Virus record (IMG/VR): IMGVR_UViG_3300032281_000616
Location: 64,001-128,000 of that record
Source: a virus
Taxonomy: Duplodnaviria; Caudoviricetes
Length of the DNA: 64,000 nt
Direction: 5' to 3' (one strand)
Positions 1-64,000 of the stretch are shown here, piece after piece. Under the pieces are notes generated by a model. That model searched no databases and was not told the DNA's origin. It saw nothing but the letters and a program-made list of their open reading frames with translations. The position numbers were made by a program, and so were the translations under genes. Position 1 is the first letter of the stretch. Every line of letters begins with the position of its first letter.

Positions 1-1
1 T

Positions 2-1004
2 CAATCGCTTGCGATAGCCCACACAACCCCGCATGTGATAGAAATCGTATAAGGTTGATATACTGCAATTTCTCATCAAGTATAATTAATAGTTCTACAT
101 CTCGTAGGTTATAATCAACATAAGTTTCCCAATCGTTGACAGATAGATCCCAAAGGGTTCCATCATAATCAATCTTATTAACTCCAACCTCATGTTCTCC
201 AACAGTATCCAATTTATAATCTTCTGGTTTGTTGAATATCTTAAATTTTTGATACATTACAAGATAGTCGAGACATGATACACCTTCAATGACATATTCT
301 TTTGAGGTTTTTCCGAATTTTCCAGCCTTGTTAACCTTCTCGTATATTCTACCTATAGGAGACAATTCATCTGCCCAATCTTTACCCAATTCAAACGTTA
401 TTCGATTTATCAAATAAGGAACATCGTAACCATTACTGTTCCATCCACACAATACATCAGGATAATCACTTGAGAAGTGTCCGATGAATCTCTTTAAGAG
501 ATCGTGCTCTGATTTACAGTGATAATAATCAACATTATCTTTCTTTGGTTTATATGCTTTCAACCCAAAAACGGTATATCTCTTAGTCTCTGTATCATAG
601 CATGTCAGCAAATTTATAACTGTATCAGCTAATTCGACATTTGGCTGACGATCTGATGCTGGATTTTCGATGTCGATATAACAAACCTTGAGGGGATATT
701 GTGAAAATTCCTCTTTTTCAGAATCTCTATAATATTCATCGATTAAAAATTGCTGATATGGTGTGATGTTTTCAAATATCCTTTTAACACCAGATTCTTT
801 GGTAAATTTTCCCCTATCGTATTGAGTTTCGAACTCCCTCTTTTTGAGGGTCGTTCCATAGATGCTTCTGAAAGGACCACTCTTATCCTCAAGCATGATA
901 TATGGCTTGTATGGTATTTCTTGTTTTACCCTATTTCCATAGGCATCCCAAGTAAAAAGGTGGATCATTCGATCTCTGTTTGAATATACGCAGTTTCTAT
1001 ACAT
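2..1004 (-). CDS. gp43: Family B DNA polymerase (T4 gp43-like), N-terminal and 3'-5' exonuclease region; 3' part lies outside the window
   Basis: Not in the ORF track. Manual translation from the ATG at 1004 gives MYRNCVYSNRDR..., with ExoI (YIDIE), ExoII (GWNSNGYDVPYL) and ExoIII (YNLRDVEL) motifs and no stop before the window edge. Confidence 0.93.
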   Translation of the reverse strand, partial: MYRNCVYSNRDRMIHLFTWDAYGNRVKQEIPYKPYIMLEDKSGPFRSIYGTTLKKREFETQYDRGKFTKESGVKRIFENITPYQQFLIDEYYRDSEKEEFSQYPLKVCYIDIENPASDRQPNVELADTVINLLTCYDTETKRYTVFGLKAYKPKKDNVDYYHCKSEHDLLKRFIGHFSSDYPDVLCGWNSNGYDVPYLINRITFELGKDWADELSPIGRIYEKVNKAGKFGKTSKEYVIEGVSCLDYLVMYQKFKIFNKPEDYKLDTVGEHEVGVNKIDYDGTLWDLSVNDWETYVDYNLRDVELLIILDEKLQYINLIRFLSHAGLCGLSQAI

Positions 1005-1007
1005 ATT

Positions 1008-1424
1008 TTATTGTAAAAAAGCTTCAACCCAATGATAAACAGTTCTTTCATAAGAATCGTATTCACTATCCTCTAAAAATTTGAAAGCTAATTCGTGTGT
1101 TCCAGCGGAAATTAGATCATTCGCCTTTTCTAATTCATAATATCTAGAATATGAACAATAATAATCATTATCCTTTTGTCTAAGTAGGACAAATTGTTTC
1201 TTAGTTTTAAGATCTACATCACATATCTCTTTACTTTGATGTTTATAAACCTTCAACCCTCGATTTTCGGGTTCGGTTACTATGTCCAATAAGCAATCTA
1301 ACTCTGATTCGTATATCAGTTGGACATCTATCGGTGATTTCGTCCTAGTGATTGTGATGCATTGTCCCGAGTAAAATTCGTGTCCAAATTTTTCAATTTT
1401 CCAAATTTTAGAGCTTTTTCTCAT
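1008..1424 (-). CDS. hypothetical protein
   Basis: 138 aa ORF directly downstream of a sigma70-like promoter and upstream of the polymerase. Confidence 0.7.
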   Translation of the reverse strand: MRKSSKIWKIEKFGHEFYSGQCITITRTKSPIDVQLIYESELDCLLDIVTEPENRGLKVYKHQSKEICDVDLKTKKQFVLLRQKDNDYYCSYSRYYELEKANDLISAGTHELAFKFLEDSEYDSYERTVYHWVEAFLQ

Positions 1425-1431
1425 GAAAGAG

Positions 1432-1459
1432 ATTCTAGCATCCGAAAAACCAAAGTCAA
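1432..1459 (-). promoter_or_regulatory. sigma70-type promoter TTGACT-N16-TAGAAT with extended -10 (TGn)
   Basis: Reverse strand reads TTGACT TTGGTTTTTCGGATGC TAGAAT; the ATG at 1424 follows 7 nt later. Confidence 0.7.
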
Positions 1460-2649
1460 TTCCACATTTTCAGAAATTTTCGATCCCTTGACCCGTATTC
1501 AGTATTCAAAACATCCATGAAACTACCAACATTCGGTTCAAGCTCTAGGAATCTAGTTGATCCAACTTTTCTCAAATCATCAACCAGACGATAATATCCT
1601 GCTTTATTCTTGAGAAGTTTTTGAATTTTATCCTCTAAATCTTCAGCAGTTGTGAATCTCAAGAAATCTGGAGCACTCGAATAAGTCACCAAATCCTGAC
1701 ACAGACAAGGAATTCCTAATTGAGCAGCTTCGATAAATTTGATATCAGATTTAGCCTTATTGAAATTATTATCTTGTAGGGGAGCGATGAACAATTGAGC
1801 ATTTAGAGAAGCTAAGAATGTGGGATATTCTAAAAGACTTTTCCATGGATGGAACTCAATCTCACGCGCCACAACGTAAGGCTGTAAAGGAGGTGGATAG
1901 GCACCAATAAAGACAAACTGATACTTATGTCGATTATCGATAATGAATTTTAGAACATGTGAAAAGTCATCCTGTTGACCCACTTTGTTTTTCATATCAA
2001 AATGAGCACCAGATCCAGCATATACTATTCTTGGTTTTCTTTTATATTTTTCGAAATTGTCGCAAATTTTTCGATAATCATACTGATGACCAATCCACCA
2101 ATAAGGCATGAAATTTGGAATCGCAGTGATCTCCTTTTTACCAGTCTTTTCTATATATAGATCACGCATGAACTTACACGTAACTGTAACCTCGTCCACC
2201 ATATTGATCATATCGATGCAATTTTGGCGAATATTGTCATCATCAAATCCAAATTTCGAAGCATTATAATCAGGAATTTCTTCTCTGAAAACTACATCAT
2301 CAACTTCATAAATTAACTTGAATCCCATTTCTGGTTGAATGGATTTCAAGAATTTCATGAATTCTTTATGATGATCGGTAGCTTGCCTCTGTAGGGTAAT
2401 TGTTTTAATATCTCTATAAAACGATTTATCTAAAATCATTTTCGTCATATCCGTCACATCACCAATCCCAGCTAATCTGATGTGATTGGATAAAAAGCCT
2501 CTTCGATAAGCCATGCATCCATCATTACCAGCATTAAAATTTAAATACCTATTCTCTTTTGGCTGTTCTTCTTGAACAACTGTTTTATTAGTATTCTGAA
2601 AAGGTGATGCTGGGAATGGGCTTACAAATGGACTAGAATTTAGAAACAT
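1456..2649 (-). CDS. GT-B fold (GT4-like) glycosyltransferase
   Basis: YEVDD motif, IVYAGSGAH, C-terminal FIAPLQDNNFNKAKSDIKFIEAAQLGIPCLC sugar-nucleotide binding motif; TAAATA-N5-ATG upstream. Confidence 0.8.
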   Translation of the reverse strand: MFLNSSPFVSPFPASPFQNTNKTVVQEEQPKENRYLNFNAGNDGCMAYRRGFLSNHIRLAGIGDVTDMTKMILDKSFYRDIKTITLQRQATDHHKEFMKFLKSIQPEMGFKLIYEVDDVVFREEIPDYNASKFGFDDDNIRQNCIDMINMVDEVTVTCKFMRDLYIEKTGKKEITAIPNFMPYWWIGHQYDYRKICDNFEKYKRKPRIVYAGSGAHFDMKNKVGQQDDFSHVLKFIIDNRHKYQFVFIGAYPPPLQPYVVAREIEFHPWKSLLEYPTFLASLNAQLFIAPLQDNNFNKAKSDIKFIEAAQLGIPCLCQDLVTYSSAPDFLRFTTAEDLEDKIQKLLKNKAGYYRLVDDLRKVGSTRFLELEPNVGSFMDVLNTEYGSRDRKFLKMWN

Positions 2650-2678
2650 ACCTATATTTAAATATCGATTTTATATTG

Positions 2679-4478
2679 TCAATTTATTCTCCTAGTGACA
2701 TTACCAGATTTTTCAAGCATGATGATTTCACCATCAATTTTATCCTTAACTTCCTTACGGTGAGATATCAAATAAACACATGTATCATTTTTATCGATTC
2801 TGTCCTTGATAATATTGATAATTTTCTCAAGACCAACTGTATCTACCGCAGAATCCAAACATTCGTCCATCCACTCAACATTTGATGTGACTTGATTGAT
2901 CTTCTTTCTCATATCAGAGAAAGCAAAACAACACGCAAAATCCAGAGACTTCTTTTCTGCTCCAGAAGCGTTTTTATAAGAAAATTGTTTACCTCCAGAA
3001 GTAACAATCTCTTCAAAATACTCATCAAACTTAACTCTAACACTTAGTCCAAGATCGATTAAATATTTTTCGATTGTGTTGTTTAAAAGATCTAGTAGTT
3101 TTTTAACTACAAAACTTTTTACACCTTCTTCTCCTAAGATAAACTTACAGATATCATAATCTGATAATTTTTGCTGTAATTCAGTAAGATTTTTACTTTC
3201 CTCATCGAGTCTTTCACTCGTAGAGTCAATATTCGCATCAAAGGACGCAATTGACAAATTAGATATATTCATATCATCATCCAAATCTTTTTTAGACTCT
3301 AATAATTGTTCCAAATTTTTCTCCAAATTTTGCTTTTTGAGAATATCTGTCTTAGCTTCTTCTAGGGATCTTTGGATTTGTGTCTGTTTGCTAACCAATT
3401 TATTTTTGGTTTCTCTATTTTTTACTAACTCTTTATGTAATTCTACAAGAGCATCTTCATAATTTTTCAACAAAATATTCGCAGATTCCTTTTCCACTTC
3501 GATCAGCTCAGTATGGGTATGATCAATATCCTGAAGACATTTTTCGCATCTGACACCTGATTTAATATCCGACATTTTCTTCAATTTATCTTTAATACCA
3601 GCAATAAAATGCTCATTGGTTGTTATAGTCATATGACATTCACCTATTTTAGAATCTATGTCGTAGATTGCTGATTCCAACTTTTTCAAATTGGACTGGA
3701 ACTTAGTTAGTTCCACTAATTGATATTTTTGAATTTCATCTGTGGCGCATTGTATTCTAACATCTAGATCATCTCTCCTCTTCCGTAGAATTTCGTCTCG
3801 TTCTTCGATTTGTTTTTTGATAATCTCTTTCTGATCAATTAAAGATTTTAGACTTCTTTCAATTTCAGAAACTTTAGCAGATGAAACATCTTTATCTTTT
3901 TTGGTTTCTGTGATCATTTTCTTTAGATCTTTCAACATAACCCCAAAAACATCAATAGAAAAAATGGTTTCTGTGAATGCACGTTTATCTTTAGCTTCCA
4001 TCTGCATAAATGGAACAGTATCTCGAACTGTTATAACATCACAGCAACGATAAATATCTGGATTTGTGGATAATAGATCACAAATATATTTGTCAGTTTC
4101 TTTAATAGTGGATTTTGTTATATCCTCATCACCTTCCCAAAGTTCCACCTTAGATGCTTTTTTAACGTGTCTTTTAATGGTGTATGATTTAGTTCCTTGA
4201 GATGTTTCAACGTCAAATTCAAGTTCGACCAAACCATTCGATTTTGTGACATTATTGATCACAAATTCTGATTTGATTTTGTTGATCGTTTCTCCAAACA
4301 AAGCAAAGAAATGAGCATTAGTCACGACAGTTTTACCGACACCGTTTTTACGGTCTGGGATATCAGAATTTATACCATCTATTTGGTGTAATCCCTTTTG
4401 AAAATCAATCTCGATTAATTCATTTCCAACACTTAGGAAATTTTTGATTTTTAAATTTTTATATTTTACATTTTTCAT
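2679..4478 (-). CDS. gp46: Recombination ATPase subunit, SbcC/Rad50-like (gp46)
   Basis: Walker A NGVGKT, coiled coil with CEKC zinc hook, SGAEKK signature, MDECLD Walker B, ISH H-loop. Confidence 0.95.
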   Translation of the reverse strand: MKNVKYKNLKIKNFLSVGNELIEIDFQKGLHQIDGINSDIPDRKNGVGKTVVTNAHFFALFGETINKIKSEFVINNVTKSNGLVELEFDVETSQGTKSYTIKRHVKKASKVELWEGDEDITKSTIKETDKYICDLLSTNPDIYRCCDVITVRDTVPFMQMEAKDKRAFTETIFSIDVFGVMLKDLKKMITETKKDKDVSSAKVSEIERSLKSLIDQKEIIKKQIEERDEILRKRRDDLDVRIQCATDEIQKYQLVELTKFQSNLKKLESAIYDIDSKIGECHMTITTNEHFIAGIKDKLKKMSDIKSGVRCEKCLQDIDHTHTELIEVEKESANILLKNYEDALVELHKELVKNRETKNKLVSKQTQIQRSLEEAKTDILKKQNLEKNLEQLLESKKDLDDDMNISNLSIASFDANIDSTSERLDEESKNLTELQQKLSDYDICKFILGEEGVKSFVVKKLLDLLNNTIEKYLIDLGLSVRVKFDEYFEEIVTSGGKQFSYKNASGAEKKSLDFACCFAFSDMRKKINQVTSNVEWMDECLDSAVDTVGLEKIINIIKDRIDKNDTCVYLISHRKEVKDKIDGEIIMLEKSGNVTRRIN

Positions 4479-4708
4479 CCTTGTATAGCGGCGATGCTTC
4501 CATCTTTTCTATAGATATATCTACAATTATCTAGATTATAACCATTCAAAATTTCTTCCTTAGTTTTCACTACATCCCTCGTATAAGGTTCTGTTGCTAT
4601 ATCCACCAAAAATCTCCCATCACTCAACACATCAACAATACGAATACCTCCCCAAGTTGTTTCAGATTTTTTTACTCTCCAATTTTGACCTTTCCTTATT
4701 TCTTTCAT
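4475..4708 (-). CDS. hypothetical protein
   Basis: 77 aa ORF translationally coupled between gp47 and gp46. Confidence 0.6.
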   Translation of the reverse strand: MKEIRKGQNWRVKKSETTWGGIRIVDVLSDGRFLVDIATEPYTRDVVKTKEEILNGYNLDNCRYIYRKDGSIAAIQG

Positions 4709-4897
4709 TCATTCATTCATTTCTCGGTAAATTTCTTCATAAGATTTGCAATATCTTTTGTGCCATATAGCACCAAACGTATCATTCCCTATAAAATCTC
4801 CTTTATGGTAATTACATTTAAATGCTGTTAGGATACCATTTGGTAAAATAACTCTAAAACATTTACCAATATAATTTTCTTCACTTATTTCTTTCAT
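4709..4897 (-). CDS. hypothetical protein
   Basis: 62 aa ORF in the operon; similar MKEI start to its neighbour. Confidence 0.55.
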   Translation of the reverse strand: MKEISEENYIGKCFRVILPNGILTAFKCNYHKGDFIGNDTFGAIWHKRYCKSYEEIYREMNE

Positions 4898-5900
4898 ACA
4901 GTTCCTTAATTATGTCATCCACTCGTCCCTCTTGCTCTTCCTCCAGTTTTAATTGGACAACAAACTCATCCATCATATCTGGGATATTGATCGCATCGAT
5001 TTCTTCAACGCTATCGATTGTCGATTTTACAACATTGTGTTCAATAATCAAGCGATACGGTCTGAATTTGTTCAGATATACACGGAACTTATCTAGTTTT
5101 TTATCGTCCACTTCCATATCAACAACCATCTTGACTATATTGTTTTTAATATAATCTTCAGTTATCGATTTAATTTTAGATAAATTGAATTTTTTAAATT
5201 TTGGAGATATTGTATTTTCAAAAAACTCAAATCCTCCGGTTTCAACATCGAGAATATGATAACCCTTAGTGTTATCAACATCAGCAAAGTCCATTGGGAA
5301 AGTATTCCCGACATATAAGATTCTACCTTCGTTATATGATCCCATACTTCTACGATGAAAATGTCCTGAAAATACACTATCTGTTTTCGATCCAAGAAAA
5401 TCAATTGGAGATAATCCATGATCGCATACCTTGAAATTGTTCATTTTGAAACTTACAATTTCAAAATGTCCGAAAATATAATCAAATTTTCCATCTGGGA
5501 GTTCATTATTCCATGGCACAAAAGCAAATTTCTTACCGTAGTCTTCAAACTCAAAATTCTTATCAACGATTGTTATGTTTGGATGACCAGATGCCAATCC
5601 CATACTATGAATATCAGATCTATTCTTATAGAATGCATCATGATTACCAATGATCATAAGCATATTAAAATCCTTAAATTTATTAAGAATCTCTGATGCT
5701 AAGTGGAGAGTTTGAACAGATATTTCTGATCTATTATCGAAAAAGTCTCCAAGGAAGAAAATATCTTTAATTTTCTTTTCTGTCAACTCTTTCACAATCC
5801 AATCCGCCCACCACAGAGCAATTTTATGCCAATCTTCGGAATTATTATGAATTCCGAGATGTAGATCTGAGAATATAGCCACTTTAGATTTTTTTAACAT
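4881..5900 (-). CDS. gp47: Recombination nuclease subunit, SbcD/Mre11-like (gp47)
   Basis: Phosphoesterase motifs SDLHLG, GDFFD, GNHD, GHFE, SGHFH; adjacent to gp46. Confidence 0.95.
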   Translation of the reverse strand: MLKKSKVAIFSDLHLGIHNNSEDWHKIALWWADWIVKELTEKKIKDIFFLGDFFDNRSEISVQTLHLASEILNKFKDFNMLMIIGNHDAFYKNRSDIHSMGLASGHPNITIVDKNFEFEDYGKKFAFVPWNNELPDGKFDYIFGHFEIVSFKMNNFKVCDHGLSPIDFLGSKTDSVFSGHFHRRSMGSYNEGRILYVGNTFPMDFADVDNTKGYHILDVETGGFEFFENTISPKFKKFNLSKIKSITEDYIKNNIVKMVVDMEVDDKKLDKFRVYLNKFRPYRLIIEHNVVKSTIDSVEEIDAINIPDMMDEFVVQLKLEEEQEGRVDDIIKELYERNK

Positions 5901-6310
5901 TATCTTTTATAAATTTCCTTAAACTGTCTTATATTTGTATTATTCTCGAACAATTTTACAGTAACCTCTATAGCAATGTATTCCAAAACTTTATTCATTA
6001 TCAATTTTGGTATTTCTTCTGATTTGGTGTATTGGCACGGTAGAATAATGTCTTTATCGAAAAGACGACCATTCAACATAAATCTAACTCTAGCCTTTTC
6101 TGAGAAAGTATATGGATCATAATATATCCACCAAGTAATATCCTTCAACTCGTTATTGTCTAATTGAACACATGATAAAACATTATCAAAAGCCTTCTGT
6201 TGCATCTCATTCAAAAGTCGAACAGATTCATCGGTTGGTGCTCTTTTCTCAGTTACATCTATCTTAGATGGTCCTCTATATGAGTTATCTATTTTATAAG
6301 TATTAAACAT
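5900..6310 (-). CDS. hypothetical protein
   Basis: 136 aa ORF coupled to gp47. Confidence 0.65.
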   Translation of the reverse strand: MFNTYKIDNSYRGPSKIDVTEKRAPTDESVRLLNEMQQKAFDNVLSCVQLDNNELKDITWWIYYDPYTFSEKARVRFMLNGRLFDKDIILPCQYTKSEEIPKLIMNKVLEYIAIEVTVKLFENNTNIRQFKEIYKR

Positions 6311-6312
6311 AA

Positions 6313-6756
6313 TTATTCGTAATCTCCATCGTTCTCATCTGATTCTAGATGTGGTTTAACATAAATATGGCCTTGAAAAGATGGATCATGCATCGCATCT
6401 TCATATACTCTTTGTTTGTATTCTTCCAAACCATCGTGTTGCCTTTTTTCCTTTTTAATTCTATTACAAAAAGCGTGCCAAGCTATTTGGTTGAAGTATC
6501 CGAATGGAGAAAACTCTGAATCAATTCGGAATTTTTTAGATTGTAAAGCAGCATACATTTTCACCAATGCATCACCAACCATCTCATCCTTCCATGTGTA
6601 ATTGATGAAGTTATATTTGTAACTAAGCCCTTCAGCTATTTTAACGAGGTTAATTGCAAGCTCATCTGTCATAATATCACTCTCGTAATATTTTTGAATC
6701 TGATCCTTGAAAACTTTCGGTGAGACATAATAATTTTCTTTATTTTCGTCCTTCAT
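6313..6756 (-). CDS. gp55: Late transcription sigma factor (gp55)
   Basis: NFINYTWKDEMVGDA...SPFGYFNQIAWHAFCNRIKKEKRQ matches the gp55 pattern; uvsW-gp55-gp47-gp46 synteny; ATG at 6756 overlaps the uvsW stop. Confidence 0.9.
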   Translation of the reverse strand: MKDENKENYYVSPKVFKDQIQKYYESDIMTDELAINLVKIAEGLSYKYNFINYTWKDEMVGDALVKMYAALQSKKFRIDSEFSPFGYFNQIAWHAFCNRIKKEKRQHDGLEEYKQRVYEDAMHDPSFQGHIYVKPHLESDENDGDYE

Positions 6757-8168
6757 AGTTCTGTCTCCTTCCATTCAATACTTTCTCCATCATAAAAAAT
6801 CTTTCTTTCCTCGACATGTTCCATCGAATACTTAAGATTATCACAGATATCAAATAAAGTCAACTTATTTTTTGATGGGTGTAACCTAAGTCCTCGACCA
6901 ATTGACTGAACGATTCTGATGAAACTTCTACCACCAGATAAAAATATAATATATGGAAGATTTTTGATATTAATACCTGTGGAGAAGCAAGTCGAGTTAG
7001 CTACTGTAACAATATTACTATTCTCCTCCATCTCATTTATTATCTTCATTCTTTCTTCGACAGGAACTTCCCCATTGATAAAAAAACATTTCTTATCAGA
7101 TATTGAAGACATCATATCAAGAGTATCCAATCCATGTTCGGTATGATTCACGATAATCAAAACATTACCATTCAATTTTCTGACAAGATTTCTAACTAAA
7201 GTGTGTCTCCTAGGAGATGTGTAAATGTATCTCAACTCTTGACGATAATTCATATTACGAGAATCGAGATGATTTATCTTAACTATTCGTATCTCCACAT
7301 TTGAAAGAAAACCTTCTTCTCTCAATTCTTTACTATTTTTTTCGTAAATTATAGGTCCGAATGTTCCAATAACCTTCCAGTAGTCGATTTTATCCTTTGG
7401 TAGAGTTCCAGTAAAACCGAATTTATGTGGAGTGTTTATTTTTTGTATTAATTTGGATACCGTTGAAGAAGCATTTATCTTGTGACATTCATCAACTAAT
7501 AATAGATCTACCTTTTTTATCCACTTCAAATTTTCAGAAAACTTTTTACAGAAATTCTCTGTATTACAAATAACAACATCCGTATTTTGAAGCTTCATTC
7601 CCTTTACTCCACCAGTCCAACCAGAATATGTAAAATTTACACCATACTCTTCAAAGTTTTCCAATAACTGTGATACTAAGTTTAATCCGGGAACAATTAA
7701 AAGGCATTTAAAGCTCTTTCCTGAGCATCTCCACACGTTTTCGATAAGAGACGCCTGACATAGAGACTTACCTGCTCCTGTAGCCCACAAAACGGTTCCA
7801 TAGCCTTGTTTCAAGGCAGAGTCTAAAGTCTCTAATCCATAATATCTATGCTTGTAATTTAGACCATCATATATTTCTGGAATTTCGAAATCGCATTCCA
7901 ATCTAGAACGAAATTCATTAGTTAACTCATACTCGATATCATTTTGTTTCAGAAAAGATAGAAGCTCATCATACAATCCAAAATCAAACATACCAGATTC
8001 CTGAATCGCGTATGTTGTGTCTGGTATTTTATAATTGTTAGCCTTTTTTCTAACAAAGTCTATATCTTCAACCTTCTGTGAGAAATGTTCACGAATCATA
8101 TTAAAGGTATTAAGATCGCATTTGATCTTACCCTTTCTATATGATTTGTTGTAATCTACAGTAATCAT
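6753..8168 (-). CDS. uvsW: SF2 DNA helicase UvsW
   Basis: ATGAGKS, DECH, GFTGT, FSTGINIKNL and QSIGRGLR motifs; T4-like synteny. Confidence 0.92.
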   Translation of the reverse strand: MITVDYNKSYRKGKIKCDLNTFNMIREHFSQKVEDIDFVRKKANNYKIPDTTYAIQESGMFDFGLYDELLSFLKQNDIEYELTNEFRSRLECDFEIPEIYDGLNYKHRYYGLETLDSALKQGYGTVLWATGAGKSLCQASLIENVWRCSGKSFKCLLIVPGLNLVSQLLENFEEYGVNFTYSGWTGGVKGMKLQNTDVVICNTENFCKKFSENLKWIKKVDLLLVDECHKINASSTVSKLIQKINTPHKFGFTGTLPKDKIDYWKVIGTFGPIIYEKNSKELREEGFLSNVEIRIVKINHLDSRNMNYRQELRYIYTSPRRHTLVRNLVRKLNGNVLIIVNHTEHGLDTLDMMSSISDKKCFFINGEVPVEERMKIINEMEENSNIVTVANSTCFSTGINIKNLPYIIFLSGGRSFIRIVQSIGRGLRLHPSKNKLTLFDICDNLKYSMEHVEERKIFYDGESIEWKETEL

Positions 8169-8569
8169 TTCAAATAGAATCTGATTGTATCCATCTCATC
8201 ACGCTCCCATTTTATGGGTTTCCAAAGATCAGGATATAAAAAAGAATCTGAACATTTCAGACATCTGAATCTTTTATTTCCGTTAGATGCATCGGACCAG
8301 TAATATGCTGCATTATTACAACCCTTCCTTCCACATTTAGGTTGTAATTCGGCACAACCCCTATTTCCGATATTGTTTCCATCCATGTCAGATACATATA
8401 CACTATTAGGATATATAACATCCACTACCAATGCACCTTCGTATGGTATATCGCAATCTCCATAAACCATGACAACCTCCATACCTTTAAAAAAATTATC
8501 TGTAGGTATCATATTAACAATATGTATTATTAAATTTTGGTATGGTATATGATACCTTATATTTTCCAT
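8165..8569 (-). CDS. hypothetical protein with Cys pairs
   Basis: ORF in the operon; start uncertain because it overlaps the upstream ORF. Confidence 0.55.
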   Translation of the reverse strand: MENIRYHIPYQNLIIHIVNMIPTDNFFKGMEVVMVYGDCDIPYEGALVVDVIYPNSVYVSDMDGNNIGNRGCAELQPKCGRKGCNNAAYYWSDASNGNKRFRCLKCSDSFLYPDLWKPIKWERDEMDTIRFYLK

Positions 8570-8909
8570 CTACCATAGAAATTTCAACATCGTATAAAGT
8601 TGAAAATTTTCCATGTTCATACTTTAATGGAATACCTGCTCCGATAAAAATACCCAATTTCTGGTTAGATGTTAAATCTTCTACTGATTCACCCATAGAT
8701 TGTGCTACCACAGCATCTAGAACGAAATTATTCAATGTATCATGGATAAATTTTGTATGAGATGACTCTGGAACTAATTCCTTATCAAAGATTTCACAAG
8801 TTGGGTAAATGTAATGTTTATCTGGTTTGGAATAAACAGCATCAATACATCTAAGATTTGATCCTGTATACTTTTCAAATTCTTCTTTAGTTTTAAATTC
8901 CATAATCAA
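8514..8909 (-). CDS. hypothetical protein
   Basis: 131 aa ORF in the operon. Confidence 0.6.
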   Translation of the reverse strand: MIMEFKTKEEFEKYTGSNLRCIDAVYSKPDKHYIYPTCEIFDKELVPESSHTKFIHDTLNNFVLDAVVAQSMGESVEDLTSNQKLGIFIGAGIPLKYEHGKFSTLYDVEISMVDGKYKVSYTIPKFNNTYC

Positions 8910-9412
8910 TCTATCTTTTCGTATTTTAAACTTTTAAAATCAACAACATCCCTAAATCTATTAACCGAATCGAGTTTCCATTTAATTAATGAACAATTCC
9001 AATCAGCACCTTGACCTGATTCTGGCAACCAATGTGGAAACGCCCAAATTAAATCTTTACCAAGATGGTGCGAATAATCTCGATGACATTGATCCATGGT
9101 CGGTTCCTTGGAATAGACTGCCACTGTTTGTCCTGTTTGCCAATTGGTTAAAATATAAATCCATTTTTCTTCTTTGGCTGTTCTTGAACCATGTTCATCC
9201 CATCCTCTCATAATAGAGTTCGAAAACCACCCTATCATAGTTTCTTCATCTGTAGCTATTTCTGGTTTATTTTTAACCATTGATACAAATTCTTCAGCCC
9301 AATCCCTAGCATCGAATGACTCGGGTATCGATTTTTTAATTCTTTCCTTTGTAGGCATAATCAATATTCTTCTGTTTGAATATAACTGTATCACACGATC
9401 ATTAATTGTCAA
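8906..9412 (-). CDS. hypothetical protein (likely start 9358, MPTKERIK)
   Basis: ORF in the operon. Confidence 0.6.
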   Translation of the reverse strand: MTINDRVIQLYSNRRILIMPTKERIKKSIPESFDARDWAEEFVSMVKNKPEIATDEETMIGWFSNSIMRGWDEHGSRTAKEEKWIYILTNWQTGQTVAVYSKEPTMDQCHRDYSHHLGKDLIWAFPHWLPESGQGADWNCSLIKWKLDSVNRFRDVVDFKSLKYEKID

Positions 9413-9474
9413 TGAAATTTTTAAATCCTCTATCTGTAATTTATAAAAATTCTACTACTATGTTAAATACACAC

Positions 9475-10365
9475 ATGATTAAAACATTTTATGTTTATAT
9501 GTTGTATGATGAGAATAAAACGATTAGATATATAGGAAAGGCTAATGATTCTTATAATAGAATACAAAGACATTTTAAAAGATCCAGTAATCCTCGGGTT
9601 AGACAATTCATAAACGATAATTGGTCTTCTGATATAGTTTATCGAAACTCTGACGAAAAATCCGTATTAAATGAGGAGATAAAACTCATCAAAGAACATA
9701 AAATAACACTTTACAACGAGAGTCGTGGTGGTGAGGGAGGTCCAACTAAAGATGGTGATGGAAATATGATAACTTTAAAAAATTTAAAAACGGGAGAAAT
9801 AAAAACTTTTAAATCCAACTTATTAGCTGCTAGATATATTGGGTGTTCTAATAGTTATATTGGAAAAATATCTTCTGGTAAATATTTGCATTATAAATTA
9901 ACATGGGTTCTTGAGCCTACTACCCAATACATTCTAGATAATCGACCCATCAGCAGAAATCACCCAAAACCCGGTTTACGGCACCCAGTCACAATTTTCG
10001 ATAATAAAGAAGAAAAATATTTATCATTCAATTCATTATCCGAATGTGGGAAGTTTATAAAAATCGCCATTGCAGATGTTTGCTTATTAGTAAGTGGAAA
10101 AGCTAAAACGTTGAAATACGGCAGATATACAATGGCACCATCTAAGGGGACATTCACAAAGTCTGTTGAAGTATATGACACAAAAGAAAAGAAAGTATTG
10201 AAATTCGATTCTCGTGTTCAATTTGCTAAACATTTTAATTTTGATAAGACTCACGCAAACTCCTTAATGAATGGCAAAATGAAATCTATAATTAAAAATA
10301 GATTTATAACCATCGAAACCGCTATTCAGATGTCTCTAATCGATGAGCATCCAAAAGGTTTTTGA
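9475..10365 (+). mobile_element. Free-standing GIY-YIG homing endonuclease with C-terminal NUMOD1-like repeats, antisense to the uvsY operon
   Basis: FYVYMLYD...RYIGKAND...RIQRH, then repeated 'KTFKSNLLAARYIG'-type units; TAAATA at 9464-9469 lies 5 nt before the ATG at 9475. Confidence 0.85.
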
Positions 10366-10729
10366 TATCTTGTGCAATGTAAGCATACATCTTTACGCTG
10401 TATTCGAGGTATGTGATTAAAAATTCACAATCCTTGATCTGTTCATTGATCTCCTCTAATTGGGGAGAATTATCAATCGCTGCCATGGTTGACTTATCTA
10501 AGTTGACTGGGGATTTTTCTATAAGCTTTTCTGTAATTATCTTCTTAAGATTCTCTTTCTCCTTTTTAAGTTTCAATAAATCTCTCTTGTAATCAAAGAG
10601 CCTAGCAACTACCCACTGCTTTCTTCCAATGGCTTGTTTAGTTTTATCTCCAATGTTCGTCAAGTTAATCGAACACCATTCTGCTGTGTCTTTTTTGAGA
10701 CGCTCGTATTCTTTTTCGTAATCTTTCAT
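10322..10729 (-). CDS. uvsY: Recombination mediator UvsY
   Basis: 135 aa helical protein upstream of uvsW; C-terminus ...AQDIKNLLD is typical. Confidence 0.7.
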   Translation of the reverse strand: MKDYEKEYERLKKDTAEWCSINLTNIGDKTKQAIGRKQWVVARLFDYKRDLLKLKKEKENLKKIITEKLIEKSPVNLDKSTMAAIDNSPQLEEINEQIKDCEFLITYLEYSVKMYAYIAQDIKNLLDAHRLETSE

Positions 10730-11196
10730 AAATTCAATAATTCTGGGTTTTCATAAATATTTCCAATGACTTCACTAAGAGCACGGTAAGAATAATCCAT
10801 ATAAGAAATCATGTTGTCTCGTTTTAATCCAAATCCGGGGGATACTCTAAACCAAATAACCTCGTATATATCGTGTGGAGATTCTTTAGAAAGTTCTCCA
10901 GTATTAAAAATTGGGGTGGGTTGTTTCACACCATAAATCTTTAAAATATCACCTTCATAAATTTCTTTTTCGTTTTTATCCTTTAATCCGGTGTATTGTT
11001 GAATCACATAATTTTCAGAACAATCCACATCACCACAATGTTTAAAATCTCCTCTAACTTTACCATAAAGAGTCAAATACAATTTTTCGTCATAATCTTT
11101 ATTTTTCGATAAAGAATTGTAAAACATTTCTCGATATGTTTCATTCCACAATCTAAATTTAAATTCTCTAGAATTCATATCATTAAATAATAACAT
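10726..11196 (-). CDS. YopX-family protein
   Basis: REFKFRLWN, QQYTGLKDKNEKEIYEGDIL, EVIGNIYENPELL. Confidence 0.9.
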   Translation of the reverse strand: MLLFNDMNSREFKFRLWNETYREMFYNSLSKNKDYDEKLYLTLYGKVRGDFKHCGDVDCSENYVIQQYTGLKDKNEKEIYEGDILKIYGVKQPTPIFNTGELSKESPHDIYEVIWFRVSPGFGLKRDNMISYMDYSYRALSEVIGNIYENPELLNL

Positions 11197-11451
11197 ATGA
11201 GCCTAAGATTGTCAAGTTTAGAAGAGAAAAAGATTGCCGATCTTTATGATCAGATTCTTGAAGACATGAGTGCTGGTGAGGGTGGCATGTTTGGCACTCC
11301 ACAAGACTCTGTGGATGATCTTGGTGAACCTAATGGGGACAATTATGCAGCGGGCGATACACGCATTCCTAAATCGATTTTCGAAGGTGATATTTTATCC
11401 AGAAATGGTTTGGTGAAGAAAAAGAAGAAAAAATCGAAAAGAAAAGCTTGA
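11197..11451 (+). CDS. hypothetical protein, acidic body with lysine-rich tail
   Basis: 84 aa ORF preceded by TAAATA (11184-11189). Confidence 0.65.
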   Translation: MSLRLSSLEEKKIADLYDQILEDMSAGEGGMFGTPQDSVDDLGEPNGDNYAAGDTRIPKSIFEGDILSRNGLVKKKKKKSKRKA

Positions 11452-11690
11452 CTTTTAGATTTTTGGGCACACTATAAGTACAATAATAGTCGCGGAGCGA
11501 CAAAACTGTAAATCTTTATTATTGTACATTGATTAAGATTAATACTAATAGATTATGATTTATTTTTATTAATAATTGTACCAGAGCCCGCCCACTACAC
11601 CCATAACTAATTTACGAAAAAGTAAAAGTCAATGGGGAAAATAGAAAAAGTTTAAAATAATTTCAATTTGACAGCTTATTAAGTAATTAC

Positions 11691-11798
11691 ATGTCAGATT
11701 GGATAGGATTACCTGAGAATATTAGTGATTATATGGGGATTATATACTTAATTAGAAATAATCATCCCGATAGTACAAAGAAATTATATATTAAATAA
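11691..11798 (+). pseudogene. Truncated small GIY-YIG gene (35 aa N-terminal remnant)
   Basis: MSDWIGLPENISDYMGIIYLIRNNHPDSTKKLYIK*; preceded by TAAGTA-N5-ATG; breaks at the YIG motif where the inverted ORF 11784-13199 ends. Confidence 0.7.
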
Positions 11799-13199
11799 TT
11801 CATCATTAACATCATTTATTATATTTTCATAAAAAGAAACATCAATAGATTCCGTATAACCATCACTTAATTCATCCTTAGTAAAAAATTTAAAATTGTT
11901 TTTATATTTTTTCTTTATAAATCTTTCTAATCTCAATATATCAACCCCAGAAGCCTTAACATTATAAACCGTATCAAACTTTGAATTTGATAATCTACAT
12001 TGCGCCAATTTTCTCTTATGTATATTATTTGTTATTCCAATTTTTAGACCTTCTTTTCCACTAAAATGAGTGATTTTGTGTATATAGAAAAATCCATCTT
12101 TGCTTTGATTGAATCCCTTTGTACAACAGAATGGACATCCAGATTTACTGTTTATAACACAATCAATTTTAGTGAACCATGTGTTTTCACAAACATCACA
12201 TCTAAACTTTGCTTTTTGTTTAACTCCGGGTGGATTATGATCCAATAATGTTATTTCTTTTCCTTTCAATCTTTCGCATATATCTCCATATGTCAACTTC
12301 GCCTTACCTATACATTTTCCACATTGATATGATGGATTTCTTAAAATTATAGAAGGGGTGATACATATATGATGTCCATTTGGACAGGTCATTTTAATTT
12401 TTTTTGTTGAGTTTTTTATAATTTCAGTGGAATCTACAGAAAACCCGCGAAGTTTTAAGAAATATTTATATTGCTCGTCTGTTGGCCTCCATCTGTTGCC
12501 CAAACTTTTATCTGTAAAATTGCATAGTATGCATCCATTAGAACTCAGCAATTTGGTTGGAGCAGTTTCCCAACTATATCCACAAGAACTACAGGAAACG
12601 TTCCATTTTTCACAATTTTTATTCACGATATTAATATGATTGGTCAAACAATGATCGGATACACATTGTTCACAAAAAATATTTTTCAAAAATTTATCAG
12701 ACTGGAATAGGTTTTTATGACCTTTCTGACAATTTGATGATATGAATGATTCATCAATTGAAAAATTATAAAAGTTTAGATTCTTAAGCTTTTTTATATT
12801 TTTATTGACTTGTTTAGAATTTATTTTCTCTTTATGTTTATTGGTTCTACATATTTTACACCCTATTGTGGATTCTATTTTAAAAATATCATATATTCTT
12901 TTAAATGTTTCAGTTTCACAATGTAAACATTTAAGTTTGTGTTTTTTTAAAGTTGGATTATAATTCCCAACCAATTGAAATCCATAACTATTCAATTTTT
13001 TATTCATCGTTTCTGTGTTCAAACAATCACCACTACAGAATTTACAACTTCTTTTTCTATTAACAACGGAATACGGGACATTTTTATAAATGTGTCCATT
13101 ATCACACATTAATAGGCATGATTTGTAAAACTTTTCATAATTTGAATGTATTCCCCACCCAAATGGTTTCAATTTGATGTTGGCTTCTTCTAAATTCAT
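11784..13199 (-). mobile_element. Putative homing endonuclease: tandem CxxxH/CxxC zinc-ribbon repeats plus C-terminal GIY-YIG-like domain
   Basis: Many CxxC/CxxGH units; C-terminal GFFYIHKI...LKIGITNNIHKR. Confidence 0.7.
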
Positions 13200-13591
13200 A
13201 TATCTTTTCTATAAAATTTTCCGTTTATATTATTATTATAATAATTATCTTTCTCCAAAACCTCGTTTATGAATAAATATTTTAATTCATAATATGTCAA
13301 TTGTTTTTCAAAATTACATAAATGTAATATTTCCCTCTTTATAATATCCCCGGTTGATATATCAATCTTTAATTCTTCATTTGAACCACAATATTTTTTC
13401 CAATCGCTTTCTCTCTTGATTCTTTTTGTTTTACTCCCTATCTTTTTTTTGATAATGTGGTATAAAAATTTTTTCCCAACATATGTTTTATTTTTTGTAA
13501 TATTTGTTATTTTATAAACAAAACCAAAACAATTTATAGGAAAGTCTTCCAAGGTTTTAAGCTCAACGTCATTAAAGATCCAATCTGTCAT
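13196..13591 (-). CDS. Small GIY-YIG nuclease-family protein
   Basis: GFVYKITNITKNKTYVGKK...ESDWKKYCGS; TAAATA-N5-ATG promoter. Confidence 0.85.
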   Translation of the reverse strand: MTDWIFNDVELKTLEDFPINCFGFVYKITNITKNKTYVGKKFLYHIIKKKIGSKTKRIKRESDWKKYCGSNEELKIDISTGDIIKREILHLCNFEKQLTYYELKYLFINEVLEKDNYYNNNINGKFYRKDI

Positions 13592-13677
13592 AAATATATT
13601 TAATCAAACATGTTAATATTTTCAGATGATAACAAATAATCAATATATTTGAAAAATGTCAAATGAAAATTATAAAC

Positions 13678-13705
13678 TTGACATTGAGAGAAACCCTGAT
13701 ATTCT
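13678..13705 (+). promoter_or_regulatory. sigma70-type promoter TTGACA-N16-TATTCT
   Basis: Directly upstream of the ATG at 13715. Confidence 0.55.
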
Positions 13706-13714
13706 GAATTTACA

Positions 13715-13960
13715 ATGAAAAATACAAATAGGGTATATAGGAAACGACTCCATAAACAAATTTATAGGAAAAGATTTGGTGGATCTCAACCATCTCAACA
13801 ATTTCGATGGAAATGGAAAATAGCACTATACAAAACATTATTTTATAAAACACCAAATGTTGGACTTTGCTCGGAAATTGTGGGAATACAGCCCATGGAT
13901 GATCCAATTGGTCAAGCCTTTTACCTAAATTTATATGAACCATTACGAGATCAAAACTGA
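13715..13960 (+). CDS. Small basic protein carrying a gp23 (Gol-region)-like segment
   Basis: EIVGIQPMDDPIGQAFYL is 11/18 identical to EICGVQPMGGPVGLAFAL of the major capsid protein in this window. Confidence 0.65.
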   Translation: MKNTNRVYRKRLHKQIYRKRFGGSQPSQQFRWKWKIALYKTLFYKTPNVGLCSEIVGIQPMDDPIGQAFYLNLYEPLRDQN

Positions 13961-14474
13961 GGAAAATTATACAAAAATCATTTTTCATGACGAACGTATA
14001 ATTTTTACTGATATCGATACAGTTTTTAGAGAGACTAATATATTTTTCGCTAAAATATTAAGAGCAATGTTTATTGATGTTACATTCGATTTTTCTAAAA
14101 GCTATAATAAAACAATATACTCACATGCTTTCCTAAAAATAGTTTGCGAACATATTATAAGTCAAGAATCTAATTACAGATTATGTTTTTATAGCAATTC
14201 TCTAACTAAGGATAAATTCAGAAATTCCCTATTAAGAAAATTAAAATCAATCTTTGGATTCAAAATCTTAGAAGATGTTATGGATTTTTCTGAAGTTATT
14301 GAAAAAGTCGAAACAAACGATGCTGGATTGACTCCGAGATTAGAAATATTCTTTCAAAAAGACACCAAACCGAAGAGTTTTAAACATATTAAAAAATATC
14401 TAGAAAAAACTGGATTGAAAGATATGGGAACGCATTTTTATGATGTCGCCAATAAAATGAGCCTGATGTCATAA
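13935..14474 (+). CDS. hypothetical protein
   Basis: 179 aa ORF. Confidence 0.7.
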   Translation: MNHYEIKTEENYTKIIFHDERIIFTDIDTVFRETNIFFAKILRAMFIDVTFDFSKSYNKTIYSHAFLKIVCEHIISQESNYRLCFYSNSLTKDKFRNSLLRKLKSIFGFKILEDVMDFSEVIEKVETNDAGLTPRLEIFFQKDTKPKSFKHIKKYLEKTGLKDMGTHFYDVANKMSLMS

Positions 14475-14482
14475 ATATATGT

Positions 14483-14932
14483 ATGAGTCGTTTTCTTTCA
14501 ATCCTAGAAGAATATAATCCAGAAAATACAGAAGATCCTAAATGGGATCTCATTGATTTTTTAAAATCTAAAGATGTTAACGTAAGATTAGATAGGTTGT
14601 CTGGTATGATTTTTGTAGATACTGGGAGTAAGGAAATACCCCTACAAGTATCAGGCATGGATAATGAAGAAGAAGCTGAAAGTATCGAGGCTGGAGTAGG
14701 AACATACAAGGTTGATCAAGAAGTTGAAAAGTTGGGTAATACTGCTGCATCTGGATTGAAAGGTGTAGCTGGTAGAATGCTTGGAACATCTGCTCAGAGA
14801 GCTAAACAAGCGATGAAAAAACGTCAACAATTAGCTGGTCAAGCTGTTAAAACTTACGAAGATTCTACTAGAGAACTAGAGCGATCATTACAACAAGCTA
14901 GAAGAGCTGGACCAATCCAAGTTAACTATTAA
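14483..14932 (+). CDS. hypothetical late protein
   Basis: 149 aa ORF; TAAATA-N5-ATG. Confidence 0.75.
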   Translation: MSRFLSILEEYNPENTEDPKWDLIDFLKSKDVNVRLDRLSGMIFVDTGSKEIPLQVSGMDNEEEAESIEAGVGTYKVDQEVEKLGNTAASGLKGVAGRMLGTSAQRAKQAMKKRQQLAGQAVKTYEDSTRELERSLQQARRAGPIQVNY

Positions 14933-14935
14933 TTT

Positions 14936-15295
14936 ATGAAATCAAAAACTTTAAGGTTGATTGATACCTGTCTAAAAATCATCAAAGAAGAGGGTGAAAT
15001 GCCTGATATGAGTCAAGAACAGCCATCTGGAGATGCTCAAGCTGCACCACAACCTCAAGAGGAGATAATGCCTCTGTCATCTGCTGGGGAAGATAAGTAT
15101 ATTGCTGATATGATTGATGCTGCTTTATTCGAGCCTTCTCCAGAGCAAGCTAATACTTTACTCAATCTCCAGAGTCAAATGCAAATGAAAAAATATAAGA
15201 ATTCTAGAGAAGAAATTTTACCAAGTGTTCTAGGAATTATATCATCTTCAACATCTGGTGGAGATCTCAGAAAACAACTTAACAAAATCAACTAA
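14936..15295 (+). CDS. hypothetical protein
   Basis: 119 aa ORF in the late operon. Confidence 0.7.
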   Translation: MKSKTLRLIDTCLKIIKEEGEMPDMSQEQPSGDAQAAPQPQEEIMPLSSAGEDKYIADMIDAALFEPSPEQANTLLNLQSQMQMKKYKNSREEILPSVLGIISSSTSGGDLRKQLNKIN

Positions 15296-15303
15296 ATAAT
15301 ATA

Positions 15304-15747
15304 ATGGGTAAGAAATTTAAGAGAGAAGAAAATGATGTAATCTGGGAAAGCTATACAACTCCGAATGATCAGAAATATGCTGATTATTATAATGACTACA
15401 ATACATTCGAAGATGAAGATGCAGAAGCTATCATTACAATGGAAAAACCTTTAATGGTTGAACCAGAGATGGGAGATGATGATATTTTCGAGGATGATGA
15501 TATTTTCGAGGATGATGATATTTTTGAAGACGAGGATGATGATCTAGATAATGAGATCATTGTTAAAGCTCTACGTAAATTGATCAAACGCGCTGATATT
15601 CTTCTAAATCATTGTGAAAGTGATAAACTAGATACTTGGATGGTTGCTAAAATCATCAAGGCTGAAGATTATATTTCAGATGTCTGGAATGAATTGGATG
15701 ACGTTGCGGATTTTGCTAATGATGGATTTGAAGATGTGAAAATTTAA
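15304..15747 (+). CDS. hypothetical acidic late protein
   Basis: 147 aa ORF; TAAATA-N5-ATG; DDDIFE repeats. Confidence 0.75.
   Translation: MGKKFKREENDVIWESYTTPNDQKYADYYNDYNTFEDEDAEAIITMEKPLMVEPEMGDDDIFEDDDIFEDDDIFEDEDDDLDNEIIVKALRKLIKRADILLNHCESDKLDTWMVAKIIKAEDYISDVWNELDDVADFANDGFEDVKI
15475..15528 (+). repeat. 3 x 18 bp in-frame tandem repeat (GATGATGATATTTTCGAG, DDDIFE)
   Basis: Two exact copies and a third with two synonymous changes. Confidence 0.95.
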
Positions 15748-16187
15748 TGATCAGTTTTAAGCAATTTTTTATGGAAAAACTCATAGTAGGACTCGAAGAG
15801 ATTCTTACTTTGGATGGCATTGGACCCATAAAATCTAAGCTTGATTCTGGAAATGGTGCATTCAATGTTCTTCATGGTGAGGATATTGAAAGTGATGGAA
15901 AACTAGTCAGATTCACTACTGAAGGTGGTATAAGCGTTGAGAAAGAATTAAAGGACACAATTACGATTAATCTAGGTGCAGGTAATAAAGAAGAACGTCC
16001 TGTGGTTTTATTTGATGTGAAATTTGGAAACAAGGTCTTTAAAGATGTTCCATTTTCTATTGGTAATAGGTCTGAGAATGCTCATAAAATATTAGTAGGG
16101 AAGAATTTCATAAGTCAAAACCTAAATGCACTAATCGATGTTTCGCTAGTGGATGTAGCCGGAAAAAATTTACAAGTAGATATATGA
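15747..16187 (+). CDS. Retropepsin-like protease (RimK-associated 'ATP-dependent zinc protease' family)
   Basis: KSKLDSGNG catalytic-type motif; C-terminal NRSENAHKILVG. Confidence 0.8.
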   Translation: MISFKQFFMEKLIVGLEEILTLDGIGPIKSKLDSGNGAFNVLHGEDIESDGKLVRFTTEGGISVEKELKDTITINLGAGNKEERPVVLFDVKFGNKVFKDVPFSIGNRSENAHKILVGKNFISQNLNALIDVSLVDVAGKNLQVDI

Positions 16188-16888
16188 AAAATAATATTAA
16201 ATATCCCAAAGAAGCTGGTGTATATAAATTGACGTGTATCAATAACGGAAAAATTTATATAGGTAAATCTGTCAATTTATATTACAGATTGAGTTGTCAT
16301 AAAAGTTGTGAAAAAAAATCTAATGGTCGTTATTATTTTGAAAATGCTATAATAAAACATGGGTGGGATTCGTTTAATATTGAAATATTAGAAATCATTC
16401 AAGATTTCAATAAATTGAAAGATAATGATATCCTTTTAGAAAAGGAGAAGTATTACATAGAATTATTTGATTCTACAAATCCTAAAAATGGTTATAATAT
16501 ATGTAAATCTTCTAATGATAGAACAGGGGTTAAAAGTTCCGAGGAAACTAAAAGAAATATAAGTTTAGGACAAATGGGTAGAAAACATTCAGAAGAAACC
16601 AAGGAAAAAATTAGACAGTCGAAATTGGGTAAACGTGGAAAACCTCACACTGAGGAACATAAAGAAAAAATGAGACAACTCAATCTAGGTAAAAAAATGT
16701 CCATCGAATCTAAAGAAAAACTTAGACAAATTAGATTAGGGTCAAAACATTCTGAAGAAGCTAAGGCTAAGATGAGTATGTTTAGGAGGGGAAATAGATA
16801 CGCTCTAGGATTTAAACATTCCGATGAAACTAAAGAAAAACTGAGAGCGGCTAAACACAAAAAAGATTATCTAATATTACACTCTTAG
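16184..16888 (+). mobile_element. GIY-YIG homing endonuclease with NUMOD3 repeats
   Basis: AGVYKLTC..NGKIYIGKS..LYYRLSCH; repeated HSEETKEKI units. Confidence 0.92.
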
Positions 16889-16938
16889 ACGTATCACTGG
16901 TTGATGTAGCTGGAAAAAATATGGAGGTTGATTTATGA
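16882..16938 (+). pseudogene. Second copy of the protease 3' end (LLDVSLVDVAGKNMEVDL*)
   Basis: Translates almost identically to 16131-16187 (LIDVSLVDVAGKNLQVDI*) with many third-position differences. Confidence 0.85.
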
Positions 16939-17489
16939 AAAAGGATATTAGAAAATACACACAGAGAGAACTTTTAGCTGAAGGATTTTGGAGCAACCTA
17001 GCACAAAAATCTGTCCAAGGTGTTAAAAATACCGCTAGTTTAGCAGGTAGAACTGCAAAAGGGGCATTAGCAATTGGAAAATTTGCCTCTGAAAAAATGG
17101 CTCCTGAATTATATAATCCGATTAAAGGTGTAGTGGATTCTATCAAAGATTTAAATAAACGATTGATTAAAGCAACTACTCCTGAAGCTACATATATTGA
17201 AAACAAATTAAAGAATCAAGGATATTCTTTAGTGGATAATAACGTGTATAAAGTAAAAATGCAACCGGGAGATGAGAAACAATTATATAAAGTTTTGGTC
17301 AAAATTCGACCAGAATTTATTTCAGTTGGAGAATCAAATCCTCAAAAAATATTCTTAGTTGATAAAGATGGAAATATTGTTCGAGATTTGAGCGCAAAAG
17401 ACGCAGTAACAGGTGGCAGGAAACCCAAAAAGAAGAAAAGAAAAAGGGTTTTGTCTACTTCGGCAAATAATCCACAATCAACTCCTTGA
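16935..17489 (+). CDS. hypothetical protein with basic C-terminus
   Basis: 184 aa ORF. Confidence 0.7.
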   Translation: MKKDIRKYTQRELLAEGFWSNLAQKSVQGVKNTASLAGRTAKGALAIGKFASEKMAPELYNPIKGVVDSIKDLNKRLIKATTPEATYIENKLKNQGYSLVDNNVYKVKMQPGDEKQLYKVLVKIRPEFISVGESNPQKIFLVDKDGNIVRDLSAKDAVTGGRKPKKKKRKRVLSTSANNPQSTP

Positions 17490-17519
17490 CATATTGATAT
17501 CATATGCTTTAATATTGTT

Positions 17520-17783
17520 GTGAATATAGAAATTCAAGCAATAGAAGATGATAATTTCAAGATCCAAGTTAAGAAATTTGGAGAACAGTTTATGGCTACT
17601 ACAGGAGAAACCGTAGCCATTGCACCAACACCAGAAGAAGCTATTCAAAAGGTCGAGGAACAATCAACTCCACAGCCTATTAAACCAATCCCACAAGGAC
17701 CAAGAGGAGCACCTATCAATAATAAAGTTTATAGTGGAACTGGATGGTTTGAGGGAACACCGTGGTCAACTAACAATCGATAA
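17520..17783 (+). CDS. hypothetical protein
   Basis: 87 aa ORF, GTG start. Confidence 0.6.
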   Translation: MNIEIQAIEDDNFKIQVKKFGEQFMATTGETVAIAPTPEEAIQKVEEQSTPQPIKPIPQGPRGAPINNKVYSGTGWFEGTPWSTNNR

Positions 17784-17784
17784 T

Positions 17785-18591
17785 ATGGTTAAATCAATTA
17801 AAATTTTAAATGGATTTCTAACACAAATGCCGGGATTTTATCCGGGCATTAAGTTTGATTTTGAAGCAGATAAAGTGAATGTTTTACTAGCTCCGAATGG
17901 ATTTGGTAAGTCATGTATTCTGAAGATGATCAAGTCTTATTGTGGAATTGAAAAGGGTGGATGGTCTAAAATTAGCTCAGAATTAGCTCTAGGAGCACAA
18001 TGTAAAGAACATTTTCCTTGGGTTTATAGAGCCTATTGTCCAGCCTCAACTGATTGTGTCGTAGAATGGGATGGAATTGCATCATTTTATAATGATGGAG
18101 ATATTAAAATCGATGAATGGGCTTGGTTCTCTAATAACATCTCTCTTTCAGAAGATGGAATGACCACTGAGCAAGAACAATTTCAATATCTGATGGATAA
18201 GCCTTCTTCTGGACAATATCGGATGATTAAGTTGAATAAACTTCTAAATATGGCTAAGAATCCACCAGATTTGACCCAATATGTTTCCGCGCATCCTACA
18301 CAAAGAGCGGAGTCCGATTACATAAGATCTCTACCCAGAGATGGAAAACCTACGTTGATTTTGGATGAGCCTGAGAGAGCTTTGTCTCTTCCAAAACAAG
18401 TAGAATTATATAAGCTTTTAGCTGACCTAACAAAGGAGTATCAGATTATAATTGCAACACACTCACCATTTGTTTTATTTCAAGATAATATGAAAATTTT
18501 TGATTTACAGAAAGGTTTCTCTGAAGAATGTATACAAATTTTCAAAGAATGTGTTCAAAACCATATAAATAAAGAAAATGAATCACTATAA
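17785..18591 (+). CDS. ABC-type (AAA_21-like) ATPase
   Basis: APNGFGKS Walker A, LILDEPERALS Walker B/D-loop, IATHSPF H-loop; start moved to the ATG at 17785 after the upstream ORF. Confidence 0.85.
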   Translation: MVKSIKILNGFLTQMPGFYPGIKFDFEADKVNVLLAPNGFGKSCILKMIKSYCGIEKGGWSKISSELALGAQCKEHFPWVYRAYCPASTDCVVEWDGIASFYNDGDIKIDEWAWFSNNISLSEDGMTTEQEQFQYLMDKPSSGQYRMIKLNKLLNMAKNPPDLTQYVSAHPTQRAESDYIRSLPRDGKPTLILDEPERALSLPKQVELYKLLADLTKEYQIIIATHSPFVLFQDNMKIFDLQKGFSEECIQIFKECVQNHINKENESL

Positions 18592-18811
18592 AGAACCTGA
18601 TCAGGTAAACATGGTTGGAGGTAGACCAGTTTTAAATAGCAGCGAATGTAACGTATCTTTGGGATTTCTTGAAGGAATTTTGAACACCAGAGACGGGAAA
18701 GCGTTGGCTGAACTATATGAAAATCACGTAAAGAGTCATGGATTGATTAATCTAGAAGAATCTACAACCGATGTTAATGGAATGAGTTTAACATGTAAAC
18801 GTTGGTTATAA
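18578..18811 (+). CDS. hypothetical protein
   Basis: 77 aa ORF preceded by TATAAATA (18564-18571). Confidence 0.65.
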   Translation: MNHYKEPDQVNMVGGRPVLNSSECNVSLGFLEGILNTRDGKALAELYENHVKSHGLINLEESTTDVNGMSLTCKRWL

Positions 18812-18867
18812 TCTGTGTAAAAACGATAAGCTCACAACAGCACAGTTTATAAAAAAACTTCTTGCAT

Positions 18868-18903
18868 AAAAAACCCTCTCAAATTACTGAGAGGGTTTTT
18901 TTA
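18868..18903. terminator. Bidirectional rho-independent terminator
   Basis: AAAACCCTCTCA / TGAGAGGGTTTT stem with A and T tracts, between convergent genes. Confidence 0.85.
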
Positions 18904-18910
18904 TTTGATG

Positions 18911-19651
18911 CTACACCGAGAGAACTTGAGTTATATGTTTGAGTATAGCAGATCTCGAAATATCGTGTATGTCAAACTTCATACAATGAATATGATTCTT
19001 TCTTGAAAATTCAGTATCGAATAATTCGAAGACTTTAGTAAACCCTGAGTCTTTAATATCACTTTGTTTGGCGTCTCCACAAATGATATATTTCGATCCT
19101 CTACCAAAACGAGTCATAATGGTTGTTAATTCGCTTCTAGTAGCGTTCTGAGCTTCATCGATGATGACCACAGCATTATTGAATGTAAGACCCCTGACGA
19201 AGTTTACAGGCATAGCTTTGACATACTCTTGTTCAAGTAATGCACTGACAGTTGGTTTGTCAGTGATTTCTGAGATTTTTTCAATTAAAGGTAGCGTGTA
19301 AGCTGCGAATTTTTCGTTCTCGTCACCTTTAAGATATCCCAAAGATTTTGATGCACTCTCAACAACAGTTCTTATATAAATGATTTTATCTACTTTTCTA
19401 TCCCTAAGCATTTCCATTGCAGAATAAACAGAGATGTAGCTCTTCATTGAACCAGCGGGTCCATCCAAGAAAACCATATTAGTTTTATCATTTTGTGTCA
19501 GGTAATAAAAAGCAGTGTGATTATCTGTGAATGGGAATGGTTTTTTGATTACTATATTAGAACAGTCGAAATTCTTTTTGTATTGTTTAGTGAATTCTTC
19601 TGTAACATCAACCGACTCTTTCCTCTTGCGAGGTGCTTTTTTAGGTGTCAT
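18911..19651 (-). CDS. phoH: PhoH-family ATPase
   Basis: GPAGSMKS, LGYLKGD, VRGLTF, IDEAQN, TRFGRGSK, GDAKQSD, RS motifs. Confidence 0.95.
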   Translation of the reverse strand: MTPKKAPRKRKESVDVTEEFTKQYKKNFDCSNIVIKKPFPFTDNHTAFYYLTQNDKTNMVFLDGPAGSMKSYISVYSAMEMLRDRKVDKIIYIRTVVESASKSLGYLKGDENEKFAAYTLPLIEKISEITDKPTVSALLEQEYVKAMPVNFVRGLTFNNAVVIIDEAQNATRSELTTIMTRFGRGSKYIICGDAKQSDIKDSGFTKVFELFDTEFSRKNHIHCMKFDIHDISRSAILKHITQVLSV

Positions 19652-19689
19652 CCTCCATTATTTAATACATATTTTATAAAATCAAGTGA

Positions 19690-19717
19690 TTGACTTTTTA
19701 GTTAAATATGGTAAATT
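19690..19717 (+). promoter_or_regulatory. sigma70-type promoter TTGACT-N16-TAAATT (TGn extended -10)
   Basis: Predicted +1 falls on the ATG at 19724. Confidence 0.55.
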
Positions 19718-20455
19718 ATGGATATGAGAATTGCCATGGTTGGTGCAGCAAACACCGGGAAGTCAACATTAGTCAAATTATTTCGTGATAAATGGCCCAT
19801 GTTCGTGAGTCCAACAAAAACATATAGAGATGTGATCACTGAATCTAATTTATCACATTCTTCTAATACATCTGAAGAAACTCAATTATTGATTTTGGAT
19901 TGGATGATGAAGGAGCAAGAAAAATATGGAGAGAAATCTAAAGTCATTTACGATCGTTGCCCTCTTGATAATCTAGTATATACACTATACGCAAATAGTA
20001 AAAATTTGATATCTGATGAGGTGTGCGCGGCTTCAATCTCTCTAGTTAGAGAATCCTTGAAAAATTTAGATATCATTTTCATGCTACGTTATGATCCAGA
20101 AATCAAAATCGTAGATGATGGAATGCGTGATACCGATCTACAATTTATTAAAGATACTGATCAAATTTTCGGTGATTTATATCATCAATATTGTGAGAAT
20201 TTGGAATCTGATATTTTCTTCCCGAAAGAAGATTGCCCAGCCATTATTCAAGTAGATGGTAAGAGTGTAGATGATAGAATTTGGTTTATTGGAGAATTTA
20301 TTGACTATAAAGGAGATCTAATCGAGACTACTAATAGTATCTTAGATCCAAGTAATGTTGATCTTCTTGAACAGATGTTGGGTGAACAACAAGCTGAGAT
20401 GGGTAAAGATGCTCAGATCAAATCCTTAATGAATCAAATCAAAACACAAAGATAA
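19718..20455 (+). CDS. P-loop nucleotide kinase-like protein (AAA_28/dNK-like); likely start 19724
   Basis: GAANTGKST at the N-terminus, DRCPLDNLVY. Confidence 0.8.
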   Translation: MDMRIAMVGAANTGKSTLVKLFRDKWPMFVSPTKTYRDVITESNLSHSSNTSEETQLLILDWMMKEQEKYGEKSKVIYDRCPLDNLVYTLYANSKNLISDEVCAASISLVRESLKNLDIIFMLRYDPEIKIVDDGMRDTDLQFIKDTDQIFGDLYHQYCENLESDIFFPKEDCPAIIQVDGKSVDDRIWFIGEFIDYKGDLIETTNSILDPSNVDLLEQMLGEQQAEMGKDAQIKSLMNQIKTQR

Positions 20456-20456
20456 T

Positions 20457-21284
20457 ATGTTGAGTGGATGTGATATGTCAAAGGTTGAAAAGATCGGAAT
20501 AGGAATCCTGACATGTAACAGGAAATCTATGCTTAATAAATTATTAGATTCTATCAAGTATAGAAATGATTGTGAGTTTATCATTATAAATGATGGAGAT
20601 GATTTGGAAGTAGAGGGATACAATTTCTACGTTAGAAATAATATGGAAAATTTAGGGGTCGCAAAATCCAAAAATTTAGCATTGAAACATTTATTGAATA
20701 AAGATTGTGATCACATCTTCTTAATTGAAGATGATATGCTGATTAAAAATGATCAAATTTTTGAAGCATACATCAAAGCATCCAAAGCTACAGGAATTCA
20801 ACATATGATGTTTGGGTACCATGGTCCAGCCAATAAAAATGGAATCTCGAAAGGAGAACCACATCCAAGATTAGTTGTGAAATACTCCGATAACGTTTCC
20901 ATTGCTCTGAATCAACATTGTGTCGGAGCGTTTTGTTATTACACGCGAAAATCTTTAGAAGATGTAGGGTTGATTGATGAGAATTTTAAAAATGCTTTTG
21001 ATCATGTTTCGCATAGTTATGAATTAGCTTTGAAAGGTTATTCAACACCTTATTGGTGGTGGGCTGATCTGGCCAATTCGTGTGATTATATTGAAGAACA
21101 AGCATGTTCTGAAGAATCATCCACGATTAAGACGAAAGAAAAGATGGAAGAGTGGAGAACTAATATGTATAAATCGTATGATTATTTTAAATCAAAATTT
21201 GGGGTCACACCTTTTGGATATGATGGGGTTCCTGATCAAACTGAAGATAACGTTTTAAAATTTTTAAAGACAATTAAACCATGA
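20457..21284 (+). CDS. GT2-family glycosyltransferase
   Basis: IGILTCNR, INDG, NLGVAKSKN, HIFLIEDD. Confidence 0.88.
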   Translation: MLSGCDMSKVEKIGIGILTCNRKSMLNKLLDSIKYRNDCEFIIINDGDDLEVEGYNFYVRNNMENLGVAKSKNLALKHLLNKDCDHIFLIEDDMLIKNDQIFEAYIKASKATGIQHMMFGYHGPANKNGISKGEPHPRLVVKYSDNVSIALNQHCVGAFCYYTRKSLEDVGLIDENFKNAFDHVSHSYELALKGYSTPYWWWADLANSCDYIEEQACSEESSTIKTKEKMEEWRTNMYKSYDYFKSKFGVTPFGYDGVPDQTEDNVLKFLKTIKP

Positions 21285-21964
21285 TGATTGATGCTATAAT
21301 ATTAAGTAATACTTTCGATTTGTCTCATTACGGCTTGACGAGTCGGACAATAAATAGTCTCAGGGTATCAGATCATTGTAATGATGTAGACATAATTGTA
21401 GTAGAATCTCAATCAATATTAGATTTTCAGACAAATGGGTTTTTATATCCCGGATGTAAAATCATCCACCCAAAAGATTCTTTTGGGTATAATAGATTCC
21501 TAAATATAGGGATCGATCAAACTGATCCTGATTCTGAATGGATTCTTATTTGTAATAATGACTTATTCTTTACCAAAGATTGGTTATCTGAAGCGAAGAA
21601 AATCATTGAAAAATATCCCAACATTAGATCATTTTCTCCTAGATGTCCCAATTGGCATTTGCATCAAAATCCTAGTGGTGATATTGTAGAAGGATATACA
21701 GTCTCGAAGGAAATTTGTGGGTGGTGTATTTTATTACATAGAGATATTATTGGTGAATGTGGGTTGTTTGACGAACAATTTGATTTTTGGTATCAAGATA
21801 ATGATTACGCAATGACACTAGAATCTTTTAATATTAAGCACGCTTTGATGAATAATAGCAAGGTTTATCATATGGTAAGTGGATCACATGATTTACTGAA
21901 TGATAGATATCAAGAATTAACACATAATCAACAACAAAAATTTTTGAATAAATGGATAAAGTAA
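21281..21964 (+). CDS. GT2-family glycosyltransferase
   Basis: FGYNRFLNIG, LICNND, FDEQFDFWYQDND. Confidence 0.85.
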   Translation: MMIDAIILSNTFDLSHYGLTSRTINSLRVSDHCNDVDIIVVESQSILDFQTNGFLYPGCKIIHPKDSFGYNRFLNIGIDQTDPDSEWILICNNDLFFTKDWLSEAKKIIEKYPNIRSFSPRCPNWHLHQNPSGDIVEGYTVSKEICGWCILLHRDIIGECGLFDEQFDFWYQDNDYAMTLESFNIKHALMNNSKVYHMVSGSHDLLNDRYQELTHNQQQKFLNKWIK

Positions 21965-22719
21965 TTTGTAATATTAGAGGAGTTGAATATAACTTTGAGA
22001 AAGAGTCAAACAAAAACATTGCATGTTTTAATTGGTTCATTGAAAGATTTGTATCAGAATCATGGGAACCTGAAACATTTGAATTTTTTGAAAATGTACA
22101 GGATTCAAAAAAAAATGCAATTGACATGGGTGCTTGGATCGGAGCGACCTCTATTTGGTTATCTAAAAAATTTAAAAATGTGTTATCTATAGATGCTGAT
22201 CCAGTGGCATATGATACTTTACTAAAAAATTTAAAATCATCGAATTGTGAAAATGTTATTCCTTTAAATCGTCCAGTGTATTCATCAGAATCAGATATTA
22301 TTTTTGGAGTCAATCAATTTAATGAAAATTTCCAAAAAGAAGGACTTGGTTCTTCGACTAGTCAAATAAAAAACGAATCGTTATTTGTCACCGACAGAGA
22401 GGTGAAGGGTATTCCAATGCAAAAAATAGATGATATGTTCCCATTTTCGGATGTATCGTTTGTCAAAGTTGATATTGAAGGTGGAGAAGAAAATATCTTA
22501 AATTCTCTATTTGAGTATGGAAAAAAATATAATCTTGAATTGTTAATATCTTTCCACTACGAATGGTGGGTCGATAAAAATATTCAAAGATTTTCGAATA
22601 TATTTAATGATATGAAAGATGTGAGATTTGATAGATGGATCAATAAAATTGATGATCATTCTGAAATAATACCACACATACTTTCGAACCCATTCACAAC
22701 CATTTACTTCAAATTTTAA
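21952..22719 (+). CDS. FkbM-family SAM-dependent methyltransferase
   Basis: AIDMGAWIG, SIDADP, FVKVDIEGGE. Confidence 0.9.
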   Translation: MDKVICNIRGVEYNFEKESNKNIACFNWFIERFVSESWEPETFEFFENVQDSKKNAIDMGAWIGATSIWLSKKFKNVLSIDADPVAYDTLLKNLKSSNCENVIPLNRPVYSSESDIIFGVNQFNENFQKEGLGSSTSQIKNESLFVTDREVKGIPMQKIDDMFPFSDVSFVKVDIEGGEENILNSLFEYGKKYNLELLISFHYEWWVDKNIQRFSNIFNDMKDVRFDRWINKIDDHSEIIPHILSNPFTTIYFKF

Positions 22720-22721
22720 TT

Positions 22722-23357
22722 ATGGATAATTTAGGATCTTGTATAAGAAATCATAAGATTGTTAATAAGTTTAACATTGTTATACCAACTTACAATTGTA
22801 ATACTATGTTGGATGTCATTATAAACTGCTTTTTATCTCAGACTTCTAATAATTGGAATATCACGATAGTATCCGATGGGTTTGATTCAAATTTATATAA
22901 ATTTGTCGATAGATACGAACACGATAACATCTCCTTTCACACTTTAAAAAAACGATATAATGATTGGGGACATACTCCGAGGGAATATGGAATATATCAA
23001 AGCGATTGCGAATACACTATAATGACCGGATTCGATAATTATTACGTCCCAACGTTTATTGAAGAATTTGACAAAGCAACAAAAATTTTTGAAAATGTTG
23101 ATATGGTATTTTGTGATTTTGTTCTAAATCATTTACGAGATAACATACCATACAATGGTTATATTGAATCTAAATTAGAAGTTAATTTTATCGACATTGG
23201 CAATTTTGCGACAAAGACATCTTTATTAAAAAATGTCGGGTTTAAATGGCGAAACTTCGCAGCAGATTGGTCGTTGGTCGAAGAGTTGAAGAGGAAAATA
23301 CCCGAGAGAAATAGTAAAATAGTTAAAATACCTCAAACTTTATACATACACAATTAA
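22722..23357 (+). CDS. GT2-family glycosyltransferase
   Basis: IVIPTYN, VSDG, NDWGHTPR, FDNYY, ADW. Confidence 0.85.
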   Translation: MDNLGSCIRNHKIVNKFNIVIPTYNCNTMLDVIINCFLSQTSNNWNITIVSDGFDSNLYKFVDRYEHDNISFHTLKKRYNDWGHTPREYGIYQSDCEYTIMTGFDNYYVPTFIEEFDKATKIFENVDMVFCDFVLNHLRDNIPYNGYIESKLEVNFIDIGNFATKTSLLKNVGFKWRNFAADWSLVEELKRKIPERNSKIVKIPQTLYIHN

Positions 23358-23361
23358 TATT

Positions 23362-24087
23362 ATGAATATTGAATTATACACTATAACTTACAATGAGGAA
23401 AAAATTCTACCTTTTTTTCTCGATCATTATTCAAATTTTTGTGATATTATCAATGTTTACGATAACATGTCAACAGATAAAACATTAGAAATATTGAATA
23501 ATTTCGATAGATGTAAAATTAATATCATACCATATGACACTAACTCCAAACTAGACGATTCTGTATATTTAGATATTAAAAATAATTGTTGGAAAAACTC
23601 ATCAGCCGATTATACTATAATAGTTGATGCCGACGAATTTTTATATCATCCTAATATTATAGATTTTTTAAAAAATACCGATGAATATCTCTATAGGCCA
23701 TTGGGATATGATATGTGGTCAGAAAAATTTCCACAGAAAGATATATTAAATGAAATCAATATGGGGATTCGCTCAATCAACTACGATAAAATATGTATTT
23801 TTAATCCTAATGAAATAAAACAAATTAACTACTCATTGGGTTGTCATCAAGCGAATCCTATTTTAAATTATGGTGGGGGGGTTGATATAACGATATATGA
23901 TGATTTAAAATTACTACACTATAAAAATATATCATTTGATTATAGATACAACAAGCATCAGGAATATCTAAAAAGATTGAGTAAATTCAATATTGACACT
24001 GGTTCTGGGATACATTACACCTTTTCTGAGAAACAACAGTATGAAGAATTTGAAAATATATCTAAAAAAATAAAAAAAATTATATGA
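23362..24087 (+). CDS. GT-A glycosyltransferase (GT2/GT92-like)
   Basis: TITYNEEKILPFFLDHY, YDNMSTD, IVDADEFL. Confidence 0.85.
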   Translation: MNIELYTITYNEEKILPFFLDHYSNFCDIINVYDNMSTDKTLEILNNFDRCKINIIPYDTNSKLDDSVYLDIKNNCWKNSSADYTIIVDADEFLYHPNIIDFLKNTDEYLYRPLGYDMWSEKFPQKDILNEINMGIRSINYDKICIFNPNEIKQINYSLGCHQANPILNYGGGVDITIYDDLKLLHYKNISFDYRYNKHQEYLKRLSKFNIDTGSGIHYTFSEKQQYEEFENISKKIKKII

Positions 24088-24719
24088 AACCTATATCAGT
24101 AACACTAACCACTTGTGGCCGTTTAGATTTATTAAAATCCACCATAGATTCTTTTCTTGATACTAATTCATATGCTATTGATGATTTTACGATTATTTGC
24201 GATGATCCAGAGTCGAATAATTCAGTATTTAGAGAGTATGGTAAAGATTTTGAAGTGATTTGCAACTCAAAAAATATAGGACAAAAAAAATCTTTAGATA
24301 TTTTATTCTCCAATGCTAAAAATGAATATATTTTTCATTTGGAAGATGATTGGTATTTCGATAATAAAAGCCCGTATATTTTAAATTCTATCAAAATATT
24401 AGAAAACAATCCAGATATACACCAAGTTTGGTTGCGTCATGAACACGATAACCCACACAAAACAATTGGTGAAAATGAGATATTAGAAGATTTCTCTTAT
24501 AGATACGTCGATCCAAATTTTAGAGATTGCTGGTGTGGATATTCTTGGAATCCGGGATTGCGTCGAAAAAGTGATTATTTGAAAATGTTTCCAAGCGGAA
24601 TAAAGAAACATGTTGATGAATTGGAGTGTTCCTTATATGTTAAAAATTTTAATTATAAAGCTGTGTTGTTGAATCCCACAGTTTGTTACCATATTGGATA
24701 TAATAGAAGCACACAATGA
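24084..24719 (+). CDS. GT2-family glycosyltransferase
   Basis: TTCGRLDLL, IFHLEDDW, SWNPGLRR. Confidence 0.85.
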   Translation: MKPISVTLTTCGRLDLLKSTIDSFLDTNSYAIDDFTIICDDPESNNSVFREYGKDFEVICNSKNIGQKKSLDILFSNAKNEYIFHLEDDWYFDNKSPYILNSIKILENNPDIHQVWLRHEHDNPHKTIGENEILEDFSYRYVDPNFRDCWCGYSWNPGLRRKSDYLKMFPSGIKKHVDELECSLYVKNFNYKAVLLNPTVCYHIGYNRSTQ

Positions 24720-25390
24720 AAAATAAAATAATAATAGGTGAAACGTGTCTTTTAGATAAACAGTTGAGAAGATGTGGTATAATAAATGGACCACACGGAT
24801 TATTCGATAACGTATTGATTAATTTGGATGGTGTGAAATATATAATAGAAAATGATTTCAGTTATATTTTAGATCGGAATTTTTTAATAAACGAATCGTA
24901 TAATTATTATCCTAAACATAATATAATTTATAGTAAATGGATTAACAAAAAGTATTCAATAGATCGAGATAATATATATTCTTGGAATGTTATGTCATTT
25001 TTTCATTTAGATAATATAAATAATTTAGATAGTTTGTGTAGAAAATTGAACAGAACCAAATCTTGGTTAGAAGATTCTAATGATGTTGTGATGTTCTACT
25101 ATTATAGAAGATCCGATAAATATAATACACAGAAACATGAAAACAAAATAATAAATTTTTCTAATTTTATAAATAAAAAATACAATAAAACAATCAAAAT
25201 AGTTAATTTTAATAATTTGATAGGTGAATCACATTATGATATTAAAATGTTTGAAGAATTGATATTATCGATTGATATATATTCTAAAAATTGTTGGACT
25301 GATATAGATGATAATTGGGATGCACATACTGATAATTTTTTATTTGATAAAATATTCAATTGTCAAAAATTTCTAGAATTTGTAAAATGA
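24716..25390 (+). CDS. hypothetical protein, possibly DUF1796 papain-like family
   Basis: N-terminal IIGETCLLDKQLRRCG..HGLFDNV recalls the DUF1796 SLGxxC...PFDW pattern (weak). Confidence 0.4.
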   Translation: MKNKIIIGETCLLDKQLRRCGIINGPHGLFDNVLINLDGVKYIIENDFSYILDRNFLINESYNYYPKHNIIYSKWINKKYSIDRDNIYSWNVMSFFHLDNINNLDSLCRKLNRTKSWLEDSNDVVMFYYYRRSDKYNTQKHENKIINFSNFINKKYNKTIKIVNFNNLIGESHYDIKMFEELILSIDIYSKNCWTDIDDNWDAHTDNFLFDKIFNCQKFLEFVK

Positions 25391-26160
25391 AAGCATTGGT
25401 AATATGTCCAACCATAGGTAGGGTTCCTTACCTAAACAGAATGCTATCATCTTTCACGAATCAAACTTACGATGATAAACATTTGGTCGTAGTTAATGAT
25501 GACAAACATATTCAAATCTGTTGTGATAGATCGGATGTTACAGTCATAAATTGTAACAAGAGGATGACGATATCCGATAAAAGAAATATAGCAATCTTAG
25601 CCAAAGATGCTGATATAATATTTCCTTTAGATGATGATGATATATTTACTCCAGATAGAATATCTAATCATATGAATCAGTATGATAAAGAAGATATTAA
25701 CGGATATAGAAATTTAGAATCTTATATAATTTACGGTGATGTTTTTAAAAAATCGAATTCTTGTCCACACAACGCGATGTCTTTTAAGAAGAGTGAGTGG
25801 TTCCGGGTTGGTGGTTACAAAAATGATATCAGAATATATCAAGATATTGAATTACATGATAGTATCACTAAGTTGAAGGTTGAAAGAGATTCAAAAAATA
25901 AAGATTTTATATATCATTTCGGTGGAGTTAATTATCATTCATGTTGTTTTACACCGGATGAACACGAGGCTAAAACAGGAGAAATTGCTTATAAACAGTT
26001 GGAAAAAATGAATTTACTTTATAGAAAATATTCGATCATCCCAGATGACGAAGAATATGATAAATGTATGAAATTGAAGAAAATGTTTGACTTTGGGGAA
26101 GAAGAGATTACAATAAAGCATATTTCCGATGGAAAAATAGATATATCACATTTATTATAA
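25387..26160 (+). CDS. GT2-family glycosyltransferase
   Basis: ICPTIGR, VVVNDD, ISDKRN, FPLDDDD; ATG at 25387 overlaps the upstream stop. Confidence 0.88.
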   Translation: MKALVICPTIGRVPYLNRMLSSFTNQTYDDKHLVVVNDDKHIQICCDRSDVTVINCNKRMTISDKRNIAILAKDADIIFPLDDDDIFTPDRISNHMNQYDKEDINGYRNLESYIIYGDVFKKSNSCPHNAMSFKKSEWFRVGGYKNDIRIYQDIELHDSITKLKVERDSKNKDFIYHFGGVNYHSCCFTPDEHEAKTGEIAYKQLEKMNLLYRKYSIIPDDEEYDKCMKLKKMFDFGEEEITIKHISDGKIDISHLL

Positions 26161-26161
26161 T

Positions 26162-26506
26162 ATGTTCGACGCTGTAAATTATCTACTACACGAAAAGAAT
26201 AAAACCGAATTGGATGCTGATCTGATTCAGGAATTTAATCCACATATAACTACGAAAACCTTTTCATTCTACGATTCTGGTAAGTATTGTGATTATATTA
26301 ATGATACTTTGAATGTATACTCCAATCTATTCAAGGAAAAGGACGAACAATTCAAATTCTTCGATTCTATCATTCCAAAATTGAAGAGGAGAAAATCAGA
26401 ATATATCAAGAGAAAATATAAGGAAGAAGAAAAGTCAGAAATTCAGCATATACCAGAATTCATGTCTAAGAGAGAATTGGAATATTATGAACAAGGAAGA
26501 AATTAA
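26162..26506 (+). CDS. gp62: Sliding clamp loader small subunit (gp62-like)
   Basis: MFDAVNYL...FNPHI...QFKFFDSIIPKLKRR pattern. Confidence 0.7.
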   Translation: MFDAVNYLLHEKNKTELDADLIQEFNPHITTKTFSFYDSGKYCDYINDTLNVYSNLFKEKDEQFKFFDSIIPKLKRRKSEYIKRKYKEEEKSEIQHIPEFMSKRELEYYEQGRN

Positions 26507-26771
26507 AGCTAAGAGAATCGAATTGAGGACACTAGAATCGGAGGAAAGATCTAAAATATTGCACCCTCATATTGAAAAATATCACACATTAGAGAAAAAA
26601 TTACAAGATGAATGTGAGGAAAGTGGTCACTATTTTCAAATATGTTACTATAATTGGGGGAGTTTTGATGATAGGAAATACACACATGAATCAATGTTGT
26701 GTAAATATTGTCATAAACGCATTTTCGTTCCACACGACGAAGTTGACAATGTGAAAAGACAAAATAAATAA
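26487..26771 (+). CDS. hypothetical protein
   Basis: 94 aa ORF with a CxxC motif. Confidence 0.6.
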   Translation: MNKEEIKAKRIELRTLESEERSKILHPHIEKYHTLEKKLQDECEESGHYFQICYYNWGSFDDRKYTHESMLCKYCHKRIFVPHDEVDNVKRQNK

Positions 26772-26777
26772 AGTCCT

Positions 26778-27209
26778 ATGCAAAGAGCAATTCACATCGA
26801 ACGAGATCCAATTTCAATTGACCACGCACCTGTTCAAAAATCACATATTGATCTCTCTGATCGATCTTTACCGAGTGATTTTGGATTAGATGATTACATC
26901 TTCTCTCAACTTCTCGATGATATTATTTTAGTTGAATATGCTGATATTGTTATGGACGAAGCTGCTGGTGATTACATTCTAAGAAAGGGTATTGCCATTC
27001 CAGTCAATCAAATTCACAATGCTTGGAGAAAGGGTAAGGTTGTTTTGACTGGTCCTCAAGTTCGTTGGGTTAATGTTGGTGACATTGTAGTTTTCCCGAA
27101 CAATATGGGAATCCCAATTACTAATCTAGAAGTAGAGGGTCATGGGACTATGAAGAACGGTCTATTCCTTAATGAGCAAAGATTGTTTGGTATTTGTAAA
27201 GCTAAGTGA
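26778..27209 (+). CDS. groES: GroES/Cpn10-like co-chaperonin
   Basis: DDIILVE...GIAIP...GKVVLTGPQVRWVNVGDIVVF...LNEQRLFG. Confidence 0.8.
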   Translation: MQRAIHIERDPISIDHAPVQKSHIDLSDRSLPSDFGLDDYIFSQLLDDIILVEYADIVMDEAAGDYILRKGIAIPVNQIHNAWRKGKVVLTGPQVRWVNVGDIVVFPNNMGIPITNLEVEGHGTMKNGLFLNEQRLFGICKAK

Positions 27210-27856
27210 TTATGAAAGACTACGACAAGACAACTCTGGGTGAATTATACGAAGATATAAGTCGTGGTAATTTCGATTGGGATTATTTATTCGAATCTGG
27301 AATGGGATCAGATTCAGTTTTGTTATGGGAAAGTTTGAAAAAAATATCCTCTGGTGAATCCGCGAATGGGACCGAGGATGTGTATGAGGTTGTATTGAAC
27401 AATGGTCAATCGTTTTATGTTTTTTTCAGTTTCTTAAATCCTAAGAAAACAAACGATACCATAATCAACAATACTTTAGCAAATAATAAAAATGATTCAC
27501 CCACCGAAGCGTTTCGCTTATATAATAAACATTTTTCAGATCTAAAACCTACCGACAGAATGTGTTATATATCTTTCAAAGATGAAAGAGGTCGTCAACA
27601 TACCACAGGAGAAGTTGGTTTAGCTGCAAAGGGGTTATTTTCTGGATTGAAGGGTGCTATGTTGGATAGCCTTTGGGGTGATTCCCAGAATCATATAAAT
27701 CTAAAGGCTATTTGTATAAAGGCAAATGGGAAAGATCCTTCAAGAGTAAGTCTTTTTAAAAAATTAATGGAGAAATATTTAGCGGATACTTACCCACATA
27801 TTATTATGGATTATAATTCTGATTCTCCGTTTGTATCCATCATGGCAACTAAATAA
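27206..27856 (+). CDS. hypothetical protein (distant similarity to 43947-44468)
   Basis: 216 aa ORF. Confidence 0.7.
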   Translation: MIMKDYDKTTLGELYEDISRGNFDWDYLFESGMGSDSVLLWESLKKISSGESANGTEDVYEVVLNNGQSFYVFFSFLNPKKTNDTIINNTLANNKNDSPTEAFRLYNKHFSDLKPTDRMCYISFKDERGRQHTTGEVGLAAKGLFSGLKGAMLDSLWGDSQNHINLKAICIKANGKDPSRVSLFKKLMEKYLADTYPHIIMDYNSDSPFVSIMATK

Positions 27857-27860
27857 TTGA

Positions 27861-28406
27861 ATGGCGAAGCGTTCTACCAAAGACAGATATGAAAGAATTT
27901 GGCAGGACTCTAAAGGAAATCTTCGTGATGCTTGGGGTCGATTCTTAAAAAGTTGGCAAGAGATCGATGGTTACAAAGAAGAAGAGAATTATCAATCTCA
28001 AATTAAACAATCTGATAGACAAATTCAAAGAGGTGAGTTAAAAAATATACTCACTAATAATGTCTGTGAGATTGTTTTTGTGCGTAGAAGACCCGAGAGA
28101 GCACCGGGAAGACCGGAGGTTAGGAGAATGCTATGCACATTATGTAGAAACATCCAAGTATCTGAAAGAGGAAAACGATCTCTTTCTTTTGAAGAACCAA
28201 AGACAAGCAGGAGGTTGGACGAAGTAAAACACAACATCGTAGTGGTTTGGGATATAATACAATGCAAATATCGCAATGTGAGTATGGACACATGCTATCT
28301 AAGACAGACAATACCCGGAGATGAAACTTTTTGGAAATATTATGATAAGGTATTTGCGCCAATGTCCTTTGGGCAAAAATCACAATGGATAGACTCTATC
28401 ACTTGA
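27861..28406 (+). CDS. WYL_2/DUF2693-like Sm/SH3 protein
   Basis: VCEIVFVRR...RRMLCTL...VVWDI...YRNV; TAAATA-N5-ATG. Confidence 0.6.
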   Translation: MAKRSTKDRYERIWQDSKGNLRDAWGRFLKSWQEIDGYKEEENYQSQIKQSDRQIQRGELKNILTNNVCEIVFVRRRPERAPGRPEVRRMLCTLCRNIQVSERGKRSLSFEEPKTSRRLDEVKHNIVVVWDIIQCKYRNVSMDTCYLRQTIPGDETFWKYYDKVFAPMSFGQKSQWIDSIT

Positions 28407-28435
28407 TTAATTTTTAAATTGTTGTAAGTAACATC

Positions 28436-28771
28436 ATGATTAAACTGGAGAATGATCTTAAAGATATCGTGTTAAAAAATGTAGATTTTCAAATAGACGG
28501 GAAATCGATTAAAAAAGGTAAGGTTAAGGTTTTTAATACAAAACAATTTTTCATACGATTTAAATTGGAGAATGAAGAAAAAACTATAGAGTATGATTTG
28601 CCTTATCCGTTTAGAGTTGTTAAAAATCCCAAAGGTTATTTGTTTGATTATTCATTGTCAGCATTTTGCCCAAGAACAGAAGAATTATACTGGAAGATGA
28701 AACTTATGAATAAATCAGAAGCTTCCAGACTGCACGACAATTATCTCCATGTAATCACTTTATCTGCTTGA
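28436..28771 (+). CDS. hypothetical late protein
   Basis: 111 aa ORF; TAAGTA-N5-ATG. Confidence 0.7.
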   Translation: MIKLENDLKDIVLKNVDFQIDGKSIKKGKVKVFNTKQFFIRFKLENEEKTIEYDLPYPFRVVKNPKGYLFDYSLSAFCPRTEELYWKMKLMNKSEASRLHDNYLHVITLSA

Positions 28772-28796
28772 CTTTTGGTATCTTTGTGAGTATAAT
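28768..28796 (+). promoter_or_regulatory. Near-consensus sigma70 promoter TTGACT-N17-TATAAT
   Basis: Read directly from the sequence; 8 nt before the helicase ATG. Confidence 0.85.
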
Positions 28797-28804
28797 TTCA
28801 GTAG

Positions 28805-30418
28805 ATGACCAACTTAATTTTAAATTTTCCAGAGGGATATTCTCCAAACAAATCCCAGACAACCATTCTAAAAAAGATAGAGAAGGCTTTTTCGGATGGT
28901 AAAAAATATGTTATTGTGAATGCTCCCACCGGATCGGGGAAAGGCCACCTTCCTCTAACTTTATCGAATTCTACCAATGAGCCATCGGAGAAATTTAAAG
29001 AAAATGTAGATAATTATTCTATATTTGGGGAGGATGGGTTGAGTGTTATGGGTGATGAAACCTTTGGTTGCTATGCATTAACAATCACTAAATCTCTTCA
29101 AGATCAATATAAAAATACTTTCTCAGAAACAGGAGTATTAAAAGGTCAAAGCAACTATCAGTGTAAAGTGGATGATGAAATGACAGTAGATGTTGCTCCT
29201 TGTATCTACGTTAAGGGAATGAAAAACGATTGTTGGAAAGCTAACAAATGTCCGTATTACAATCAGAGGAATAAGATGTTGAAGAGTAGATTTGCAGCAT
29301 TAAATTACAGTATGTTCTTCTCTTTACCAGAGCACTTGAAGAAGAGAGAAATTTTGGTTTGTGATGAGGGATCGGAGTTGGAGGAACAACTCGTCTCGCA
29401 ATTCACATGCGAAGTAGATATCCCTTTTCTTATGAAGACTAACACCTCTGTTTCTTCATTTCCAGTAGAAGAAAAGCCTGCTAAAGTTGTCAATTGGTTA
29501 TCTGAACTTCTTAGAAATGTTTCAACTAATGTGGAATCATATAAGGAATACTTTAAAGAAGGTAAGAATGATCCAATGGAATTCAATAAAAAGAAGGGTG
29601 AATATTCTAAATTATTGAATCTACAATCTAGTTTAGAAATTCTCATTGGGACTTATTACGATTCAGAATATCTAATTGAAAGAGTTGACAAAAAAATTAG
29701 ATTCATACCTTTAAAGGTTGATAAACTTTCTAGCTTTTTGTTTGACCACGCTGATCGTGTTGTTATTATGTCTGCTACAATCATTGATCCACATAATTTC
29801 TGTAAAAATTTAGGGATAACAGATTACGAATATATTGAGGTTGATTCTGCTTTTGATTCCGAGAAAGCACCAATTTATATCTTAGCTTCGCAGAAATTAA
29901 ATTTCAAAAATATGGATCAAATGCTTCCAAAAATCGCTAAACAGGTTTCGGAATTGTTGGAAGAGCATAAGGACGAAAAGGGAATTATTCATACCCACAC
30001 TCAGTTTATAACCGACTATATTAGAAACAACGTAAAGTCTTCTCGTTTGCTATGTAGAGAAGGTGGAGTGCGTAATGAGGAACTTCTGGACATTCATGAG
30101 CGAAGTAAGGAACCCACTGTCCTAGTGAGTCCTAGCATGACTTATGGGGTTGATTTGAAGGGTGATCTTGGAAAATTTCAAATTCTTTTGAAAGCACCTT
30201 GGCTACCTACCAAAGATATCCGAGTTGAAAAGTTAATGAAGATTGATAGAGATTGGTATTCCAATGCTATGTTGAAAACATTAATCCAAGCTTGTGGTCG
30301 TGGGGTTCGATCTTTGGATGATGAATGTGTGACGTATATTTTAGATGGAAGTATTTTTGACGCTGTTCATAGAAATAAGAAGAAGTTGCCGAAGTTTTTC
30401 ATAGATAGATTTCAGTAA
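28805..30418 (+). CDS. dinG: DinG/YoaA/XPD-like Fe-S helicase
   Basis: APTGSGK, four-Cys cluster (C..APC..C..CPYY), MSAT, HTH, GVDLKG, QACGRGVRS. Confidence 0.88.
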   Translation: MTNLILNFPEGYSPNKSQTTILKKIEKAFSDGKKYVIVNAPTGSGKGHLPLTLSNSTNEPSEKFKENVDNYSIFGEDGLSVMGDETFGCYALTITKSLQDQYKNTFSETGVLKGQSNYQCKVDDEMTVDVAPCIYVKGMKNDCWKANKCPYYNQRNKMLKSRFAALNYSMFFSLPEHLKKREILVCDEGSELEEQLVSQFTCEVDIPFLMKTNTSVSSFPVEEKPAKVVNWLSELLRNVSTNVESYKEYFKEGKNDPMEFNKKKGEYSKLLNLQSSLEILIGTYYDSEYLIERVDKKIRFIPLKVDKLSSFLFDHADRVVIMSATIIDPHNFCKNLGITDYEYIEVDSAFDSEKAPIYILASQKLNFKNMDQMLPKIAKQVSELLEEHKDEKGIIHTHTQFITDYIRNNVKSSRLLCREGGVRNEELLDIHERSKEPTVLVSPSMTYGVDLKGDLGKFQILLKAPWLPTKDIRVEKLMKIDRDWYSNAMLKTLIQACGRGVRSLDDECVTYILDGSIFDAVHRNKKKLPKFFIDRFQ

Positions 30419-30431
30419 CTAAATATGATTA

Positions 30432-31499
30432 GTGCATAACTATTCTTATTTTCGAGAGGCTTATAACATGATGTCGCAATTTGTAGCGGCATTTGATGGA
30501 ATGTTTTTATATAGATATGATAAAAACGGTATTCCGAAAGAAAAAATAAATGTTAGATATATCAATGGTTCTAAACAAAGAGCCCTTTTCGATATAGTAA
30601 ATCCAGCTAAGAATATAACTTTACCTGCGATTTCGATCAATAGAAAGAATCTAAAGCGCGATCCAGACAGAGTTCAGCATAAGGATCAACATATGTATCG
30701 TCATCATGTTAATTCTAAAAATGTTGCAAAGATTCCTATGCCAATACCTGTATCTTGTGATATAGACGTTTCAGTAATAGCTCATTACAAAGAGGATATA
30801 GATCAAATCGTATCGAATATTATACCCTATTGTAATCCATATTTTATAATCTCTTGGAAAGTTCCAGAAGAATTTGGGATGGATTTTGATGATGAATTGA
30901 GATCAGAAGTATCTTGGTCTGGTTCTTTTGATTACGAAGAACCTATTGAAGTTGATAAAGCAGAAAAGCATAGGATTATTGCTAATACATCCTTTACTAT
31001 AAAGGGATGGATTTTCCCAGCATTGGAGACAACAGTTGCTCCGATTTATGTTGTTAATAATAGTTTTTATACTCTTGGAACTGGTTCAGACTTCACACTC
31101 AATGGGTTGTCTTCCTATCCAGTAGATGTCATATCTATCTCAGCTTATCCAGAAATCACAAACGAATTCATAAACGGTAAGTCTTATAGATCATCGATAA
31201 CGATAAATTCACTGAATGACAATATCATAACTTTATACGGTAAAAGGTTTAATTTCGATAACGAATGGTTTTTGAGTTCCAATAATGTTATTAGTGGGTT
31301 AGAATACAAAAAAATAACTACATTCAAACATCCGACAATATCTGCTTACAAATTACCGGATAGTTTAATTGAAGTGGTAAATGACAACATAGCTTCAATC
31401 TCTCTCACATCAGAATTTTTGAGTAGTGGATTATTTACATTAGTTACGTCTAATAGTGCTGGATGGATTTCTAATAATTACGAAATCGTTGTTATTTAA
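30432..31499 (+). CDS. gp15: Tail completion/sheath stabilizer (gp15-like) with C-terminal extension
   Basis: YFREAYNMMSQFVAAF...LPAISI...FTIKGWIF; late promoter. Confidence 0.7.
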   Translation: MHNYSYFREAYNMMSQFVAAFDGMFLYRYDKNGIPKEKINVRYINGSKQRALFDIVNPAKNITLPAISINRKNLKRDPDRVQHKDQHMYRHHVNSKNVAKIPMPIPVSCDIDVSVIAHYKEDIDQIVSNIIPYCNPYFIISWKVPEEFGMDFDDELRSEVSWSGSFDYEEPIEVDKAEKHRIIANTSFTIKGWIFPALETTVAPIYVVNNSFYTLGTGSDFTLNGLSSYPVDVISISAYPEITNEFINGKSYRSSITINSLNDNIITLYGKRFNFDNEWFLSSNNVISGLEYKKITTFKHPTISAYKLPDSLIEVVNDNIASISLTSEFLSSGLFTLVTSNSAGWISNNYEIVVI

Positions 31500-31521
31500 T
31501 TGATTGACATTAAATACTCAT

Positions 31522-33336
31522 ATGGCAGGTTTGATGAACAATCCAAATAATCGCACAAATATTTCTAGAGATGGAAAATCATCGACATATGATAGATCGA
31601 TGACTTCATATTTGAAGAATCGATTACCATATAATTATAATGTTTTAGATTCTGATGAGTCTAAAAATCCAAAATATAAGTATTTCCAACATGTCGGGAT
31701 GCGCCGTCCAGAGGCGATTGCGAAAAATTCTGTAACTCTAAGCAATGATTATAATAATACAGCTTTCTCTGCTATTGAGCAAGATAAGAGTTTCTCGAAT
31801 ATCATGTATGCTACGGCGTCTGAGGATAAACCGGGACGTATGCGCGATTATCGAACCATGGCTGCGTTCTCAGAAATTGCCGATGCTTTGGATGAAATTT
31901 GCGATGAGACGATAAATCCTGATGAAAACGATGACATTGTAAAATTAAAATTCAAAAATTCAGAAATTGAATCCGATAAAAAGGAAGAGATTATGAAAGA
32001 ATTTGAAAAATATATGGAGCATTATGATCTCCATAATAATGGTTGGCAATATTTTAGACAATTTTTAATTGAAGGGGAATTATATTTTGAACAGATTATT
32101 CATGAGGATTATGTGAATGAAGGTGTGCTTGGGGTTATCAATATCCCTTCTGATTTGATCGATCCAGTTTATGGAAATATACAGAATATGTTGGTTAAAG
32201 GATTTCTTTACCAAAAGCCTATTTTCGATAAAAATGATCCTAGAAAAGTAGAAAAATATGAACCAATTCCTTATGAGGAAAATCAAGTAGTTTATATCAA
32301 TAACTCTTCATATAATGACACTAAGGAGTTTATTGTTCCATTTATTGAAAACGCTAGACGAGCATATCGTCAGTTATCCATGATGGAGGATGCTATTGTC
32401 ATCCATAGAATGGTCCATGCTCCTTTACGATTTGTTTTTAACGTAGACGTTGGTAGATTACCTGTTCCACAAGCTGAAGCGTATCTTAGAAAACTACAAG
32501 CTCAATATTGGTCCACCAAAACATTTGATGCCGATCAGGGAGATATTGTTAAGAAATATAGTCCTCAATCAACCCTAGATTCTTATTGGTTTGCTAAAAG
32601 ACAAGGGACAGAACCTACAACTGTTCAAGAAATCGGTGGACAATCAGGTGATGATCAAATGGAAGGGTTGTATTTCTTCATCAAGAAACTTTATCGTTCT
32701 TTGAAAACACCAACCTCTCGTTTAGATCCAGACGACTCGTTTCGAGATGGTGCAGACATTCTACGTGAAGAATTGAAATTTGCAAGGATGATCATGCGCC
32801 AACAGCAAAAATTCGCCTCTGGTCTAAAAAGAGGATTCATCACGCATCTTAAACTACGTAAAATGTTTAAGGAGTATGATTTAACTGAGCAAAATATAAA
32901 TGTTATTTTCAATCCTCCATCTAATTTCTATGAACTTAGAAATAACCAAAAGATGGAATTAAAGATCAACTCTTTCAGTAATATGATTTCTAGTGGAAAA
33001 ATAGCCACTGCTTTCGCTATGAAAAAGGCTCTTGGATTTACTGATAAAGAAATCTTAGCTAATAACGAATTTCTTCGTTTGCAAATGGCTCTGGAATGGG
33101 AATTGAATATGTTGTTAACGATGGGTCCAGACTTCAAGAATCAACTATTACAACAAGCCCAAGCTGGTGCTCCAGCCGAAGGTGGTAATATGGGTGGAGG
33201 AGCACCACCTATGGGTGGAGGTGGAATGCCACCAGATATGGGTGGAGGAATGGATATCGGTGGTGGTGAAGAACCACCCCCAAATGCGGGAAATCCACCA
33301 GAATTACCTATAGTTGGTGAAGAACCACAAGCTTAA
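31522..33336 (+). CDS. gp20: Portal protein (gp20)
   Basis: LSMMEDAIVIHRMVHAPLRFVFNVDVG, SYWFAKRQG, KKLYRSL, RDELKF-like REELKF; start set by TAAATA-N5-ATG. Confidence 0.96.
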   Translation: MAGLMNNPNNRTNISRDGKSSTYDRSMTSYLKNRLPYNYNVLDSDESKNPKYKYFQHVGMRRPEAIAKNSVTLSNDYNNTAFSAIEQDKSFSNIMYATASEDKPGRMRDYRTMAAFSEIADALDEICDETINPDENDDIVKLKFKNSEIESDKKEEIMKEFEKYMEHYDLHNNGWQYFRQFLIEGELYFEQIIHEDYVNEGVLGVINIPSDLIDPVYGNIQNMLVKGFLYQKPIFDKNDPRKVEKYEPIPYEENQVVYINNSSYNDTKEFIVPFIENARRAYRQLSMMEDAIVIHRMVHAPLRFVFNVDVGRLPVPQAEAYLRKLQAQYWSTKTFDADQGDIVKKYSPQSTLDSYWFAKRQGTEPTTVQEIGGQSGDDQMEGLYFFIKKLYRSLKTPTSRLDPDDSFRDGADILREELKFARMIMRQQQKFASGLKRGFITHLKLRKMFKEYDLTEQNINVIFNPPSNFYELRNNQKMELKINSFSNMISSGKIATAFAMKKALGFTDKEILANNEFLRLQMALEWELNMLLTMGPDFKNQLLQQAQAGAPAEGGNMGGGAPPMGGGGMPPDMGGGMDIGGGEEPPPNAGNPPELPIVGEEPQA

Positions 33337-33623
33337 TCACAGAAACTCACACAGTTAAACGCTGAACTATAATAATACCCAGTATAATTATTAGCTGTCA
33401 AATTAATTGTTGTGGATGGTGTATTACACTTATAAAAATAATTTTGAGATCCATTATTGGATGTTACAGACGCATATTGTGTTGATTGACCCCATAAAAT
33501 AAATTCATTTGCAGAATTTCGATAATACCCGGTTGAATTATTAGAACTGAGATTTGTTGTAGTTGAGGGAATTCCACAAGAAATCGCATAATATTGTGTT
33601 CCATTATTATCAGTCAGAGCCAT
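33333..33623 (-). CDS. Small Asn/Ser/Thr/Tyr-rich protein made of two internal repeats
   Basis: NNGTQYYAISCGIPSTTTNLSSNNSTGYY vs NNGSQNYFYKCNTPSTTINLTANNYTGYY; has its own TAAATA-N5-ATG. Confidence 0.7.
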   Translation of the reverse strand: MALTDNNGTQYYAISCGIPSTTTNLSSNNSTGYYRNSANEFILWGQSTQYASVTSNNGSQNYFYKCNTPSTTINLTANNYTGYYYSSAFNCVSFCD

Positions 33624-33628
33624 GAAAA

Positions 33629-33646
33629 TATTTAATTGATTAAATA
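33629..33646. promoter_or_regulatory. Back-to-back divergent late promoters (TATTTA attgat TAAATA)
   Basis: Each hexamer lies exactly 5 nt from its ATG (33623 minus, 33652 plus). Confidence 0.85.
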
Positions 33647-33651
33647 GTTTT

Positions 33652-34791
33652 ATGTCAGAATTGTGTAATGTTCAACCAATATCAGCCTTTATGAGCACAA
33701 ATCTATCGTCTAAGATAGAGTGTTTTCAAGCTTTGGGTGCTAGAATTTTGAGAATGTTGGGTCATCCAATGATCAATGTTGAACTTCACCCTGACCAATT
33801 ATACGATTCTATTAGCATGGCTTGTGAATTTTATACACAATATGCTGGGTATACAAAGGAGTATTTGATATTTGATAGCAATCTATATGATAAAAATAAA
33901 GGTCTTAGATTGGACCATCTTTTCACAGTCGCTAATACAGGATTTACTTTATCAGAAAAATTAAATGAGGTCAAAAAATCCAATCCAGATTATAATGTTA
34001 CCTTAAGAGAAAATTTATACATTCTCACATCAGCCATACCCAGTTCATATTTCGTGTCAAGTTCTACCTTAAGTTCTTCTATCCCATCTGATGGTTTACC
34101 AGCAATGCAGGTAATGGAGGAATCTACATATTCACAATTGACAGCATTTAATTCATCTTTAAGTTCATTATTCATTGTATCACCAAAAAAACCTTTCACG
34201 GTTCAATGTGAAGAAGTTGAAAATGTTGTAAAATATAACAACATGTTTGATTACGATGTTATGGATTATCGAAAAGTCATTGATGTAATTGATTTCGTGG
34301 AAGGAAGCTCTAGTGGTGTCAATACATTGTTTTCTATGGAACAAACAATGGCACAACAAACATACTATTCTTACGCTATGGGTAATTTCGGATTTGATTT
34401 ATTATCATGGCATACTGTAAAAGACTGGCAAGATACTAGAGAAAAACTCTTAGCTATAAAAAGAGATATACATTTCGATCCAAGAACACAATACTTGAGA
34501 CTTATGCCACAACCAAAATCAAATAGATTTTATGGAGTCTTGGAATGTTATGTTGAACGCCCACTGAAAGATATTGTAAAAGAAAAATGGGTTCTCGATT
34601 ATGCCACAGCATTGTCTAAAATTATGTGGGGTCGTATACTAACACACATAACAGGGGTGACTTTATTGGGTGGTGGGACTTTAAATGGTGAATCTGTTTT
34701 ACAAGAAGGTGTTTCTGAAAAACAAGCATTGGAAGAATTTCTCATTGAGGGTGGTCACACTAGCGCACCTCCGATGATGTTTGTTGGATAA
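33652..34791 (+). CDS. gp13: Neck protein (gp13-like)
   Basis: INVELHPDQLYDSI..A.EFY, WVLDYATAL.K..WG..L...GVTLLGGGTLNG. Confidence 0.85.
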   Translation: MSELCNVQPISAFMSTNLSSKIECFQALGARILRMLGHPMINVELHPDQLYDSISMACEFYTQYAGYTKEYLIFDSNLYDKNKGLRLDHLFTVANTGFTLSEKLNEVKKSNPDYNVTLRENLYILTSAIPSSYFVSSSTLSSSIPSDGLPAMQVMEESTYSQLTAFNSSLSSLFIVSPKKPFTVQCEEVENVVKYNNMFDYDVMDYRKVIDVIDFVEGSSSGVNTLFSMEQTMAQQTYYSYAMGNFGFDLLSWHTVKDWQDTREKLLAIKRDIHFDPRTQYLRLMPQPKSNRFYGVLECYVERPLKDIVKEKWVLDYATALSKIMWGRILTHITGVTLLGGGTLNGESVLQEGVSEKQALEEFLIEGGHTSAPPMMFVG

Positions 34792-34826
34792 TTGACAAAA
34801 TATTCCATTTGACTAAATAATCTCGA

Positions 34827-37493
34827 ATGAAATTATTTGGCGAAGAAGTTAACCATACTTCAACAAATTCTCCACTAAACATCATACAGGTTGAAAATTT
34901 TGAAGAAATTTTCTTTGGTGTTTTTGAGGTTGAACTAAATGAACAGAAATATCCACTAGAAAAAATCTCTGATTATAAGGGACATCCAGTGGTTCAAATT
35001 CCTATCATTGTTGAAGGAGAGGAAGTATTATATCCATTTGTCCTCATCAAAGGACAATCCGAGATTCTGTTCAACGAGTCAAATATTGAATTACCTATAG
35101 ACCACGAAGATTTTGTTTTGGAAACTGATAATATAGATGAAGATACACTATCTGAATCTAAACAGGAAATTTTGGAGCAAATAGAGAGAGCTAAAGAGGA
35201 AGCTAGAAAGGCTATAAAAAGAGCCAAGATCTTGGAAGCTAATGAACTTTCATCCGAATCCAAGAAAAACAATAAGCTTCTTAAAAATGTCTTAGAGAAA
35301 GCTAGAGAGAGTTTGGTCAGTGAATTTACTAATATTTCTGATAAACTGAAGGGTGAGATATTAAAGGAATATAGCAACAATTATTATGAACTAAAAGACG
35401 GGTTTGATAATAGAGCTTCTGATATTAAGGAAGATTTGAAGCTTGAATTAAAAAAGGACTTCAAAAATGCTTCATTGATTTTTGACACAAAAATCAAATC
35501 TCTCATCAAAAGGCTATACAACGAAAGCGTTTATCCGAAATTGGAAAAGGATTTAAATGAAATTGCCTTACAAATAGTCGAGAAAGTTTCTTCTATAGAA
35601 TCAAATTTGGAAGGAAAATTGGGAAGCAAAGCTGAAAAAACTTTAGTGGAAAGTGTTTCTAAAGAATTATCAGTTATTCAAAAGGCTAATATTGAACTCA
35701 ATGATAATATAAATAAAGGGGTAAACAAAGCACTCAGCCGTGCTGGCAATGTCAAAACTTTAGTTGAAAAAATTGATAAGGAAATCAATGAAAAAATTGA
35801 GAGTCAATTATCTGATATCGAAAAATATTTTGATGAACGAATCGTAAACATTCAAGAAAAAACATTCGATGTAACAGAGGAATCTAGAAAATATATTATT
35901 GATTTGGTCAATAAATCTAAAATGGATTTGTTGGAGGAAATCAAAAAAATTCCTAAAGAAAAACCAGTCGAATATATTTTAGAATCTAAGAAAAAAGATC
36001 CAGAAAAAGTCAATCTAGATAAACTCAAAAAGGAATATGATTCTATCATCCATAATAAATTCGAAAATTATAAAACAGATTTAAGAAAATATATCGCTGT
36101 TTATTCTGGTGGTGGTTCAGTCGCTCAACAATTTGCTGATGGTGGGATGATGAATGGAGACTTGACCGTAGTAGGAACAATATCAGCATCTAATTATTTG
36201 GGTATTACTGTTGGAGGTGGGGGTTCAGATGTATCCACATTATCAGGAAATTGGCAAAATACTTACACCACAGTTCAATCTAATAGTGCTTCTTGGATTA
36301 ATCCACCGATGGATTATCTACCATTGTCTGGTGGAACTGTCACAGGTGGTTTATCTGTAACTAATAATCTTACAGTAGATTCTAACACATTATTTGTTGA
36401 TAGTGTTAATAATAGAGTTGGTATAGGCACTATATCACCTACTGCTAGGCTTGATGTGTTATCCATTTCTGCCGCAACTAAGGGTTTAATTGTTCAGGGT
36501 GCAGCGTCCCAAACTGCGAATCTTGCTGAATTCAATTTTGATGCAACAACCTACTCACAGTTTAATAACCGAGGCGGGCTTTACATAAGAGACGATAAAA
36601 CTGAGGAATCAGTTTTGCTAACTTTGGATGGACCATTTGGAAGCACACTTTTCTATGGAACTCATTTTTCTATTCCTAACATTAATTTAAATAGTTCTCA
36701 AACACTGTATGTCGGCAGGGGTGGCGGTGGGCTAGCTGTGGGACCTTATGTTGGCAATATAACTTCGAAATTTGTAGTAAATGGGAACATGGTTGTCGGA
36801 ACAAGCTACACTCTTCTTACAGCACCTACAAATGGAGCTATTATACAGGGTAACGTAGGCATAGGAACTTCATCCCCATCAACTAGACTAGACGTTAATG
36901 GGACATTTAATGTATCGGGTAACACCACTTTGCTTGGAACTACTACAGCTACAGGTAAGATAACCGCTAATGGTCAAGGACTGTTAAGCGCATTATCACC
37001 TAATGATGTTCTGACAAAACAATTAGGAGACACAGCTTATGCAACATCTTATATTGGAGCATTATCCGCACAATTCGATTCAGATGTTAATACAACAACG
37101 TATAAAAACGTCCCTGATCTAACATTTGATCTTCCTGTAGGCACTTATTACATTGATTGTATTTTAATCCACAACGGCAACGCCTCTTACGCAACCTCTG
37201 GTGTTAAAGATCGTATTAACTTTACTGGCACCGCGACAGCCACAGGAACCACTTATAGAATCTTGGATAATGCTACAACGGCAGGTTCTGTTGTGAATGC
37301 TTTAGTATCAAGAAATGTATTAGTTGAATCAGCACCATCGAATAGATCACAAGTAACTTGGAGAAAGGGTAAACTGGTAGTTACGTCAGCGGGAACGATA
37401 TCAGTTCAAATCGCCCAAACAAATGCTGTTGCCGCTGCTAATACTACATTGGATATCGGGAGCTTTTTATCCATAACAAGATGCAATAACTAA
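34827..37493 (+). CDS. Virion structural protein: long N-terminal coiled coil plus fiber-like C-terminus
   Basis: Charged heptad-rich first ~430 aa; GNVGIGT.SP..RLDV repeats and Thr/Gly-rich C-terminus; TAAATA promoter. Confidence 0.7.
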   Translation: MKLFGEEVNHTSTNSPLNIIQVENFEEIFFGVFEVELNEQKYPLEKISDYKGHPVVQIPIIVEGEEVLYPFVLIKGQSEILFNESNIELPIDHEDFVLETDNIDEDTLSESKQEILEQIERAKEEARKAIKRAKILEANELSSESKKNNKLLKNVLEKARESLVSEFTNISDKLKGEILKEYSNNYYELKDGFDNRASDIKEDLKLELKKDFKNASLIFDTKIKSLIKRLYNESVYPKLEKDLNEIALQIVEKVSSIESNLEGKLGSKAEKTLVESVSKELSVIQKANIELNDNINKGVNKALSRAGNVKTLVEKIDKEINEKIESQLSDIEKYFDERIVNIQEKTFDVTEESRKYIIDLVNKSKMDLLEEIKKIPKEKPVEYILESKKKDPEKVNLDKLKKEYDSIIHNKFENYKTDLRKYIAVYSGGGSVAQQFADGGMMNGDLTVVGTISASNYLGITVGGGGSDVSTLSGNWQNTYTTVQSNSASWINPPMDYLPLSGGTVTGGLSVTNNLTVDSNTLFVDSVNNRVGIGTISPTARLDVLSISAATKGLIVQGAASQTANLAEFNFDATTYSQFNNRGGLYIRDDKTEESVLLTLDGPFGSTLFYGTHFSIPNINLNSSQTLYVGRGGGGLAVGPYVGNITSKFVVNGNMVVGTSYTLLTAPTNGAIIQGNVGIGTSSPSTRLDVNGTFNVSGNTTLLGTTTATGKITANGQGLLSALSPNDVLTKQLGDTAYATSYIGALSAQFDSDVNTTTYKNVPDLTFDLPVGTYYIDCILIHNGNASYATSGVKDRINFTGTATATGTTYRILDNATTAGSVVNALVSRNVLVESAPSNRSQVTWRKGKLVVTSAGTISVQIAQTNAVAAANTTLDIGSFLSITRCNN

Positions 37494-37495
37494 TC

Positions 37496-37867
37496 ATGAT
37501 AACTATATTACCTGATAAAACCGAAACAGAAAAACGTCTTATTGAAATCAATGATCAATTAGAACTTCTTATCAACAATATCAAATCTGCTGCATTTAAT
37601 CTCAATAAAGCAATGGATATATTTTGGGAAACTGAAGACAATCTATTGATCGAGATGATGAACCAGAAAGGTCCTGTCGAAATGAATAATATATTCCAAA
37701 AACATGCAGAGACAGCCAATGGGATTAATTTTATTCTCAATCAAAGAGGAGTTGATTCCATTGCTTCAATAGGTATGAGAAAACCCGTTGTTTTGGGTGA
37801 GGATGGGTTATTTAAAATTGTATATCCTGAAGAAGAACATATTGTTTTACCAGAGGAGAACCCTTAA
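37496..37867 (+). CDS. hypothetical protein (possible fiber assembly factor)
   Basis: 123 aa ORF immediately after the fiber gene. Confidence 0.55.
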   Translation: MITILPDKTETEKRLIEINDQLELLINNIKSAAFNLNKAMDIFWETEDNLLIEMMNQKGPVEMNNIFQKHAETANGINFILNQRGVDSIASIGMRKPVVLGEDGLFKIVYPEEEHIVLPEENP

Positions 37868-37874
37868 TTAACGA

Positions 37875-38363
37875 ATGATAAATCCATCTCCAAGAAATTG
37901 TAAATTCAAACAAGGATATTTTCATCCAAAAAATGAGAGTAAATTAATCGGTCAAGATGTTCCGATGTATAGATCTGGTATTGAATTAGAATTCATGAGA
38001 TGGTTAGATTCGAATGATAATGTTCTAAGATGGAGTAGTGAGGGTGTAACTGTAAAATACTACGATCCTGTTAAAAGGAAAGATCGAACATATTTTACAG
38101 ATAATTATGTTGAAATCAGAGAAGGTGACAAGATTAAAAAATATCTGATAGAACTTAAGTCTGAAAGAGAAACTGTTAAACCAGATCCCCGATCCAAGAA
38201 GAAAAAATCAGCTTTATTGGTTGAACAATCAACTTGGGTAACAAACAACGCTAAGTGGAAATACGCTATAAAGTTCTGTGAAAAGAATGATATGGAGTTT
38301 TTATTGTTGGCTTATACTAAAAAGGATGGATTTTACCCTGTAAAATTAGATTTCTTAATTTAA
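37875..38363 (+). CDS. gp4: Head completion nuclease (gp4, TnsA N-terminal-like)
   Basis: YRSGIELEFMRWLDSNDNVLRWSSE...YFTD...IELK. Confidence 0.9.
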   Translation: MINPSPRNCKFKQGYFHPKNESKLIGQDVPMYRSGIELEFMRWLDSNDNVLRWSSEGVTVKYYDPVKRKDRTYFTDNYVEIREGDKIKKYLIELKSERETVKPDPRSKKKKSALLVEQSTWVTNNAKWKYAIKFCEKNDMEFLLLAYTKKDGFYPVKLDFLI

Positions 38364-38379
38364 ATGTGTAAATAATAGT

Positions 38380-39051
38380 ATGTTACGATTAAAATTGATG
38401 TATCCAGACCAAAACATCTTCGATGGTATGGAAATTGTAGAAGAACAAAACAAACTTGGAACAGGGAGCACTCTATATATTCAAGGACCATACACAGGTG
38501 TTGCGAAAAATAAAAACAAACGTGTATATCCTAAAGAAGAATTAGATAGAGATATTTCGAGATACATTAATGAAATGGTTAATACCAATAGATCGATGGG
38601 TGAATTGAATCACAGTAGCACCAGTGAGGTAAATCCAGAACGTGCCTGTCATATGGTAACTAAGTTATATGAAGACAATGGGACTTGGTATGGTAAATCT
38701 AAAATTTTATCAGGAGAAGGTTTACCAATTGGTAATTTGGTTAAAGGTTTGATTAATCAAGGTGTATCGCTTGGAGTTTCTACTAGATCTTTGGGAACCT
38801 TAGAAGAGTCAACCGATCATAATATCGTCAGGAATTTACATATTGTTGCTTGGGATATGGTAGCCGACCCAAGTTTCCCAACAGCATTTGTTAACGGAAT
38901 TTTGGAATCTCGTGAGTTTGTTATCGGCGATAATGGAAAATATGAAGAATTTTATTCTCGATTTGATAAGGGTATCTCAAAAATTCCAAGAAAAGATGCT
39001 GATTCTTATCTACGTGAACAAGTTATAAAATTTATCAACTCTCTTAATTAA
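38380..39051 (+). CDS. gp21: Prohead core protease (gp21)
   Basis: NKRVYP, GELNH, LGVSTRSLG, DMVADPSFPTAFVNGILE. Confidence 0.95.
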   Translation: MLRLKLMYPDQNIFDGMEIVEEQNKLGTGSTLYIQGPYTGVAKNKNKRVYPKEELDRDISRYINEMVNTNRSMGELNHSSTSEVNPERACHMVTKLYEDNGTWYGKSKILSGEGLPIGNLVKGLINQGVSLGVSTRSLGTLEESTDHNIVRNLHIVAWDMVADPSFPTAFVNGILESREFVIGDNGKYEEFYSRFDKGISKIPRKDADSYLREQVIKFINSLN

Positions 39052-39059
39052 ATACTATT

Positions 39060-39680
39060 ATGAGCAATTCTAAGAAAAAAGAACAACCCAAGTGGCTTAG
39101 ACATCCTAAATCTCAACAAGAGAAAAAGGAGTTTGGTAAAGCCAAGGAAGAGGGTGTCCCAGTAAGAGGAAAACGCAAACCAGCTAATTTAGGAAATTTG
39201 TATGACGATAAAGAAATTGGTAGCAATATCAAAAAACAAAATAAATCCAAAAAGCCTTCCAGAGATACTATTCGAAAAGGAGAAGAAGACGAACAATCAC
39301 TTTCTAAACAAATGAAGAAATCAGGAAAGGTCACATTCAAAGGACCCAACGTGAAGGATCGTAAAAAATTCGCTCCAGCGACTAAAGTAGAAACACCCAA
39401 AAAAGGTAAAGGTTCTTATAATAGAAAAAACAAGAATGATGAAGATGAAGAATCTAAATCCTGTTGGAAGGGTTACGTGAAAAAAGGAATGAAAAAGAAA
39501 GGTGATAGAAAAGTCCCTAACTGTGTAAAGGAGTCCTATGAGGAAAACGCAACTATACATAGATTTGTTAATTCCGTTCTTTCTAAAAATTATTCTAAAG
39601 CTGATGACTATCTTAAAAGGATAGTAGAACAAAAACTAGCTAAAAAAATTAAAGCTGAGTTAAATACACCATTATTTTAA
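39060..39680 (+). CDS. Basic modular prohead-locus protein (ArfA-like motif, CWKGY..VPNC motif, gp67-like helical end)
   Basis: Located between gp21 and gp22; contains KVETPKKGKGSYNRK; TAAATA-N5-ATG. Confidence 0.6.
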   Translation: MSNSKKKEQPKWLRHPKSQQEKKEFGKAKEEGVPVRGKRKPANLGNLYDDKEIGSNIKKQNKSKKPSRDTIRKGEEDEQSLSKQMKKSGKVTFKGPNVKDRKKFAPATKVETPKKGKGSYNRKNKNDEDEESKSCWKGYVKKGMKKKGDRKVPNCVKESYEENATIHRFVNSVLSKNYSKADDYLKRIVEQKLAKKIKAELNTPLF

Positions 39681-39701
39681 TACAAAAGACTAAATATATC
39701 T

Positions 39702-40598
39702 ATGAGCCTTAAAAATCTGTTTTCAGAAGATGTTCAAAAGATTCTAACCGAAGAATCTTTGAATGCCATTCAAGAAGCTTTTGATTCCAAAGTTGAACTT
39801 GCAGTAGAAGCTGCATTGATCGAACAGGATGATCAATATGCTGATAAACTAAAATCACTTATCACTGTGCTTGATAAAGATCGCACTAAGAAAATGAAGC
39901 GTCTGGTTGAAGCCGTTGATAAGAACAATGCATCTAAACTCGTTAAGGTAGTTAAACTTTATGAGCGTAAGATCAATAAGGACTTAGATAAAGGTGCTAA
40001 AAATTTCAAAAAACAAATCGTTGAAACTGTTGGACAATTCATTGACGCATACATCGCTGAAGCAGTCGATGCTCAAGATATTGCCCAAGCTGTTAAAAAC
40101 AAATCCGCTTATAATGTTCTTGAGAACATGAGAGCAGTTCTGGGTGTTGATGTTGCTATGGTCAATAATTCTATTAAAGGTGCTGTTCTAGATGGTAAAA
40201 ATAGAATCGATAAGTTAGAAGAAGAAAACAACTCACTCAAAGGTAAACTTAATAAGTTAACCGAATCTTATGAAAAGGTTCAGGTTAAGTCTCTTCTAGA
40301 AGAGAAAACTGCTAAACTACCAGAAACCAAAAAGAACTTTATCCGTAAAGCTCTAGATGGTAAATCTGTTAAGTTTATTAATGAAAACTTTGATTATACG
40401 CTTCGTCTATTTGAGAAACAAGAGAAAGAAAAACTTGTAACTCTTAAAGAAGAAGCAATCAATAATCGGTCTGTCAAGCCCGATGTGGTTCCTAGACAAA
40501 AAATTGTAGAAGAATCACTAAATAATAATGATGATAGCCATGGTGACATGTATATCTCAGAGCTTTCCAAAACTTGGGGGACCAAAAAAGTATCCTAA
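39702..40598 (+). CDS. gp22: Prohead scaffold protein (gp22)
   Basis: Acidic helical protein, LTEESLNAIQEAF; position between gp21 and gp23. Confidence 0.88.
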   Translation: MSLKNLFSEDVQKILTEESLNAIQEAFDSKVELAVEAALIEQDDQYADKLKSLITVLDKDRTKKMKRLVEAVDKNNASKLVKVVKLYERKINKDLDKGAKNFKKQIVETVGQFIDAYIAEAVDAQDIAQAVKNKSAYNVLENMRAVLGVDVAMVNNSIKGAVLDGKNRIDKLEEENNSLKGKLNKLTESYEKVQVKSLLEEKTAKLPETKKNFIRKALDGKSVKFINENFDYTLRLFEKQEKEKLVTLKEEAINNRSVKPDVVPRQKIVEESLNNNDDSHGDMYISELSKTWGTKKVS

Positions 40599-40666
40599 GT
40601 CTAAAAATCTCACAACGCTTATGAGGTCACAATGACCTGAACAAATATAGAAAGAAATAAAATTAT

Positions 40667-42142
40667 ATGAAAGAAATTCCACAAACTGGTAATGAAAGCA
40701 AAATTCAAGGGCTTGTTAGAAAATGGGCTAAGGTTCTAGATTACGAAAGTAATTCTATCCCAGCCATTCAAAACGAGCATGTCTATAAGACAACTGCGAT
40801 GCTATTAGAAAACCAAGAAAGATGGTGTATCGAAGAAGCTGGAAACTCTTCTGCTGGTATTTTCGGAGCTACTGCTGGGGCCAATGCAACACAAGGTCTT
40901 GTCAAAGCTGACGGATATGCTACTGGAGACTCCCGCCTTCCTAAGATTCTCATTCCTATGATTCGTCGTACTTTCCCTGAACTTATCTCCAACGAGATTT
41001 GCGGTGTTCAACCTATGGGTGGTCCGGTTGGTCTAGCTTTCGCTCTGCGTTATGCATATCAATCAAACTTCCTAAATGAAACCGATCACGTTGGTCAAAC
41101 AAGTGTTGGAACTCGTGGCACAAACCCAGGTCTTGGATATGGTGGAAACGGTCCTACAAGTCCGTCTCTATCCACTGTCCCGTCCTCGGAACTTGGCTAT
41201 CAACTTCTTGATACTCGTTTTACTGGTGTTAGCTCTGCTGCCTTAAGTGGTCACGCAGAATGGGGCTTCAGTCTACAAGATACAGGTGTCGCACAACTAC
41301 TCGAAAACTACGAGAACACTGGTCGTATTCCACAAATCGAAATGAAGTTTGAAAAAACCTCAGTCGAAGCTGGAACTCGCAGACTTGCTACCCGTTGGTC
41401 TATCGAACTTGAACAAGATATCAAAAATATGCAAGGCATCGACATCGATGGCGAGCTTACTAATGCTATGTCTTATGAAATTCAAGCCGAAATCGACCGT
41501 GAAGTTGTTATGCGTATGATCCAAGCCGCGTTTAACGCTGGTTATGGTGCTGGTATCTCCATCTGGAGTCCAGTAAGTGCTGATGGTCGTTGGACTGCTG
41601 AACGTAATCTTACATTCTATCAACGTCTTGTAATCGAAGCTGGTCGTATGGCTGCTCGTAACCGTAGAGGTGCCGCTAACTTTGTTATCGCTACTCCTCG
41701 CGTTTGCAGTATCCTCGAAATGCTTCCTGACTTCAAGGTATACGAAATCAATGGCACAGTTTCTACTGCTGGTGTTGGTATCGCTAAAGTTGGTACTGTT
41801 GGATCTCGTTTCACCGTTTATCGTGACACTCGTACCGAGACACAGAACTCAACTCTATACGGAGACAATGGATATCGTCCAACTCGCACTGATGCAGTCG
41901 AGTATTGCTTGATGGGTTATAAAGGTTCTGAGTATTATGATACGGGAATAATCTATTGTCCATATATTCCAATCATGGTTCAAAGAGCTATCGATCCTGT
42001 TAACTTCACACCTCGCGTTGGTCTAATGACCCGTTACGGTATCGTTAACAACATCTTCGGTGCAAATCTTTATTACCATATTATTGTAGTCAAGGGACTA
42101 GGCGTTGCGTTTACACCCGGAAGTACTAGCGTGTATTTGTAA
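40667..42142 (+). CDS. gp23: Major capsid protein (gp23)
   Basis: RRTFPELISNEICGVQPMGGPVGLAF, EIQAEIDRE, YCPYIP, FTPRVGLMTRYG. Confidence 0.98.
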   Translation: MKEIPQTGNESKIQGLVRKWAKVLDYESNSIPAIQNEHVYKTTAMLLENQERWCIEEAGNSSAGIFGATAGANATQGLVKADGYATGDSRLPKILIPMIRRTFPELISNEICGVQPMGGPVGLAFALRYAYQSNFLNETDHVGQTSVGTRGTNPGLGYGGNGPTSPSLSTVPSSELGYQLLDTRFTGVSSAALSGHAEWGFSLQDTGVAQLLENYENTGRIPQIEMKFEKTSVEAGTRRLATRWSIELEQDIKNMQGIDIDGELTNAMSYEIQAEIDREVVMRMIQAAFNAGYGAGISIWSPVSADGRWTAERNLTFYQRLVIEAGRMAARNRRGAANFVIATPRVCSILEMLPDFKVYEINGTVSTAGVGIAKVGTVGSRFTVYRDTRTETQNSTLYGDNGYRPTRTDAVEYCLMGYKGSEYYDTGIIYCPYIPIMVQRAIDPVNFTPRVGLMTRYGIVNNIFGANLYYHIIVVKGLGVAFTPGSTSVYL

Positions 42143-42191
42143 GTCATTACAAATCAACTAGTTACAGCCTAGTAACAATACGAATCAAATT

Positions 42192-42226
42192 GAAACCAGA
42201 GGAACCGAAGATCCTCTGGTTTCTTC
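42192..42226 (+). terminator. Rho-independent terminator after gp23
   Basis: GAAACCAGAGGA / TCCTCTGGTTTC stem. Confidence 0.75.
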
Positions 42227-42279
42227 GTGTCTGGAACGATATTTGTTGACATTTTAGGAGCATATGGTTAAATACTCTT

Positions 42280-43851
42280 ATGACAGATATCGACATCAAA
42301 GACAAACTTCTAAAAGTATCCAAGGAACAATACAAAGGATCTCTAAGATTTTTTAAACCAAAGCTTACTGAATTAATCATCGGTAAGGAAGCTCTGGATC
42401 ATATCAAAAAAAGAATAGACACTAAACTACAAAAATCACACACATTAATGCTGTATTGTTATCTGAATGATATTTATGAAACACCTAAATGTGTCTGTGG
42501 ATTTGATACAAAATTTAATACTACCACGAAGGAGTTTATGAAGTATTGTAGTAATAAATGTAGATTTGATAATTTCTCTGAGGTGGTGGAAGTCAGAAAG
42601 CAATCAAACTTAGAAAAATATGGAACAAGTAATTATCTTGCTAGTGAAGAGGGTAAGAGAAAAATAAAAGATTCTAATATTGAAAAATATGGTGTATCAA
42701 ACTACACACAGACTGATGAATATAAAGAGAGTGTTAGAGGGAAAAAGAATTCTCCTGAACAAATCCTTAAAACAAAAGAGGCGCATCTAAAAAGATCATA
42801 TACCAATCTTATTAAAAAATTTACCCACTGTAAACCTCTTTTCTCATTAGAAGAATTCGGTGGAGTGAGAGGATATAAACAATATCCTTGGTCATGTAAT
42901 AAATGTAAATCTAGTTTTATATCCTCATGTGATAATGGAAGTTCTCCTATATGTAATTATTGCGAACCTACAGGATCTAAACATGAAGTTGTTTGTAAAG
43001 AATTGCTAGAATCATTAGAGGTGGATTACAAATATCGATACAGAAAGCTACCATCTGGTAAAGAAATAGATCTATTTGTTCCAGATAAAATGTTTGGAAT
43101 AGAACTATGTGGGTTATATTGGCACTCTACCGCTGGTCCTAGTTACGCAAAACCAAATCATGTTAATAAACTAAACGAATGCGAAGAGAATGGAATAAAA
43201 TTATTTACAATATTTGATGATGAAATGTATAATCCAGTAAAGAAACGAATAGTTTTAAATAAAATTAAAAATTCAGTTGGACAAAACAAGAGAAAAATAC
43301 ACGCCAGAAAATGTAAAATAATTGAATTGGATTCGAATATATGTAGTAAATTTTTGGAAAAATATCACATTCAAGGTGCTATAGGTTCCTCTTATAAATA
43401 CGGTTTAACATATAAAAATAGGCTCGTTGCAGTAATGACATTTAATAAAGGAAGAACTTCAACTGGACACAAACCCGTAGAGGGGGAATGGGAACTTGGT
43501 AGATATTGTACGATCTTTAATTTTAATGTAGTTGGTGGTGCGAGTAAATTATTAGCTCATTTTATAAAAAATATAAACCCCACTAAAATCTATTCATATG
43601 CTGATCGAAGATGGAGTAATGGTGATATGTATAATAAAATAGGCTTCACTTTTGTTAAAAATACTACACCAAACTATTGGTATACTAAAACGTTCAAAAC
43701 TAGAGAACACAGAGTCAAATTTCAAAAGCATAAGCTAGTTGATATGCCTTCTTACGATGAGTCTCTGACAGAAGAAGAAATAATGAAAAGAGAAAAATAT
43801 TTTAAGATTTGGGATTGTGGGTCAAAACTTTATGAGTGGACTAAATTTTAA
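42280..43851 (+). mobile_element. Putative homing endonuclease (EKYG repeats, zinc ribbon, PD-(D/E)xK-type domain, Hef-like C-terminus)
   Basis: LEKYG repeats, EIDLFVP..FGIELCGLYWHS, ARKC, VVGGASKL, IWDCG. Confidence 0.8.
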
Positions 43852-43868
43852 CCTCCCCCATATATCCA

Positions 43869-43937
43869 ATGAAAAATGAAAAATATTTTAAGATTTGGGA
43901 TTGTGGTAGTAAATTATACGAATTGAATAATTACTAA
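43869..43937 (+). pseudogene. Duplicated 3' end of the upstream endonuclease (MKNEKYFKIWDCGSKLYELNNY*)
   Basis: First 38 nt are 36/38 identical to 43783-43820. Confidence 0.85.
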
Positions 43938-43946
43938 ATATTTAAT

Positions 43947-44468
43947 ATGAAGTTTGATCAGTTATTTACTATATTTGAAAGTTTGGATAACCCATACCCA
44001 TGGAAGAATACATTTAAAACATCGCAAGTGATCGATGATTGGGATGATGATGGAGAAGAATATCCCAAAGATGTATTAGACCCTGTTCAAATGATTCATT
44101 TTAAGACTGAAAATGGAACACCGTATATGTGGTATGCTAGGCAAAATAGATATAATGATACATACTGGGAAATAGCTTTTGGAATGATCAAAGGTCAAAG
44201 AGAAAATGGTGAATATCAATTGGATATTGAAAAGACTGGAACCGGGAATGCATTTAGAATCTTTGCAACAATTATAGATATAACAAATTCTTTCATAGAT
44301 TATGATGGTGATAATTATGATGTTAGAGTATTAACTATATCATCTAAGGGGAATAATCGAACCTCTTTATATAAAAAATATTTAATTCCCAAAATAGAAG
44401 GATTTGATATATCACATGAACAAAATAATGGAGATGAAACCGAACTCCACCTAAGCAGAAATTTTTAA
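43947..44468 (+). CDS. hypothetical protein
   Basis: 173 aa ORF with a TGTGNAFRIFATI motif; TAAATA upstream. Confidence 0.75.
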   Translation: MKFDQLFTIFESLDNPYPWKNTFKTSQVIDDWDDDGEEYPKDVLDPVQMIHFKTENGTPYMWYARQNRYNDTYWEIAFGMIKGQRENGEYQLDIEKTGTGNAFRIFATIIDITNSFIDYDGDNYDVRVLTISSKGNNRTSLYKKYLIPKIEGFDISHEQNNGDETELHLSRNF

Positions 44469-44514
44469 CTATTTAATATATTGTGAAATATTCCCAATTT
44501 GACTAAATAATAAT

Positions 44515-44964
44515 ATGGCTAATTATATTTTTCAGACAAATCTTTTATCTGCCGCTAAAACAGGATTCCCACCATTAGTGGGAACATCATTATCAGCTAC
44601 TGGCGTATCTTTTCTTTCTGGTGCTGGTGTAGTATTTGCATCCAGAAATGTGGGTATTGTTTCTCTATCGACTGATGACGTTGGTATTGCATTTAATCCA
44701 GTTACTCTCACTATTGCAACCAGTTCTCTACCAACATTCAATCTTACAGCTTATCCATCGGTCACAGTCAATGTTGCTGGATCTGTCTTTAATATCCCAG
44801 CTAATTTAACAACATCAAATTTCGCTGTGGTTAAAACGACTCCCGGTGATTACACAGTATTTCCTTGGTTATCTACAACCACAACTGTTCCAACATCTGC
44901 TCTATCAGCCACTCATGAAGTATCTACACAAGATTCTCGTCGTAAGCGTCTATTGGGTTATTAA
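44515..44964 (+). CDS. Ser/Thr-rich late (probably virion) protein
   Basis: TAAATA-N5-ATG; beta-strand-rich composition. Confidence 0.7.
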   Translation: MANYIFQTNLLSAAKTGFPPLVGTSLSATGVSFLSGAGVVFASRNVGIVSLSTDDVGIAFNPVTLTIATSSLPTFNLTAYPSVTVNVAGSVFNIPANLTTSNFAVVKTTPGDYTVFPWLSTTTTVPTSALSATHEVSTQDSRRKRLLGY

Positions 44965-44971
44965 TTCTCGT

Positions 44972-45023
44972 TGTTTGTTATCATAGCTAAAACCTTTCAG
45001 GTGAAATTCTGAAAGGTTTTTTT
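44972..45023 (+). terminator. Rho-independent terminator, copy 1 of a ~50 bp direct repeat
   Basis: AAAACCTTTCAG / CTGAAAGGTTTT stem plus T tract. Confidence 0.85.
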
Positions 45024-45060
45024 GTTGACAATGAACGTCATAAAATTAAATATGAGTGAT

Positions 45061-45549
45061 ATGTATAAAGAAGAAATTGAAAAATTCGAAGCAGAATTAC
45101 AAAAAATTCCCGAGTCACATAAACAGAATGTGATCAATTTATTTACACAAAATGTGGCGGGCCTAAAAAAACTGGATGAATTTAAAAAGAATTTATCATT
45201 GCCAATTCGACACAAGATCGATACGTCTATGTTGCTTTGTAGAAATTATAGAAAACTTAAACAACATTTGAAAGTAGAAGATTATGTATACGGTCTTTAT
45301 TTTAAAAATCTATCGGATTTGAAAAAATTCGCTAGAAAAAATAGAGCCATTATTCAACAAATCGAACGATTGAAATATGATGATAATTATACCGATTCCC
45401 CACACAAGGAATCGTGGTATCAGATTTATTATTTTAAAAATACAAACATTTTTAATTACTATTTACAGTACCTCCCATTCTTCAAAAAAAAGGATAAAGA
45501 TGATTACGTTCCTAAAAGATTCCCAAAAAATACCATTCCTTATAAATAA
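45061..45549 (+). CDS. hypothetical protein flanked by duplicated terminators (start 45052 or 45061)
   Basis: ORF preceded by TTGACA-N16-TAAATA. Confidence 0.65.
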   Translation: MYKEEIEKFEAELQKIPESHKQNVINLFTQNVAGLKKLDEFKKNLSLPIRHKIDTSMLLCRNYRKLKQHLKVEDYVYGLYFKNLSDLKKFARKNRAIIQQIERLKYDDNYTDSPHKESWYQIYYFKNTNIFNYYLQYLPFFKKKDKDDYVPKRFPKNTIPYK

Positions 45550-45558
45550 GGATATAGA

Positions 45559-45610
45559 TGTTTGTTATCATAGCTAAAAACCTTTCGGGAGGAATTCTGA
45601 AAGGTTTTTC
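45559..45610 (+). terminator. Rho-independent terminator, copy 2 of the ~50 bp direct repeat
   Basis: TGTTTGTTATCATAGCTAAAA(A)CCTTTC...AATTCTGAAAGGTTTTT, as at 44972. Confidence 0.85.
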
Positions 45611-45708
45611 TTATTAAATACTATTATCAGAAGAAATTAAAGAAAAATGAGACAAGCTAGACTAAAAAGACGCATTAATAAATCTTCAACAATAGAAACA
45701 CCAAACCC

Positions 45709-46446
45709 GTGTTTGTGAGAGGTAGTGGTAGTGGTCAAGAGTATAAAAGGGTTGATATTAAACCATATAGGGGAATTGTAGTAAAAACAAACGATCCTCT
45801 AGGGTTGAATCGTGTCAAAGTTTATATACCCGAGTTATCTAATCAACCATTTGATTCTTGGTTTGAGCAATATGATCAAATCCATGTTAAAGGTGTTGGT
45901 GAAAATTTAAAAACATTATGGAATGATAAAGAGACTAATGGTGATTGGACAGATGTTGATATTTTTGAAAAGATAGCTCAAGCTATACCATGGGCTGAAC
46001 AATGCTCACCTATAGTTGGAGAATCTAATAATTTCAGATTTTATAAAGACGGTAAACTATGTGTTATATCGGATTGTAATTATGGGGAAGGATTTTCTAC
46101 TACAGAAATACCAACTTTATCCAGTGGTTCATTTTCTCCAGCTTTTCTGTATGAAAATTTTGGAACCCGATTAGGTGATGCTTTCTCGAACCCAATTTCA
46201 AATTTATCTGGTAAATGTAATCCATATTCGTTTTCGTATGCACCCTCTAAACATGTTAACAAAGGCAAAGGATTGTTTGGAATCCCAGAAGTTGGGTCAA
46301 AGGTTTGGGTATTTCATTACGAAGGAGATTCTAATTATCCTGTTTATTTCGGTAAATATCATGATTATAGAGAATTATCTCTTATCGATGATACAGATAA
46401 TATGAATATCCTAGGAGTCAAGAAATCCATAGACTTTGACAGTTGA
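45709..46446 (+). CDS. gp5: Baseplate hub/spike gp5-like protein, N-terminal OB-fold part
   Basis: YRGIVVKTNDPLGLNRVKVYIP...IPWA...GLFGIPEVGSKVWVFHYEGDSNYPVYFG. Confidence 0.8.
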   Translation: MFVRGSGSGQEYKRVDIKPYRGIVVKTNDPLGLNRVKVYIPELSNQPFDSWFEQYDQIHVKGVGENLKTLWNDKETNGDWTDVDIFEKIAQAIPWAEQCSPIVGESNNFRFYKDGKLCVISDCNYGEGFSTTEIPTLSSGSFSPAFLYENFGTRLGDAFSNPISNLSGKCNPYSFSYAPSKHVNKGKGLFGIPEVGSKVWVFHYEGDSNYPVYFGKYHDYRELSLIDDTDNMNILGVKKSIDFDS

Positions 46447-46462
46447 TATCTTAAATACTAAT

Positions 46463-48049
46463 ATGTCTCTTATATATAGGAACAAAACAATCTTGAATCA
46501 ACGTGGTGGATCTTTAGATATCGATAACACCACTGAACAAGAGAAGATAAAATTATCTCATAGATCTGGATCTAATATAAATTTTACCAATGTCGTAAAC
46601 TCGGAATTAGCTACAAATAATAAACAGACTAATGTAGTAAATGATATTTTTGAAACTTCTGGTGGTGATAAAACAGTTTATACCAATAAGGTTTCGACAA
46701 ATAGAGTTGGAGAAAATTCTTATACTTTAAAAGGATTTACTAATGAGTCTCAAATTCAAGCATTTGAAGATTGGAAAAATACTTATAGAGAAATAGCACT
46801 AAAGAATTCCGAATTTAAAACCACCAGAGGTGGATATAGTATTCCTAATGGAACAACTACAAATCTAAATGGAGAAAAATCAAAAAATCCAACCCTTGGT
46901 AATGATATTCTATCGGTTTCTAACACATTCACTGGATATAAGGGTATTCCTATAAGGAAAAGTGATAAGGATGAAGTGGTTGAATTCTCCAGAGTCTTAG
47001 ATTATAAAAAAACCAAACCAGCTACAAATAGAAAGTTAGATTCTAAACTTATAGAAAAATCCGCTGGTATATCTGGATCAAATGCTCCCGGTGTTGTCGA
47101 GTTTGGTGGTTCTGTATCTTCATCGACTGAAGGTGGAACATGGACATTGAATTCTATTAGTCTTGATAAGGATATTTTAGATATTCAAGATAAATTAACT
47201 CCAATAGAATCTAAAATGGGTAATGGTGGAGATGATATTAATTTTATTAAACGTCATAGATATGAACAAATCGGAGCGACCATAAACGATTATCCATCTA
47301 TAAGAATAGATGAAAAGGGTAGGAGTCAACCACTAGAGATGTTAATATCTACAATTGGTGCTTATAAAAATCACGATTATGTTCCTCATGTAGAGGAGAT
47401 AGATAACAGTTCTAATTTTCCATGTGGGAATGACGATAAAGTAGTAGGGAATAGAATCGCTAGAACGGTTGGCTCTGGTGGTATCAATTTAAAAACTACT
47501 GGACCTATGGAATTGGGTGGTGCTACTTTAAAGGCAGGATTCAAAAAAATAAATATAAACGCTTCTCATGGAGTTCAGATATCTTCTGAGAATGGATTGG
47601 AATTACAATCCTTAAAAACGATTGTGTTGAGAACAAACCGTCAGGTATATGTTGAGTCATCATTAGGAATTAATAAAAATTTGATCGTTGGTGGTGGTCA
47701 ATATGTAGAAGGAGAATTGTATTGTCAGCATATAACAGCACCTTTAGAGGTTCATCAGACCCAAGACACAACTGTATTGGGTAAATTCGCTACAGATGCT
47801 AATAGAAGATTAGTAATCAGTGAGACATTGATAGGTGGTCAATGGTATCCATCATATGCCTTAGCTGACGACGATCTTATTTTGAATTATCCCCACAGTC
47901 ACCATCATCACGGTATACCTATGAGGTTAACTACCAGTAATGAAATGGTGAGAGAATTCGCTCATAAAGAGGGTATGAATTCTCATGGAACAACGGTTCA
48001 ATCTTTACCTCAAATACACGAGAGAAAGTTAGCTCAAAAGTTAGTGTAA
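46463..48049 (+). CDS. Probable gp5/VgrG-like C-terminal beta-helix (spike) part
   Basis: IKLSHRSGSNI and repeated beta-strand units; TAAATA-N5-ATG at 46452-46465. Confidence 0.65.
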   Translation: MSLIYRNKTILNQRGGSLDIDNTTEQEKIKLSHRSGSNINFTNVVNSELATNNKQTNVVNDIFETSGGDKTVYTNKVSTNRVGENSYTLKGFTNESQIQAFEDWKNTYREIALKNSEFKTTRGGYSIPNGTTTNLNGEKSKNPTLGNDILSVSNTFTGYKGIPIRKSDKDEVVEFSRVLDYKKTKPATNRKLDSKLIEKSAGISGSNAPGVVEFGGSVSSSTEGGTWTLNSISLDKDILDIQDKLTPIESKMGNGGDDINFIKRHRYEQIGATINDYPSIRIDEKGRSQPLEMLISTIGAYKNHDYVPHVEEIDNSSNFPCGNDDKVVGNRIARTVGSGGINLKTTGPMELGGATLKAGFKKININASHGVQISSENGLELQSLKTIVLRTNRQVYVESSLGINKNLIVGGGQYVEGELYCQHITAPLEVHQTQDTTVLGKFATDANRRLVISETLIGGQWYPSYALADDDLILNYPHSHHHHGIPMRLTTSNEMVREFAHKEGMNSHGTTVQSLPQIHERKLAQKLV

Positions 48050-48050
48050 A

Positions 48051-48704
48051 CTATTTAATAGAATCCACAATACCGTAAGAAACGCATTCTTCTGAAGTAA
48101 GATAGATATCTTTAGTCATCAACTCATCCAATTTCTTCATGGGAATTTTTGTATTCTTCTTATAGAAGTCTTTTAGGAGCCTCATTAGCATTGTTGCTGA
48201 ATCCATACCTGCTTGCAGCTCTGCAAAGGTTCCATAAATTTCACTTGATAATTGATGAATTAGCATATGTGCGTGTCTTCCACAATATCTTTTTTTGCCC
48301 ACCGATGATATTAGAGTTCCAGCGGATGCTACTAAACCATCAGCATAAGTATATACATCTGATTTTAGATTTAGAATTGTGTCAACTGTAGAGAATGCTG
48401 CATAAATCTCACCTCCCGGTGTATTGATATGTAAATGAATGACTGGTAGATACTCATCACCTAGAGTGTTTTTTAGGTTTTGTAATTTTGTATCCAATTC
48501 CACCAAGACACGGTTTAATTCTAGGCAAGATTGTTCATCTATTTCACCATAGAAAAATAGTTTATTTTCTACGACTCTTATACCACAAGATGGTTGTTGA
48601 GCTTCCTGCGAATTTATAAATAAGGGAAATCCAGTAATTGTCTTCGAATCCTTTTCTTCTTCCTCTTCATCCGACATACGATGTCTCTTAGCTTTCCATC
48701 TCAT
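48051..48704 (-). CDS. clpP: ClpP-like serine protease
   Basis: LHINTPGGEIY, GLVASAGT (Ser), HMLIHQLS (His), YLTSEEC..YGIVD; start at 48704 or 48677. Confidence 0.9.
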   Translation of the reverse strand: MRWKAKRHRMSDEEEEEKDSKTITGFPLFINSQEAQQPSCGIRVVENKLFFYGEIDEQSCLELNRVLVELDTKLQNLKNTLGDEYLPVIHLHINTPGGEIYAAFSTVDTILNLKSDVYTYADGLVASAGTLISSVGKKRYCGRHAHMLIHQLSSEIYGTFAELQAGMDSATMLMRLLKDFYKKNTKIPMKKLDELMTKDIYLTSEECVSYGIVDSIK

Positions 48705-48885
48705 CTCTTTTAGATTTATCATAATTTTTAAAATAGTCAATAGGGAATTCGGTGATTCCGGTTTTTATAGCTTCTTGTATATAAGGATTACACATCCTAC
48801 ATTTATTGCATATGTTATTCAGAGACATATTATCAATCAATATATCCCTGAATGTTATATTATAACATATACATTTTGTGATCAT
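48688..48885 (-). CDS. Bfd-like small Cys-rich ([2Fe-2S]?) protein
   Basis: CxC near the N-terminus and CxxC (CICY...CNKCRMCNPYIQEAI). Confidence 0.5.
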   Translation of the reverse strand: MITKCICYNITFRDILIDNMSLNNICNKCRMCNPYIQEAIKTGITEFPIDYFKNYDKSKRDEMES

Positions 48886-51182
48886 ACAAGCTCACATGAG
48901 CCACCACTACAGGCTTGTGCTCCCATTGTATCAGCATTAATATGTGTTTCGTGATCCTCAACAACCTGAGTCCAATCTAATTCTACATATTCACGTTTAA
49001 GATCACACCACGTTTTCCATAATGATACATGCTTCATGCAATATGTTGCTCGTTTGATGTCACCGTCAAAATATCTATCACCGAATTGTTTAACTCTACG
49101 AATCCAATCAATTTTATTGTTATATTTCTCATATGCTTCTTTTCTAATGAAATACGAAGCTAAATCTGAATAATTTCTAGTAGATGGATAAATTGGTTCT
49201 CCGGGGCTAAGTGTTAAATTCTCACCATATCCCAATACAGTGTCACAAGCTCTCCATAAATTATTATTAAAAGCGGCAAGACCATCTACAATTAATCCTG
49301 ATGCAAATACAGACGCATCACCATACTCCTTAACAAGTTCTAATGGAGTTAATACCGTAGCGAATGGTGCTTGAGCATAGTCCAGATCACCCGAAGAGGA
49401 TAACAACGAAATACCAGCAAACCATTGCTGATTATCAAATATGAAATTCTCAACATCATCCCATTCATCTGATTTTACTGTAATGGTATTAGATACATTA
49501 TGTCTAGTTTTAGGATTGACACAACGCTCGACAACTGTTCCATAATCTACCCAATTTTGCTGAGTCAACTTAACCTTTTCTAAAAGATCCACAGCTTTTA
49601 GTTGGTTTTTTACAATAGCTCCCGGAGGAACTTCGCATAAAAATGAAATAACTTTATCTGTTTTGTTAGAAGACCATACAGATTCCTCGACAGCAGCAGG
49701 ATTTCTTTTTTCGGTTTCTTGTAAAGAAAATTCTGTCTTGTTTGCTTGGACTCTACGAATATATCTTTTAGCGTGATGTGGATGAATACCAGACGCAGTT
49801 CCAAGAACACAACTAGTGCTACCCGCAGGTTTAATGCACCCAGATCTAGCGCAAGGTTTAATACCGAGTAGTTTAGCGACCTTCTCATTTGTTTCTAGAA
49901 TGAACTTAACCCCAGCTTGTTGTATTTCTTCATTAAAAAGAATATCTGGATTGTCCATCATACCAGTAATGGAGCATCCGAGTAATGCTTCTTCTTCGAA
50001 AATTTCTTGCGATTCTTTAGAAAGATACTTGAAATTAGTATAACCAGCTTGGAGAGTTCCTATAATCGCTGATGCTTCACAAGCCTTTAAAAAGTTTTCT
50101 TTACTATCACACCATTTACCATTAATCTCAGTTAGATTACATCCTTGAAATCCACTACGACCATCTCTAGTTTTAGGATACATACCAATTTCAACACATG
50201 GGTTGTAACCAATATCTAAATCATCCATCCAAATAAATCCGGGTTCTCCGAATTCTTTTGTAGATTTCATTAGTTTAGCAAATTCTGCGCGAGTTACATG
50301 ACCCTTTAAAAGTGCAGCACTGTTATTGGAACGTCCACGTTGAGGATTAGTAATAAACCAATCACCAATCTTGGCGTTTAGCATTTCGTCATCATCGTGT
50401 GAAAATAAGCAAAGAGTAGCAGAACGTCGAACACCTCCTGATAAAACAGCATCAGAGATATGCATGATGATATCATAAGCATCAATGGGGCGAAGTTTTC
50501 CTACAAATTCTCCTGTTCCCGAATTGTGTAATCTCTCCTTTAATACTCGTTCTACTTTAATCAAAGATGCTTTTAATCCTTCTGGACCCGGAGCTTTAAA
50601 TTGTCCAGCAATCAACGCCCCCTCTTCTCTAATTTTTGAAAAATCGAAATCTATCCAAGCACCACTATATTCACTATTTGGAGTTTCTAAATAAGATTCG
50701 ATCAATACTCCTACAGCATCAGCCCAACCTTCGATAGAATCTTCAATAATATATTTTGTCTTTACAGCACCTTCTCTACGGTAATTAAATTTAGGTAATT
50801 GTGATACATGTTGCTTTTGAACCGAAAACCCGACTCCGCAACCACATAGGAGAGAATACATAATTTCTTGAAATACTCTACTTCTATCAATGTGTGTAAA
50901 TAGACAATTATAAACTTTCAATTCATGTTTAACAATAGGATCGCCAGCAAATTGTAGAGTTCTCTGTGCCGCCAACACCCTCTTTTTGTTTTGCATGGAT
51001 TGTGCGAATTGTAGTAATTCTTCCAATTCTGGATGTTCTTCTATTTGTTTCGCATATTTTTTCCTATGCATTTCAAAGACCCTACCCACTGCTTCTTCCC
51101 ATGTTTCTCTTCTTTTTTTGTCTTTGTTGTATCTCGCATAACGAGAATAAAATGTATAATCTGATAGTGCTTTAATGCTCAT
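48882..51182 (-). CDS. nrdJ: Class II (adenosylcobalamin-dependent) monomeric-type ribonucleotide reductase
   Basis: GGVRRSA, QRGRSNNS, NPCVEI, CNLTEIN, KPAGSTS..LG..SGIH, C-terminal CSGGSC; start MSIKALS at 51182. Confidence 0.92.
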   Translation of the reverse strand: MSIKALSDYTFYSRYARYNKDKKRRETWEEAVGRVFEMHRKKYAKQIEEHPELEELLQFAQSMQNKKRVLAAQRTLQFAGDPIVKHELKVYNCLFTHIDRSRVFQEIMYSLLCGCGVGFSVQKQHVSQLPKFNYRREGAVKTKYIIEDSIEGWADAVGVLIESYLETPNSEYSGAWIDFDFSKIREEGALIAGQFKAPGPEGLKASLIKVERVLKERLHNSGTGEFVGKLRPIDAYDIIMHISDAVLSGGVRRSATLCLFSHDDDEMLNAKIGDWFITNPQRGRSNNSAALLKGHVTRAEFAKLMKSTKEFGEPGFIWMDDLDIGYNPCVEIGMYPKTRDGRSGFQGCNLTEINGKWCDSKENFLKACEASAIIGTLQAGYTNFKYLSKESQEIFEEEALLGCSITGMMDNPDILFNEEIQQAGVKFILETNEKVAKLLGIKPCARSGCIKPAGSTSCVLGTASGIHPHHAKRYIRRVQANKTEFSLQETEKRNPAAVEESVWSSNKTDKVISFLCEVPPGAIVKNQLKAVDLLEKVKLTQQNWVDYGTVVERCVNPKTRHNVSNTITVKSDEWDDVENFIFDNQQWFAGISLLSSSGDLDYAQAPFATVLTPLELVKEYGDASVFASGLIVDGLAAFNNNLWRACDTVLGYGENLTLSPGEPIYPSTRNYSDLASYFIRKEAYEKYNNKIDWIRRVKQFGDRYFDGDIKRATYCMKHVSLWKTWCDLKREYVELDWTQVVEDHETHINADTMGAQACSGGSCELV

Positions 51183-51337
51183 AATTTTATATAAATGTTC
51201 GTGTAAACTTTGCTTGATTCTAAACCATCTTCCTCTCAAAGTCAACTCGTTTCGTTCGATTATTTAGTCTCCAAAATGGCTCAAATCAAGAGCGTAGAAA
51301 TATATCCGATATGATAAATAAAGGACTAAATAAGATT

Positions 51338-54307
51338 ATGATAGTTAAAAAGATACTAATGTTGTTAACCGAAAACAATGCATCTGATATCGTTTCTGGT
51401 AATATAGTTAAAAGAGTCAAGGATATATTCACGAATCTATATTATACCGATGATGTGACAGAAAAGAACGATATCGGTATGAATCAGACAGATAAAATCA
51501 ATTCGAGAACATATATTTTACCTTATTTTGATCAAGAAGACGATGCCGTAACTGTACAAATATTGTACAGAATGATGAGAATACTCAGAAATTATAAAAA
51601 CACACAAGTTAGAAATTATGACCAACTGGAGATATCTGTGAAAGATTTGTTGAAGGATAGAGTGAAGGAGGTTGAGTCTGAAACTAGGAAAATCATAATT
51701 GATCATACCAAGACATCATACGGAAAGGTTTTAGTTACTTATCCAGATGATATATCACCAAGATCTAATTTATCTAAACAAATAAAACAAGCCCAAAATA
51801 TATACTTTTCTCAAAATAATACACCGAAGGAATCAGATAATTACGGTAATTACGATTACCCAAGATTTAAATTTTTCAGTAAAAACAAAGAATCTTTAGG
51901 AGATAAACAATTCTATGTGAAATTAGAATTGGCTAAGTTGATAAATGCTTTAGTTTTTCCTAATGTAACAGTCGAAGAGATTGGAAATACAACATCGAGT
52001 GAAGAAAATCCTATAACAAATAACAAAGAAACTAAATCATCAGAATTATCAATCAAATTTGTAAAAACTATAAACACCCCATATGGTAAAAAGCATCAAA
52101 TAGAATTACCACAATCAAAATCTTATGGTGTGTATCAAGATGCTAAGTCTAGGGGATATACACCAAAATTGATGGCTTTCGATTTCAATACCAAAAATCA
52201 TTTAATATCCAGCAGCCCAAGTGAGTATAAAATACTCAAATCTTTATTTGATAAATACGGTTTAAACACATCTGAATTAGATTCATTATATTCCGATGTT
52301 GAAGAACCGATAAAAAATGAATCCGAAAAAGGATTAATATTTACGAATTTAGAGTCCGATAAAATTGGATTATCGTATGTAAGAAATCAACCAATTGAAT
52401 CGAAGGAATTTTTGAAAAATTTAATACAGTATATATTTTATGATTATTCTTGGAATTCTACATTATATCGATACGAAGTATCAGCGGATTATAAGCAGTT
52501 AATGATGTTTAAAGATATAATGGAAAGATTTGAATTTGATATAAAGGAATTAGAAAAAATAATAAAGGAAAAGATTAAGATTGGTGTAATAGATGATTCA
52601 GAAAAGGCTGAAGGAGAATTGAATCCCCAATTTAAAAATATTATAGATAATAAATTAAATGAGAATTATCCCAATAGTAAATTTGAACTATACGATTTAC
52701 AAAAAGAAGGTGTTAAATTTTTAACATCTAGAAAGTATGCTATTCTAGGCTCCGAAACAGGAGCCGGGAAAACTATACAATTTATATATGCTGCTGATTT
52801 ATTGACCAGAGAAAAGAAAGAAAATGTATTGATCGTCACTTTGAAAGCTGTTCAAAAACAAATAGTGCAAGAAATAATAGATGTTTTGGGAGAAGAGGCG
52901 AGATCAGAAATATCGACAGATCCAATGAACCCAAAACGATGGACGATTCTTAGATATCCCAATTTTTCAAGTGGAAATAATTTAGAAAATGTCATAGATA
53001 AATTATTATTTACAAAATTTAAAGTTCTTATTCTAGACGAATTGCACAGAGTCAAACACGAAAAACGAGGAAGTAAAGTAGTTATAACATCGGCAAACAT
53101 AGAAAAGATATCCAAAAATATACCCATAAGGTGGGGAGCTACAGCAACATTATCATCTAACGAACCTATAAATGTTAGAAATCAACTAAGATTATTGGGT
53201 CATCCATTGGGTAATATATCGATTGGAAAATTCAAAAAAGAATTTTGTGGTATGGTTCTTAAAGATATAAGACGAAAACCATCTAAAAAGGTTTATAACG
53301 ACGAGGATGATTTAGACAATGATTACGGACAAAATTATGGTGGCGCGACAAAGGCGTATGTGAACGGAACCATAGAGCAACAGTTGGAAGCAGCCGAAAA
53401 TTTACATCGGTGGTTATCCTTAACGGGTGTTTATATCAGACATAGTAAAAAGGATATGAGAGCGGCCAAAGGAGAAAAAATGCCTGATGCCAATATCGAA
53501 AAAAAATCAAATCCTATAAATAAAGACCTTTTAAAAATCATGGTAGACCACAAATTAAAATCGTACAAAGACGAAGATTTGGAAATATCTAAACTTATAG
53601 CATTTAGAGAGAGTATTGCTCAACTCAAGGTGCAGGATACCGTGAATGAAACAATCAAAATTATAACAGAAAACCAAAACGATTCAACACACAACTATGC
53701 AAAATCTAAAGTTCTAATATTTACAAATTTTGCTCAGTCAGGGAAGTCATTATATACACAATTATCGGAAAAATTGCAAAATATAAATCCAAAATGGAAA
53801 GTTTACACATATTTGAGCGGAACACCAAAAGATCAAATAATTAATGTTAAGAAAAATATGGAACATAAGGATTCGAAGGTTCTGATAATGAGTATGAAAA
53901 TGGGTGGGACTGGTATTTCATTTCCGAATACTTTTGCTAATATGTTAATCAATGATTTTGATTGGACCCCAGAATCGATAGAACAAAGTGAGGGTAGAAT
54001 TTTTAGAATCAATACTGTGCAAAATGTCAATATCAAGTATATGTTAGCTGATGGGAAAGATCAAGAACTTTTTGAAAAAGTGGAATTGAAGAAAAAGATA
54101 GCTGAAATTATTCAAACATATAGACAGAATTATTTGGAATCAGAAAATGGTGCAGAGTGGGTTTCTAAAATAGTTGATTTGCAGAAAGAATTGATAAAGA
54201 TAGATGATGATATCAATTCCATTACGGCTAGTGACGTAAGTGGAAATTTAGCTGAATCGTTTGAAGAATTCTTCAATATATACTCATCCATTAGAATACT
54301 TAAATAA
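51338..54307 (+). CDS. SNF2-family helicase-like ATPase with long N-terminal extension
   Basis: ETGAGKT, LDELH, ATAT, LIFTNF, GTGISF..DWTP..EQSEGRIFRI; TAAATA-N5-ATG. Confidence 0.88.
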   Translation: MIVKKILMLLTENNASDIVSGNIVKRVKDIFTNLYYTDDVTEKNDIGMNQTDKINSRTYILPYFDQEDDAVTVQILYRMMRILRNYKNTQVRNYDQLEISVKDLLKDRVKEVESETRKIIIDHTKTSYGKVLVTYPDDISPRSNLSKQIKQAQNIYFSQNNTPKESDNYGNYDYPRFKFFSKNKESLGDKQFYVKLELAKLINALVFPNVTVEEIGNTTSSEENPITNNKETKSSELSIKFVKTINTPYGKKHQIELPQSKSYGVYQDAKSRGYTPKLMAFDFNTKNHLISSSPSEYKILKSLFDKYGLNTSELDSLYSDVEEPIKNESEKGLIFTNLESDKIGLSYVRNQPIESKEFLKNLIQYIFYDYSWNSTLYRYEVSADYKQLMMFKDIMERFEFDIKELEKIIKEKIKIGVIDDSEKAEGELNPQFKNIIDNKLNENYPNSKFELYDLQKEGVKFLTSRKYAILGSETGAGKTIQFIYAADLLTREKKENVLIVTLKAVQKQIVQEIIDVLGEEARSEISTDPMNPKRWTILRYPNFSSGNNLENVIDKLLFTKFKVLILDELHRVKHEKRGSKVVITSANIEKISKNIPIRWGATATLSSNEPINVRNQLRLLGHPLGNISIGKFKKEFCGMVLKDIRRKPSKKVYNDEDDLDNDYGQNYGGATKAYVNGTIEQQLEAAENLHRWLSLTGVYIRHSKKDMRAAKGEKMPDANIEKKSNPINKDLLKIMVDHKLKSYKDEDLEISKLIAFRESIAQLKVQDTVNETIKIITENQNDSTHNYAKSKVLIFTNFAQSGKSLYTQLSEKLQNINPKWKVYTYLSGTPKDQIINVKKNMEHKDSKVLIMSMKMGGTGISFPNTFANMLINDFDWTPESIEQSEGRIFRINTVQNVNIKYMLADGKDQELFEKVELKKKIAEIIQTYRQNYLESENGAEWVSKIVDLQKELIKIDDDINSITASDVSGNLAESFEEFFNIYSSIRILK

Positions 54308-54311
54308 GATT

Positions 54312-54653
54312 ATGGACAAAGGTTTATTTGATGCGTATGAGAACATTCTAGAGGAATCTTGGGGTGGATTAGCAATGAATCGCCCACCTATTAAAGGGGG
54401 CGCACAGGCACCACAGGACGCTAAGAACACCCTATCTAGTGCTAGTTCTAAGATCGGTATAGAGCAGGGTAGTTTATTCAACCAATCTCAATCTAGTGGA
54501 CAGAATCCTTATGAGCAAGAAGAATCTGGAGCTATTGACAAACAAAGAGTATTTGATATAATTGATCATCTATCAAAGGATTTGGATTCATCTAAGATCA
54601 CCGATAGAACTGCTGTAATGGTTCTTGGTAAACTCAAAAAATTAATAAAATGA
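54312..54653 (+). CDS. hypothetical late protein
   Basis: TAAATA-N5-ATG at 54301-54314. Confidence 0.7.
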   Translation: MDKGLFDAYENILEESWGGLAMNRPPIKGGAQAPQDAKNTLSSASSKIGIEQGSLFNQSQSSGQNPYEQEESGAIDKQRVFDIIDHLSKDLDSSKITDRTAVMVLGKLKKLIK

Positions 54654-54922
54654 AACAGCGAGAGAAGAAATTTTCGAATTATTAAAAAATAACTTGAAAA
54701 ATAATAACCAAAAAACTAAATAACTTTACAACTAAATGCACTCCAATTACCAACCGATGTTTGAAGGGAAAGACAATCGCGCCGATTGTTGACGGAGGAA
54801 CTTTATTGATTAAACACTAGAATAAAGTATGGACCTCCTAAGCAAGGGGCATCTGATAACGCAGTTAGAAAAAGATGTTTAGGTTTTGGTATAGATCCGA
54901 AAAAAAGAATAAAAATTTAAAT

Positions 54923-54995
54923 CGCAGGTAGGTGGTCTGGTTGACCATTCCGGGTTCATATCCCGGAGAGGAGGATTCGATTTCCTCACCCGCAA
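54923..54995 (+). tRNA. tRNA-fMet (CAT), initiator type
   Basis: C1xA72 mismatch, GGG/CCC anticodon-stem pairs, TT-CAT-AT loop, TTCGA T-loop. Confidence 0.85.
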
Positions 54996-55001
54996 CATAA
55001 T

Positions 55002-55098
55002 GGGTACATAGGCTAATGCGCGAAAATGAAATAGAGCTAAGTGTATCACAGGTTGTGACGATAAGATTAGCTAGAGGTTCAACTCCTCCGTGTGCTCA
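55002..55098 (+). ncRNA. tRNA-like RNA with acceptor and T arm but a non-canonical core
   Basis: GGGTACA(T)/(G)TGTGCTC acceptor, GAGG-TTCAACT-CCTC T arm, GCTAAT/ATTAGC long internal helix. Confidence 0.5.
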
Positions 55099-55108
55099 CA
55101 ATTCAAAC

Positions 55109-55179
55109 TGGAATATCGTCTAATGGTAAGACAACGCTTTCATACGGCGAGAACGACAATTCGATTTTGTCTATTCCTA
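55109..55179 (+). tRNA. tRNA with CAT anticodon (Met or Ile2)
   Basis: GGAATA/TATTCC acceptor, GTCT/AGAC D stem, TT-CAT-AC loop, GACAA/TTGTC T stem. Confidence 0.75.
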
Positions 55180-55184
55180 CATAT

Positions 55185-55257
55185 GCGTGTTAACGATGGG
55201 ATTATGATTTGCTCGTAATGCGAATCATGAAGGTTTCGATTACCTTCAGCCGCACCA
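55185..55257 (+). ncRNA. D-armless tRNA-like RNA with 9 bp central stem and encoded CCA
   Basis: GCG(T)GTT/AGCCGC acceptor, ATGATTTGC-TCGTAAT-GCGAATCAT, GAAGGT-TTCGATT-ACCTTC, 3' ACCA. Confidence 0.55.
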
Positions 55258-55418
55258 TGAAATACATCAAAGCTATTGACTTTATTCAGTGGATATGGAA
55301 GAATACATTCAACACAGAGAAATCAAAATCACAAATTAAAAGAGATCTGGAACAAGGTTCTGTTAAATTGAATGATAGAAAAATTAAAGTGGATGATGTG
55401 TTTGAGTTTGAAGACTAA
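55257..55418 (+). CDS. S4-like RNA-binding mini-protein (53 aa)
   Basis: SKSQIKRDLEQGSVKLNDRKI..DD matches the S4 alpha-L motif. Confidence 0.7.
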   Translation: MKYIKAIDFIQWIWKNTFNTEKSKSQIKRDLEQGSVKLNDRKIKVDDVFEFED

Positions 55419-55419
55419 T

Positions 55420-55508
55420 GTGCGGGCGGCAACGATGGTGGTGTTGCATTGGTCTGTAAAACCAATCCCTACGGGTAAACAATGTGGATTCGAATTCCAC
55501 CCTTCACA
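55420..55508 (+). tRNA. tRNA-Tyr (GTA)
   Basis: TTGGT-CTGTAAA-ACCAA anticodon arm, variable arm, GTGGA-TTCGAAT-TCCAC T arm. Confidence 0.9.
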
Positions 55509-55590
55509 CCGATGTTGGATAGCACCCAACTGATTTGGATAACAAAAGCGTGATAAGTCCAAAGAGAACCAAAAATAAAACGCGCACAAA

Positions 55591-55662
55591 TCCCATGTAG
55601 CACAACAGCAGTGCGTTCGACTGTTAATCGAAAGGTTGTAGGGGCAGAACCTACCTTGGGAG
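55591..55662 (+). tRNA. tRNA-Asn (GTT)
   Basis: TCCCATG/CTTGGGA acceptor, TTCGA-CTGTTAA-TCGAA, G73. Confidence 0.88.
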
Positions 55663-55749
55663 CGAGGTTGATGTATAATTCTAACGACGACGAAGTATGA
55701 AAAAACTGTTGAATTGGCTGTGATCCGAGGCGATATGATCGGATAATAA

Positions 55750-55844
55750 CTAGGTGTTGCGATAGCTTGGTAATCGGGCCGACTTGGAATCGGTTGTGGG
55801 CAGAAAGAGTCTGTCTATCGGGGGTTCGAATCCCTCCACCTAGA
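55750..55844 (+). tRNA. tRNA with TGG (Pro) anticodon and a class II long variable arm
   Basis: Perfect CTAGGTG/CACCTAG acceptor, GCCGA-CTTGGAA-TCGGT, 25 nt variable region with an 8 bp stem, GGGGG-TTCGAAT-CCCTC T arm. Confidence 0.85.
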
Positions 55845-55845
55845 C

Positions 55846-55920
55846 GGGTGTGTAATTCAATGGTAGAATAACTCCCTTTTAAGGAGTAAGCTACAGGTTC
55901 GAGTCCTGTCACACTCACCA
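55846..55920 (+). tRNA. tRNA-Lys (TTT), CCA encoded
   Basis: GGGTGTG/CACACTC, ACTCC-CTTTTAA-GGAGT, ACAGG-TTCGAGT-CCTGT. Confidence 0.93.
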
Positions 55921-55925
55921 ATTTA

Positions 55926-56001
55926 TCCGAGTATAGCTTTAATGTAGAAGCCTCCGACTGTGAATCGGACTGTTCTGGTTCAAGTCCAGATGCGCGGACC
56001 A
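55926..56001 (+). tRNA. tRNA-His (GTG), CCA encoded, U-1:A73
   Basis: TCCGA-CTGTGAA-TCGGA anticodon arm, TCTGG-TTCAAGT-CCAGA T arm. Confidence 0.88.
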
Positions 56002-56012
56002 TAAATAAGTAT

Positions 56013-56675
56013 ATGACTTGCGATACCGTAGTAATCAGTGATATTCATCTAGGTAGTCCTGTGTGTAATAGAGAAAAAGTGTTGAAGGTTCTTTCTTTAG
56101 ACTTTAAAAGACTTATTATAAATGGTGATTTATTCGATAATTATTCATTTAAAAGATTTAATAAAAAAGACTGGGATATTCTAAGTAAACTTAGAAAATT
56201 AAGTAAAACACATAATATCATCTTTATCCATGGCAACCATGATTCGAATGGAGAATTTATGAGTGCTATTATGGGTATGGAATTTGTCGAATACTACGAA
56301 TTTGAACTCAACAATTCTAAATTCTTTTTGGAACATGGTGATAAATATGATCATTGGATCAAACATAAACCATTTATTACATGGTTCTTTACTGGGATAT
56401 ATTACTGGTTACAGAGAATCGATAAATCACATCGAATTTCCAGACTGACAAAAAAATTAAGCAAATCTTGGATTCAAGCTAAGGATATTGTTAGAACTAA
56501 GTTTGTAGAAAAGCGTGGTAAAAAATATGATGTCTTAATGGCAGGTCACACACACCATGCTGAAATCGTTGATTGTGGTGCCTGTGTTTATGTAAACAGT
56601 GGATCTTTCTGTGAAGTAAAATGTTCGTATATTAAAATTTATGAACATGGAAACTTTGAATTAATTTTCATGTGA
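56013..56675 (+). CDS. Metallophosphoesterase (LpxH/UDP-2,3-diacylglucosamine hydrolase-like)
   Basis: SDIHLG, NGDLFD, GNHD, EHGDKYD, GHTH motifs; TAAATA-N5-ATG. Confidence 0.85.
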   Translation: MTCDTVVISDIHLGSPVCNREKVLKVLSLDFKRLIINGDLFDNYSFKRFNKKDWDILSKLRKLSKTHNIIFIHGNHDSNGEFMSAIMGMEFVEYYEFELNNSKFFLEHGDKYDHWIKHKPFITWFFTGIYYWLQRIDKSHRISRLTKKLSKSWIQAKDIVRTKFVEKRGKKYDVLMAGHTHHAEIVDCGACVYVNSGSFCEVKCSYIKIYEHGNFELIFM

Positions 56676-56686
56676 TATTAAATAAC

Positions 56687-56714
56687 TTGACTTTATAAAA
56701 CACTAAGGTATGAT
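56687..56714 (+). promoter_or_regulatory. sigma70-type promoter TTGACT-N16-TATGAT
   Basis: Predicted +1 coincides with the ATG at 56721. Confidence 0.65.
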
Positions 56715-56720
56715 TATCGT

Positions 56721-56957
56721 ATGTCATCTGAACTGACCCAACACATCGAAGCTATGGGATTAATCTTCACTGAAATGGAGAGACGTAGAAAAGAAGACCC
56801 TGATGATTTCAAAGATCTCTTAGATCAAGCTGATGGTAATTTCGGAATAGCCTATGCCTTTTTATTTTTGTTGGTTGAGGATAATCTCAGGGATCGAATG
56901 ATAATAAAAAGACACGCGAAAAAACCACAACTATTAGAATGTATTTATGGAAATTGA
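56721..56957 (+). CDS. hypothetical protein
   Basis: 78 aa ORF. Confidence 0.65.
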   Translation: MSSELTQHIEAMGLIFTEMERRRKEDPDDFKDLLDQADGNFGIAYAFLFLLVEDNLRDRMIIKRHAKKPQLLECIYGN

Positions 56958-57102
56958 TCAACAACTAATGAAACAAATCATCAGCATCTTAAAATCCATG
57001 TATGACATGGCTCAAGACGAAAACTGGGATGAATCAGATGCTCAATCTTTGATTATGGATGGTGCTGATTTATACGCAGACTATTTTAGAAATAATAATT
57101 GA
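56947..57102 (+). CDS. hypothetical protein (51 aa, below the ORF-track cutoff)
   Basis: MEIDQQLMKQIISILKSMYDMAQDENWDESDAQSLIMDGADLYADYFRNNN*. Confidence 0.5.
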   Translation: MEIDQQLMKQIISILKSMYDMAQDENWDESDAQSLIMDGADLYADYFRNNN

Positions 57103-57248
57103 ATAATTTCACTTCCTACTGGTCGGGTGGTAGGCTATACGGTATGATTACTTCATTAAATCCGTTACTGTTGCGCCAATGTGAAGGGCAATCCGAAACG
57201 GCTCAGTCTCTAGCTAAAAGGTTCTGATCAAACTGATTGAGACAAACT

Positions 57249-57323
57249 GCGCCAATGATGTAATTGGTAACATAATAGACTTCCACTCTATTCTTTAGGA
57301 TTCGAGTTCCTATTGGCGCACCA
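57249..57323 (+). tRNA. tRNA-Gly (TCC), CCA encoded
   Basis: GCGCCAA/TTGGCGC, ATAGA-CTTCCAC-TCTAT, TAGGA-TTCGAGT-TCCTA. Confidence 0.92.
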
Positions 57324-57325
57324 AT

Positions 57326-57397
57326 TCTCTCTAAGCATAGATAGCGATGCTCTGGCTTTGTAACCCAGATAGGTGAGCGCAAGTCTCACAGGGAGAT
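57326..57397 (+). tRNA. tRNA-Thr (TGT)
   Basis: TCTCTCT/AGGGAGA, GCAT/ATGC D stem, TT-TGT-AA loop, GTGAG/CTCAC T stem. Confidence 0.8.
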
Positions 57398-57402
57398 CAT
57401 TT

Positions 57403-57609
57403 ATGAAAACTTTTTATAGAGTAGTTTGTGACGAACATAAACATATGTGTAAAGCTTTAATGATAGAAAATCATGATTGTTCTTTAGAAGATTCAAATAA
57501 AAATTTGGCTATTTGGTTGAAATATCACCATGGTTGTAATTTGAGATTGGTTCATAGTGAACAAGCACTAGATCAGCTATTATGCGAATATGATGATTAC
57601 ATAAAATAA
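57403..57609 (+). CDS. hypothetical protein
   Basis: MKTFYRVVCDEHK...; ATG after tRNA-Thr. Confidence 0.6.
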   Translation: MKTFYRVVCDEHKHMCKALMIENHDCSLEDSNKNLAIWLKYHHGCNLRLVHSEQALDQLLCEYDDYIK

Positions 57610-57610
57610 T

Positions 57611-57928
57611 ATGAATGTAGAAATTAAAGAAGTTTATGCTGCTTATGAGACAGTAGATGACTATGGTCGTCTCGGAAGTTGTAGAGGAATATTCACATCT
57701 AGAAGTGGGGCAGATAAAGAAGCTATTGGAATAGGGTGGTGGGATGGTATAGGATCAGTAATAGCTAAAAATGTTATAATTGTTGATGGTGTTGTTTATT
57801 TACTTGAGTCTCCAACGCCTGTAGAATTGGATGTTAGTAGTGAAGAAGCCAAAGCAGCGAGAGAAAAGATCAAAGCTTCTGCATTAGCTAAACTTAGTGT
57901 GGATGAAAGAAGGGTATTGGGGGTGTAG
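57611..57928 (+). CDS. hypothetical protein
   Basis: 105 aa ORF. Confidence 0.7.
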   Translation: MNVEIKEVYAAYETVDDYGRLGSCRGIFTSRSGADKEAIGIGWWDGIGSVIAKNVIIVDGVVYLLESPTPVELDVSSEEAKAAREKIKASALAKLSVDERRVLGV

Positions 57929-57932
57929 TAAA

Positions 57933-58031
57933 ATGTGGTGTAACTGTAAAAATAATAACATGGATAATTTAGAATATTTGTGTCCGAATTGTCACAATAT
58001 AGAAACATATAAAAATTGTTCAGTGGATTGA
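57933..58031 (+). pseudogene. HNH endonuclease remnant (32 aa)
   Basis: NNNMDNLEYLCPNCH matches the C-terminal half of the HNH motif. Confidence 0.55.
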
Positions 58032-58070
58032 AGTAATCCTGAAAGGTTGGCGCGATACCAACACTGAGCG
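58018..58070 (+). ncRNA. 53 nt mini-tRNA-like element (acceptor, one hairpin, T arm)
   Basis: GTTCAGT/ACTGAGC, GGATT-GAAGT-AATCC, GTTGG-CGCGATA-CCAAC. Confidence 0.55.
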
Positions 58071-58076
58071 GCATTA

Positions 58077-58358
58077 ATGATTGACTTCATCATAACAGCG
58101 TGTATAATACTTTTATTCATTGGAGAACCTATATACGATAAAGGACATATTATGAAATTTAGAATAGTGCAGAAACATAACGGTGTGGATTATTATTACA
58201 TAATTCAACAACGATGGCTCTTATTTTGGAAGAAGCCATGGGATCACTATCTCACCTCAAATTTTCATTCTTGTAAATGTTGTGAAAAGGCTATAGATGA
58301 TTTTGAATTGAAGTTAAAAACTAATCATGTAATTTTAGAAAAAACAATTGAGGATTAG
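58077..58358 (+). CDS. hypothetical protein
   Basis: 93 aa ORF; stop lies inside tRNA-Gln. Confidence 0.55.
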   Translation: MIDFIITACIILLFIGEPIYDKGHIMKFRIVQKHNGVDYYYIIQQRWLLFWKKPWDHYLTSNFHSCKCCEKAIDDFELKLKTNHVILEKTIED

Positions 58359-58419
58359 CATAATGGCAATGCTCCCGACTTTGACTCGGGCTATAAAGGT
58401 TCGATTCCTTTATCCTCTG
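58349..58419 (+). tRNA. tRNA-Gln (TTG)
   Basis: GAGGAT/ATCCTC, CCCGA-CTTTGAC-TCGGG, AAAGG-TTCGATT-CCTTT, G73. Confidence 0.9.
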
Positions 58420-58446
58420 CATTAAACACTAGAATATAATACTGAC

Positions 58447-58632
58447 ATGTGGTATCCACTTAACATACATAAAAATGAAGAAGTGAATTGTGGGGGAGAA
58501 ATTCTATTTTGGGATTACTCCTGCTACGAACCCGATTGTGCTTGTGGGTATGCTGATTATTATTGGAGATGTGAAGAGTGTGGAGAAATCTTTGATTGGG
58601 AAGATATGGATAAATTTGAAAAAGAAGATTGA
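58447..58632 (+). CDS. small Cys-rich hypothetical protein
   Basis: 61 aa ORF; TATAAT 7 nt before the ATG. Confidence 0.6.
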   Translation: MWYPLNIHKNEEVNCGGEILFWDYSCYEPDCACGYADYYWRCEECGEIFDWEDMDKFEKED

Positions 58633-58638
58633 TAAATT

Positions 58639-58881
58639 ATGAAAAAGAAAACAAACTACATACAATGCTCACTTTTAAAAAATGAGAATATCCACCACAT
58701 GGCATGGATTCCAGAAAGGTTTGCTGTTATTGGAAATTATATTAAAATTAAAAAGGATGATGGATCTTGGGATGATGGATGGAAAGTCACTGGTGATGGA
58801 GAACGAAGAATTCTTACAGCTAAGGATGCTGATCAACAATCACAACTTTACAAGAAAACAAGAAAAGCTTCAGATATATGA
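58639..58881 (+). CDS. hypothetical protein
   Basis: 80 aa ORF. Confidence 0.65.
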   Translation: MKKKTNYIQCSLLKNENIHHMAWIPERFAVIGNYIKIKKDDGSWDDGWKVTGDGERRILTAKDADQQSQLYKKTRKASDI

Positions 58882-59123
58882 ATTTGACAATTAAAGATAT
58901 TATCAAAGATAATAGTGTAAAATTTAGAGAATACAGAAAAGGTATTTTATATTATCAGATTGTAATTATGAATGATGTGTCTATAGAGGATGCTGGTTTA
59001 TACACATTCCCAGTTCCATTAGAAGATTGTGGAGACGCTACATTCAAAGCTTCTGATAAAGCTATCATGTTTATGAGGTATATTAGAAAAGCTTTGGATG
59101 AAGGAACATTCGTGAAGATTTAA
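58878..59123 (+). CDS. hypothetical protein
   Basis: 81 aa ORF (FPVPLEDCGDATF..KAIMFMRYIRKA). Confidence 0.7.
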   Translation: MNLTIKDIIKDNSVKFREYRKGILYYQIVIMNDVSIEDAGLYTFPVPLEDCGDATFKASDKAIMFMRYIRKALDEGTFVKI

Positions 59124-59169
59124 TATGGAAGAGTATTATACAATGTCATCTGAAATGTTTATTAAATTC

Positions 59170-59542
59170 GGTGATAAAGGACAAAACTCTAGAAAATGAA
59201 TACGGTGGGTTGGAGGATTATCGTGGGGATGATTCTTATGACGAAAAATCAATCTCATTTTACCAATTAAAAAGGTTAGCGGATTTGATTGGTGAAGATT
59301 ATGATTTGAGTGCAGTTACACACTATTCTGGATATTTAGAAGGATGATTAGTTTCTTGGAGTGATGTGAATCCAGAATACGAAAAAGAATTAAAGGCTTT
59401 CGAGAATAGATTTAATACATATTCGTATAAATTAAAGAAATATGAGGAAATTTTAAATTTATATAATATCTGGAAAAAGGAACGTGAGATAGAAGCTTTG
59501 AAAGAAAAAATCAAAAAGAAAGAAAAGGAATTATCCAAATGA
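59170..59542 (+). pseudogene. Probable gene interrupted by an in-frame TGA (or two short ORFs)
   Basis: ...YSGYLEG*LVSWSDVNPEYEKELKAFE... continues in frame to a stop overlapping the next ATG. Confidence 0.4.
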
Positions 59543-59844
59543 ATATTACACAAGAAATTATAAAAGAACTATATGAACTAGCGTCATGGGAAGGATGTGA
59601 GACTGGTGATCTATGTTATACTTTGATAGACATATATGAAGGTTGTATGAGTTATGCTTCCGACGAATTCCAACAAATATTAAAAAAGGAAATCATAGAA
59701 CAATATAATTTTCTAAAAAAGCAAAAAATGGAAGAAGATATCGAAACGATAGAGCTTATGAATAATATGTCTATTGACGATAAACGAAAACTAGTTTTAG
59801 ATAAACTAACTCAGGAAGATAAAGAAATTTTAGGATTATGTTAA
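59539..59844 (+). CDS. hypothetical protein
   Basis: 101 aa ORF. Confidence 0.65.
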   Translation: MNITQEIIKELYELASWEGCETGDLCYTLIDIYEGCMSYASDEFQQILKKEIIEQYNFLKKQKMEEDIETIELMNNMSIDDKRKLVLDKLTQEDKEILGLC

Positions 59845-60263
59845 AAGTGAAAATTAAACTATTAAATGAATATGCGCAAGTTCCAAAGAGAGCTTTGGAG
59901 AATGACGCTTGTTATGATGTAGTCGCAACATCTAAGAAAGATCTAGGAGATGGACGTATTCAATACGGTCTAGGATTTGCTCTGGAGATTCCAGAGAATA
60001 CACAAGCCGACTTCAGACCCAGAAGTTCAATACATAAGACTGGATTGATTCTATCCAACTCAATCGGAACTATTGATGAAGGTTATCGTGGAGAAATCGG
60101 TGCTGTTTTTTATCATGTAATTCCTTCATTACCACCTTACGAAGTCGGTGATAGAATTTTACAAATGCAAATTCGCTCCAGAGAAGATGTGGATTTTGAA
60201 GTTGTAGACAATTTATCAGATTCGGTTAGAGGAACTGGTGGATACGGTAGCACTGGGAAGTAA
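59838..60263 (+). CDS. dut: Trimeric dUTPase
   Basis: ACYD, RPRSS, GTIDEGYRGEI, RILQ, RGTGGYGSTG. Confidence 0.96.
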   Translation: MLKVKIKLLNEYAQVPKRALENDACYDVVATSKKDLGDGRIQYGLGFALEIPENTQADFRPRSSIHKTGLILSNSIGTIDEGYRGEIGAVFYHVIPSLPPYEVGDRILQMQIRSREDVDFEVVDNLSDSVRGTGGYGSTGK

Positions 60264-60401
60264 CTAAAGATCCCAACTCAAAGCTACATCAGTTCCTTGA
60301 TATTGTCCATCTTCTCCGGTTTTAAATTCTGTAGATACTCTCTGGGGAAGGGGAGCACAAGATAATATCAAGAGAGATGAAATGATCGATAAAATCTTCA
60401 T
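60264..60401 (-). CDS. Small predicted lipoprotein (45 aa), candidate o-spanin-like
   Basis: Manual translation MKILSIISSLLILS-CAPLPQRVSTEFKTGEDGQYQGTDVALSWDL*; last gene of the lysis operon. Confidence 0.55.
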   Translation of the reverse strand: MKILSIISSLLILSCAPLPQRVSTEFKTGEDGQYQGTDVALSWDL

Positions 60402-60414
60402 AAGTGATTGATTA

Positions 60415-62319
60415 TTAAAGGTTAGCGGCTTGAAAATGCATAAAGTCTATATTCCTAGCTTTACCTAAGCTAGTCCAACCCTCTGCTTCGACAATCTTCC
60501 AAAATGGTTCGTATTCAGGTCTAGCTAAAAATGCTTTATCTTTACCCCATTTCAATTGATTTCTATCTGGATCAATATCCACAGCAGCACCCCAGGAGTT
60601 TGATACAACCATACCATCCACAATAAAATTATGGGTATCTTCGACTTCGATATCAAAAACGTCCACAAGTCCTTTTTCGAGATATTTCACATCTTTGACA
60701 CTTTTGTAGATAAAATCTGGAAATAATTCCTCATATCCCATACAGTGAGATGTTCCCTTATTATGTTTAGAATCTTTCACCCTATCGAAATACATTATGT
60801 CCTCAACACATGTAAATATATTATTAGTATCGACCGAAGTAAACATCCACCCGTCTCGCCTATTACACTTAACTCCACATATTTCAGTCTCCCCACCGTT
60901 CCTCTTATCCAATTTCGAATTTCTGAATCCATGGAGAGATAGCAAAAGTCGAAGATTTAGCATTAAATTATACGAGGCACATTTGAAAGAATGTTTAACC
61001 GCCCTACTCGATTTTATTATACACCCATCCGTGTATAAATAACCTCTAATAAATGATCGTTGCTGATCGATAGTTGATGACCAAACTTCGGTGGGAATAT
61101 CTTTATCGAAAGATTTTTTATTATATGGTAAAAACCTTTCCCATATATCTCTTTTGTTTATAATGAACTGTTTTTCATTCTTTTTAATGTTCTCAGAACC
61201 AAAATAATTATCAAATAATTTTTCCGCGTGTTTTCTGATTCTATCACTTTTTGGAATCTGTATAGACATGTATGATGGCGATCCTTTTCGATGATGAATA
61301 CACCCATCACCTATAAACATGCCTAGAATTTCATACCAAGAATCCCAGTTAATATCTCCATCAACTATTGATTTTTTAAGGAAAACTATTTTATCCCCCT
61401 TAATTATATCTTTAGCTTCCACCATCTCTGTCCAATATTTGGCTCTTATTTGACCGTTTTTGTTTTTGTGTTGTATATATTCTGTCGGTTCTAATGTCTT
61501 CTTTTTCAAAACTAAAATTTTATGTTCCGGCGAACAGTCAATATCTCCACCACAAACCACGACTTTTACTAGCGGTTTTTTCCCATTCTCGAAGAAATTT
61601 TTAACCTTTTTTGTGACCAAATTTCCAGATTCGAATGAATAAACATAATCACCGATGGATATATTTTCGATAGGAACAATACCTTTTGGTGTCCACACCG
61701 GAGAACCTTTCGGTAAACAATGCTTACTCCATGAAGATCCACCGCGCATTTTTCTCACATTCAACACACCACCGAATCGATTAAGTCTTAGTTCTTTTAT
61801 TGCATCAATACCATAGTGATCTAAAGTATTTTTGAATATTCTTTGTAGAGAATCATGAACCTTTTCATGACAAGTGATTTTAGAAACCTTAGAATCTAAA
61901 TCCCAAGCTAAAAGCATTTCATATGGTAATTGTAAAGTTGTTTGGTTTGTCCCGACAGCACCATAAAACTTCACCATACTATTATAATCTTGCTTAGGCC
62001 AATCATTATAATGTTTTTTTACATCTACAGATTGAGATACATCAGGTTTCTTAACATGTAGGCTATCTTTTTTAAGCAATTGTTCATAAGCTGATTGAGT
62101 CATGTTACCCCAAAGACCATCAATATTTCCAATGTTTATATTAGATCTCACAGCAGCTACTTGAATTACACCAGTAACTAATTTTTCACCATTCCAAGTA
62201 GTTGGAAAATTGTAATATTTGAAAGCAGCTTCTTTACTTTTTTTACCAAAATCACCATCAATAGTTTCGGTGTAGAAACCAGAGTCTTTTAATATCTTTT
62301 GTGCTAATTTTTCTTTCAT
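60415..62319 (-). CDS. Endolysin: PG-binding domain plus M15 zinc peptidase, interrupted by an intein
   Basis: QKILKDSGFY..IDGDFGKKS PG-binding repeats; spliced SKH|SWGAAVD zinc motif; DFMHFQ third ligand; ATG at 62319 overlaps the upstream stop. Confidence 0.92.
   Translation of the reverse strand: MKEKLAQKILKDSGFYTETIDGDFGKKSKEAAFKYYNFPTTWNGEKLVTGVIQVAAVRSNINIGNIDGLWGNMTQSAYEQLLKKDSLHVKKPDVSQSVDVKKHYNDWPKQDYNSMVKFYGAVGTNQTTLQLPYEMLLAWDLDSKVSKITCHEKVHDSLQRIFKNTLDHYGIDAIKELRLNRFGGVLNVRKMRGGSSWSKHCLPKGSPVWTPKGIVPIENISIGDYVYSFESGNLVTKKVKNFFENGKKPLVKVVVCGGDIDCSPEHKILVLKKKTLEPTEYIQHKNKNGQIRAKYWTEMVEAKDIIKGDKIVFLKKSIVDGDINWDSWYEILGMFIGDGCIHHRKGSPSYMSIQIPKSDRIRKHAEKLFDNYFGSENIKKNEKQFIINKRDIWERFLPYNKKSFDKDIPTEVWSSTIDQQRSFIRGYLYTDGCIIKSSRAVKHSFKCASYNLMLNLRLLLSLHGFRNSKLDKRNGGETEICGVKCNRRDGWMFTSVDTNNIFTCVEDIMYFDRVKDSKHNKGTSHCMGYEELFPDFIYKSVKDVKYLEKGLVDVFDIEVEDTHNFIVDGMVVSNSWGAAVDIDPDRNQLKWGKDKAFLARPEYEPFWKIVEAEGWTSLGKARNIDFMHFQAANL
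60598..61719 (-). mobile_element. 374 aa intein with LAGLIDADG endonuclease domain
   Basis: Starts CLPKGSPVWTP; block B SPEH; ILGMFIGDG and FIRGYLYTDG; ends HNFIVDGMVVSN followed by Ser. Confidence 0.95.
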
Positions 62320-62708
62320 CTGAATTCTGGTTGTTCTGTTTTCTCTACCCAAGATAAAGGAGCATAACTTGGATCATTTGAATATTTATTTACATACTCC
62401 AATACGATATCTTTATTTACTATTGTTTCGTCTATTGTAACTGATGTGAGTCTTTTAGTCTCTTCTTGAACTTCTGTTTCTCTAATAGATTTCACACTAT
62501 AAGCCTTAACCCAAGAATCACCAGATGCTCCTAGAATAAAGAGTGATCCAATTGCTAAGAAAAACTGCATATACGGAGTTGGGTCGAATTGAGCACCCAT
62601 GTATAAGTTTACAAATAATACAGTAAATGCGCAACCAATAAAGATGGCACTCCATATTTGACGAACTGACTTCATAAATTCTGTTTTATCTAGGGGATCT
62701 CTTTTCAT
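62316..62708 (-). CDS. Holin-like membrane protein (2 TM)
   Basis: Two hydrophobic segments and a charged C-terminus, directly upstream of the endolysin. Confidence 0.55.
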   Translation of the reverse strand: MKRDPLDKTEFMKSVRQIWSAIFIGCAFTVLFVNLYMGAQFDPTPYMQFFLAIGSLFILGASGDSWVKAYSVKSIRETEVQEETKRLTSVTIDETIVNKDIVLEYVNKYSNDPSYAPLSWVEKTEQPEFR

Positions 62709-63394
62709 ATTCTAAATTTGGTTAAGGGAAAATAAATCATTAAAATGTTTTTGATCACCAACCAAGCAATAAATGCGGATACTAGACCTATGACCCAATT
62801 TTTGTAAACTTTAGCTGATGCACTAACTTCTTTTTCTTTCGTTAATTGTTTTTTTAGAGACTCTGACTCTTGACTTTTATCTGTTAAATTTTTTGATAGA
62901 TATACATTTTGTTCCCTTAAAGTATAAGCTTCCTCCTCTTTATTATAAGCTAATTTCTCTGTTTTATCTAAAGTATCCTTGATTATCTTTAGAATTTTTT
63001 CTTGATCCTTGGATAGTTTAGATAATTCATCGTTTTGTTTTTCTAAAAACATATTCCTAGCTTCGACTTTTTTCAATTCAGAAATAAGATTCAAAACCTC
63101 TAATTCAGAAATTGCAACCTTGGCTAAAGCCTTTTCTTTCATTTTCTCAGCTTGGGTCAATGCTTCAATTATAGATAATTTCTGATCTGATACCGTTTGT
63201 TTATTTTCCCCTAATTTATCACCTATCTTAACATTATTAATAATAGTTTCATCAACATCAACCTTAGCTTGCTTAACTGTAGGAATTACACTCTCTGTTT
63301 GTTTAGGAGGTGGGGGTATAATAGGATTAGGTAATTCTTTGGGATTACATCCAATGACCACTAATGCTGATAATAATATTAGAATTTTTTTCAT
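62705..63394 (-). CDS. Lipoprotein with coiled coil and C-terminal TM segment (unimolecular spanin-like topology)
   Basis: MKKILILLSALVVIG-C lipobox, Pro-rich linker, long heptads, WVIGLVSAFIAWLVI TM. Confidence 0.6.
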   Translation of the reverse strand: MKKILILLSALVVIGCNPKELPNPIIPPPPKQTESVIPTVKQAKVDVDETIINNVKIGDKLGENKQTVSDQKLSIIEALTQAEKMKEKALAKVAISELEVLNLISELKKVEARNMFLEKQNDELSKLSKDQEKILKIIKDTLDKTEKLAYNKEEEAYTLREQNVYLSKNLTDKSQESESLKKQLTKEKEVSASAKVYKNWVIGLVSAFIAWLVIKNILMIYFPLTKFRI

Positions 63395-63723
63395 CTTGTT
63401 TCTTTAAGTATTTGTTTGATCTCAGCTAAAGAATCTTTAATAACTACAGAATTTTCTTCTAAGCGAACAATACGCCTATCTATAGCATTTCTGTCAGCAT
63501 CTAGAACGGTTTTGGCTGTTGACCAATCGGAGGCAGTGAATTTACTACCAGATACGATAGCAGCAGATAATTCCAATTCCTTTATAGATTTTTCTATATT
63601 AGTTATTCGCTCCATTGCTTGGTTTAAGAACCAAGATGAAACCATAATCGCTATAGACATAATAAATCCCCCTATTTTAAGGACCCAGTTGACAGTTGTA
63701 TCGTGTTTACTTTGTGGAGGCAT
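63391..63723 (-). CDS. Single-TM coiled-coil membrane protein (lysis cassette)
   Basis: N-terminal TM WVLKIGGFIMSIAIMVSSWFL followed by heptads. Confidence 0.5.
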   Translation of the reverse strand: MPPQSKHDTTVNWVLKIGGFIMSIAIMVSSWFLNQAMERITNIEKSIKELELSAAIVSGSKFTASDWSTAKTVLDADRNAIDRRIVRLEENSVVIKDSLAEIKQILKETR

Positions 63724-63793
63724 GACTGTATATGATTATTTATTCAAAATGACTTGATTAAACACTAAACCATGCTTAAATAGTAATCGACTT

Positions 63794-64000
63794 ATGAAAA
63801 AGACAATACTCACACTGATTTTGATGTGCTCCACCTTAATTGGGGCTCAGGTTGAGCAGGGGAAGGCATCATTCTACTCTGTCAAGTGCAACGGTGGAAC
63901 GCATACAGCGAGTGGTGTTCGATTGGTGGATAGCTCTATGACAGCAGCGCACAGAACTTTACCGTTCGGAACTTTAGTGAAGGTAACGAATACTAGAAAT
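63794..64000 (+). CDS. rlpA: RlpA-like (DPBB) lytic transglycosylase/lipoprotein, N-terminal part, runs off the window
   Basis: Not in the ORF track. Signal peptide, then GKASFY...TASG...MTAAHRTLPFGTLVKVTN. Confidence 0.9.
   Translation, partial: MKKTILTLILMCSTLIGAQVEQGKASFYSVKCNGGTHTASGVRLVDSSMTAAHRTLPFGTLVKVTNTRN

Follow-up and report, generated by a model that had tools for sequence, protein, structure and literature searches.

TAAATA boxes at a fixed distance from the start codon suggest leaderless late mRNAs in an uncultured freshwater T4-like phage

In the genome of an uncultured freshwater T4-like phage (IMGVR_UViG_3300032281_000616; 202 kb, 33.8% GC), the hexamer TAAATA recurs exactly five bases upstream of start codons. 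This arrangement probably represents a late promoter, R-Y-TAAATA, which is read by a gp55-carrying RNA polymerase and places the transcription start (+1) on the A of the ATG, thereby yielding leaderless late mRNAs. About 66 of the roughly 280 genes (about a quarter), about 25 of them in the window, would be expressed from such messages. The window is the whole analyzed stretch of 64,000 nucleotides, corresponding to genome positions 64,001-128,000. A preliminary description of it had listed 20 sites, 17 on the plus and three on the minus strand, all of which were recovered with hexamer, five nucleotides and ATG; 18 of them are TAAATA and open reading frames (ORFs) of 96-989 aa, and the remaining two are TAAGTA.

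Sites of the form TAAATA-N5-ATG:
2647..2660, minus strand: glycosyltransferase gene, 397 aa (1456-2649)
9464..9477, plus strand: 296-aa ORF; frame open from 9406, motif favours the ATG at 9475
13589..13602, minus strand: 131-aa gene (PHROG: NAD synthetase / homing-endonuclease-like)
14472..14485, plus strand: 149-aa gene; preceding gene ends on the TAA of the box
15293..15306, plus strand: 147-aa gene; preceding gene ends on the TAA of the box
27850..27863, plus strand: 181-aa gene
31511..31524, plus strand: portal gene, 604 aa; box at N5/N6 in 4/4 orthologues found
33621..33634, minus strand: 96-aa gene, back to back with the 33641 site (28-nt divergent spacer)
33641..33654, plus strand: gp13-like head-tail adaptor gene, 379 aa; box at N5/N6 in 13/14 orthologues
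38369..38382, plus strand: prohead protease gene, 223 aa; box at N5-N7 in 56/57 orthologues, flanks diverged
39049..39062, plus strand: 206-aa gene; protease gene ends on the TAA of the box
39691..39704, plus strand: 298-aa gene immediately 5′ of the capsid gene
42269..42282, plus strand: endonuclease-like gene, 523 aa; TTGACA 17 nt upstream of the box
44504..44517, plus strand: 149-aa gene (start 44515); box at N5 in 63/63 orthologues, flanks diverged
46452..46465, plus strand: 528-aa gene
51327..51340, plus strand: helicase-like gene, 989 aa; ORF also open from the ATG at 51311
54301..54314, plus strand: 113-aa gene; box and helicase-gene stop codon overlap
56002..56015, plus strand: phosphoesterase gene, 220 aa; box begins one base after tRNA-His (55927-56001)
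62375-62388, minus strand: 19th tool-counted site, opening 10 codons only; probably a chance occurrence

Sites of the form TAAGTA-N5-ATG:
28425..28438, plus strand: 111-aa ORF; variant without statistical support
11680..11693, plus strand: frame of 35 codons only; a true gene start is improbable

The 19 TAAATA-N5-ATG sites in the window compare to 2.77 ± 1.64 expected from 100 dinucleotide shuffles, none of which reached 19. Genome-wide, 54 sites were found, 52 of them opening ORFs of at least 60 aa, compared to 7.6 ± 2.7 expected from second-order Markov simulations. The fixed spacing described initially was borne out by the histogram of the whole genome: with d increasing from 0 to 10, TAAATA-Nd-ATG occurs 9, 3, 5, 2, 1, 54, 20, 9, 8, 8, and 5 times, with the mode at N5 and a shoulder at N6 (20) and N7 (9). 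Hexamers of the same composition had no N5 peak in the genome. TAAGTA, previously taken as a box variant, could not be upheld, as it is not enriched and lacks a spacing peak in the whole genome (4 at N5 vs 0-4 at other spacings). Start codons at box-bearing genes were ATG (54), GTG (5), and TTG (3).

The N5 peak is also present in the loci of 80 uncultured relatives with capsid proteins 64-95% identical. For the 298-aa gene (box 39691..39704), the N5/N6 box is kept in 30 of 69 orthologues and absent from 39; in the upstream regions shown for the latter, the ATG follows a stop codon at a distance of a few bases, an arrangement resembling stop-start coupling. The low GC content and the stop codons of upstream genes contained in some boxes might suggest an origin by chance, or as a by-product of AT-rich composition and TAA stops before starts; this reading is refuted by the shuffle statistics, the hexamer controls and the conservation of the box over the 80 relatives' loci, and its probability is close to nil.

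The factor expected to recognize such a promoter is encoded, in agreement with the preliminary description:
6313..6774, minus strand: gp55 homologue, late-promoter recognition factor, 153 aa (phrog_234, E = 4.5e-25; T4 gp55 chain 7d7c_F, E = 3.6e-9)

The protein, which compares to 185 aa in T4, also matches gp55 of Pelagibacter phage HTVC008M and cyanophage S-SCSM1 (E about 1e-16). A divergent gp45-like clamp was detected by a weak match (E = 2.4e-8) at genome positions 46782-47504. As in T4, gp55 and a gp45-like clamp are encoded, and the box stands before structural genes. The T4 late box extends from -13 to -6, and the variant CTAAATA of Aeromonas phage Aeh1 starts at -12 (PMC1524935). With this geometry, TAAATA occupies -11 to -6, and the following five bases place +1 on the A of the ATG. 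A sequence logo, compared with T4 late-promoter features (PMC2988020), extended the box to R-Y-TAAATA with a purine at -13 and a pyrimidine at -12, and contained no conservation around -35; the N5 segment is ~78% A/T, and 46 of 52 sites have a pyrimidine at -1. The TAAATA core, the missing -35 element and the AT-rich segment after the box resemble T4 late transcription (TATAAATA box; gp55, gp33, gp45 clamp), and C or T at -12 is similar to Aeh1, whereas purine/pyrimidine at -13/-12 differs from T/A in T4. We infer that the host RNA polymerase together with the gp55-like factor reads R-Y-TAAATA and, at the T4 box distance, would initiate transcription at the A of the ATG.

A few more genes with 6-7 nt spacing, also mentioned before, were confirmed:
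18566..18580, plus strand: TAAATA-N6-ATG (ATG at 18578), 77-aa ORF
43935..43949, plus strand: TAAATA-N6-ATG (ATG at 43947), 173-aa gene; N6 in 6/6 orthologues
34814..34829, plus strand: TAAATA-N7-ATG (ATG at 34827), fibre-like gene, 888 aa; orthologues N6 (17) or N7 (5)
19649..19664, minus strand: TAAATA-N7-ATG (ATG at 19651), phoH-like gene, 246 aa
26765..26780, plus strand: TAAATA-N7-ATG (ATG at 26778), 143-aa gene
11184..11199, plus strand: TAAATA-N7-ATG (ATG at 11197), 84-aa ORF

The N6/N7 shoulder, the orthologues of genes 34827 (N6/N7) and 43947 (N6), and the shorter gp55 homologue would also fit a real late promoter that starts a few bases off the A and gives the mRNAs a very short leader (1-5 nt), or a predominance of the N6/N7 type in expression. 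We regard this as rather unlikely, since the sharp N5 mode equals the T4 distance and initiation beyond the A would leave the mRNA without an intact AUG. Moreover, mRNAs with a leader of 1-2 nt act like leaderless ones, so that little mechanistic difference would result.

Shine-Dalgarno (SD) motifs are almost missing, as noted before: SD-like 4-mers at -18 to -4 were found for 1 of 59 TAAATA-class genes and for 28 of 271 genes over all five start classes, which is the background level, given a random-position rate of 8.9%. The box five bases before the ATG, together with the lack of ribosome-binding sites, indicates that the 5′ end of the messages most probably coincides with the start codon. 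Ribosome and initiator tRNA would then bind the 5′-terminal AUG directly. The initiator tRNA claimed for the phage was confirmed in part, as it carries initiator hallmarks but has U11:A24 instead of the A11:U24 of initiators:
54923..54996, plus strand: tRNA-Met(CAT) with C1:A72 mismatch and three anticodon-stem G:C pairs (G29-31:C39-41)

Sixteen TAAATA-class genes have a divergent neighbour, with spacers mostly of 28-74 nt. These pairs cannot be accounted for by translational coupling to an ORF upstream, which is also impossible for the box at 56002, directly after tRNA-His. The upstream gene is on the same strand for 42 of the 59 genes, about half of those within 4-9 nt, and these genes are therefore expected also on read-through transcripts, with translation by reinitiation being possible. 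Most other genes are joined to the preceding gene by stop-start overlaps such as ATGA.

Early genes appear to follow the same design with sigma70-type promoters, with or without a AAACACTA box, whose -10 element lies six bases before the ATG:
56687..56723, plus strand: TTGACT, AAACACTA box, TATGAT, N6, ATG of a 78-aa gene; sigma70-type/early, also abutting the ATG
28768..28807, plus strand: TTGACT-N17-TATAAT-N8-ATG of a helicase gene, 537 aa
1422..1459, minus strand: TTGACT-N16-TAGAAT-N7-ATG of a 138-aa gene

The spacing to the ATG is N6 in 35 of 53 CACTA-N3-TANNNT motifs and peaks at N6/N7 for TTGAC-spacer-TANNNT, a motif which is enriched (56 vs 29.7 ± 4.4 expected); the Bacteroidota -7 motif TAnnTTTG is not (253 vs 282 ± 15). 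A -10 hexamer at N6, the distance validated for leaderless Deinococcus genes (PMC12340547), would place +1 on the A for the early class, too; the late box, in accordance with its own geometry, has its peak one base nearer to the ATG. A 58-kb minus-strand block of small genes contains 34 early-type and three TAAATA-type starts, and outside this block TAAATA-type starts dominate. The layout had been ascribed to late genes; this applies to the TAAATA class, but the architecture is genome-wide and includes early genes, so the late class would be part of a genome-wide SD-less design.

Likewise, the assignment of the box to structural genes needs to be widened: it precedes them, but also genes for glycosyltransferase, helicase, homing endonucleases and phosphoesterase, and the major capsid gene is not leaderless:
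40599..40669, plus strand: conserved 68-nt leader of the major capsid gene, without TAAATA box

Within this leader, which also lacks an SD, there is a hairpin (about 40621-40641) as well as a purine-rich AGAAAGAAA tract, and an RNA-library contig begins inside it at 40631. As the most abundant late protein, that of the major capsid, is made from a leadered SD-less mRNA, initiation on A-rich messages with a leader but no SD is within the capacity of the host.

For this reason, TAAATA-N5 could alternatively be an mRNA-level initiation element, serving as an unstructured, A/U-rich standby or enhancer site when an SD-independent host translates leadered or polycistronic transcripts, with promoters elsewhere. 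The absence of SD sites from the phage and the many box genes 4-9 nt after a same-strand gene are in line with this. However, the hexamer is avoided within genes on both strands, with 98 occurrences on the sense strand vs 167.5 expected from codon shuffles (z = -5.4) and 90 vs 152.8 on the antisense strand (z = -5.3), i.e. ~58% of the expectation; TAAAAT, TATAAA, and AAATAT, of the same composition, are not depleted in coding sequence by this measure. Avoidance on the antisense strand fits a signal on the DNA level rather than the mRNA level. A translation element is also opposed by the spacing fixed to one base, for which no rRNA-pairing rationale is apparent, by the identity of the box with the core of gp55-family late boxes in a phage encoding gp55, and by boxes located between divergent genes (28-nt spacers) and immediately behind a tRNA gene. 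Furthermore, the box is nearly missing from the early block, which has its own promoter-like motif in the equivalent place, and the promoter-like motif enriched here is TTGAC-spacer-TAnnnT and not that of Bacteroidota. We therefore judge this explanation unlikely.

Tight gene packing and the conserved capsid-leader hairpin, which hints at RNA-level elements in the clade, might point to an RNA-processing site, with a nuclease cutting polycistronic late RNA just before each ATG into leaderless or short-leader cistrons. Avoidance on both strands, agreement with the gp55 box and boxes at divergent pairs are not predicted by such processing, and no nuclease candidate is tied to the motif, making it very improbable. 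The sequence-level predictions of a gp55-type late promoter starting at the A of the ATG all held, as far as they could be tested; the start site proposed in the preliminary description is supported by gp55, T4 spacing, avoidance, class segregation and conservation, and from these we infer the leaderless state of the messages.

The N5 rule is absent from T4 and cyanophage S-SCSM1, whose boxes lie 20-35 nt upstream. In T4, about 20-30 nt separate the box from the ATG, and an SD lies between them (GGAG or GAGG at nearly all late boxes), whereas here the ATG is at the predicted +1 without SD. The cultured, T4-like SAR11 phage HTVC008M, like this phage with about 34% GC and an encoded gp55, has 12 TAAATA-N5-ATG sites in its first 100 kb vs about 2 per other spacing, at least 11 of them on annotated CDS starts. 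Its capsid protein is only 30% identical, and it thus represents a separate lineage; no published description of this feature in HTVC008M was found in the literature.

Lytic Thermus phages phiYS40 and P23-45 produce middle and late transcripts without leaders or SD (PMC3594737). They are unrelated, lack a gp55-type late box and infect a Deinococcus-Thermus host, where leaderless genes are common; their 5′ ends were mapped, whereas leaderlessness is read from sequence here. Leaderless genes of Deinococcus-Thermus and Actinobacteria carry TANNNT 6-7 bp before the ORF, the same geometry as the early class (TAnnnT-N6-ATG, ATG starts). Those are cellular housekeeping promoters, while here the same logic would be extended to a phage late sigma factor with a spacing one base shorter. 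A late box abutting the ATG is unreported for the T4 family, and we judge the architecture of this phage to combine T4 late transcription with a leaderless layout like that of the Thermus phages.

On sequence grounds, the phage is a distant T4-like phage. Its record comprises 202,205 bp with direct terminal repeats, is estimated to be 100% complete and has a GC content of 33.8%; the window covers its bases 64001-128000. Encoded are a portal, a prohead protease, a gp13-like adaptor, a gp15-like protein, a major capsid protein, a gp46/SbcC-like protein and RNR. The capsid protein shares about 33% identity with those of cyanomyophages and 30% with that of Pelagibacter phage HTVC008M, and no cultured phage matched its capsid region in blastn. 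As the capsid proteins of all cultured phages in the collection are less than 60% identical to that of this phage, none of them is a close isolate. Metagenome DNA runs contain the whole stretch, and runs holding parts of it are labelled freshwater. Ribosomal protein S21, which is carried by some aquatic phages, was searched for in the phage and not found.

In the preliminary description, TAA(A/G)TA located exactly 5 nt before the start codon of 20 genes was taken to indicate leaderless late mRNAs. All 20 sites were found at the listed positions. Hexamer-to-start spacing was then compared with shuffled controls, and TAAATA followed by five bases (N5) and ATG occurred 19 times in the window versus 2.77 ± 1.64 times in the shuffles. 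In the whole genome, where the background is about 5 sites per spacing, TAAATA preceded ATG once at N4, 54 times at N5, 20 times at N6 and nine times at N7; Markov simulations of the genome predicted 7.6 ± 2.7 sites at N5. ORFs of at least 60 aa are opened by 52 of the 54 N5 ATGs. The variant TAAGTA did not hold up: it is not enriched, one of its two sites opens just 35 codons, and it was rejected as unsupported. Late boxes (TAAATA) precede the portal, gp13-like, protease and fibre-like genes, and also some enzyme and homing-endonuclease genes.

TAAATA was fixed by the search itself and so does not vary in the sequence logo, which reads purine, pyrimidine, TAAATA, an AT-rich N5 segment (about 78% A/T versus 66% in the genome) whose last base (-1) is a pyrimidine, and then A at the predicted +1 position. 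A purine is found at -13 in 42 of 52 sites and a pyrimidine at -12 in 43 of 52. No -35 element was detected, since no column from -41 to -14 reaches 60% for any base. Start codons of late-type genes are nearly exclusively ATG (54, versus 5 GTG and 3 TTG). The pyrimidine at -1 was rejected as a discriminator on its own, because genes lacking the motif are likewise T-rich at this position.

Late transcription of T4 is a textbook system, and late promoters of the T4 family have a conserved 8-bp box, TATAAATA, with the core TAAATA. The T4 late box spans -13 to -6, and phage Aeh1 has CTAAATA from -12 (PMC1524935); on the P23 template, five bases separate the box from the next purine (PMC7892883). 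The AT-rich N5, the pyrimidine at -1 and the missing -35 conservation agree with the description of T4 late promoters (PMC2988020), and the flanks at -13 and -12 resemble those of the Aeh1 variant CTAAATA more than the TA of T4. The T4 octamer as such was rejected as the motif, the full TATAAATA being rare at N5 (2 sites).

A homologue of the late sigma factor gp55 is indeed encoded, as had been noted before, at 6313-6774 (-) of the window: the protein matches phrog_234 (E = 4.5e-25), T4 gp55 (PDB 7d7c; E = 3.6e-9) and two other gp55 proteins (E about 1e-16). A gp45-like clamp was found with PHROGs at genome positions 46782-47504 (-) (phrog_223, DNA polymerase processivity factor; E = 2.4e-8, 189 of 222 profile positions). 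Searches for it with Pfam PF09116 and PF02916, with BLAST using the HTVC008M clamp and with a small profile were negative, so the clamp protein is divergent. As for gp33, this protein is small and poorly conserved.

A related capsid protein is encoded on 238 IMG/VR contigs, of which 80 with capsid identities of 64-95% were used for comparison. The N5 peak was alike in every identity band above 72%, with 57, 70, 122 and 117 sites at N5 and mostly 2-20 at other spacings, and in two loci with 64% identity N5 was still the top value (8). At orthologous starts the box was retained despite diverged flanks, namely in 56 of 57 protease genes, 63 of 63 orthologues of the gene starting at 44515, and 13 of 14 gp13-like genes. 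Orthologues of the gene starting at 39702 have a box at N5 or N6 in 30 of 69 cases and none in the other 39; the boxless upstream regions shown have a stop codon a few bases before the ATG, an arrangement resembling stop-start coupling. In T4 (50 kb), unlike here, most boxes are separated from the ATG by 15-30 nt, with GGAG or GAGG in the interval, and those of cyanophage S-SCSM1 (41 kb) lie 21-35 nt upstream of the ATG. The cultured SAR11 phage HTVC008M shares the N5 peak (12 sites versus about 2), with at least 11 of the sites on annotated starts; no published mention of these starts was found.

If the box acted at the level of the mRNA instead of as a promoter, no selection against antisense copies would be expected, yet the count of TAAATA within genes is reduced to about 58% of the codon-shuffle expectation both in sense (z = -5.4) and in antisense (z = -5.3), and no depletion was seen for hexamers of the same composition.

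A second type of start is shared by about 50 small genes between 136 and 193 kb of the genome (-), the early block. Here, AAACACTA occupies -23 to -16, a TAnnnT hexamer lies three bases behind it, and the ATG follows the hexamer after another six (AAACACTA-N3-TAnnnT-N6-ATG). AAACACTA occurs 73 times in total versus 11.4 ± 3.2 expected, and TAnnnT is located at N6 in 35 of 53 CACTA-box starts. Two starts of this type lie inside the window:

56701-56723, AAACACTA-type start
58427-58449, AAACACTA-type start

Some copies have TTGACT at -35, which places AAACACTA in the spacer of a sigma70-type promoter. TTGAC-spacer-TAnnnT itself occurs 56 times versus 29.7 ± 4.4 expected, and the distance of its canonical form, TTGACT-N16/17-TAnnnT, to the ATG peaks at N6-N7. 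In Deinococcus, a sigma70 -10 hexamer with six bases between it and the ORF was shown to give leaderless mRNAs (PMC12340547). Both kinds of -10-type element are thus found at distances placing the predicted +1 on the start codon, the late box at N5 (54 sites) and the sigma70-type hexamer at N6. The late box lies one base closer to the ATG, as would be expected from its different numbering, and both rulers are predicted to yield the same +1, the A of ATG. The Bacteroidota-type promoter TAnnTTTG was not enriched (253 versus 282 ± 15 expected); the sigma70-like -35 and -10 elements argue against a Bacteroidota-type polymerase only.

For a genome-wide overview, crude codon-usage calls with the first ATG of each ORF were used (281 genes), by which class counts are approximate: 66 starts were late-type, 37 early-type and 18 sigma70-type. 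The early block has 34 early-type versus 3 late-type starts, the late box being present on 3 of 110 genes there; genes antisense to the block are late-type in 4 of 6 cases, and outside the block late-type starts predominate. A general translation enhancer, as another possible role of the box, would not sort genes by module, yet the start classes segregate in this way. A further 108 of the 281 starts overlap the preceding gene on the same strand or lie at most 15 nt from it, with a 4-nt overlap as the modal junction (32), and 52 fit no class, some of these being plainly mis-called. Each gene thus appears to be either coupled to the one before it or equipped with a promoter of its own at the ATG. 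Coupling is excluded where late-class genes stand opposite divergent neighbours (16 genes, among them the pair 33623/33652, whose shared 28-nt spacer consists of two back-to-back boxes) and where one late box begins directly after tRNA-His. In several ORFs, the reading frame extends upstream beyond the motif-linked ATG.

The near absence of Shine-Dalgarno (SD) motifs was also borne out. SD-like words occur before starts at or below the random rate, with an SD-like 4-mer at -18 to -4 in 1 of 59 late-class, 2 of 37 early-class and 3 of 15 sigma70-type genes (the TTGAC class) versus 8.9% of random positions.

Some side observations concern individual genes. A phoH-like gene has at its putative start, at 19649-19664 (-) of the window, TAAATA, ATGGAGG and ATG, which corresponds to N7; GGAGG abuts the start, and an out-of-frame ATG lies right behind TAAATA. 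A tRNA cluster at 54923-58420 of the window comprises seven genes (for Met, Tyr, Pro, Lys, His, Gly and Gln). According to ARAGORN, those for Tyr and Pro are unusually long (91 and 96 nt), and the Met tRNA resembles an initiator. Several free-standing homing-endonuclease-like genes of GIY-YIG and HNH PHROG families are present. Some have their own TAAATA-N5-ATG, in contrast to T4 segE with its late box 28 nt before the start:

Genome 45965-46768, homing-endonuclease-like gene (PHROG)
Genome 159150-159845, homing-endonuclease-like gene (PHROG)
Genome 189084-189854, homing-endonuclease-like gene (PHROG)
Window 13196-13591, homing-endonuclease-like gene (PHROG)
Window 42280-43851, homing-endonuclease-like gene (PHROG)

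The capsid gene has a TAAATA box in 0 of 50 orthologues. In place of the box, a conserved 68-nt leader is present, as it is in relatives (loci L002-L066):

Window 40599-40669 (+), leader of the capsid gene

It contains a hairpin at about 40621-40641 (ATGAGGnn-loop-nnCCTGAA), with compensatory changes at 3 of 6 pairs among 15 relatives, followed by a purine-rich AGAAAGAAA tract. The leader may thus combine a hairpin for 5' stabilisation or processing with a non-SD ribosome-loading site. Among the sequencing runs of any kind listed for 9.9 kb, none was of RNA type; RNA runs matching 2 kb were two freshwater metatranscriptomes with small shares (0.07-0.08). Of the window, their contigs, which cannot show transcript starts, cover little more than the capsid gene of relatives. 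A near-identical contig from an RNA library, a type of library that can contain DNA, starts 36 nt ahead of the capsid start codon, consistent with a leader on the capsid mRNA. With its SD-less leader, the capsid gene shows that the host is able to initiate without SD on A-rich leaders. The box region may therefore have a dual role, and many late-class genes would be on read-through RNA, too.

A promoter is favoured over an mRNA signal by seven independent lines of evidence: the box and ruler of the T4 family, gp55, avoidance on both strands, the second ruler, the segregation of classes, the coupling-free contexts and the near-exclusive use of ATG. Box and T4 spacing, gp55, both-strand avoidance and class segregation support the reading as leaderless late promoters at the level of sequence, and leaderless late mRNAs are probably made from gp55-type promoters. 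With less assurance, we lean towards a broader view, in which the freshwater T4-like clade and, separately, HTVC008M abandoned SD-led initiation, all temporal promoter classes, the gp55 late box included, being fused to the AUG and other cistrons being translated by stop-start reinitiation. In this view, the promoter would be the sole expression signal of a gene, and the initiator-type tRNA of the phage may aid 70S loading on 5'-terminal AUGs.

Leaderless middle and late mRNAs are described for Thermus phage phiYS40 (PMC3594737), and ORFs adjoining a -10 element for Deinococcus-Thermus (PMC12340547). In a non-exhaustive literature search, no published description of late promoters fused to start codons was found for the T4 family; the pattern is apparently wider than the window and undescribed. 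If the mRNAs are truly leaderless, gene finders expecting a ribosome binding site misplace starts in such phages, and one 8-bp box plus ATG is a minimal late-expression cassette. The swap between own promoter and stop-start in one gene among relatives would then show how such genomes evolve. Hosts must in this case translate 5'-AUG mRNAs efficiently, which bears on initiation in SD-poor, streamlined aquatic bacteria. If the broader view is true, leaderless translation would be a major way of expressing genes that has been overlooked in abundant aquatic bacteria and the phages of these bacteria.

What the first reader, a model, noticed from the sequence alone, without database searches (positions are those of the whole stretch)
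13678..13960. Stand-alone mini-gene encoding the Gol-like segment of the major capsid protein behind an early-type promoter
Seen: the 81 aa ORF ends in PNVGLCSEIVGIQPMDDPIGQAFYL, 11/18 identical to EICGVQPMGGPVGLAFAL of this phage's own gp23, 27 kb away. The N-terminal half is an unrelated Arg/Lys-rich segment. It has a sigma70-type promoter rather than the late TAAATA motif. Established: the matching stretch of T4 gp23 (around RRAIPNLIAFDICGVQPM) is the Gol peptide, which binds EF-Tu and triggers the E. coli Lit protease abortive-infection system. Capsid proteins are recurrent triggers of anti-phage defence. Inference: this could be a decoy that titrates a capsid-sensing defence before capsid synthesis, or an EF-Tu-binding translation modulator.
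Basis: partly seen in the sequence, partly recalled or inferred. Interest (0 to 1): 0.75.

Follow-up and report, generated by a model that had tools for sequence, protein, structure and literature searches.

The report
Free-standing capsid "Gol" hairpin mini-protein
A small gene of an uncultured T4-like phage encodes only the most conserved 25 residues of the phage's capsid protein (the piece that in T4 binds host factor EF-Tu and trips a suicide defence) joined to a basic handle. It belongs to a conserved, mobile gene family that I could not find described, and its function is still untested.

Summary
ORF81 (13715-13960, +) is intact. Residues 49-72 are homologous to gp23 residues 105-128, the T4 Gol region (profile-profile 95.5%, E 1.4e-8; the only PDB hit is T4 gp23).

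It is not a scar. At least 13 divergent homologues (61-81 aa) from metagenomes share a basic two-helix N-terminus and this hairpin. Non-synonymous change is held well below saturated synonymous change.

The gene sits at three genome positions. The commonest is directly behind a short SegE-type homing-endonuclease gene. In this window that endonuclease gene has been destroyed by a nested insertion, yet ORF81 and its promoter survive.

The "early promoter" is also the 3' end of the dead seg gene. Its TTGAC(A/T)-N16-TAnnnT boxes lie 9 nt before the ATG and are conserved where the seg peptide is not. Other genes of this phage show the same near-leaderless geometry.

Strains 90-98% identical in the flanks carry different alleles in this slot.

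A second flavour, with a Tat-like leader plus the same capsid piece, occurs in other large T4-like phages. Earlier notes of this scan report similar capsid-fragment mini-genes on other DNA.

Function (decoy, EF-Tu binder or assembly factor) remains inference. One co-folding attempt gave no verdict.

The parts
11691..11798 (+). 5' remnant of the original + strand SegE-type GIY-YIG gene: 35 codons, then a stop just before the YIG motif
   Evidence: Translation. 18/24 identical to the N-terminus of the intact seg of relative L003, E 8e-14.
11784..13199 (-). Zn-ribbon / T5orf172 endonuclease-like gene (471 aa), part of the inverted two-gene cassette that split the + strand seg gene
   Evidence: Pfam DUF4379 1.8e-8, T5orf172 1.4e-3. 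Lies inside the synteny break 11763-13934.
13196..13591 (-). Intact SegE-type GIY-YIG gene (131 aa) of the inverted cassette
   Evidence: Pfam SegE_GIY-YIG 3.1e-31.
13654..13718 (+). 3' remnant of the destroyed + strand seg gene (…ENYKLDIERNPDILNLQ*). Its stop overlaps the ORF81 start (ATGA).
   Evidence: 23/23 nt identical to the 3' end of L003 seg. tblastn 70% to the L003 seg C-terminus and 56% to L004.
13678..13705 (+). Sigma70-type promoter TTGACA-N16-(TGa)TATTCT ending 9 nt before the ATG, which predicts a near-leaderless transcript
   Evidence: The same boxes and spacing occur in front of the family member in all six type-A loci and in L011, although the encoded seg peptide differs. There are 8 such promoter+ATG sites in the window against about 1 in shuffles, including the 537-aa helicase gene. 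Almost no gene of the window has a Shine-Dalgarno sequence.
13715..13960 (+). ORF81, the mini-protein gene (81 aa)
13715..13849 (+). Basic N-terminal half (res 1-45), predicted as two helices. Family motif: M-N-K-x-H-…-K-I-Y-R-Q-x-x-G
   Evidence: Alignment A4. AF2 predicts helices 3-21 and 28-45 with pLDDT 69-86.
13859..13930 (+). Gol-like segment (res 49-72), predicted as a beta-hairpin and homologous to gp23 105-128
   Evidence: AF2 predicts strands 55-63 and 66-74 at low confidence.
13935..14474 (+). Downstream 179-aa gene of unknown function. Its start lies 26 nt inside ORF81, and synteny with relatives resumes exactly here.
   Evidence: Contigs of runs X2 and X4 match from 13932/13934 onward only.
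40979..41050 (+). The homologous stretch in the phage's own major capsid protein gp23 (res 105-128)

Best explanation
SHOWN:
- ORF81 is a real, selected accessory gene with its own early-type, near-leaderless promoter.
- It belongs to an undescribed family of 61-81-aa proteins of uncultured T4-like phages. These proteins present the end of the N-arm and the following stretch of the major capsid protein (T4 gp23 105-128, the Gol region; predicted here to be a beta-hairpin) on a basic two-helix handle.
- The gene travels within homing-endonuclease hot spots, survives the death of its neighbouring endonuclease, and occurs as strongly diverged alleles in otherwise near-identical strains.

INFERRED mechanism:
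- The protein acts by epitope mimicry. Made before gp23, it occupies a factor that reads this capsid epitope.
- My first choice for that factor is a host capsid-sensing immune protein (Lit-like, Avs/CapRel-like), bound without activation. My second choice is EF-Tu itself, the only partner known to bind this stretch in T4.
- The basic helices would add affinity or a second contact with nucleic acid or the ribosome.
For: Family and selection:
- 8 full-length short homologues among 1.84 billion representatives (E 2.6e-10 to 3e-4), and more with profiles.
- Both halves are conserved.
- pN is 0.17-0.45 against saturated pS of 0.63-0.98. dN/dS is about 0.25 for the least saturated pair and about 0.08 in the hairpin for window versus L008.

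Homology to the Gol region. DNA identity to the phage's own gp23 is no higher than the protein similarity requires, so the constraint acts on the protein.

Independence from Seg:
- The seg gene is destroyed here.
- It is frameshifted in L008.
- It is absent at the ligase and terminase loci.

Early promoter.

Hypervariable slot: contigs 98% (X2) and about 90% (X4) identical from 13932/13934 onward carry a different family allele just upstream, and an X3 contig replaces 215 nt with 188 nt. Against the L013 contig, gp23 is 92% identical but the mini-protein only 41%.

Literature:
- The 29-aa Gol peptide alone binds EF-Tu domains II/III and is the most conserved part of gp23 (PMC3014915).
- Many defences sense capsid proteins, and one (Avs7) incorporates EF-Tu (bioRxiv 10.64898/2026.01.04.697583; PMC9712102).
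Against: - No binding or expression data exist for any member.
- Free Gol peptide activates Lit rather than blocking it (PMC3014915), so a mimic could be harmful unless it is an antagonist.
- EF-Tu is far too abundant to be titrated by a small accessory protein.
- The hairpin does not track the resident gp23. The mini-proteins have PTGQVF-Y-L-N where this lineage's gp23 has PVGLAF-A-L-R.
- The related Tat-leader flavour would point to the membrane or periplasm, away from cytoplasmic sensors.
- The gene is absent from the near-complete relatives searched, so it is dispensable.
Confidence: 0.33

Rival explanations
1. Assembly or prohead-directed protein. The hairpin docks on gp23, the scaffold or the portal where the true stretch normally sits, since in the T4 prohead this region faces the core. 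This would either target the basic, DNA-binding handle into the head as an internal or injected protein, or disturb capsid assembly, possibly that of co-infecting competitor phages.
For: - In the unexpanded T4 head the first ordered gp23 residue is L106. It points inward, and the preceding N-terminal part is thought to contact the scaffolding core (PMC9546572).
- The mini-protein hairpin resembles pan-T4 gp23 as much as the resident one does.
- Linkage to homing endonucleases, which are tools of inter-phage competition.
- The strongly basic handle.
Against: - The promoter is early-type, not the late TAAATA box that precedes the head genes (gp21, gp22, gp23) in this window.
- There is no linkage to head genes except two loci behind the terminase gene.
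- No structural model of a complex was obtained.
Confidence: 0.2
2. Leader-peptide or upstream-ORF role. The ORF is translated mainly to control or couple translation of the overlapping downstream gene, and its product has no function in trans.
For: - Near-leaderless promoter directly in front.
- The stop or 3' end overlaps the start of the next gene at most loci.
- In this window it is the first + strand gene after the inverted cassette.
Against: - The downstream genes differ between the three locus types.
- The amino-acid sequence of a 25-residue capsid-homologous hairpin is conserved with saturated synonymous sites.
- The same module occurs with other handles in unrelated contexts.
Confidence: 0.08
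3. Accessory subunit of the short SegE-type homing endonuclease. The 146-152-aa Seg proteins lack a long C-terminal DNA-binding part, and the basic mini-protein would supply DNA binding or immunity.
For: - The gene lies immediately downstream of seg and overlaps it in six loci.
- The combined size is about that of T4 Seg proteins (own knowledge).
- The basic helices.
Against: - The mini-gene stays intact where seg is destroyed (this window) or frameshifted (L008).
- It also occurs with no adjacent seg gene, behind the ligase or terminase genes.
- The seg genes of L003 and L004 have no such partner.
- This idea gives no reason for the capsid homology.
Confidence: 0.06
4. Non-functional recombination scar that happens to be open.
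For: - It lies in a graveyard of nested endonuclease insertions.
- It is missing from the closest near-complete relatives.
- ORF81 has a derived N-terminus and an 8-residue C-terminal extension relative to the family.
Against: - Full-length homologues exist at three loci with both halves conserved, and indels in the alignment do not break the reading frame.
- pN is far below pS.
- The promoter is conserved.
- The closest homologue, P0002, shares the same extended 3' arrangement and is also intact.
Confidence: 0.03

Closest known systems
Gol region of T4 gp23 (Gol-Lit-EF-Tu exclusion system of prophage e14)
   Same: The same stretch of the capsid protein: the family profile aligns to T4 gp23 105-128. 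In T4 a 29-residue peptide from this region is sufficient on its own to bind EF-Tu domains II/III and make EF-Tu cleavable by Lit (PMC3014915).
   Different: Gol is a segment inside a 521-aa late structural protein. Here the segment is a separate gene with an early-type promoter and a basic two-helix N-terminus. The mini-proteins also carry their own signature (F-Y/H-L/M-N where gp23 has F-A-L/M-R). No EF-Tu or Lit interaction has been tested.
Major capsid protein family Gp23 (Pfam PF07068; PDB 5vf3, 6uzc, 7vs5)
   Same: Significant local homology to profile positions 21-45.
   Different: Only about 25 of 376 profile positions are present. There are no P, A or I domains, so it cannot form an HK97 fold. 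The score is below the family cut-off (15.3 against 24.4 bits).
Tat-leader capsid-fragment mini-proteins of large T4-like phages
   Same: The same capsid module with the same F-Y-L/M-N ending (P0019-P0031). Hairpin identity between the two flavours is 0.57, close to the within-flavour values of 0.60-0.62. Both are stand-alone accessory genes among early or replication genes.
   Different: Those carry a twin-arginine-like hydrophobic leader and a longer capsid piece reaching back to the L-I-P-L-V-R-R stretch. ORF81's family has a hydrophilic basic handle and is tied to seg endonuclease hot spots.
Satellite and phage proteins that mimic a piece of a morphogenetic protein or a trigger (e.g. SaPI CpmB, which mimics the scaffold C-terminus; DSAD1, which blocks the tail-tube sensor DSR2, PMC11087589)
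   Same: A small protein that could compete for the binding site of a structural protein.
   Different: Those are not sequence copies of the capsid protein, and their binding has been demonstrated. For CpmB the comparison rests on my own knowledge.
Homing-endonuclease cassettes that carry passenger sequence or recoded target-gene ends
   Same: Location in a seg hot spot, cassette-like allele replacement with a sharp breakpoint at 13932-13935, and nested invasion.
   Different: The capsid-like piece is not next to gene 23. It is not a replacement end of any neighbouring gene, and it persists without the endonuclease.

Membership tests
Gp23 major capsid protein (PF07068) | Match over the family gathering score | tested here: not met
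   15.3 bits against a cut-off of 24.4; 15.2 bits in the genome-wide search.
Gp23 major capsid protein (PF07068) | Full HK97-type body (P, A and I domains, about 376 profile positions) | tested here: not met
   Only profile positions 21-45 are matched, and the protein has 81 residues.
Gol-type peptide (functional class) | Sequence homology to the Gol stretch of T4 gp23 | tested here: met
   The family profile hits only T4 gp23 105-128 in the PDB. hhalign gives 95.5%, E 1.4e-8. The exact limits of the 29-mer (about 93-122) are from my memory.
Gol-type peptide (functional class) | Binds EF-Tu (domains II/III), and renders EF-Tu cleavable by Lit | not testable with these tools
   This needs biochemistry. 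The one co-folding job gave no verdict (listed under Tried and rejected only).
New mini-protein family (basic handle + Gol hairpin) | N-terminal M-N-K-x-H…K-I-Y-R-Q-x-x-G motif and C-terminal E-I-x-G-x-x-P-M/I-x-x-P-x-G-x-x-F-Y/H-L/M-N, length 61-81 aa | tested here: met
   Alignments A3 and A4. ORF81 is somewhat derived: the Q of Y-R-Q is K, it has a 3-residue insertion near the start, and it has an 8-residue C-terminal extension.
New mini-protein family (basic handle + Gol hairpin) | Purifying selection on the coding sequence | tested here: met
   Nei-Gojobori counts. Synonymous sites are saturated, so the ratios are rough.
Seg homing-endonuclease cassette passenger | Immediately adjacent to a SegE-type GIY-YIG gene | tested here: inconclusive
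   True at six loci, including this one as a remnant. Not true at the ligase and terminase loci.
Early (sigma70-type) transcription unit | Conserved -35/-10 boxes at a fixed distance from the start codon | tested here: met
   The transcript start itself was not observed.
Early (sigma70-type) transcription unit | Transcript detected early in infection | not testable with these tools
   No RNA holder was listed for this stretch (Tried and rejected only).
Tat-leader capsid-fragment mini-proteins | Twin-arginine motif followed by a hydrophobic h-region | tested here: not met
   ORF81 and its 12 closest relatives have a hydrophilic Lys/Arg-rich N-terminus with no hydrophobic stretch.
Anti-defence decoy | Binds a sensor or relieves a defence | not testable with these tools
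I did not scan PADLOC or anti-defence libraries for this ORF. Pfam and PHROGs gave only capsid hits.

The most novel reading that the evidence does not exclude
Large T4-like phages express, early and from their own promoters, free-standing copies of the most conserved epitopes of their own core proteins. Here it is the Gol hairpin of the capsid protein on a basic handle, and elsewhere the same piece on a Tat-like leader. These copies would act as antagonist decoys that pre-occupy capsid-sensing immunity or the EF-Tu site it depends on. The genes would spread between phages on homing-endonuclease cassettes and diversify in an arms race.
Probability: 0.18. Interest if true: 0.9.

Novelty: new variant of a known kind. 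Interest (0 to 1): 0.68.

Why it matters
The Gol stretch is the most conserved part of T4-type capsid proteins. It is the classic example of a capsid-derived trigger of abortive infection, yet why it is so conserved, and whether EF-Tu binding serves the phage, has stayed open since 2000.

A natural, selected, separately expressed Gol module gives a direct handle on that question. It shows the stretch is useful outside the capsid fold. It also supplies ready-made small proteins to test against EF-Tu, Lit-like proteases and the growing list of capsid sensors (CapRel, Avs7/8/10).

If these proteins are decoys, they would be a new class of anti-defence protein derived from the trigger itself. If they are assembly factors or competitor poisons, they would be a new kind of capsid-directed small protein. 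Either way, the link with homing-endonuclease hot spots shows how such genes move.

Tried and rejected
- Co-folding of ORF81 residues 44-81 with E. coli EF-Tu domains II-III: no verdict (score 0.01 against a mark of 0.32). This is not evidence either way.
- RNA evidence: no RNA holder was listed for the stretch, so expression is untested.
- AF2 model of the phage's own gp23 from a 7-row alignment: pLDDT 33, unusable. I could not check whether the stretch is a hairpin in this gp23.
- Foldseek of the ORF81 model against viral structures: nothing below E 2, as expected for an 81-aa model with pLDDT 66.
- tblastn of ORF81, P0011 and P0003 against 50,697 GenBank phage records: only weak hits to full-length capsid genes and chance hits. 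There is no stand-alone member in cultured phages.
- blastn of the region against GenBank phages: no match.
- First word-indexed search with ORF81 alone and the IMG/VR pattern scan with ORF81 alone: found nothing. The family only appeared with the exhaustive HMMER search.
- Idea that ORF81 is a deletion remnant of the 266-aa gene that follows seg in L003: only a 6-residue Y-L-N-L-Y-E match (E 0.06 in a tiny search space). Rejected as AT-rich chance.
- Idea that P0016 and P0028 join a C-terminal gp23 motif to the N-terminal one: the alignment shows the Y-I-P-L stretch is simply the L-I-P-L-V-R-R region. Rejected.
- Recent duplication of the resident gp23: rejected. Only 11/21 amino-acid identity, DNA no more similar than the protein requires, and the hairpin is closer to other mini-proteins.
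- Primary Gol papers (Georgiou 1998, Bingham 2000, Copeland 2005) could not be opened. The list of essential Gol residues was therefore not compared.

Full report
**What is there.** The window is bases 64001-128000 of a 202,205-bp virus record with direct terminal repeats. It is a T4-like phage of 33% G+C. Its capsid protein is only about 33% identical to the nearest cultured phages, which are cyanophages.
- ORF81 runs from 13715 to 13960 on the + strand.
- The phage's gp23 is at 40667-42142 (Pfam Gp23, E 1.7e-84).
- ORF81 residues 51-71 match gp23 residues 107-127 at 11 of 21 positions (BLASTP E 1e-5).
- The first 45 residues are Lys/Arg-rich and match nothing.

**Is the similarity more than chance?** The pairwise E-value alone would not survive an all-against-all correction over the window (my estimate is E near 0.7). 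Independent tests agree, however.
- Gp23 is the only Pfam family hit by ORF81.
- A search of the whole genome with PF07068 finds only gp23 and this ORF (E 0.0014).
- A profile of the ORF's family against a profile of gp23 gives 95.5% probability and E 1.4e-8 over 27 columns.
- The family profile searched against every PDB sequence returns only T4 gp23, residues 105-128 (E 0.002).
- 12 of 13 family members hit Pfam Gp23 on their own.
- The numbering is anchored by the T4 structure paper, which names Met98 and L106 (PMC9546572), and by the alignment.

**It is a gene family, not a scar.** The word-indexed search found nothing. The exhaustive HMMER search of 1.84 billion representatives found eight proteins of 63-77 aa that align over their whole length (E 2.6e-10 to 3e-4, 37-55% identity). 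Profile searches added more.
- All share an N-terminal M-N-K-x-H…K-I-Y-R-Q-x-x-G motif, a variable basic middle, and a C-terminal E-I-x-G-x-x-P-M-x-G-P-x-G-x-x-F-Y/H-L/M-N block, ending a few residues later.
- Over ten members with DNA in hand, non-synonymous differences per site are 0.17-0.45 while synonymous sites are saturated at 0.63-0.98.
- The least saturated pair gives dN/dS of about 0.25. The hairpin of window versus L008 gives about 0.08.
- AF2 with the family alignment predicts helices 3-21 and 28-45 and a beta-hairpin at 55-63/66-74. Mean pLDDT is 66, and the hairpin is the weaker part.
- No Pfam or PHROG family covers these proteins.
- No member was found in 50,697 GenBank phage records.
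- Literature searches found no description.

**Genomic setting.** Compared with two relatives, synteny breaks at 11763 and resumes at 13928-13935. The interval holds three things.
- An inverted cassette of a Zn-ribbon/T5orf172 gene and a SegE-type GIY-YIG gene.
- The two ends of an older + strand seg gene that this cassette split. These are 35 N-terminal codons at 11691-11798 and the last roughly 17 codons at 13665-13718.
- ORF81, whose ATG overlaps the dead seg gene's stop.

Intact versions of the arrangement seg → mini-gene → 175-179-aa gene → … → RimB-like gene exist in L013/L014, L010, L023 and L024, and in L008 with a frameshifted seg. The family also occurs directly behind DNA ligase (L020, L022). 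It also occurs between the terminase and tail-tube genes (L011, L012), where no seg gene adjoins it. So the mini-gene is mobile and does not depend on Seg.

It is also sporadic. Relative G002 (96% complete) and 20 further related contigs, two of them complete genomes, contain only the gp23 match.

**The promoter.**
- TTGAC(A/T), a 16-nt spacer and TAnnnT stand at the same distance from the ATG in all six seg-linked loci. Five of the six have TGn. This holds although two seg subfamilies encode different peptides there.
- A similar pair of boxes precedes the member behind the terminase gene in L011.
- The -10 box ends 9 nt before the ATG, so the transcript would be nearly leaderless.
- That is normal for this phage. 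Almost no gene has a Shine-Dalgarno sequence, and the TAAATA late boxes sit 6-9 nt before their ATGs.
- Eight promoter+ATG sites of this geometry occur in the window against about one in shuffles. One of them precedes the 537-aa helicase gene.

I therefore accept an early-type promoter as likely, although no transcript was observed (one search lists no RNA run).

**Hypervariability.** Contigs from other samples match the window from 13932/13934 onward at 98% (X2) and about 90% (X4). Just upstream they carry different sequence that still encodes a family-type ending (…V-G-T-V-F-H-L-N-Y and …Q-I-F-Y-M-N-I-V-K).
- An X3 contig keeps the promoter and the downstream gene but has 188 instead of 215 nt between them.
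- The contig with P0013 has a gp23 92% identical to the window's but a mini-protein only 41% identical.
- This is cassette-like allele replacement with a sharp breakpoint, as expected next to homing endonucleases. It also fits diversifying selection.

**A wider superfamily.** The last profile search found 60-98-aa proteins on long T4-like contigs of up to 261 kb. These join a twin-arginine-like leader (R-R-x-F-F/L-K followed by a hydrophobic stretch) to a longer piece of the same capsid region, L-I-P-L-V-R-R-x-x-P-x-L-I-A-x-E-I-V-G-V-Q-P-M-x-G-P-T-G-Q-V-F-Y-L/M-N. They sit among early, replication or auxiliary genes.
- Hairpin identity between the two flavours is 0.57, about as high as within each flavour (0.60-0.62) and higher than either against real gp23 (0.50-0.51).
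- Most mini-proteins replace the gp23-invariant Arg after F-A-L with Asn.
- The mini-proteins thus look like one old paralogous lineage rather than repeated fresh copies of gp23.
- Earlier notes of this scan describe Tat-leader and other capsid-fragment mini-genes in at least eight other genomes.

**Mechanism.** Shown here: a selected, mobile, probably early gene that encodes the Gol stretch as a free module.

From the literature: the 29-aa Gol peptide alone binds EF-Tu domains II/III, inhibits its GTPase and makes it a Lit substrate, and this stretch is the most conserved part of gp23 (PMC3014915). In the T4 prohead the stretch begins the ordered shell and faces the core (PMC9546572). Many defences sense capsid proteins, and one uses EF-Tu as a component (PMC9712102; 10.64898/2026.01.04.697583).

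Inference: a free hairpin keeps the same residues as the capsid stretch without the rest of the fold. Its partner is therefore probably something outside the hairpin that both bind.
- I rank a low-abundance capsid sensor, bound without activation, first. EF-Tu comes second. Together these have confidence 0.33.
- A gp23-, scaffold- or prohead-directed role follows at 0.20.
- A leader-peptide role is at 0.08.
- A Seg accessory role is at 0.06.
- A scar is at 0.03.
- The remainder is left for mechanisms not thought of.

Points against mimicry of a cytoplasmic target are listed in the Against line. The main ones are that free Gol is an activator, that EF-Tu is very abundant, and that a Tat-leader flavour exists.

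**Verdict.**
- The family appears undescribed. It is best classed as a free-standing variant of a known functional peptide region.

Noticed in passing
window 11691-13718: Nested homing-endonuclease invasion. A + strand SegE-type gene is split into a 35-codon 5' stub and a roughly 17-codon 3' stub by an inverted cassette that carries a Zn-ribbon/T5orf172 gene and a second, diverged SegE-type gene.
   Followed up: yes
window, starts of many genes (e.g. 27861, 34827, 38380, 39060, 39702, 42280, 43947, 56013): Almost no gene has a Shine-Dalgarno sequence. A (C)TAAATA late box sits only 6-9 nt before the ATG, so this phage seems to use leaderless or near-leaderless mRNAs throughout.
   Followed up: partly
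window 28768-28807; 19690-19726; 56687-56723; 11215-11176 (-): Further TTGAC(A/T)-N15-17-TAnnnT sites end 5-11 nt before start codons of real ORFs. These are candidate early promoters with the same geometry as the one before ORF81 (8 found against about 1 in shuffles).
   Followed up: partly
L120 442-1026 (-) = G000:C1:50441-51025, outside the window: A 194-aa protein has a twin-arginine-like leader (…K-M-R-R-R-N-F-I-G-G… plus a hydrophobic stretch). The leader parallels the Tat-leader capsid-fragment proteins found in other T4-like phages.
   Followed up: partly
window 39060-39680: A 206-aa protein between the prohead protease and scaffold genes gives a Pfam ArfA (ribosome-rescue factor) hit, E 4.2e-7, on residues 108-126.
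   Followed up: no
window 42280-43851: A 523-aa DUF7487 protein lies directly after gp23, where T4 has segD (own knowledge). It is possibly another mobile endonuclease-like gene. No gp24-type paralogue was detected anywhere in the genome with PF07068.
   Followed up: no
L003 3201-4001; L004 2612-3454 (-): The same hot spot in two relatives holds unrelated cargo instead of the mini-gene: a 266-aa and a 280-aa protein of unknown function. This shows high turnover of the slot.
   Followed up: no
L119 7184-9608; L118 942-1457; L119 3760-4179: The Tat-leader capsid-fragment genes of two large T4-like contigs lie near NAMPT+NUDIX and NADAR genes and a DNA methylase. These are auxiliary genes of kinds often linked to counter-defence.
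   Followed up: no

Follow-up and report, generated by a model that had tools for sequence, protein, structure and literature searches.

A tRNA array of a T4-like phage carries two small elements upstream of its tRNA-Tyr gene, a tRNA-like RNA that displays GUA at the centre of a seven-nucleotide loop and a gene for a free-standing S4-fold protein of 53 residues. We are nearly certain that each represents a family, and both are apparently undescribed so far: a literature search, incomplete in coverage, found neither a description of the RNA family nor a free TyrRS-type S4 protein in phages, and neither the RNA nor the protein was matched in cultured phage records. The kinds of element involved, namely tRNA mimics, D-armless tRNAs, stand-alone S4 proteins and anti-defence tRNA-Tyr genes, are already known. 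Our preferred reading, with a probability of about 0.45, is that the two elements are independent cassettes and that the RNA is a mimic of tRNA-Tyr that does not take part in translation.

The DNA analysed here, a stretch of 64,000 nucleotides that we call the window, spans positions 64001-128000 of a complete virus record of 202,205 bp with terminal repeats. The genome has about 34% G+C and a T4-type gp23 capsid gene; its relatives have genomes of 197-212 kb, a gp23 that is 77-94% identical and a common tRNA order in the array (Glu, Met/Ile2, Tyr, Asn, Pro, Lys, His, Gly, Gln). The RNA, the open reading frame and the tRNA-Tyr all lie, on the plus strand, inside the array of tRNAs called with ARAGORN and Rfam. 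A tRNA with a CAT anticodon of the Ile2/Met type (55109-55180; Rfam RF00005, 50.7 bits) comes first, and it precedes the tRNA-like RNA in every copy of the latter that we found. The RNA itself occupies 55185-55257 (73 nt). The S4 gene (55257-55418) has its ATG at 55257-55259, 53 codons and a TAA at 55416-55418, and the A of its start codon (55257) doubles as the last base of the CCA encoded by the RNA (55255-55257). A single T (55419) separates its stop codon from the true type II tRNA-Tyr(GTA) called by ARAGORN at 55420-55510, which has the loop CTGTAAA, an 18-nt variable region and a discriminator A55508 followed by CC, so that its CCA is only partly encoded. The sequence and the list of open reading frames thus bear out the arrangement given in a preliminary description of this DNA, and the peptide quoted there, SKSQIKRDLEQGSVKLNDRKI, is present in the 53-residue product.

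A tRNA-like RNA lacking the D and variable arms

The RNA is best described by a bulged acceptor, a long stem and a T arm. The 5' acceptor strand (55185-55191) forms 6 bp with 55248-55253, position 4 being bulged and the helix including G1-C72 and C2-G71; it is 96.7% paired across the variants described below, with two pairs that vary on one side only, whereas a straight 7-bp acceptor reached just 54%. The D arm is replaced by a 12-nt single-stranded linker containing GGG (55192-55203), invariant in all five variants, which could possibly contact the T loop; a canonical D stem imposed on the variants was only 50% paired. There follows a 9-bp stem with a 7-nt loop, YCGUAAW (55204-55228), in which 55204-55212 of the window copy pairs with 55220-55228 and closes the loop TCGTAAT (55213-55219), with GTA at the loop centre (55215-55217) and a C where U33 would be expected. 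The 6-bp T stem with its loop TTCGATT (55229-55247) is 100% paired and abuts the 9-bp stem with zero nucleotides between them, so there is no variable region. A discriminator A and the encoded CCA (55254-55257) end the molecule. In a tRNA the helix lengths are 7+5 and 4+5, which the 12-bp acceptor/T branch and the 9-bp stem of the RNA match, and an L-like shape is therefore plausible.

Taken alone, the window copy stands out from chance to a modest degree, with a fold z-score of -1.9 and a probability by composition of about 2% for GTA at the loop centre; it was called by ARAGORN in no form and had no match in Rfam. Its relatives are more informative. Copies with one change are found in G006, L166 and L167 and diverged copies in G002, G016 and G039, giving five distinct variants, all from one phage group, that are 84-99% identical overall. 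Three DNA patterns used to search for the RNA returned mostly chance matches or unrelated tRNAs, and the informative copies came in part from reading the arrays. All five variants keep GTA centred in a loop that always reads YCGUAAW, and all keep C33 and the bases G1-C72, A73 and GUA, the last three being the identity elements of bacterial tRNA-Tyr (PMC9976931, PMC5370408). The preliminary description had noted the loop TCGTAAT with GTA at the anticodon position, and the fold confirms it, on a 9-bp stem.

The bulged model pairs 98.1% of cells in the five variants, against 30-51% when the partners are slid and 74% for a cloverleaf. Compensatory changes occur at two pairs, the one closing the loop (C-G, U-G, U-A) and the first of the T stem (G-C, A-U). 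The covariation, coming from five related sequences, is thin: its score was reached by 14 of 500 shuffles, and related sequences may show such a score without structure. The RNAalifold consensus, moreover, exchanges the T stem for a long extended helix. A covariance-model search separated the family (97-105 bits) from everything else (<25 bits). The RNA is better conserved than the neighbouring true tRNAs; in G002, G016 and G039 it is 84-89% identical to the window copy, whereas their tRNA-Tyr genes are 56-62% identical to that of the window, for which the shuffled baseline is 58%. Part of this high identity could come from recent exchange.

A 53-residue S4 protein

The S4 mini-protein has 27 homologues that are 68-100% identical, and further, more distant homologues reach down to 34% identity. 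Its pN/pS values against six relatives, 0.08-0.24, indicate purifying selection; the row for L166, misregistered because extended to an upstream ATG, was left out. Such an in-frame ATG lies at 55227 in the window, inside the RNA, and yields the 63-residue gene call of the database (P0002), whereas the family alignment begins at 55257. Three mini-genes (L038:722-864, L201:3001-3158 and L202:3001-3107) carry frameshifts or an internal deletion, and the defects of the first two may be sequencing errors.

The alpha-L S4 fold named in the preliminary description, two helices on a small sheet, is shown by the predicted model and its structural matches. The AlphaFold model has a pLDDT of 93.9 and the order of elements E-H-H-E, and all ten top VIA matches are S4-containing chains, with Z-scores of only 4-6. 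PF01479 is matched by all 27 members (best E 1.7e-4) and PF22421 weakly by 26 of the 27; all these Pfam scores fall below cut-off, the window protein scoring 17 bits with PF01479 against a curated 22.8. The basic residues of helix 2 are conserved, and RNA binding is predicted.

The proposed likeness to the C-terminal domain of TyrRS was favoured by most of the sequence comparisons and found no preference in structure. In a set of 1.84 billion proteins, the best and sole full-length relative proved to be a TyrRS C-terminus (E 7e-7), and the profile comparison asked for at the outset gave TIGR00234 (tyrS) matches for 26 of 33 members against four for RluA, alongside the Pfam scores below cut-off. 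The S4 profile had as its top match a TyrRS C-terminus, or a contig-end piece resembling one, in 13 of the 14 bacterial genomes that were matched at all; the 21 genomes searched had been picked through TyrRS and the count is biased accordingly. In one genome the profile gave TyrRS 26.8 bits against -1.7 for an RluD-type protein. In a sequence search of the PDB, which was empty with one query (A1) and returned weak matches with another (A2), RsuA tied with TyrRS. VIA placed RsuA, RluF, uS4 and TlyA above TyrRS, and the top Foldseek match was Hsp15. Searches of GTDB genomes gave no close relative, BFVD had no match at E 0.001 or better and two weak matches of high probability, and a search of longer proteins found just one TyrRS, at E 0.5. 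The ESM Atlas holds a 1571-member cluster of S4 proteins of about 70 residues, with PF01479 in 52% and a lead-level score of 0.88. We consider it fairly probable, from the sequence profiles, that the mini-protein derives from the C-terminal domain of TyrRS; its assignment to an S4 family is weak. Resolution is poor in the S4 tree (60 columns, three starred nodes), and we therefore claim neither an order of events nor a donor.

The closest full-length relative belongs to the TyrRS P0033 (L043:1498-5325), encoded on a 6-kb contig beside genes for an RNA ligase, a histidine phosphatase and a PRPP synthetase; this TyrRS is possibly phage-borne. A split TyrRS was rejected for the present phages: the class Ic catalytic domain (PF00579) was found neither in the complete genome nor in any of 17 related records, mostly fragments.

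One feature of TyrRS is missing. The alignments end the mini-protein before the terminal GKRRF/GKDRF hairpin, and in the T. thermophilus enzyme it is Asp423 of that hairpin that reads U35 (PMC1934993). A TyrRS-like reading of a GUA loop by the mini-protein is therefore unlikely.

Linkage of the RNA, the S4 gene and tRNA-Tyr

We surveyed the loci of 29 S4 proteins, among them the identical window and L008 copies counted as two, with many loci on fragments. Eight lie directly before tRNA-Tyr, two within 600 nt of it and one before tRNA-Asn; eight lie between recA and queC, two after thyX and eight elsewhere. The recA-queC placement was checked with Pfam for L010 and taken from flanking sequence for the others. 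Thus 19 of the 29 are not within 600 nt of a tRNA-Tyr, a count in which fragments may hide a tRNA-Tyr elsewhere, and a role specific to tRNA-Tyr is weakened. The synteny of the S4 gene with tRNA-Tyr holds within one array-bearing phage group and fails for about two thirds of the loci. Moreover, the copies next to tRNA-Tyr come from that one group with its shared tRNA order and are not independent, so that the association can be a matter of gene order passed on by descent. Another phage group (L010:1905-3892 and seven like loci) has the mini-gene squeezed in between recA/uvsX and queC, with start and stop codons that overlap or closely abut.

These positions bear on the main rival to our reading, in which the S4 protein would be a general factor associated with ribosomes or RNA, as Hsp15, RqcP and YaaA are, having no particular tie to tRNA-Tyr and an inherited place in the array, and the RNA would titrate TyrRS or another tRNA-binding host protein in place of serving as a nuclease decoy. 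The survey count, the Foldseek and VIA rankings, the tie of RsuA in the PDB and the loss of the U35-reading hairpin all argue for such a factor. Against it, sequence profiles repeatedly choose TyrRS C-termini, in the TyrRS-picked genomes as in the comparison with the RluD-type protein, and we regard this rival as unlikely.

The preliminary description went further in the other direction and proposed that RNA, S4 protein and tRNA-Tyr form one compact module in which the protein binds both RNAs. All three do occur in the same order in the window, in G006, in L166/L167 and, with spacers, in G002, and there are the eight S4 genes directly before tRNA-Tyr. The parts are nevertheless found apart. 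The complete genome G039 has the RNA and tRNA-Tyr without S4, and in G016 an intact RNA accompanies an S4 gene that is internally deleted and frameshifted; conversely, S4 occurs without the RNA in G001 (96% complete), L165, L169, L021 and G003. In L165 the RNA is missing exactly, and the S4 ATG directly follows tRNA(CAT). With most S4 genes elsewhere, the Tyr-adjacent ones related by descent and the RNA devoid of a variable arm, the three-part module gave way and now seems quite improbable.

The close packing in the window has a simpler candidate explanation. A MazG-like gene follows the RNA in G002, G016 and G039, and its stop codon overlaps the S4 ATG in G002 and G016. When this gene is taken out of the G016 arrangement at two AT dinucleotides, the window junction results. 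Judged from these sequences, the overlap of ATG and CCA is probably a deletion scar left by the loss of the MazG-like gene, the direction of change being one that we infer, and this loss would account for the adjacency on which the module was built. We propose, then, two separately inherited cassettes in the recombining tRNA array of related 200-kb T4-like phages, with an array order of tRNA(CAT), mimic RNA, MazG-like gene, S4 mini-gene, an optional gene and tRNA-Tyr; the absence of the MazG-like gene in the window would have put the S4 start codon on the CCA of the RNA. At the junction there is no Shine-Dalgarno sequence, and cleavage 3' of the CCA would take away the A of the AUG; translation of the S4 protein would thus have to use the precursor or a message with almost no leader.

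G002 was at one stage taken to be without tRNA-Tyr, following ARAGORN. This was dropped when inspection found a tRNA-Tyr(GTA) at L233:5795-5878, with a fully paired but odd D arm and the unusual T loop ATCGACA, which ARAGORN and Rfam had both missed. The tRNA-Tyr genes of the related phages keep the anticodon loop and differ widely in variable region and stems. This divergence fits pressure on that tRNA and also plain shuffling of cassettes.

Possible roles and related systems

tRNA-Tyr is a demonstrated target of antiphage nucleases (PMC13096335, PMC11555353). Septu and retron-Eco7 cut its variable arm (PMC13096335), a phage tRNA-Tyr rescues infection from both as supplement or decoy (PMC13096335, PMC11555353), and colicin E5 cuts YGUN loops (PMC1635277). 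By analogy with these systems, the decoy or protective roles suggested in the preliminary description have precedent.

For the RNA, the loop is the feature to consider. The U-turn formed by U33 contributes to ribosome binding; TGT requires UGU, whereas for colicin E5 YGUN suffices, with a preference for A at N and tolerance of C at position 33 (PMC1635277). With C33 and YGUA matching the needs of colicin E5, the loop would by analogy be poorly suited to decoding and well suited to cutting by nucleases of the YGUN type, and the RNA, having C33, no D stem and no variable arm, is unlikely to decode. We propose that it would be excised from the array transcript as a tRNA would be and would display its GUA loop without decoding, soaking up host proteins that read the anticodon loop. 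Its most likely role would be that of a tRNA-Tyr decoy for such readers, for example YGUN-type anticodon nucleases, and we put this forward tentatively.

For the protein, the S4 domain of TyrRS binds the variable arm of tRNA-Tyr (PMC5370408, PMC1934993). The likeliest ligand of the mini-protein may thus be the long variable arm of the true tRNA-Tyr, which it could shield from nucleases of the Septu/PtuAB type, a role we hold with somewhat greater reserve than that of the decoy. It probably does not bind the mimic. Of the first reading, a direct complex of the two has the weakest support, since the variable arm is missing from the mimic and the anticodon hairpin from the protein. That both roles hold together, a purpose-built non-translating mimic absorbing anticodon-loop nucleases while a free TyrRS-derived S4 protein caps the arm cut by Septu and retron-Eco7 PtuAB, is, on our estimate, improbable; the literature searched described neither form of defence.

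Could the RNA instead be a functional, non-canonical tRNA-Tyr, D-armless like mitochondrial tRNA-Ser(GCU), that escapes nucleases recognising the variable arm and carries tyrosine to ribosomes? It has the Tyr identity bases, an encoded CCA, the 12-bp branch and a canonical T loop, and the lack of a variable arm would remove the Septu site (PMC13096335). However, the conserved C33 stands where U33 would contribute to ribosome binding, the acceptor is bulged, the long variable arm that it lacks is a recognition element for bacterial TyrRS (PMC5370408), and the D-armless tRNAs of the cited literature are mitochondrial (PMC9427863, PMC7609411). In addition, every phage with the mimic keeps a normal tRNA-Tyr. 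A working tRNA therefore appears very unlikely.

Still further down is a miniature version of the tRNA-like domain of tmRNA, with its stemless D loop, long helix and T arm, which would bind SmpB or ribosomes. The architecture is similar and short words are common to the mimic and the ends of E. coli tmRNA (GGAUU in the D loop, CAGC..CACCA at the 3' end). The mimic has neither an mRNA-like domain nor the G3-U70 alanine pair, the Rfam tmRNA model (RF00023) gives it no score whereas ordinary tRNAs score weakly, and a conserved GUA-centred loop would be needless; the RNA is not a tmRNA. The first idea, a decaying tRNA-Thr(CGU) pseudogene whose GTA is a one-base misreading, drew on a 12-nt word across the loop in common with E. 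coli thrW and on CTCGTAA, a perfect Thr loop in the window, and was overturned by the homologues in related arrays, which have C33, pair 8-9 of nine stem positions in the GTA register in all five variants against 2-4 in the CGT register, and are better conserved than the adjacent true tRNAs, leaving it the least probable reading of all.

Among known systems, the protein is closest to the C-terminal S4-like domain of bacterial TyrRS (PF22421, PF01479; PDB 1H3E, 1JH3, 6BYQ), with which it has in common the alpha-L fold and an SKS-x-RR-x-EQG-x-VKLN core. It differs in standing free with 53 residues in a genome that has no catalytic domain, in lacking the hairpin with Asp423 (PMC1934993) and in a longer first helix with a conserved DxIQWIWK motif. 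Hsp15, RqcP and YaaA are likewise single small S4 domains; the mini-protein is smaller, phage-encoded and nearer TyrRS in sequence. For the RNA, the D-armless mitochondrial tRNA-Ser(GCU) (PMC9427863) also has a linker for the D arm and an extended anticodon stem, whereas the mimic is phage-encoded, with a canonical T loop, a bulged 6+6 acceptor/T branch, C33, the Tyr identity set and a normal tRNA-Tyr alongside. The tRNA-like domain of tmRNA, the YrlA Y RNA and allo-tRNAs (8/4 and 9/3; PMC5389517) are non-cloverleaf molecules with a 12-bp acceptor/T branch as in the mimic, which departs from them in its 6/6 branch and its lack of variable arm, mRNA-like domain, G3-U70 pair and Rfam match. The phage tRNA-Tyr genes that counter retron-Eco7 and Septu also lie in tRNA arrays and are discussed as supplement or decoy (PMC11555353, PMC13096335); those tRNAs are of the ordinary kind and rescue only when their anticodon and stems are intact, unlike the separate non-canonical mimic and protein described here.

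The counter-measures in the cited work are ordinary phage tRNAs in excess or with a changed variable loop. Against that background the mimic offers a small, cheap test of true RNA decoys in phages, and the 53-residue TyrRS-type S4 protein a direct test of whether a protein shields a tRNA. The mimic carries most of the interest: being invisible to ARAGORN and Rfam, RNAs of its sort are missed in phage tRNA arrays, and even if neither function holds it is a new structured RNA family with a 6/6 acceptor/T geometry for which we found no description.

The array contains further conserved elements. Following tRNA-Tyr, 55511-55590 is 88-100% identical in G006, G002, G039, G001, L165 and L166, always precedes tRNA-Asn where seen and has no Rfam match; it contains a small hairpin, a stem showing a compensatory change (TTTGGA/TCCAAA versus TTCAGA/TCTGAG) and another stem, in crossing arrangement, that has an A-rich linker, giving it a pseudoknot-like look. 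Before tRNA-Pro, 55665-55750 is non-coding, conserved (83-86% identity in L021 and G016) and without Rfam match. A structured-looking leader at the start of the array (54745-54850) contains a AAACACTA box and is recognisable in L009, L021, L165, L166 and L169, and a 97-nt tRNA-like RNA at 55002-55098 is 95% identical in L021 and thus a conserved cassette too. After tRNA-Tyr, G002 (L233:6030-6105) and L165 (1530-1601) have another tRNA-like family whose T stem is 6 bp long and whose D replacement is purine-rich; in the G002 copy the acceptor is tmRNA-like, with a G3-U pair, and the CCA is encoded. The arrays of relatives include tRNAs with a CTA (amber) anticodon (L165:502-576, L237:7137-7211, L235:2757-2830, L233:6942-7014), of which none was called in the window. 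Outside the array, the minus strand of the window encodes an endolysin-like protein of 645 residues with an intein-like insert (60415-62352).

What the first reader, a model, noticed from the sequence alone, without database searches (positions are those of the whole stretch)
55750..55844. tRNA with a proline (UGG) anticodon on a class II long-variable-arm body
Seen: a well-formed 95 nt tRNA with anticodon TGG, A37, C1:G72, A73 and a 25 nt variable region forming an 8 bp stem (TGGGCAGA-AAGAG-TCTGTCTA). Established: long variable arms are typical of Ser, Leu, Sec and bacterial Tyr tRNAs. tRNA-Pro is normally class I with G37 (m1G37, TrmD-dependent frame maintenance). ProRS reads G72, A73 and G35/G36, while SerRS and LeuRS largely ignore the anticodon and read the arm or tertiary shape (LeuRS also reads A73). 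Inference: either a TrmD-independent, nuclease-evading tRNA-Pro, or a tRNA that inserts Leu/Ser at Pro codons (programmed mistranslation).
Basis: partly seen in the sequence, partly recalled or inferred. Interest (0 to 1): 0.75.

Follow-up and report, generated by a model that had tools for sequence, protein, structure and literature searches.

The report
Phage proline tRNA with long extra arm
This freshwater jumbo phage carries a real proline tRNA built with the long extra arm that textbooks reserve for leucine, serine and tyrosine tRNAs, and it belongs to a conserved, almost purely viral family that I could not find described in print.

Summary
Window 55750-55844 (+) is a 95-nt tRNA with anticodon UGG, C1:G72, A73, A37 and a 25-nt variable region with an 8-bp stem.

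It is neither an assembly error nor a lone mutant. Contigs from two studies keep TGG. An anticodon-blind search returned only homologs with the loop CUUGGAA. Six close homologs show double compensatory changes in 16 of 29 base pairs, including the extra arm.

A wider search found 36 distinct sequences in 53 IMG/VR contigs. All have C1:G72, a 7/5 acceptor/T geometry and the same arm layout. Only five turned up in 185,579 species genomes, all inside dense tRNA arrays.

The acceptor end and D loop carry the bacterial ProRS identity set. The SerRS, LeuRS and TyrRS acceptor and core marks are absent. CCA is the phage's main proline codon, and its positions align with Pro in homologs as often as CCT positions do.

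Best reading (about 0.6): a ProRS-charged decoder that cannot receive m1G37. The role of the arm is not shown. Mistranslation is disfavoured but not excluded.

This scan noted the same kind of tRNA before on other DNA (e1-4036837). I found no paper describing it.

The parts
55750..55844 (+). Whole tRNA(UGG), 95 nt up to the discriminator A73; CCA not encoded
   Evidence: ARAGORN; fold; covariation in homologs
55750..55756 (+). Acceptor stem, 5' strand (C1 at 55750); pairs with 55837-55843 (G72 at 55843)
   Evidence: Seven Watson-Crick pairs. C1:G72 is invariant in 36 of 36 family sequences while pairs 2-7 vary (G72 and A73 were fixed by that search pattern, C1 was not)
55757..55759 (+). Three-nucleotide connector UUG (normally two nucleotides, 8 and 9)
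   Evidence: Invariant in the six close homologs; the 4-bp D stem that follows covaries (CG to AU, GC to CG)
55760..55776 (+). D arm: 4-bp stem CGAU/AUCG and 9-nt loop AGCUUGGUA (G15, U17a, G18, G19)
   Evidence: I recall the same loop sequence in E. coli tRNA-Pro (own knowledge, not checked here)
55778..55794 (+). Anticodon arm: stem GCCGA/UCGGU, loop CUUGGAA; anticodon UGG at 55785-55787; A37 at 55788
   Evidence: Four of five stem pairs covary and the loop is invariant. Every tRNA found by the anticodon-blind search has CUUGGAA
55795..55819 (+). Variable region, 25 nt: U44, G45, 8-bp stem (9 bp if G45 pairs with U at 55818), loop AAGAG, C48 at 55819
   Evidence: Four of eight stem pairs covary. 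Across the family the layout U44 / stem starting at G45 / C48 and the core G.U, C-G, A-U recur
55820..55836 (+). T arm GGGGG-UUCGAAU-CCCUC (G49 first)
55844..55844 (+). Discriminator A73
   Evidence: invariant in close homologs
55846..55920 (+). tRNA-Lys(UUU), starting one base after the C that follows A73; the two genes form a head-to-tail unit
54923..58420 (+). tRNA gene cluster holding the tRNA: Met, a second CAU tRNA, Tyr, Asn, Pro, Lys, His, Gly, Thr, Gln
   Evidence: ARAGORN together with Rfam

Best explanation
This is a functional elongator tRNA-Pro(UGG) of a 202-kb freshwater phage. The host prolyl-tRNA synthetase most likely charges it through C1:G72, A73, G35 and G36 (with G15:C48, U17a and G49 also present). 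It would read CCA, and probably other CCN codons, as proline. It is the phage's only proline tRNA. It belongs to a conserved, essentially viral family that combines a proline acceptor end and anticodon with a serine-style layout of the anticodon loop (C32, A37, A38) and a long, sequence-conserved variable arm. Shown: the gene is real, is under purifying selection for the five-helix fold, keeps the proline marks, lacks the Ser, Leu and Tyr acceptor and core marks, and serves a genome in which CCA behaves as a normal proline codon. Inferred: charging by ProRS, and independence from TrmD because A37 cannot be methylated to m1G37. Least certain (about 1 in 4): the extra arm plus the altered anticodon loop make a hardened copy that keeps working when host tRNA-Pro is cut or under-modified during infection, or mark it for a phage factor.
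For: The structure and anticodon are confirmed.

Contigs of three runs from two studies keep TGG. The only changes inside the tRNA are C55801T (C-G to U-G in the arm) and C55839T (G5-C68 to G5.U68).

An anticodon-blind pattern search in IMG/VR and JGI metagenomes returned seven distinct homologs, all with the loop CUUGGAA; the other hits are not tRNAs.

Family census: 36 distinct sequences in 53 IMG/VR contigs, C1:G72 in 36 of 36, C48 in 36 of 36.

In the fetched loci, 35 of 42 long tRNA(UGG) and 68 of 78 normal tRNA-Pro(UGG) have C1:G72 with A73, against 0 of 183 tRNA-Ser with C1:G72.

The ProRS determinants (G72, A73, G35, G36, G15:C48, U17a, G49; C1-G72 strong in E. coli) are taken from PMC9976931.

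The phage has no ProRS/SerRS-type core and no TrmD, and it does have a CCA-adding enzyme and an RNA ligase.

No other Pro-anticodon tRNA appears in the complete genome, even at relaxed thresholds.

CCA is the main Pro codon, at 17.1 per 1000 codons against 10.7 for CCT. CCA positions align with Pro in homologs 61% of the time, against 59% for CCT, and Ser and Leu are not among the six commonest substitutes for CCA.

The other phage tRNAs (Lys UUU, Gly UCC, Thr UGU, Gln UUG) also read A-ending codons that are frequent in this 33% GC genome.
Against: No charging data exist.

Position 37 is A. The review reports that loss of G37 methylation lowers prolylation in E. coli.

The anticodon arm and T arm are identical to those of a bacterial tRNA-Ser(CGA) found in L021, and the arm layout is the same.

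In my crude isotype profiles, with the variable arm removed and the anticodon masked, the body scores Ser 30.5, Tyr 29.2 and Pro 26.4 bits. So the body alone does not say Pro.

SerRS relies mainly on the long arm and ignores the anticodon, so some serylation is possible.

Fourteen of 26 distinct family members examined have a normal tRNA-Pro in the fetched flank, seven of them directly adjacent. This suggests the long form does something the normal form does not.
Confidence: 0.6

Rival explanations
1. The tRNA is a serine-charged or dual Pro/Ser-charged tRNA. SerRS binds the serine-style long arm and loads Ser, so the phage causes Pro-to-Ser mistranslation at CCN codons, either proteome-wide or as a stress or host shut-off device.
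For: SerRS identity rests mainly on the variable arm and ignores the anticodon, and tRNA-Ser with a UGG anticodon stays serylated in yeast (PMC9976931). The arm layout (U44, stem from G45, single C48), the anticodon loop C32/A37/A38 and the T arm match a real tRNA-Ser. Many family members even carry a Ser-type D arm. The crude body profile ranks Ser first. The long form often sits beside a normal tRNA-Pro.
Against: G1-C72 and G2-C71 are conserved in most bacterial tRNA-Ser and G73 is a determinant. Here C1:G72 and A73 are invariant and pair 2:71 varies freely. None of 183 tRNA-Ser in the same loci has C1:G72. CCA is the phage's commonest Pro codon and behaves as Pro in evolution, so the phage would damage its own proteins. 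In this phage it is the only tRNA-Pro.
Confidence: 0.15
2. The RNA is a tRNA-shaped molecule that does not decode. It could be a decoy that soaks up a host tRNA-directed nuclease or sensor, or a handle or regulator bound by a phage protein through the sequence-conserved arm.
For: The arm core is conserved in sequence (G.U at pair 5 in 26 of 31, C-G at pair 6 in 26 of 31, A-U at pair 7 in 24 of 28) and the arm loop is mostly purine-rich, while other stems drift. That pattern suggests something reads the bases. The phage encodes tRNA repair and maturation enzymes, which hints at conflict over tRNAs.
Against: Every feature needed for translation is kept: a 7-nt anticodon loop with U33, the T loop UUCGAAU, G18 and G19, a 7/5 acceptor/T geometry, and the full ProRS mark set. 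The anticodon matches the phage's main Pro codon.
Confidence: 0.1
3. The tRNA is charged by LeuRS (A73 plus a class II shape) and inserts Leu at Pro codons.
For: A73 is the key E. coli LeuRS determinant, and LeuRS ignores the anticodon and the arm sequence.
Against: The other E. coli LeuRS elements are missing. The Levitt pair is G15:C48, not A15:U48, and there is no A20a in the 9-nt D loop. Real Leu-type bodies with UGG exist and look different, with G1:C72 (L045). The codon evidence is the same as for the serine rival.
Confidence: 0.03
4. The gene is an artefact or a decaying copy: an assembly error in the anticodon, or a recently mutated tRNA-Ser(UGA) or tRNA-Leu(UAG) with no function.
For: A single base separates UGG from UGA or UAG. 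Rfam does not call the gene at gathering score.
Against: Independent assemblies agree on TGG. All homologs found without regard to the anticodon carry CUUGGAA. Compensatory changes occur in all helices.
Confidence: 0.02

Closest known systems
Bacterial and phage class I tRNA-Pro(UGG)
   Same: C1:G72, A73, G35, G36, G15:C48, U17a, G49, the 9-nt D loop AGCUUGGUA, 7/5 acceptor/T geometry, and location in a phage tRNA cluster.
   Different: It has a 25-nt variable region with an 8-9 bp stem instead of 4-5 nt. Position 37 is A, whereas 37 of 46 normal phage tRNA-Pro have G37. C32 replaces the usual U32. The acceptor-to-D connector has 3 nt. It falls below the Rfam tRNA gathering score.
Bacterial class II tRNA-Ser (UGA/CGA isoacceptors)
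   Same: A long variable arm with the same layout (U44, stem from G45, single C48), an anticodon loop of the form CU-NGA-AA, and an anticodon stem and T arm identical to a tRNA-Ser(CGA) in L021.
   Different: The anticodon is UGG, not NGA. It has C1:G72, U2:A71 and A73 instead of G1:C72, G2:C71 and G73. In this subtype the D arm is Pro-like, not Ser-like. The arm is longer and conserved in sequence.
Allo-tRNAs and irregular tRNAs (Mukai et al. 2017, PMC5389517)
   Same: They are long-armed tRNAs whose anticodon does not belong to Leu, Ser or Tyr, and they occur in metagenomes and phages.
   Different: Allo-tRNAs have an 8/4 or 9/3 acceptor/T geometry and serine identity. This tRNA is 7/5 with proline marks. 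The paper mentions no proline case.
Transposon-borne Leu-type tRNAs with UGG anticodon
   Same: A class II body with anticodon UGG.
   Different: Those have a Leu-type body with G1:C72 and ride on insertion sequences in soil bacteria. One such body turned up here (L045), and it differs in acceptor, D arm and variable arm.
Engineered tRNA-Ser(UGG) mistranslators in yeast (cited in PMC9976931)
   Same: A serine-type arm with a proline anticodon.
   Different: Those keep the serine acceptor end and are serylated. Here the acceptor end has been changed to the proline set.
Phage tRNAs with anticodon-loop changes that escape tRNA nucleases (van den Berg et al. 2023, PMC10264068)
   Same: A phage copy of a tRNA with altered anticodon-loop positions (32 and 37) compared with the host-like version.
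   Different: That paper does not mention variable arms or tRNA-Pro. No nuclease target is known here.

Membership tests
Bacterial-type tRNA-Pro (ProRS substrate) | C1:G72 first pair | tested here: met
   invariant in close homologs and in 36 of 36 family sequences
Bacterial-type tRNA-Pro (ProRS substrate) | Discriminator A73 | tested here: met
Bacterial-type tRNA-Pro (ProRS substrate) | G35 and G36 in the anticodon | tested here: met
   all homologs from the anticodon-blind search have them
Bacterial-type tRNA-Pro (ProRS substrate) | G15:C48 Levitt pair, U17a, G49 | tested here: met
   Read from the cloverleaf: D loop A14-G15-C16-U17-U17a-G18-G19, C at 55819, G at 55820.
Bacterial-type tRNA-Pro (ProRS substrate) | G37 (m1G37, made by TrmD) | tested here: not met
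   A at 55788; A37 in the whole CUUGGAA family. Nine of 46 normal phage tRNA-Pro also have A37
Bacterial-type tRNA-Pro (ProRS substrate) | Short (class I) variable loop | tested here: not met
   The variable region is 25 nt
Bacterial-type tRNA-Pro (ProRS substrate) | Actual prolylation | not testable with these tools
   Needs an aminoacylation assay
Bacterial tRNA-Ser (SerRS substrate) | Long variable arm in serine orientation | tested here: inconclusive
   The length and the unpaired flanks match a real tRNA-Ser. The D loop lacks the 20a/20b insertions of tRNA-Ser in this subtype. The three-dimensional orientation cannot be computed here
Bacterial tRNA-Ser (SerRS substrate) | G1:C72, G2:C71 and G73 | tested here: not met
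   The tRNA has C1:G72, U2:A71 and A73. None of 183 tRNA-Ser in the same loci has C1:G72
Bacterial tRNA-Leu (LeuRS substrate) | A73 together with A15:U48 and A20a, with G18 G19 placed as in tRNA-Leu | tested here: not met
   Only A73 is present. The pair is G15:C48 and there is no 20a
Bacterial tRNA-Tyr | G34, U35, G1:C72, A73 | tested here: not met
   The anticodon is UGG and the first pair is C1:G72
Allo-tRNA (Mukai 2017) | 8/4 or 9/3 acceptor/T-stem geometry | tested here: not met
   The geometry is 7/5, and both stems covary in that register
tRNA-Sec (RF01852) | Rfam gathering score; 8/5 geometry; UCA anticodon | tested here: not met
   29.6 bits against a cut-off of 47
Long-armed phage tRNAs with a spare anticodon loop in the arm (idea from e1-1035274 and e1-3634525) | The arm loop shows the cognate anticodon (here NGG) | tested here: not met
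   The arm loops include AAGAG, UAAGUGU, ACAGUAG, AAAGGUA and CUGUU; there is no conserved NGG

The most novel reading that the evidence does not exclude
The long arm is a transplantable, sequence-read module. Under this reading, phages graft it, or other arms, onto otherwise ordinary tRNAs for Pro and, in related clusters, Gln, Thr, Glu, Ile, Asn, Lys, Met, His and Gly. The result is a second, hardened set of decoders that host tRNA-directed defences, or the phage's own attack on host tRNAs, cannot disable, while host synthetases still charge them. The proline version also escapes dependence on m1G37.
Probability: 0.25. Interest if true: 0.8.

Novelty: new variant of a known kind. Interest (0 to 1): 0.6.

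Why it matters
Textbooks restrict the long variable arm to Leu, Ser, Tyr (in bacteria) and Sec tRNAs, and treat m1G37 as a near-universal safeguard of tRNA-Pro. A conserved viral family breaks both rules while keeping the ProRS marks. If ProRS does charge it, ProRS and the ribosome tolerate a class II proline tRNA. The family also offers a natural test of what the arm and m1G37 are for, and it points to an unstudied layer of the phage-host conflict over tRNAs. On the practical side, Rfam-based annotation misses these genes. They might also serve as new scaffolds for engineered tRNAs.

Tried and rejected
- GenBank phage records (50,697): no match to the cluster or to either subtype of the tRNA. 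The helicase gene next to the cluster has only remote hits, so no cultured relative or host is known.
- The 18 loci found through the phosphoesterase gene at about 66% identity hold no tRNAs, so they were of no use for comparison.
- Expression: no RNA holder listed among public runs.
- The promoter and terminator scan is at chance level.
- Pfam on nine small ORFs in and around the cluster gave only a sub-threshold S4 hit and a sub-threshold DUF7130 hit.
- The crude isotype profiles were indecisive for this tRNA. The models for Arg, Ile and Val failed to build, so those columns are void.
- The idea that the arm loop shows a spare proline anticodon was rejected.
- The arm does not copy the arms of tRNA-Ser genes in the same phages.
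- Possible pairing of the arm loop AAG with CUU of the D or anticodon loop was dropped, because Ser-type members have other loops.
- Some ARAGORN 'long tRNA-Pro' calls are wrong. L049, L128 and L141 are tRNA-Ser(GGA), and L045 has a Leu-type body.
- Literature searches and two targeted look-ups in papers found no description of long-armed tRNA-Pro. The library searched is not complete.

Full report
**What is there.** The window is bases 64001-128000 of a 202,205-bp IMG/VR virus record with direct terminal repeats, rated complete. Its GC content is about 33%.
- a 7-bp acceptor stem with C1:G72, and A73;
- anticodon stem GCCGA/UCGGU with loop CUUGGAA (UGG, A37, A38);
- a 25-nt variable region with an 8-bp stem and loop AAGAG;
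- T arm GGGGG-UUCGAAU-CCCUC.

The acceptor and D stems are joined by three nucleotides (UUG), followed by a 4-bp D stem and the 9-nt loop AGCUUGGUA. CCA is not encoded: one C follows A73, and tRNA-Lys(UUU) starts at 55846.

The gene lies in a cluster of about ten tRNAs (54923-58420). ARAGORN and Rfam each miss some of them. Rfam does not reach gathering score on this one (26.7 bits for tRNA, 29.6 for tRNA-Sec).

**Not an error and not a lone mutant.** Logan contigs of three runs from two studies cover the gene and keep TGG. One carries C55801T, which turns a C-G pair of the arm into U-G. Another carries C55839T, which turns G5-C68 into G5.U68. A near-identical phage contig (L002/L022) shows the first change.

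I then searched IMG/VR and the JGI metagenomes with a pattern made only of the D arm and flanking bases, leaving the anticodon loop free. Every hit that is a tRNA has the loop CUUGGAA, giving seven distinct homologs. The remaining hits are coding DNA.

On six gap-free homologs, 98.3% of cells pair. Sixteen of 29 pairs change on both sides, including four of eight pairs of the variable stem and two of four of the D stem. None of 500 shuffles reaches this, and slid controls give 0-2 such pairs. Invariant through all this are C1:G72, A73, the UUG connector, the D loop, the anticodon loop, U44, G45, C48, and A-A-G-N-G in the arm loop.

**A family.** A looser pattern (CUUGGAA, a long gap, the T loop, then G72 and A73) gave 60 stretches in IMG/VR. 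After checking acceptor and anticodon stems, 36 distinct sequences of 93-96 nt remain, from 53 loci. Across them:
- C1:G72 in 36 of 36, while acceptor pairs 2-7 each take three to five forms;
- C48 in 36 of 36, and U44 in 32 of 36;
- a variable stem of 8-9 bp in 25 of 36, starting at G45;
- a sequence-conserved stem core: G.U at pair 5 in 26 of 31, C-G at pair 6 in 26 of 31, A-U at pair 7 in 24 of 28.

Two D-arm types occur. One is the Pro-like type of this window (eight sequences). The other is a Ser-like type (GAG..GGUU.AA; 20 or more sequences). The two types share acceptor, T arm and variable arm. For example, L322 has nearly this window's acceptor and T arm together with a Ser-type D arm. 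I therefore treat them as one family with exchanged arms.

The same pattern in one genome for each of 185,579 prokaryote species gave only five such tRNAs. All five lie in dense arrays of tRNA genes (11-17 tRNAs within 8 kb for four of them), and one is in a Cerasicoccus frondis isolate. None of 50,697 GenBank phage records matches.

A separate set of long tRNA-Pro has a normal body, the loop UUUGGGA (G37) and a 16-22 nt variable region.

**Which amino acid.** According to the identity review PMC9976931:
- E. coli ProRS reads G72, A73, G35, G36, the G15:C48 pair, U17a and G49, and C1-G72 is a strong determinant.
- Bacterial tRNA-Ser keeps G1-C72 and G2-C71, uses G73, and depends mainly on the arm.
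- E. coli LeuRS needs A73, A15-U48, G18 G19 and A20a.
- TyrRS needs U35.

This tRNA has every listed ProRS element except G37. It has none of the Ser acceptor marks, only A73 of the Leu set, and not U35.

In the fetched loci, C1:G72 with A73 occurs in 35 of 42 long tRNA(UGG) and in 68 of 78 normal tRNA-Pro(UGG). C1:G72 occurs in 0 of 183 tRNA-Ser.

The phage has no class II synthetase core of the Pro/Ser type and no TrmD, so charging must be done by the host.

Against a simple proline reading stand three points. The anticodon arm and T arm are identical to those of a bacterial tRNA-Ser(CGA). The arm layout is that of tRNA-Ser. My crude isotype profiles, with the arm removed and the anticodon masked, rank Ser 30.5, Tyr 29.2 and Pro 26.4 bits. 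The molecule therefore looks like a serine-style frame whose ProRS-read and SerRS-read positions have all been set to proline.

**Codon evidence.** This is the only Pro-anticodon tRNA in the complete genome, even at relaxed thresholds.
- CCA is the phage's commonest Pro codon: 17.1 per 1000 codons, against CCT 10.7, CCC 4.1 and CCG 3.3.
- In 42 phage ORFs with homologs of at most 90% identity in other fetched loci, 174 CCA positions align with Pro 61% of the time.
- The figures for the other Pro codons are 59% for CCT, 52% for CCC and 48% for CCG.
- Ser and Leu are not among the six commonest substitutes for CCA.

CCA is thus an ordinary proline codon here, and loading Ser or Leu on this tRNA would hurt the phage's own proteins. 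The other phage tRNAs (Lys UUU, Gly UCC, Thr UGU, Gln UUG) likewise serve frequent A-ending codons. That is the usual pattern for tRNAs that supplement decoding.

**What the arm is for.** This is not shown. Four observations bear on it:
- Fourteen of 26 distinct family members examined have a normal tRNA-Pro in the fetched flank, seven of them directly adjacent. The normal copies mostly have the host-like loop UUUGGGA.
- Related clusters hold long and normal versions of the same anticodon for Gln, Thr, Glu, Ile, Asn and Lys. They also hold long Met, His and Gly tRNAs, each with its own short arm.
- The proline arm is conserved in sequence, which suggests that something reads it.
- The phage encodes a CCA-adding enzyme with an HD domain and an RNA ligase, and a metallophosphoesterase gene sits inside the cluster. 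These are tools of tRNA maturation and repair.

Together these fit the published idea that phage tRNAs diverge to escape tRNA-directed defences (PMC10264068; PMC13056530). They extend that idea from anticodon-loop changes to a whole extra arm. I rate this reading at about one in four.

A37 means the tRNA cannot carry m1G37. However, A37 also occurs in 9 of 46 normal phage tRNA-Pro, and G37 occurs in other long forms. So the arm and A37 are separable traits.

**Comparison and novelty.** The tRNA works like a tRNA-Pro and meets most tRNA-Pro identity tests, but it fails the class I and G37 criteria. It is not an allo-tRNA, because it is 7/5 and not 8/4 or 9/3; that paper has no proline case. It is not a tRNA-Sec, and it is not the Leu-type UGG tRNA of transposons. 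Nine literature look-ups found no description; the library is incomplete.

This scan has noted the same kind of tRNA on another genome (e1-4036837) and long-armed Asn tRNAs in T5-like phages. Those are unchecked AI notes. What I tested here agrees with them on existence and conservation. It does not support carrying the 'spare anticodon in the arm' idea over to proline.

**Verdict.** The tRNA is a member of a conserved viral family of long-armed tRNA-Pro(UGG) with A37. It is most likely a ProRS-charged decoder. The function of the arm is open.

Noticed in passing
L279 31-5245; L343; L347; L274 344-6503; L340 1366-2921; L057 4887-4975: Related phage tRNA clusters hold long (81-92 nt) versions of tRNAs that are normally short: Gln(UUG), Thr(UGU), Glu(UUC), Ile(GAU), Asn(GUU), Lys(UUU), Met(CAU) and Gly(UCC). 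They often sit beside a normal-length copy with the same anticodon. Their arms are short hairpins, commonly with GNRA-like loops, and differ from the proline arm.
   Followed up: partly
window 55927-56001 versus L002 5030-5172: In the near-identical phage contig L002, and in run X2, the normal 75-nt tRNA-His of this window is cut short. An 87-nt tRNA-His with a long variable region follows it. X2 shows 893 other letters replacing 55955-55976.
   Followed up: partly
window 55109-55179, 55591-55662, 57326-57397: Rfam finds three tRNAs that ARAGORN misses at default settings: a second CAU tRNA, tRNA-Asn(GUU) with an odd T loop, and tRNA-Thr(UGU) with a C.C mismatch in the anticodon stem.
   Followed up: no
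G000:C1:149236-149310 (-), outside the window: A weak tRNA-like gene (33 bits). It has a good T arm, but its D arm and anticodon arm are poorly formed. ARAGORN at low threshold calls it Gly(acc).
   Followed up: partly
window 56013-56675 (+); G000:C1:130838-132367 (-); G000:C1:182176-183573 (-): A calcineurin-like metallophosphoesterase gene lies inside the tRNA cluster. Elsewhere in the phage there is a CCA-adding enzyme with an HD domain and an RNA ligase with a PHA02142 OB fold. Together these look like a tRNA maturation and repair kit.
   Followed up: partly
window 60415-62352 (-): A 645-aa ORF with an intein splicing domain and a LAGLIDADG endonuclease domain. An intein appears to interrupt a host protein that I did not identify.
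   Followed up: no
L142, L154, L156, L159, L168, L170, L171, L176, L215, L217, L227: A second kind of long phage tRNA-Pro(UGG): a normal proline-type body with loop UUUGGGA (G37) and a 16-22 nt variable region. Some have A1:U72 instead of C1:G72.
   Followed up: partly
L288 2407-2500 (Cerasicoccus frondis NBRC 105381 contig3); L280, L284, L295, L322: The few cellular records with this tRNA family hold it inside dense tRNA gene arrays (11-17 tRNAs within 8 kb for L280, L284, L288 and L295). These may be prophages or phage contigs binned into MAGs.
   Followed up: no
L045 4866-4949 (-): A Leu-type body (G1:C72, A73, Leu-like D arm) with anticodon UGG on a viral contig. It resembles the transposon-borne Leu-type UGG tRNAs noted earlier by this scan.
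   Followed up: no
window 55209-55418 (+): A small ORF between the second CAU tRNA and tRNA-Tyr, with a sub-threshold S4-domain hit (16.4 bits against a cut-off of 22.8).
   Followed up: no
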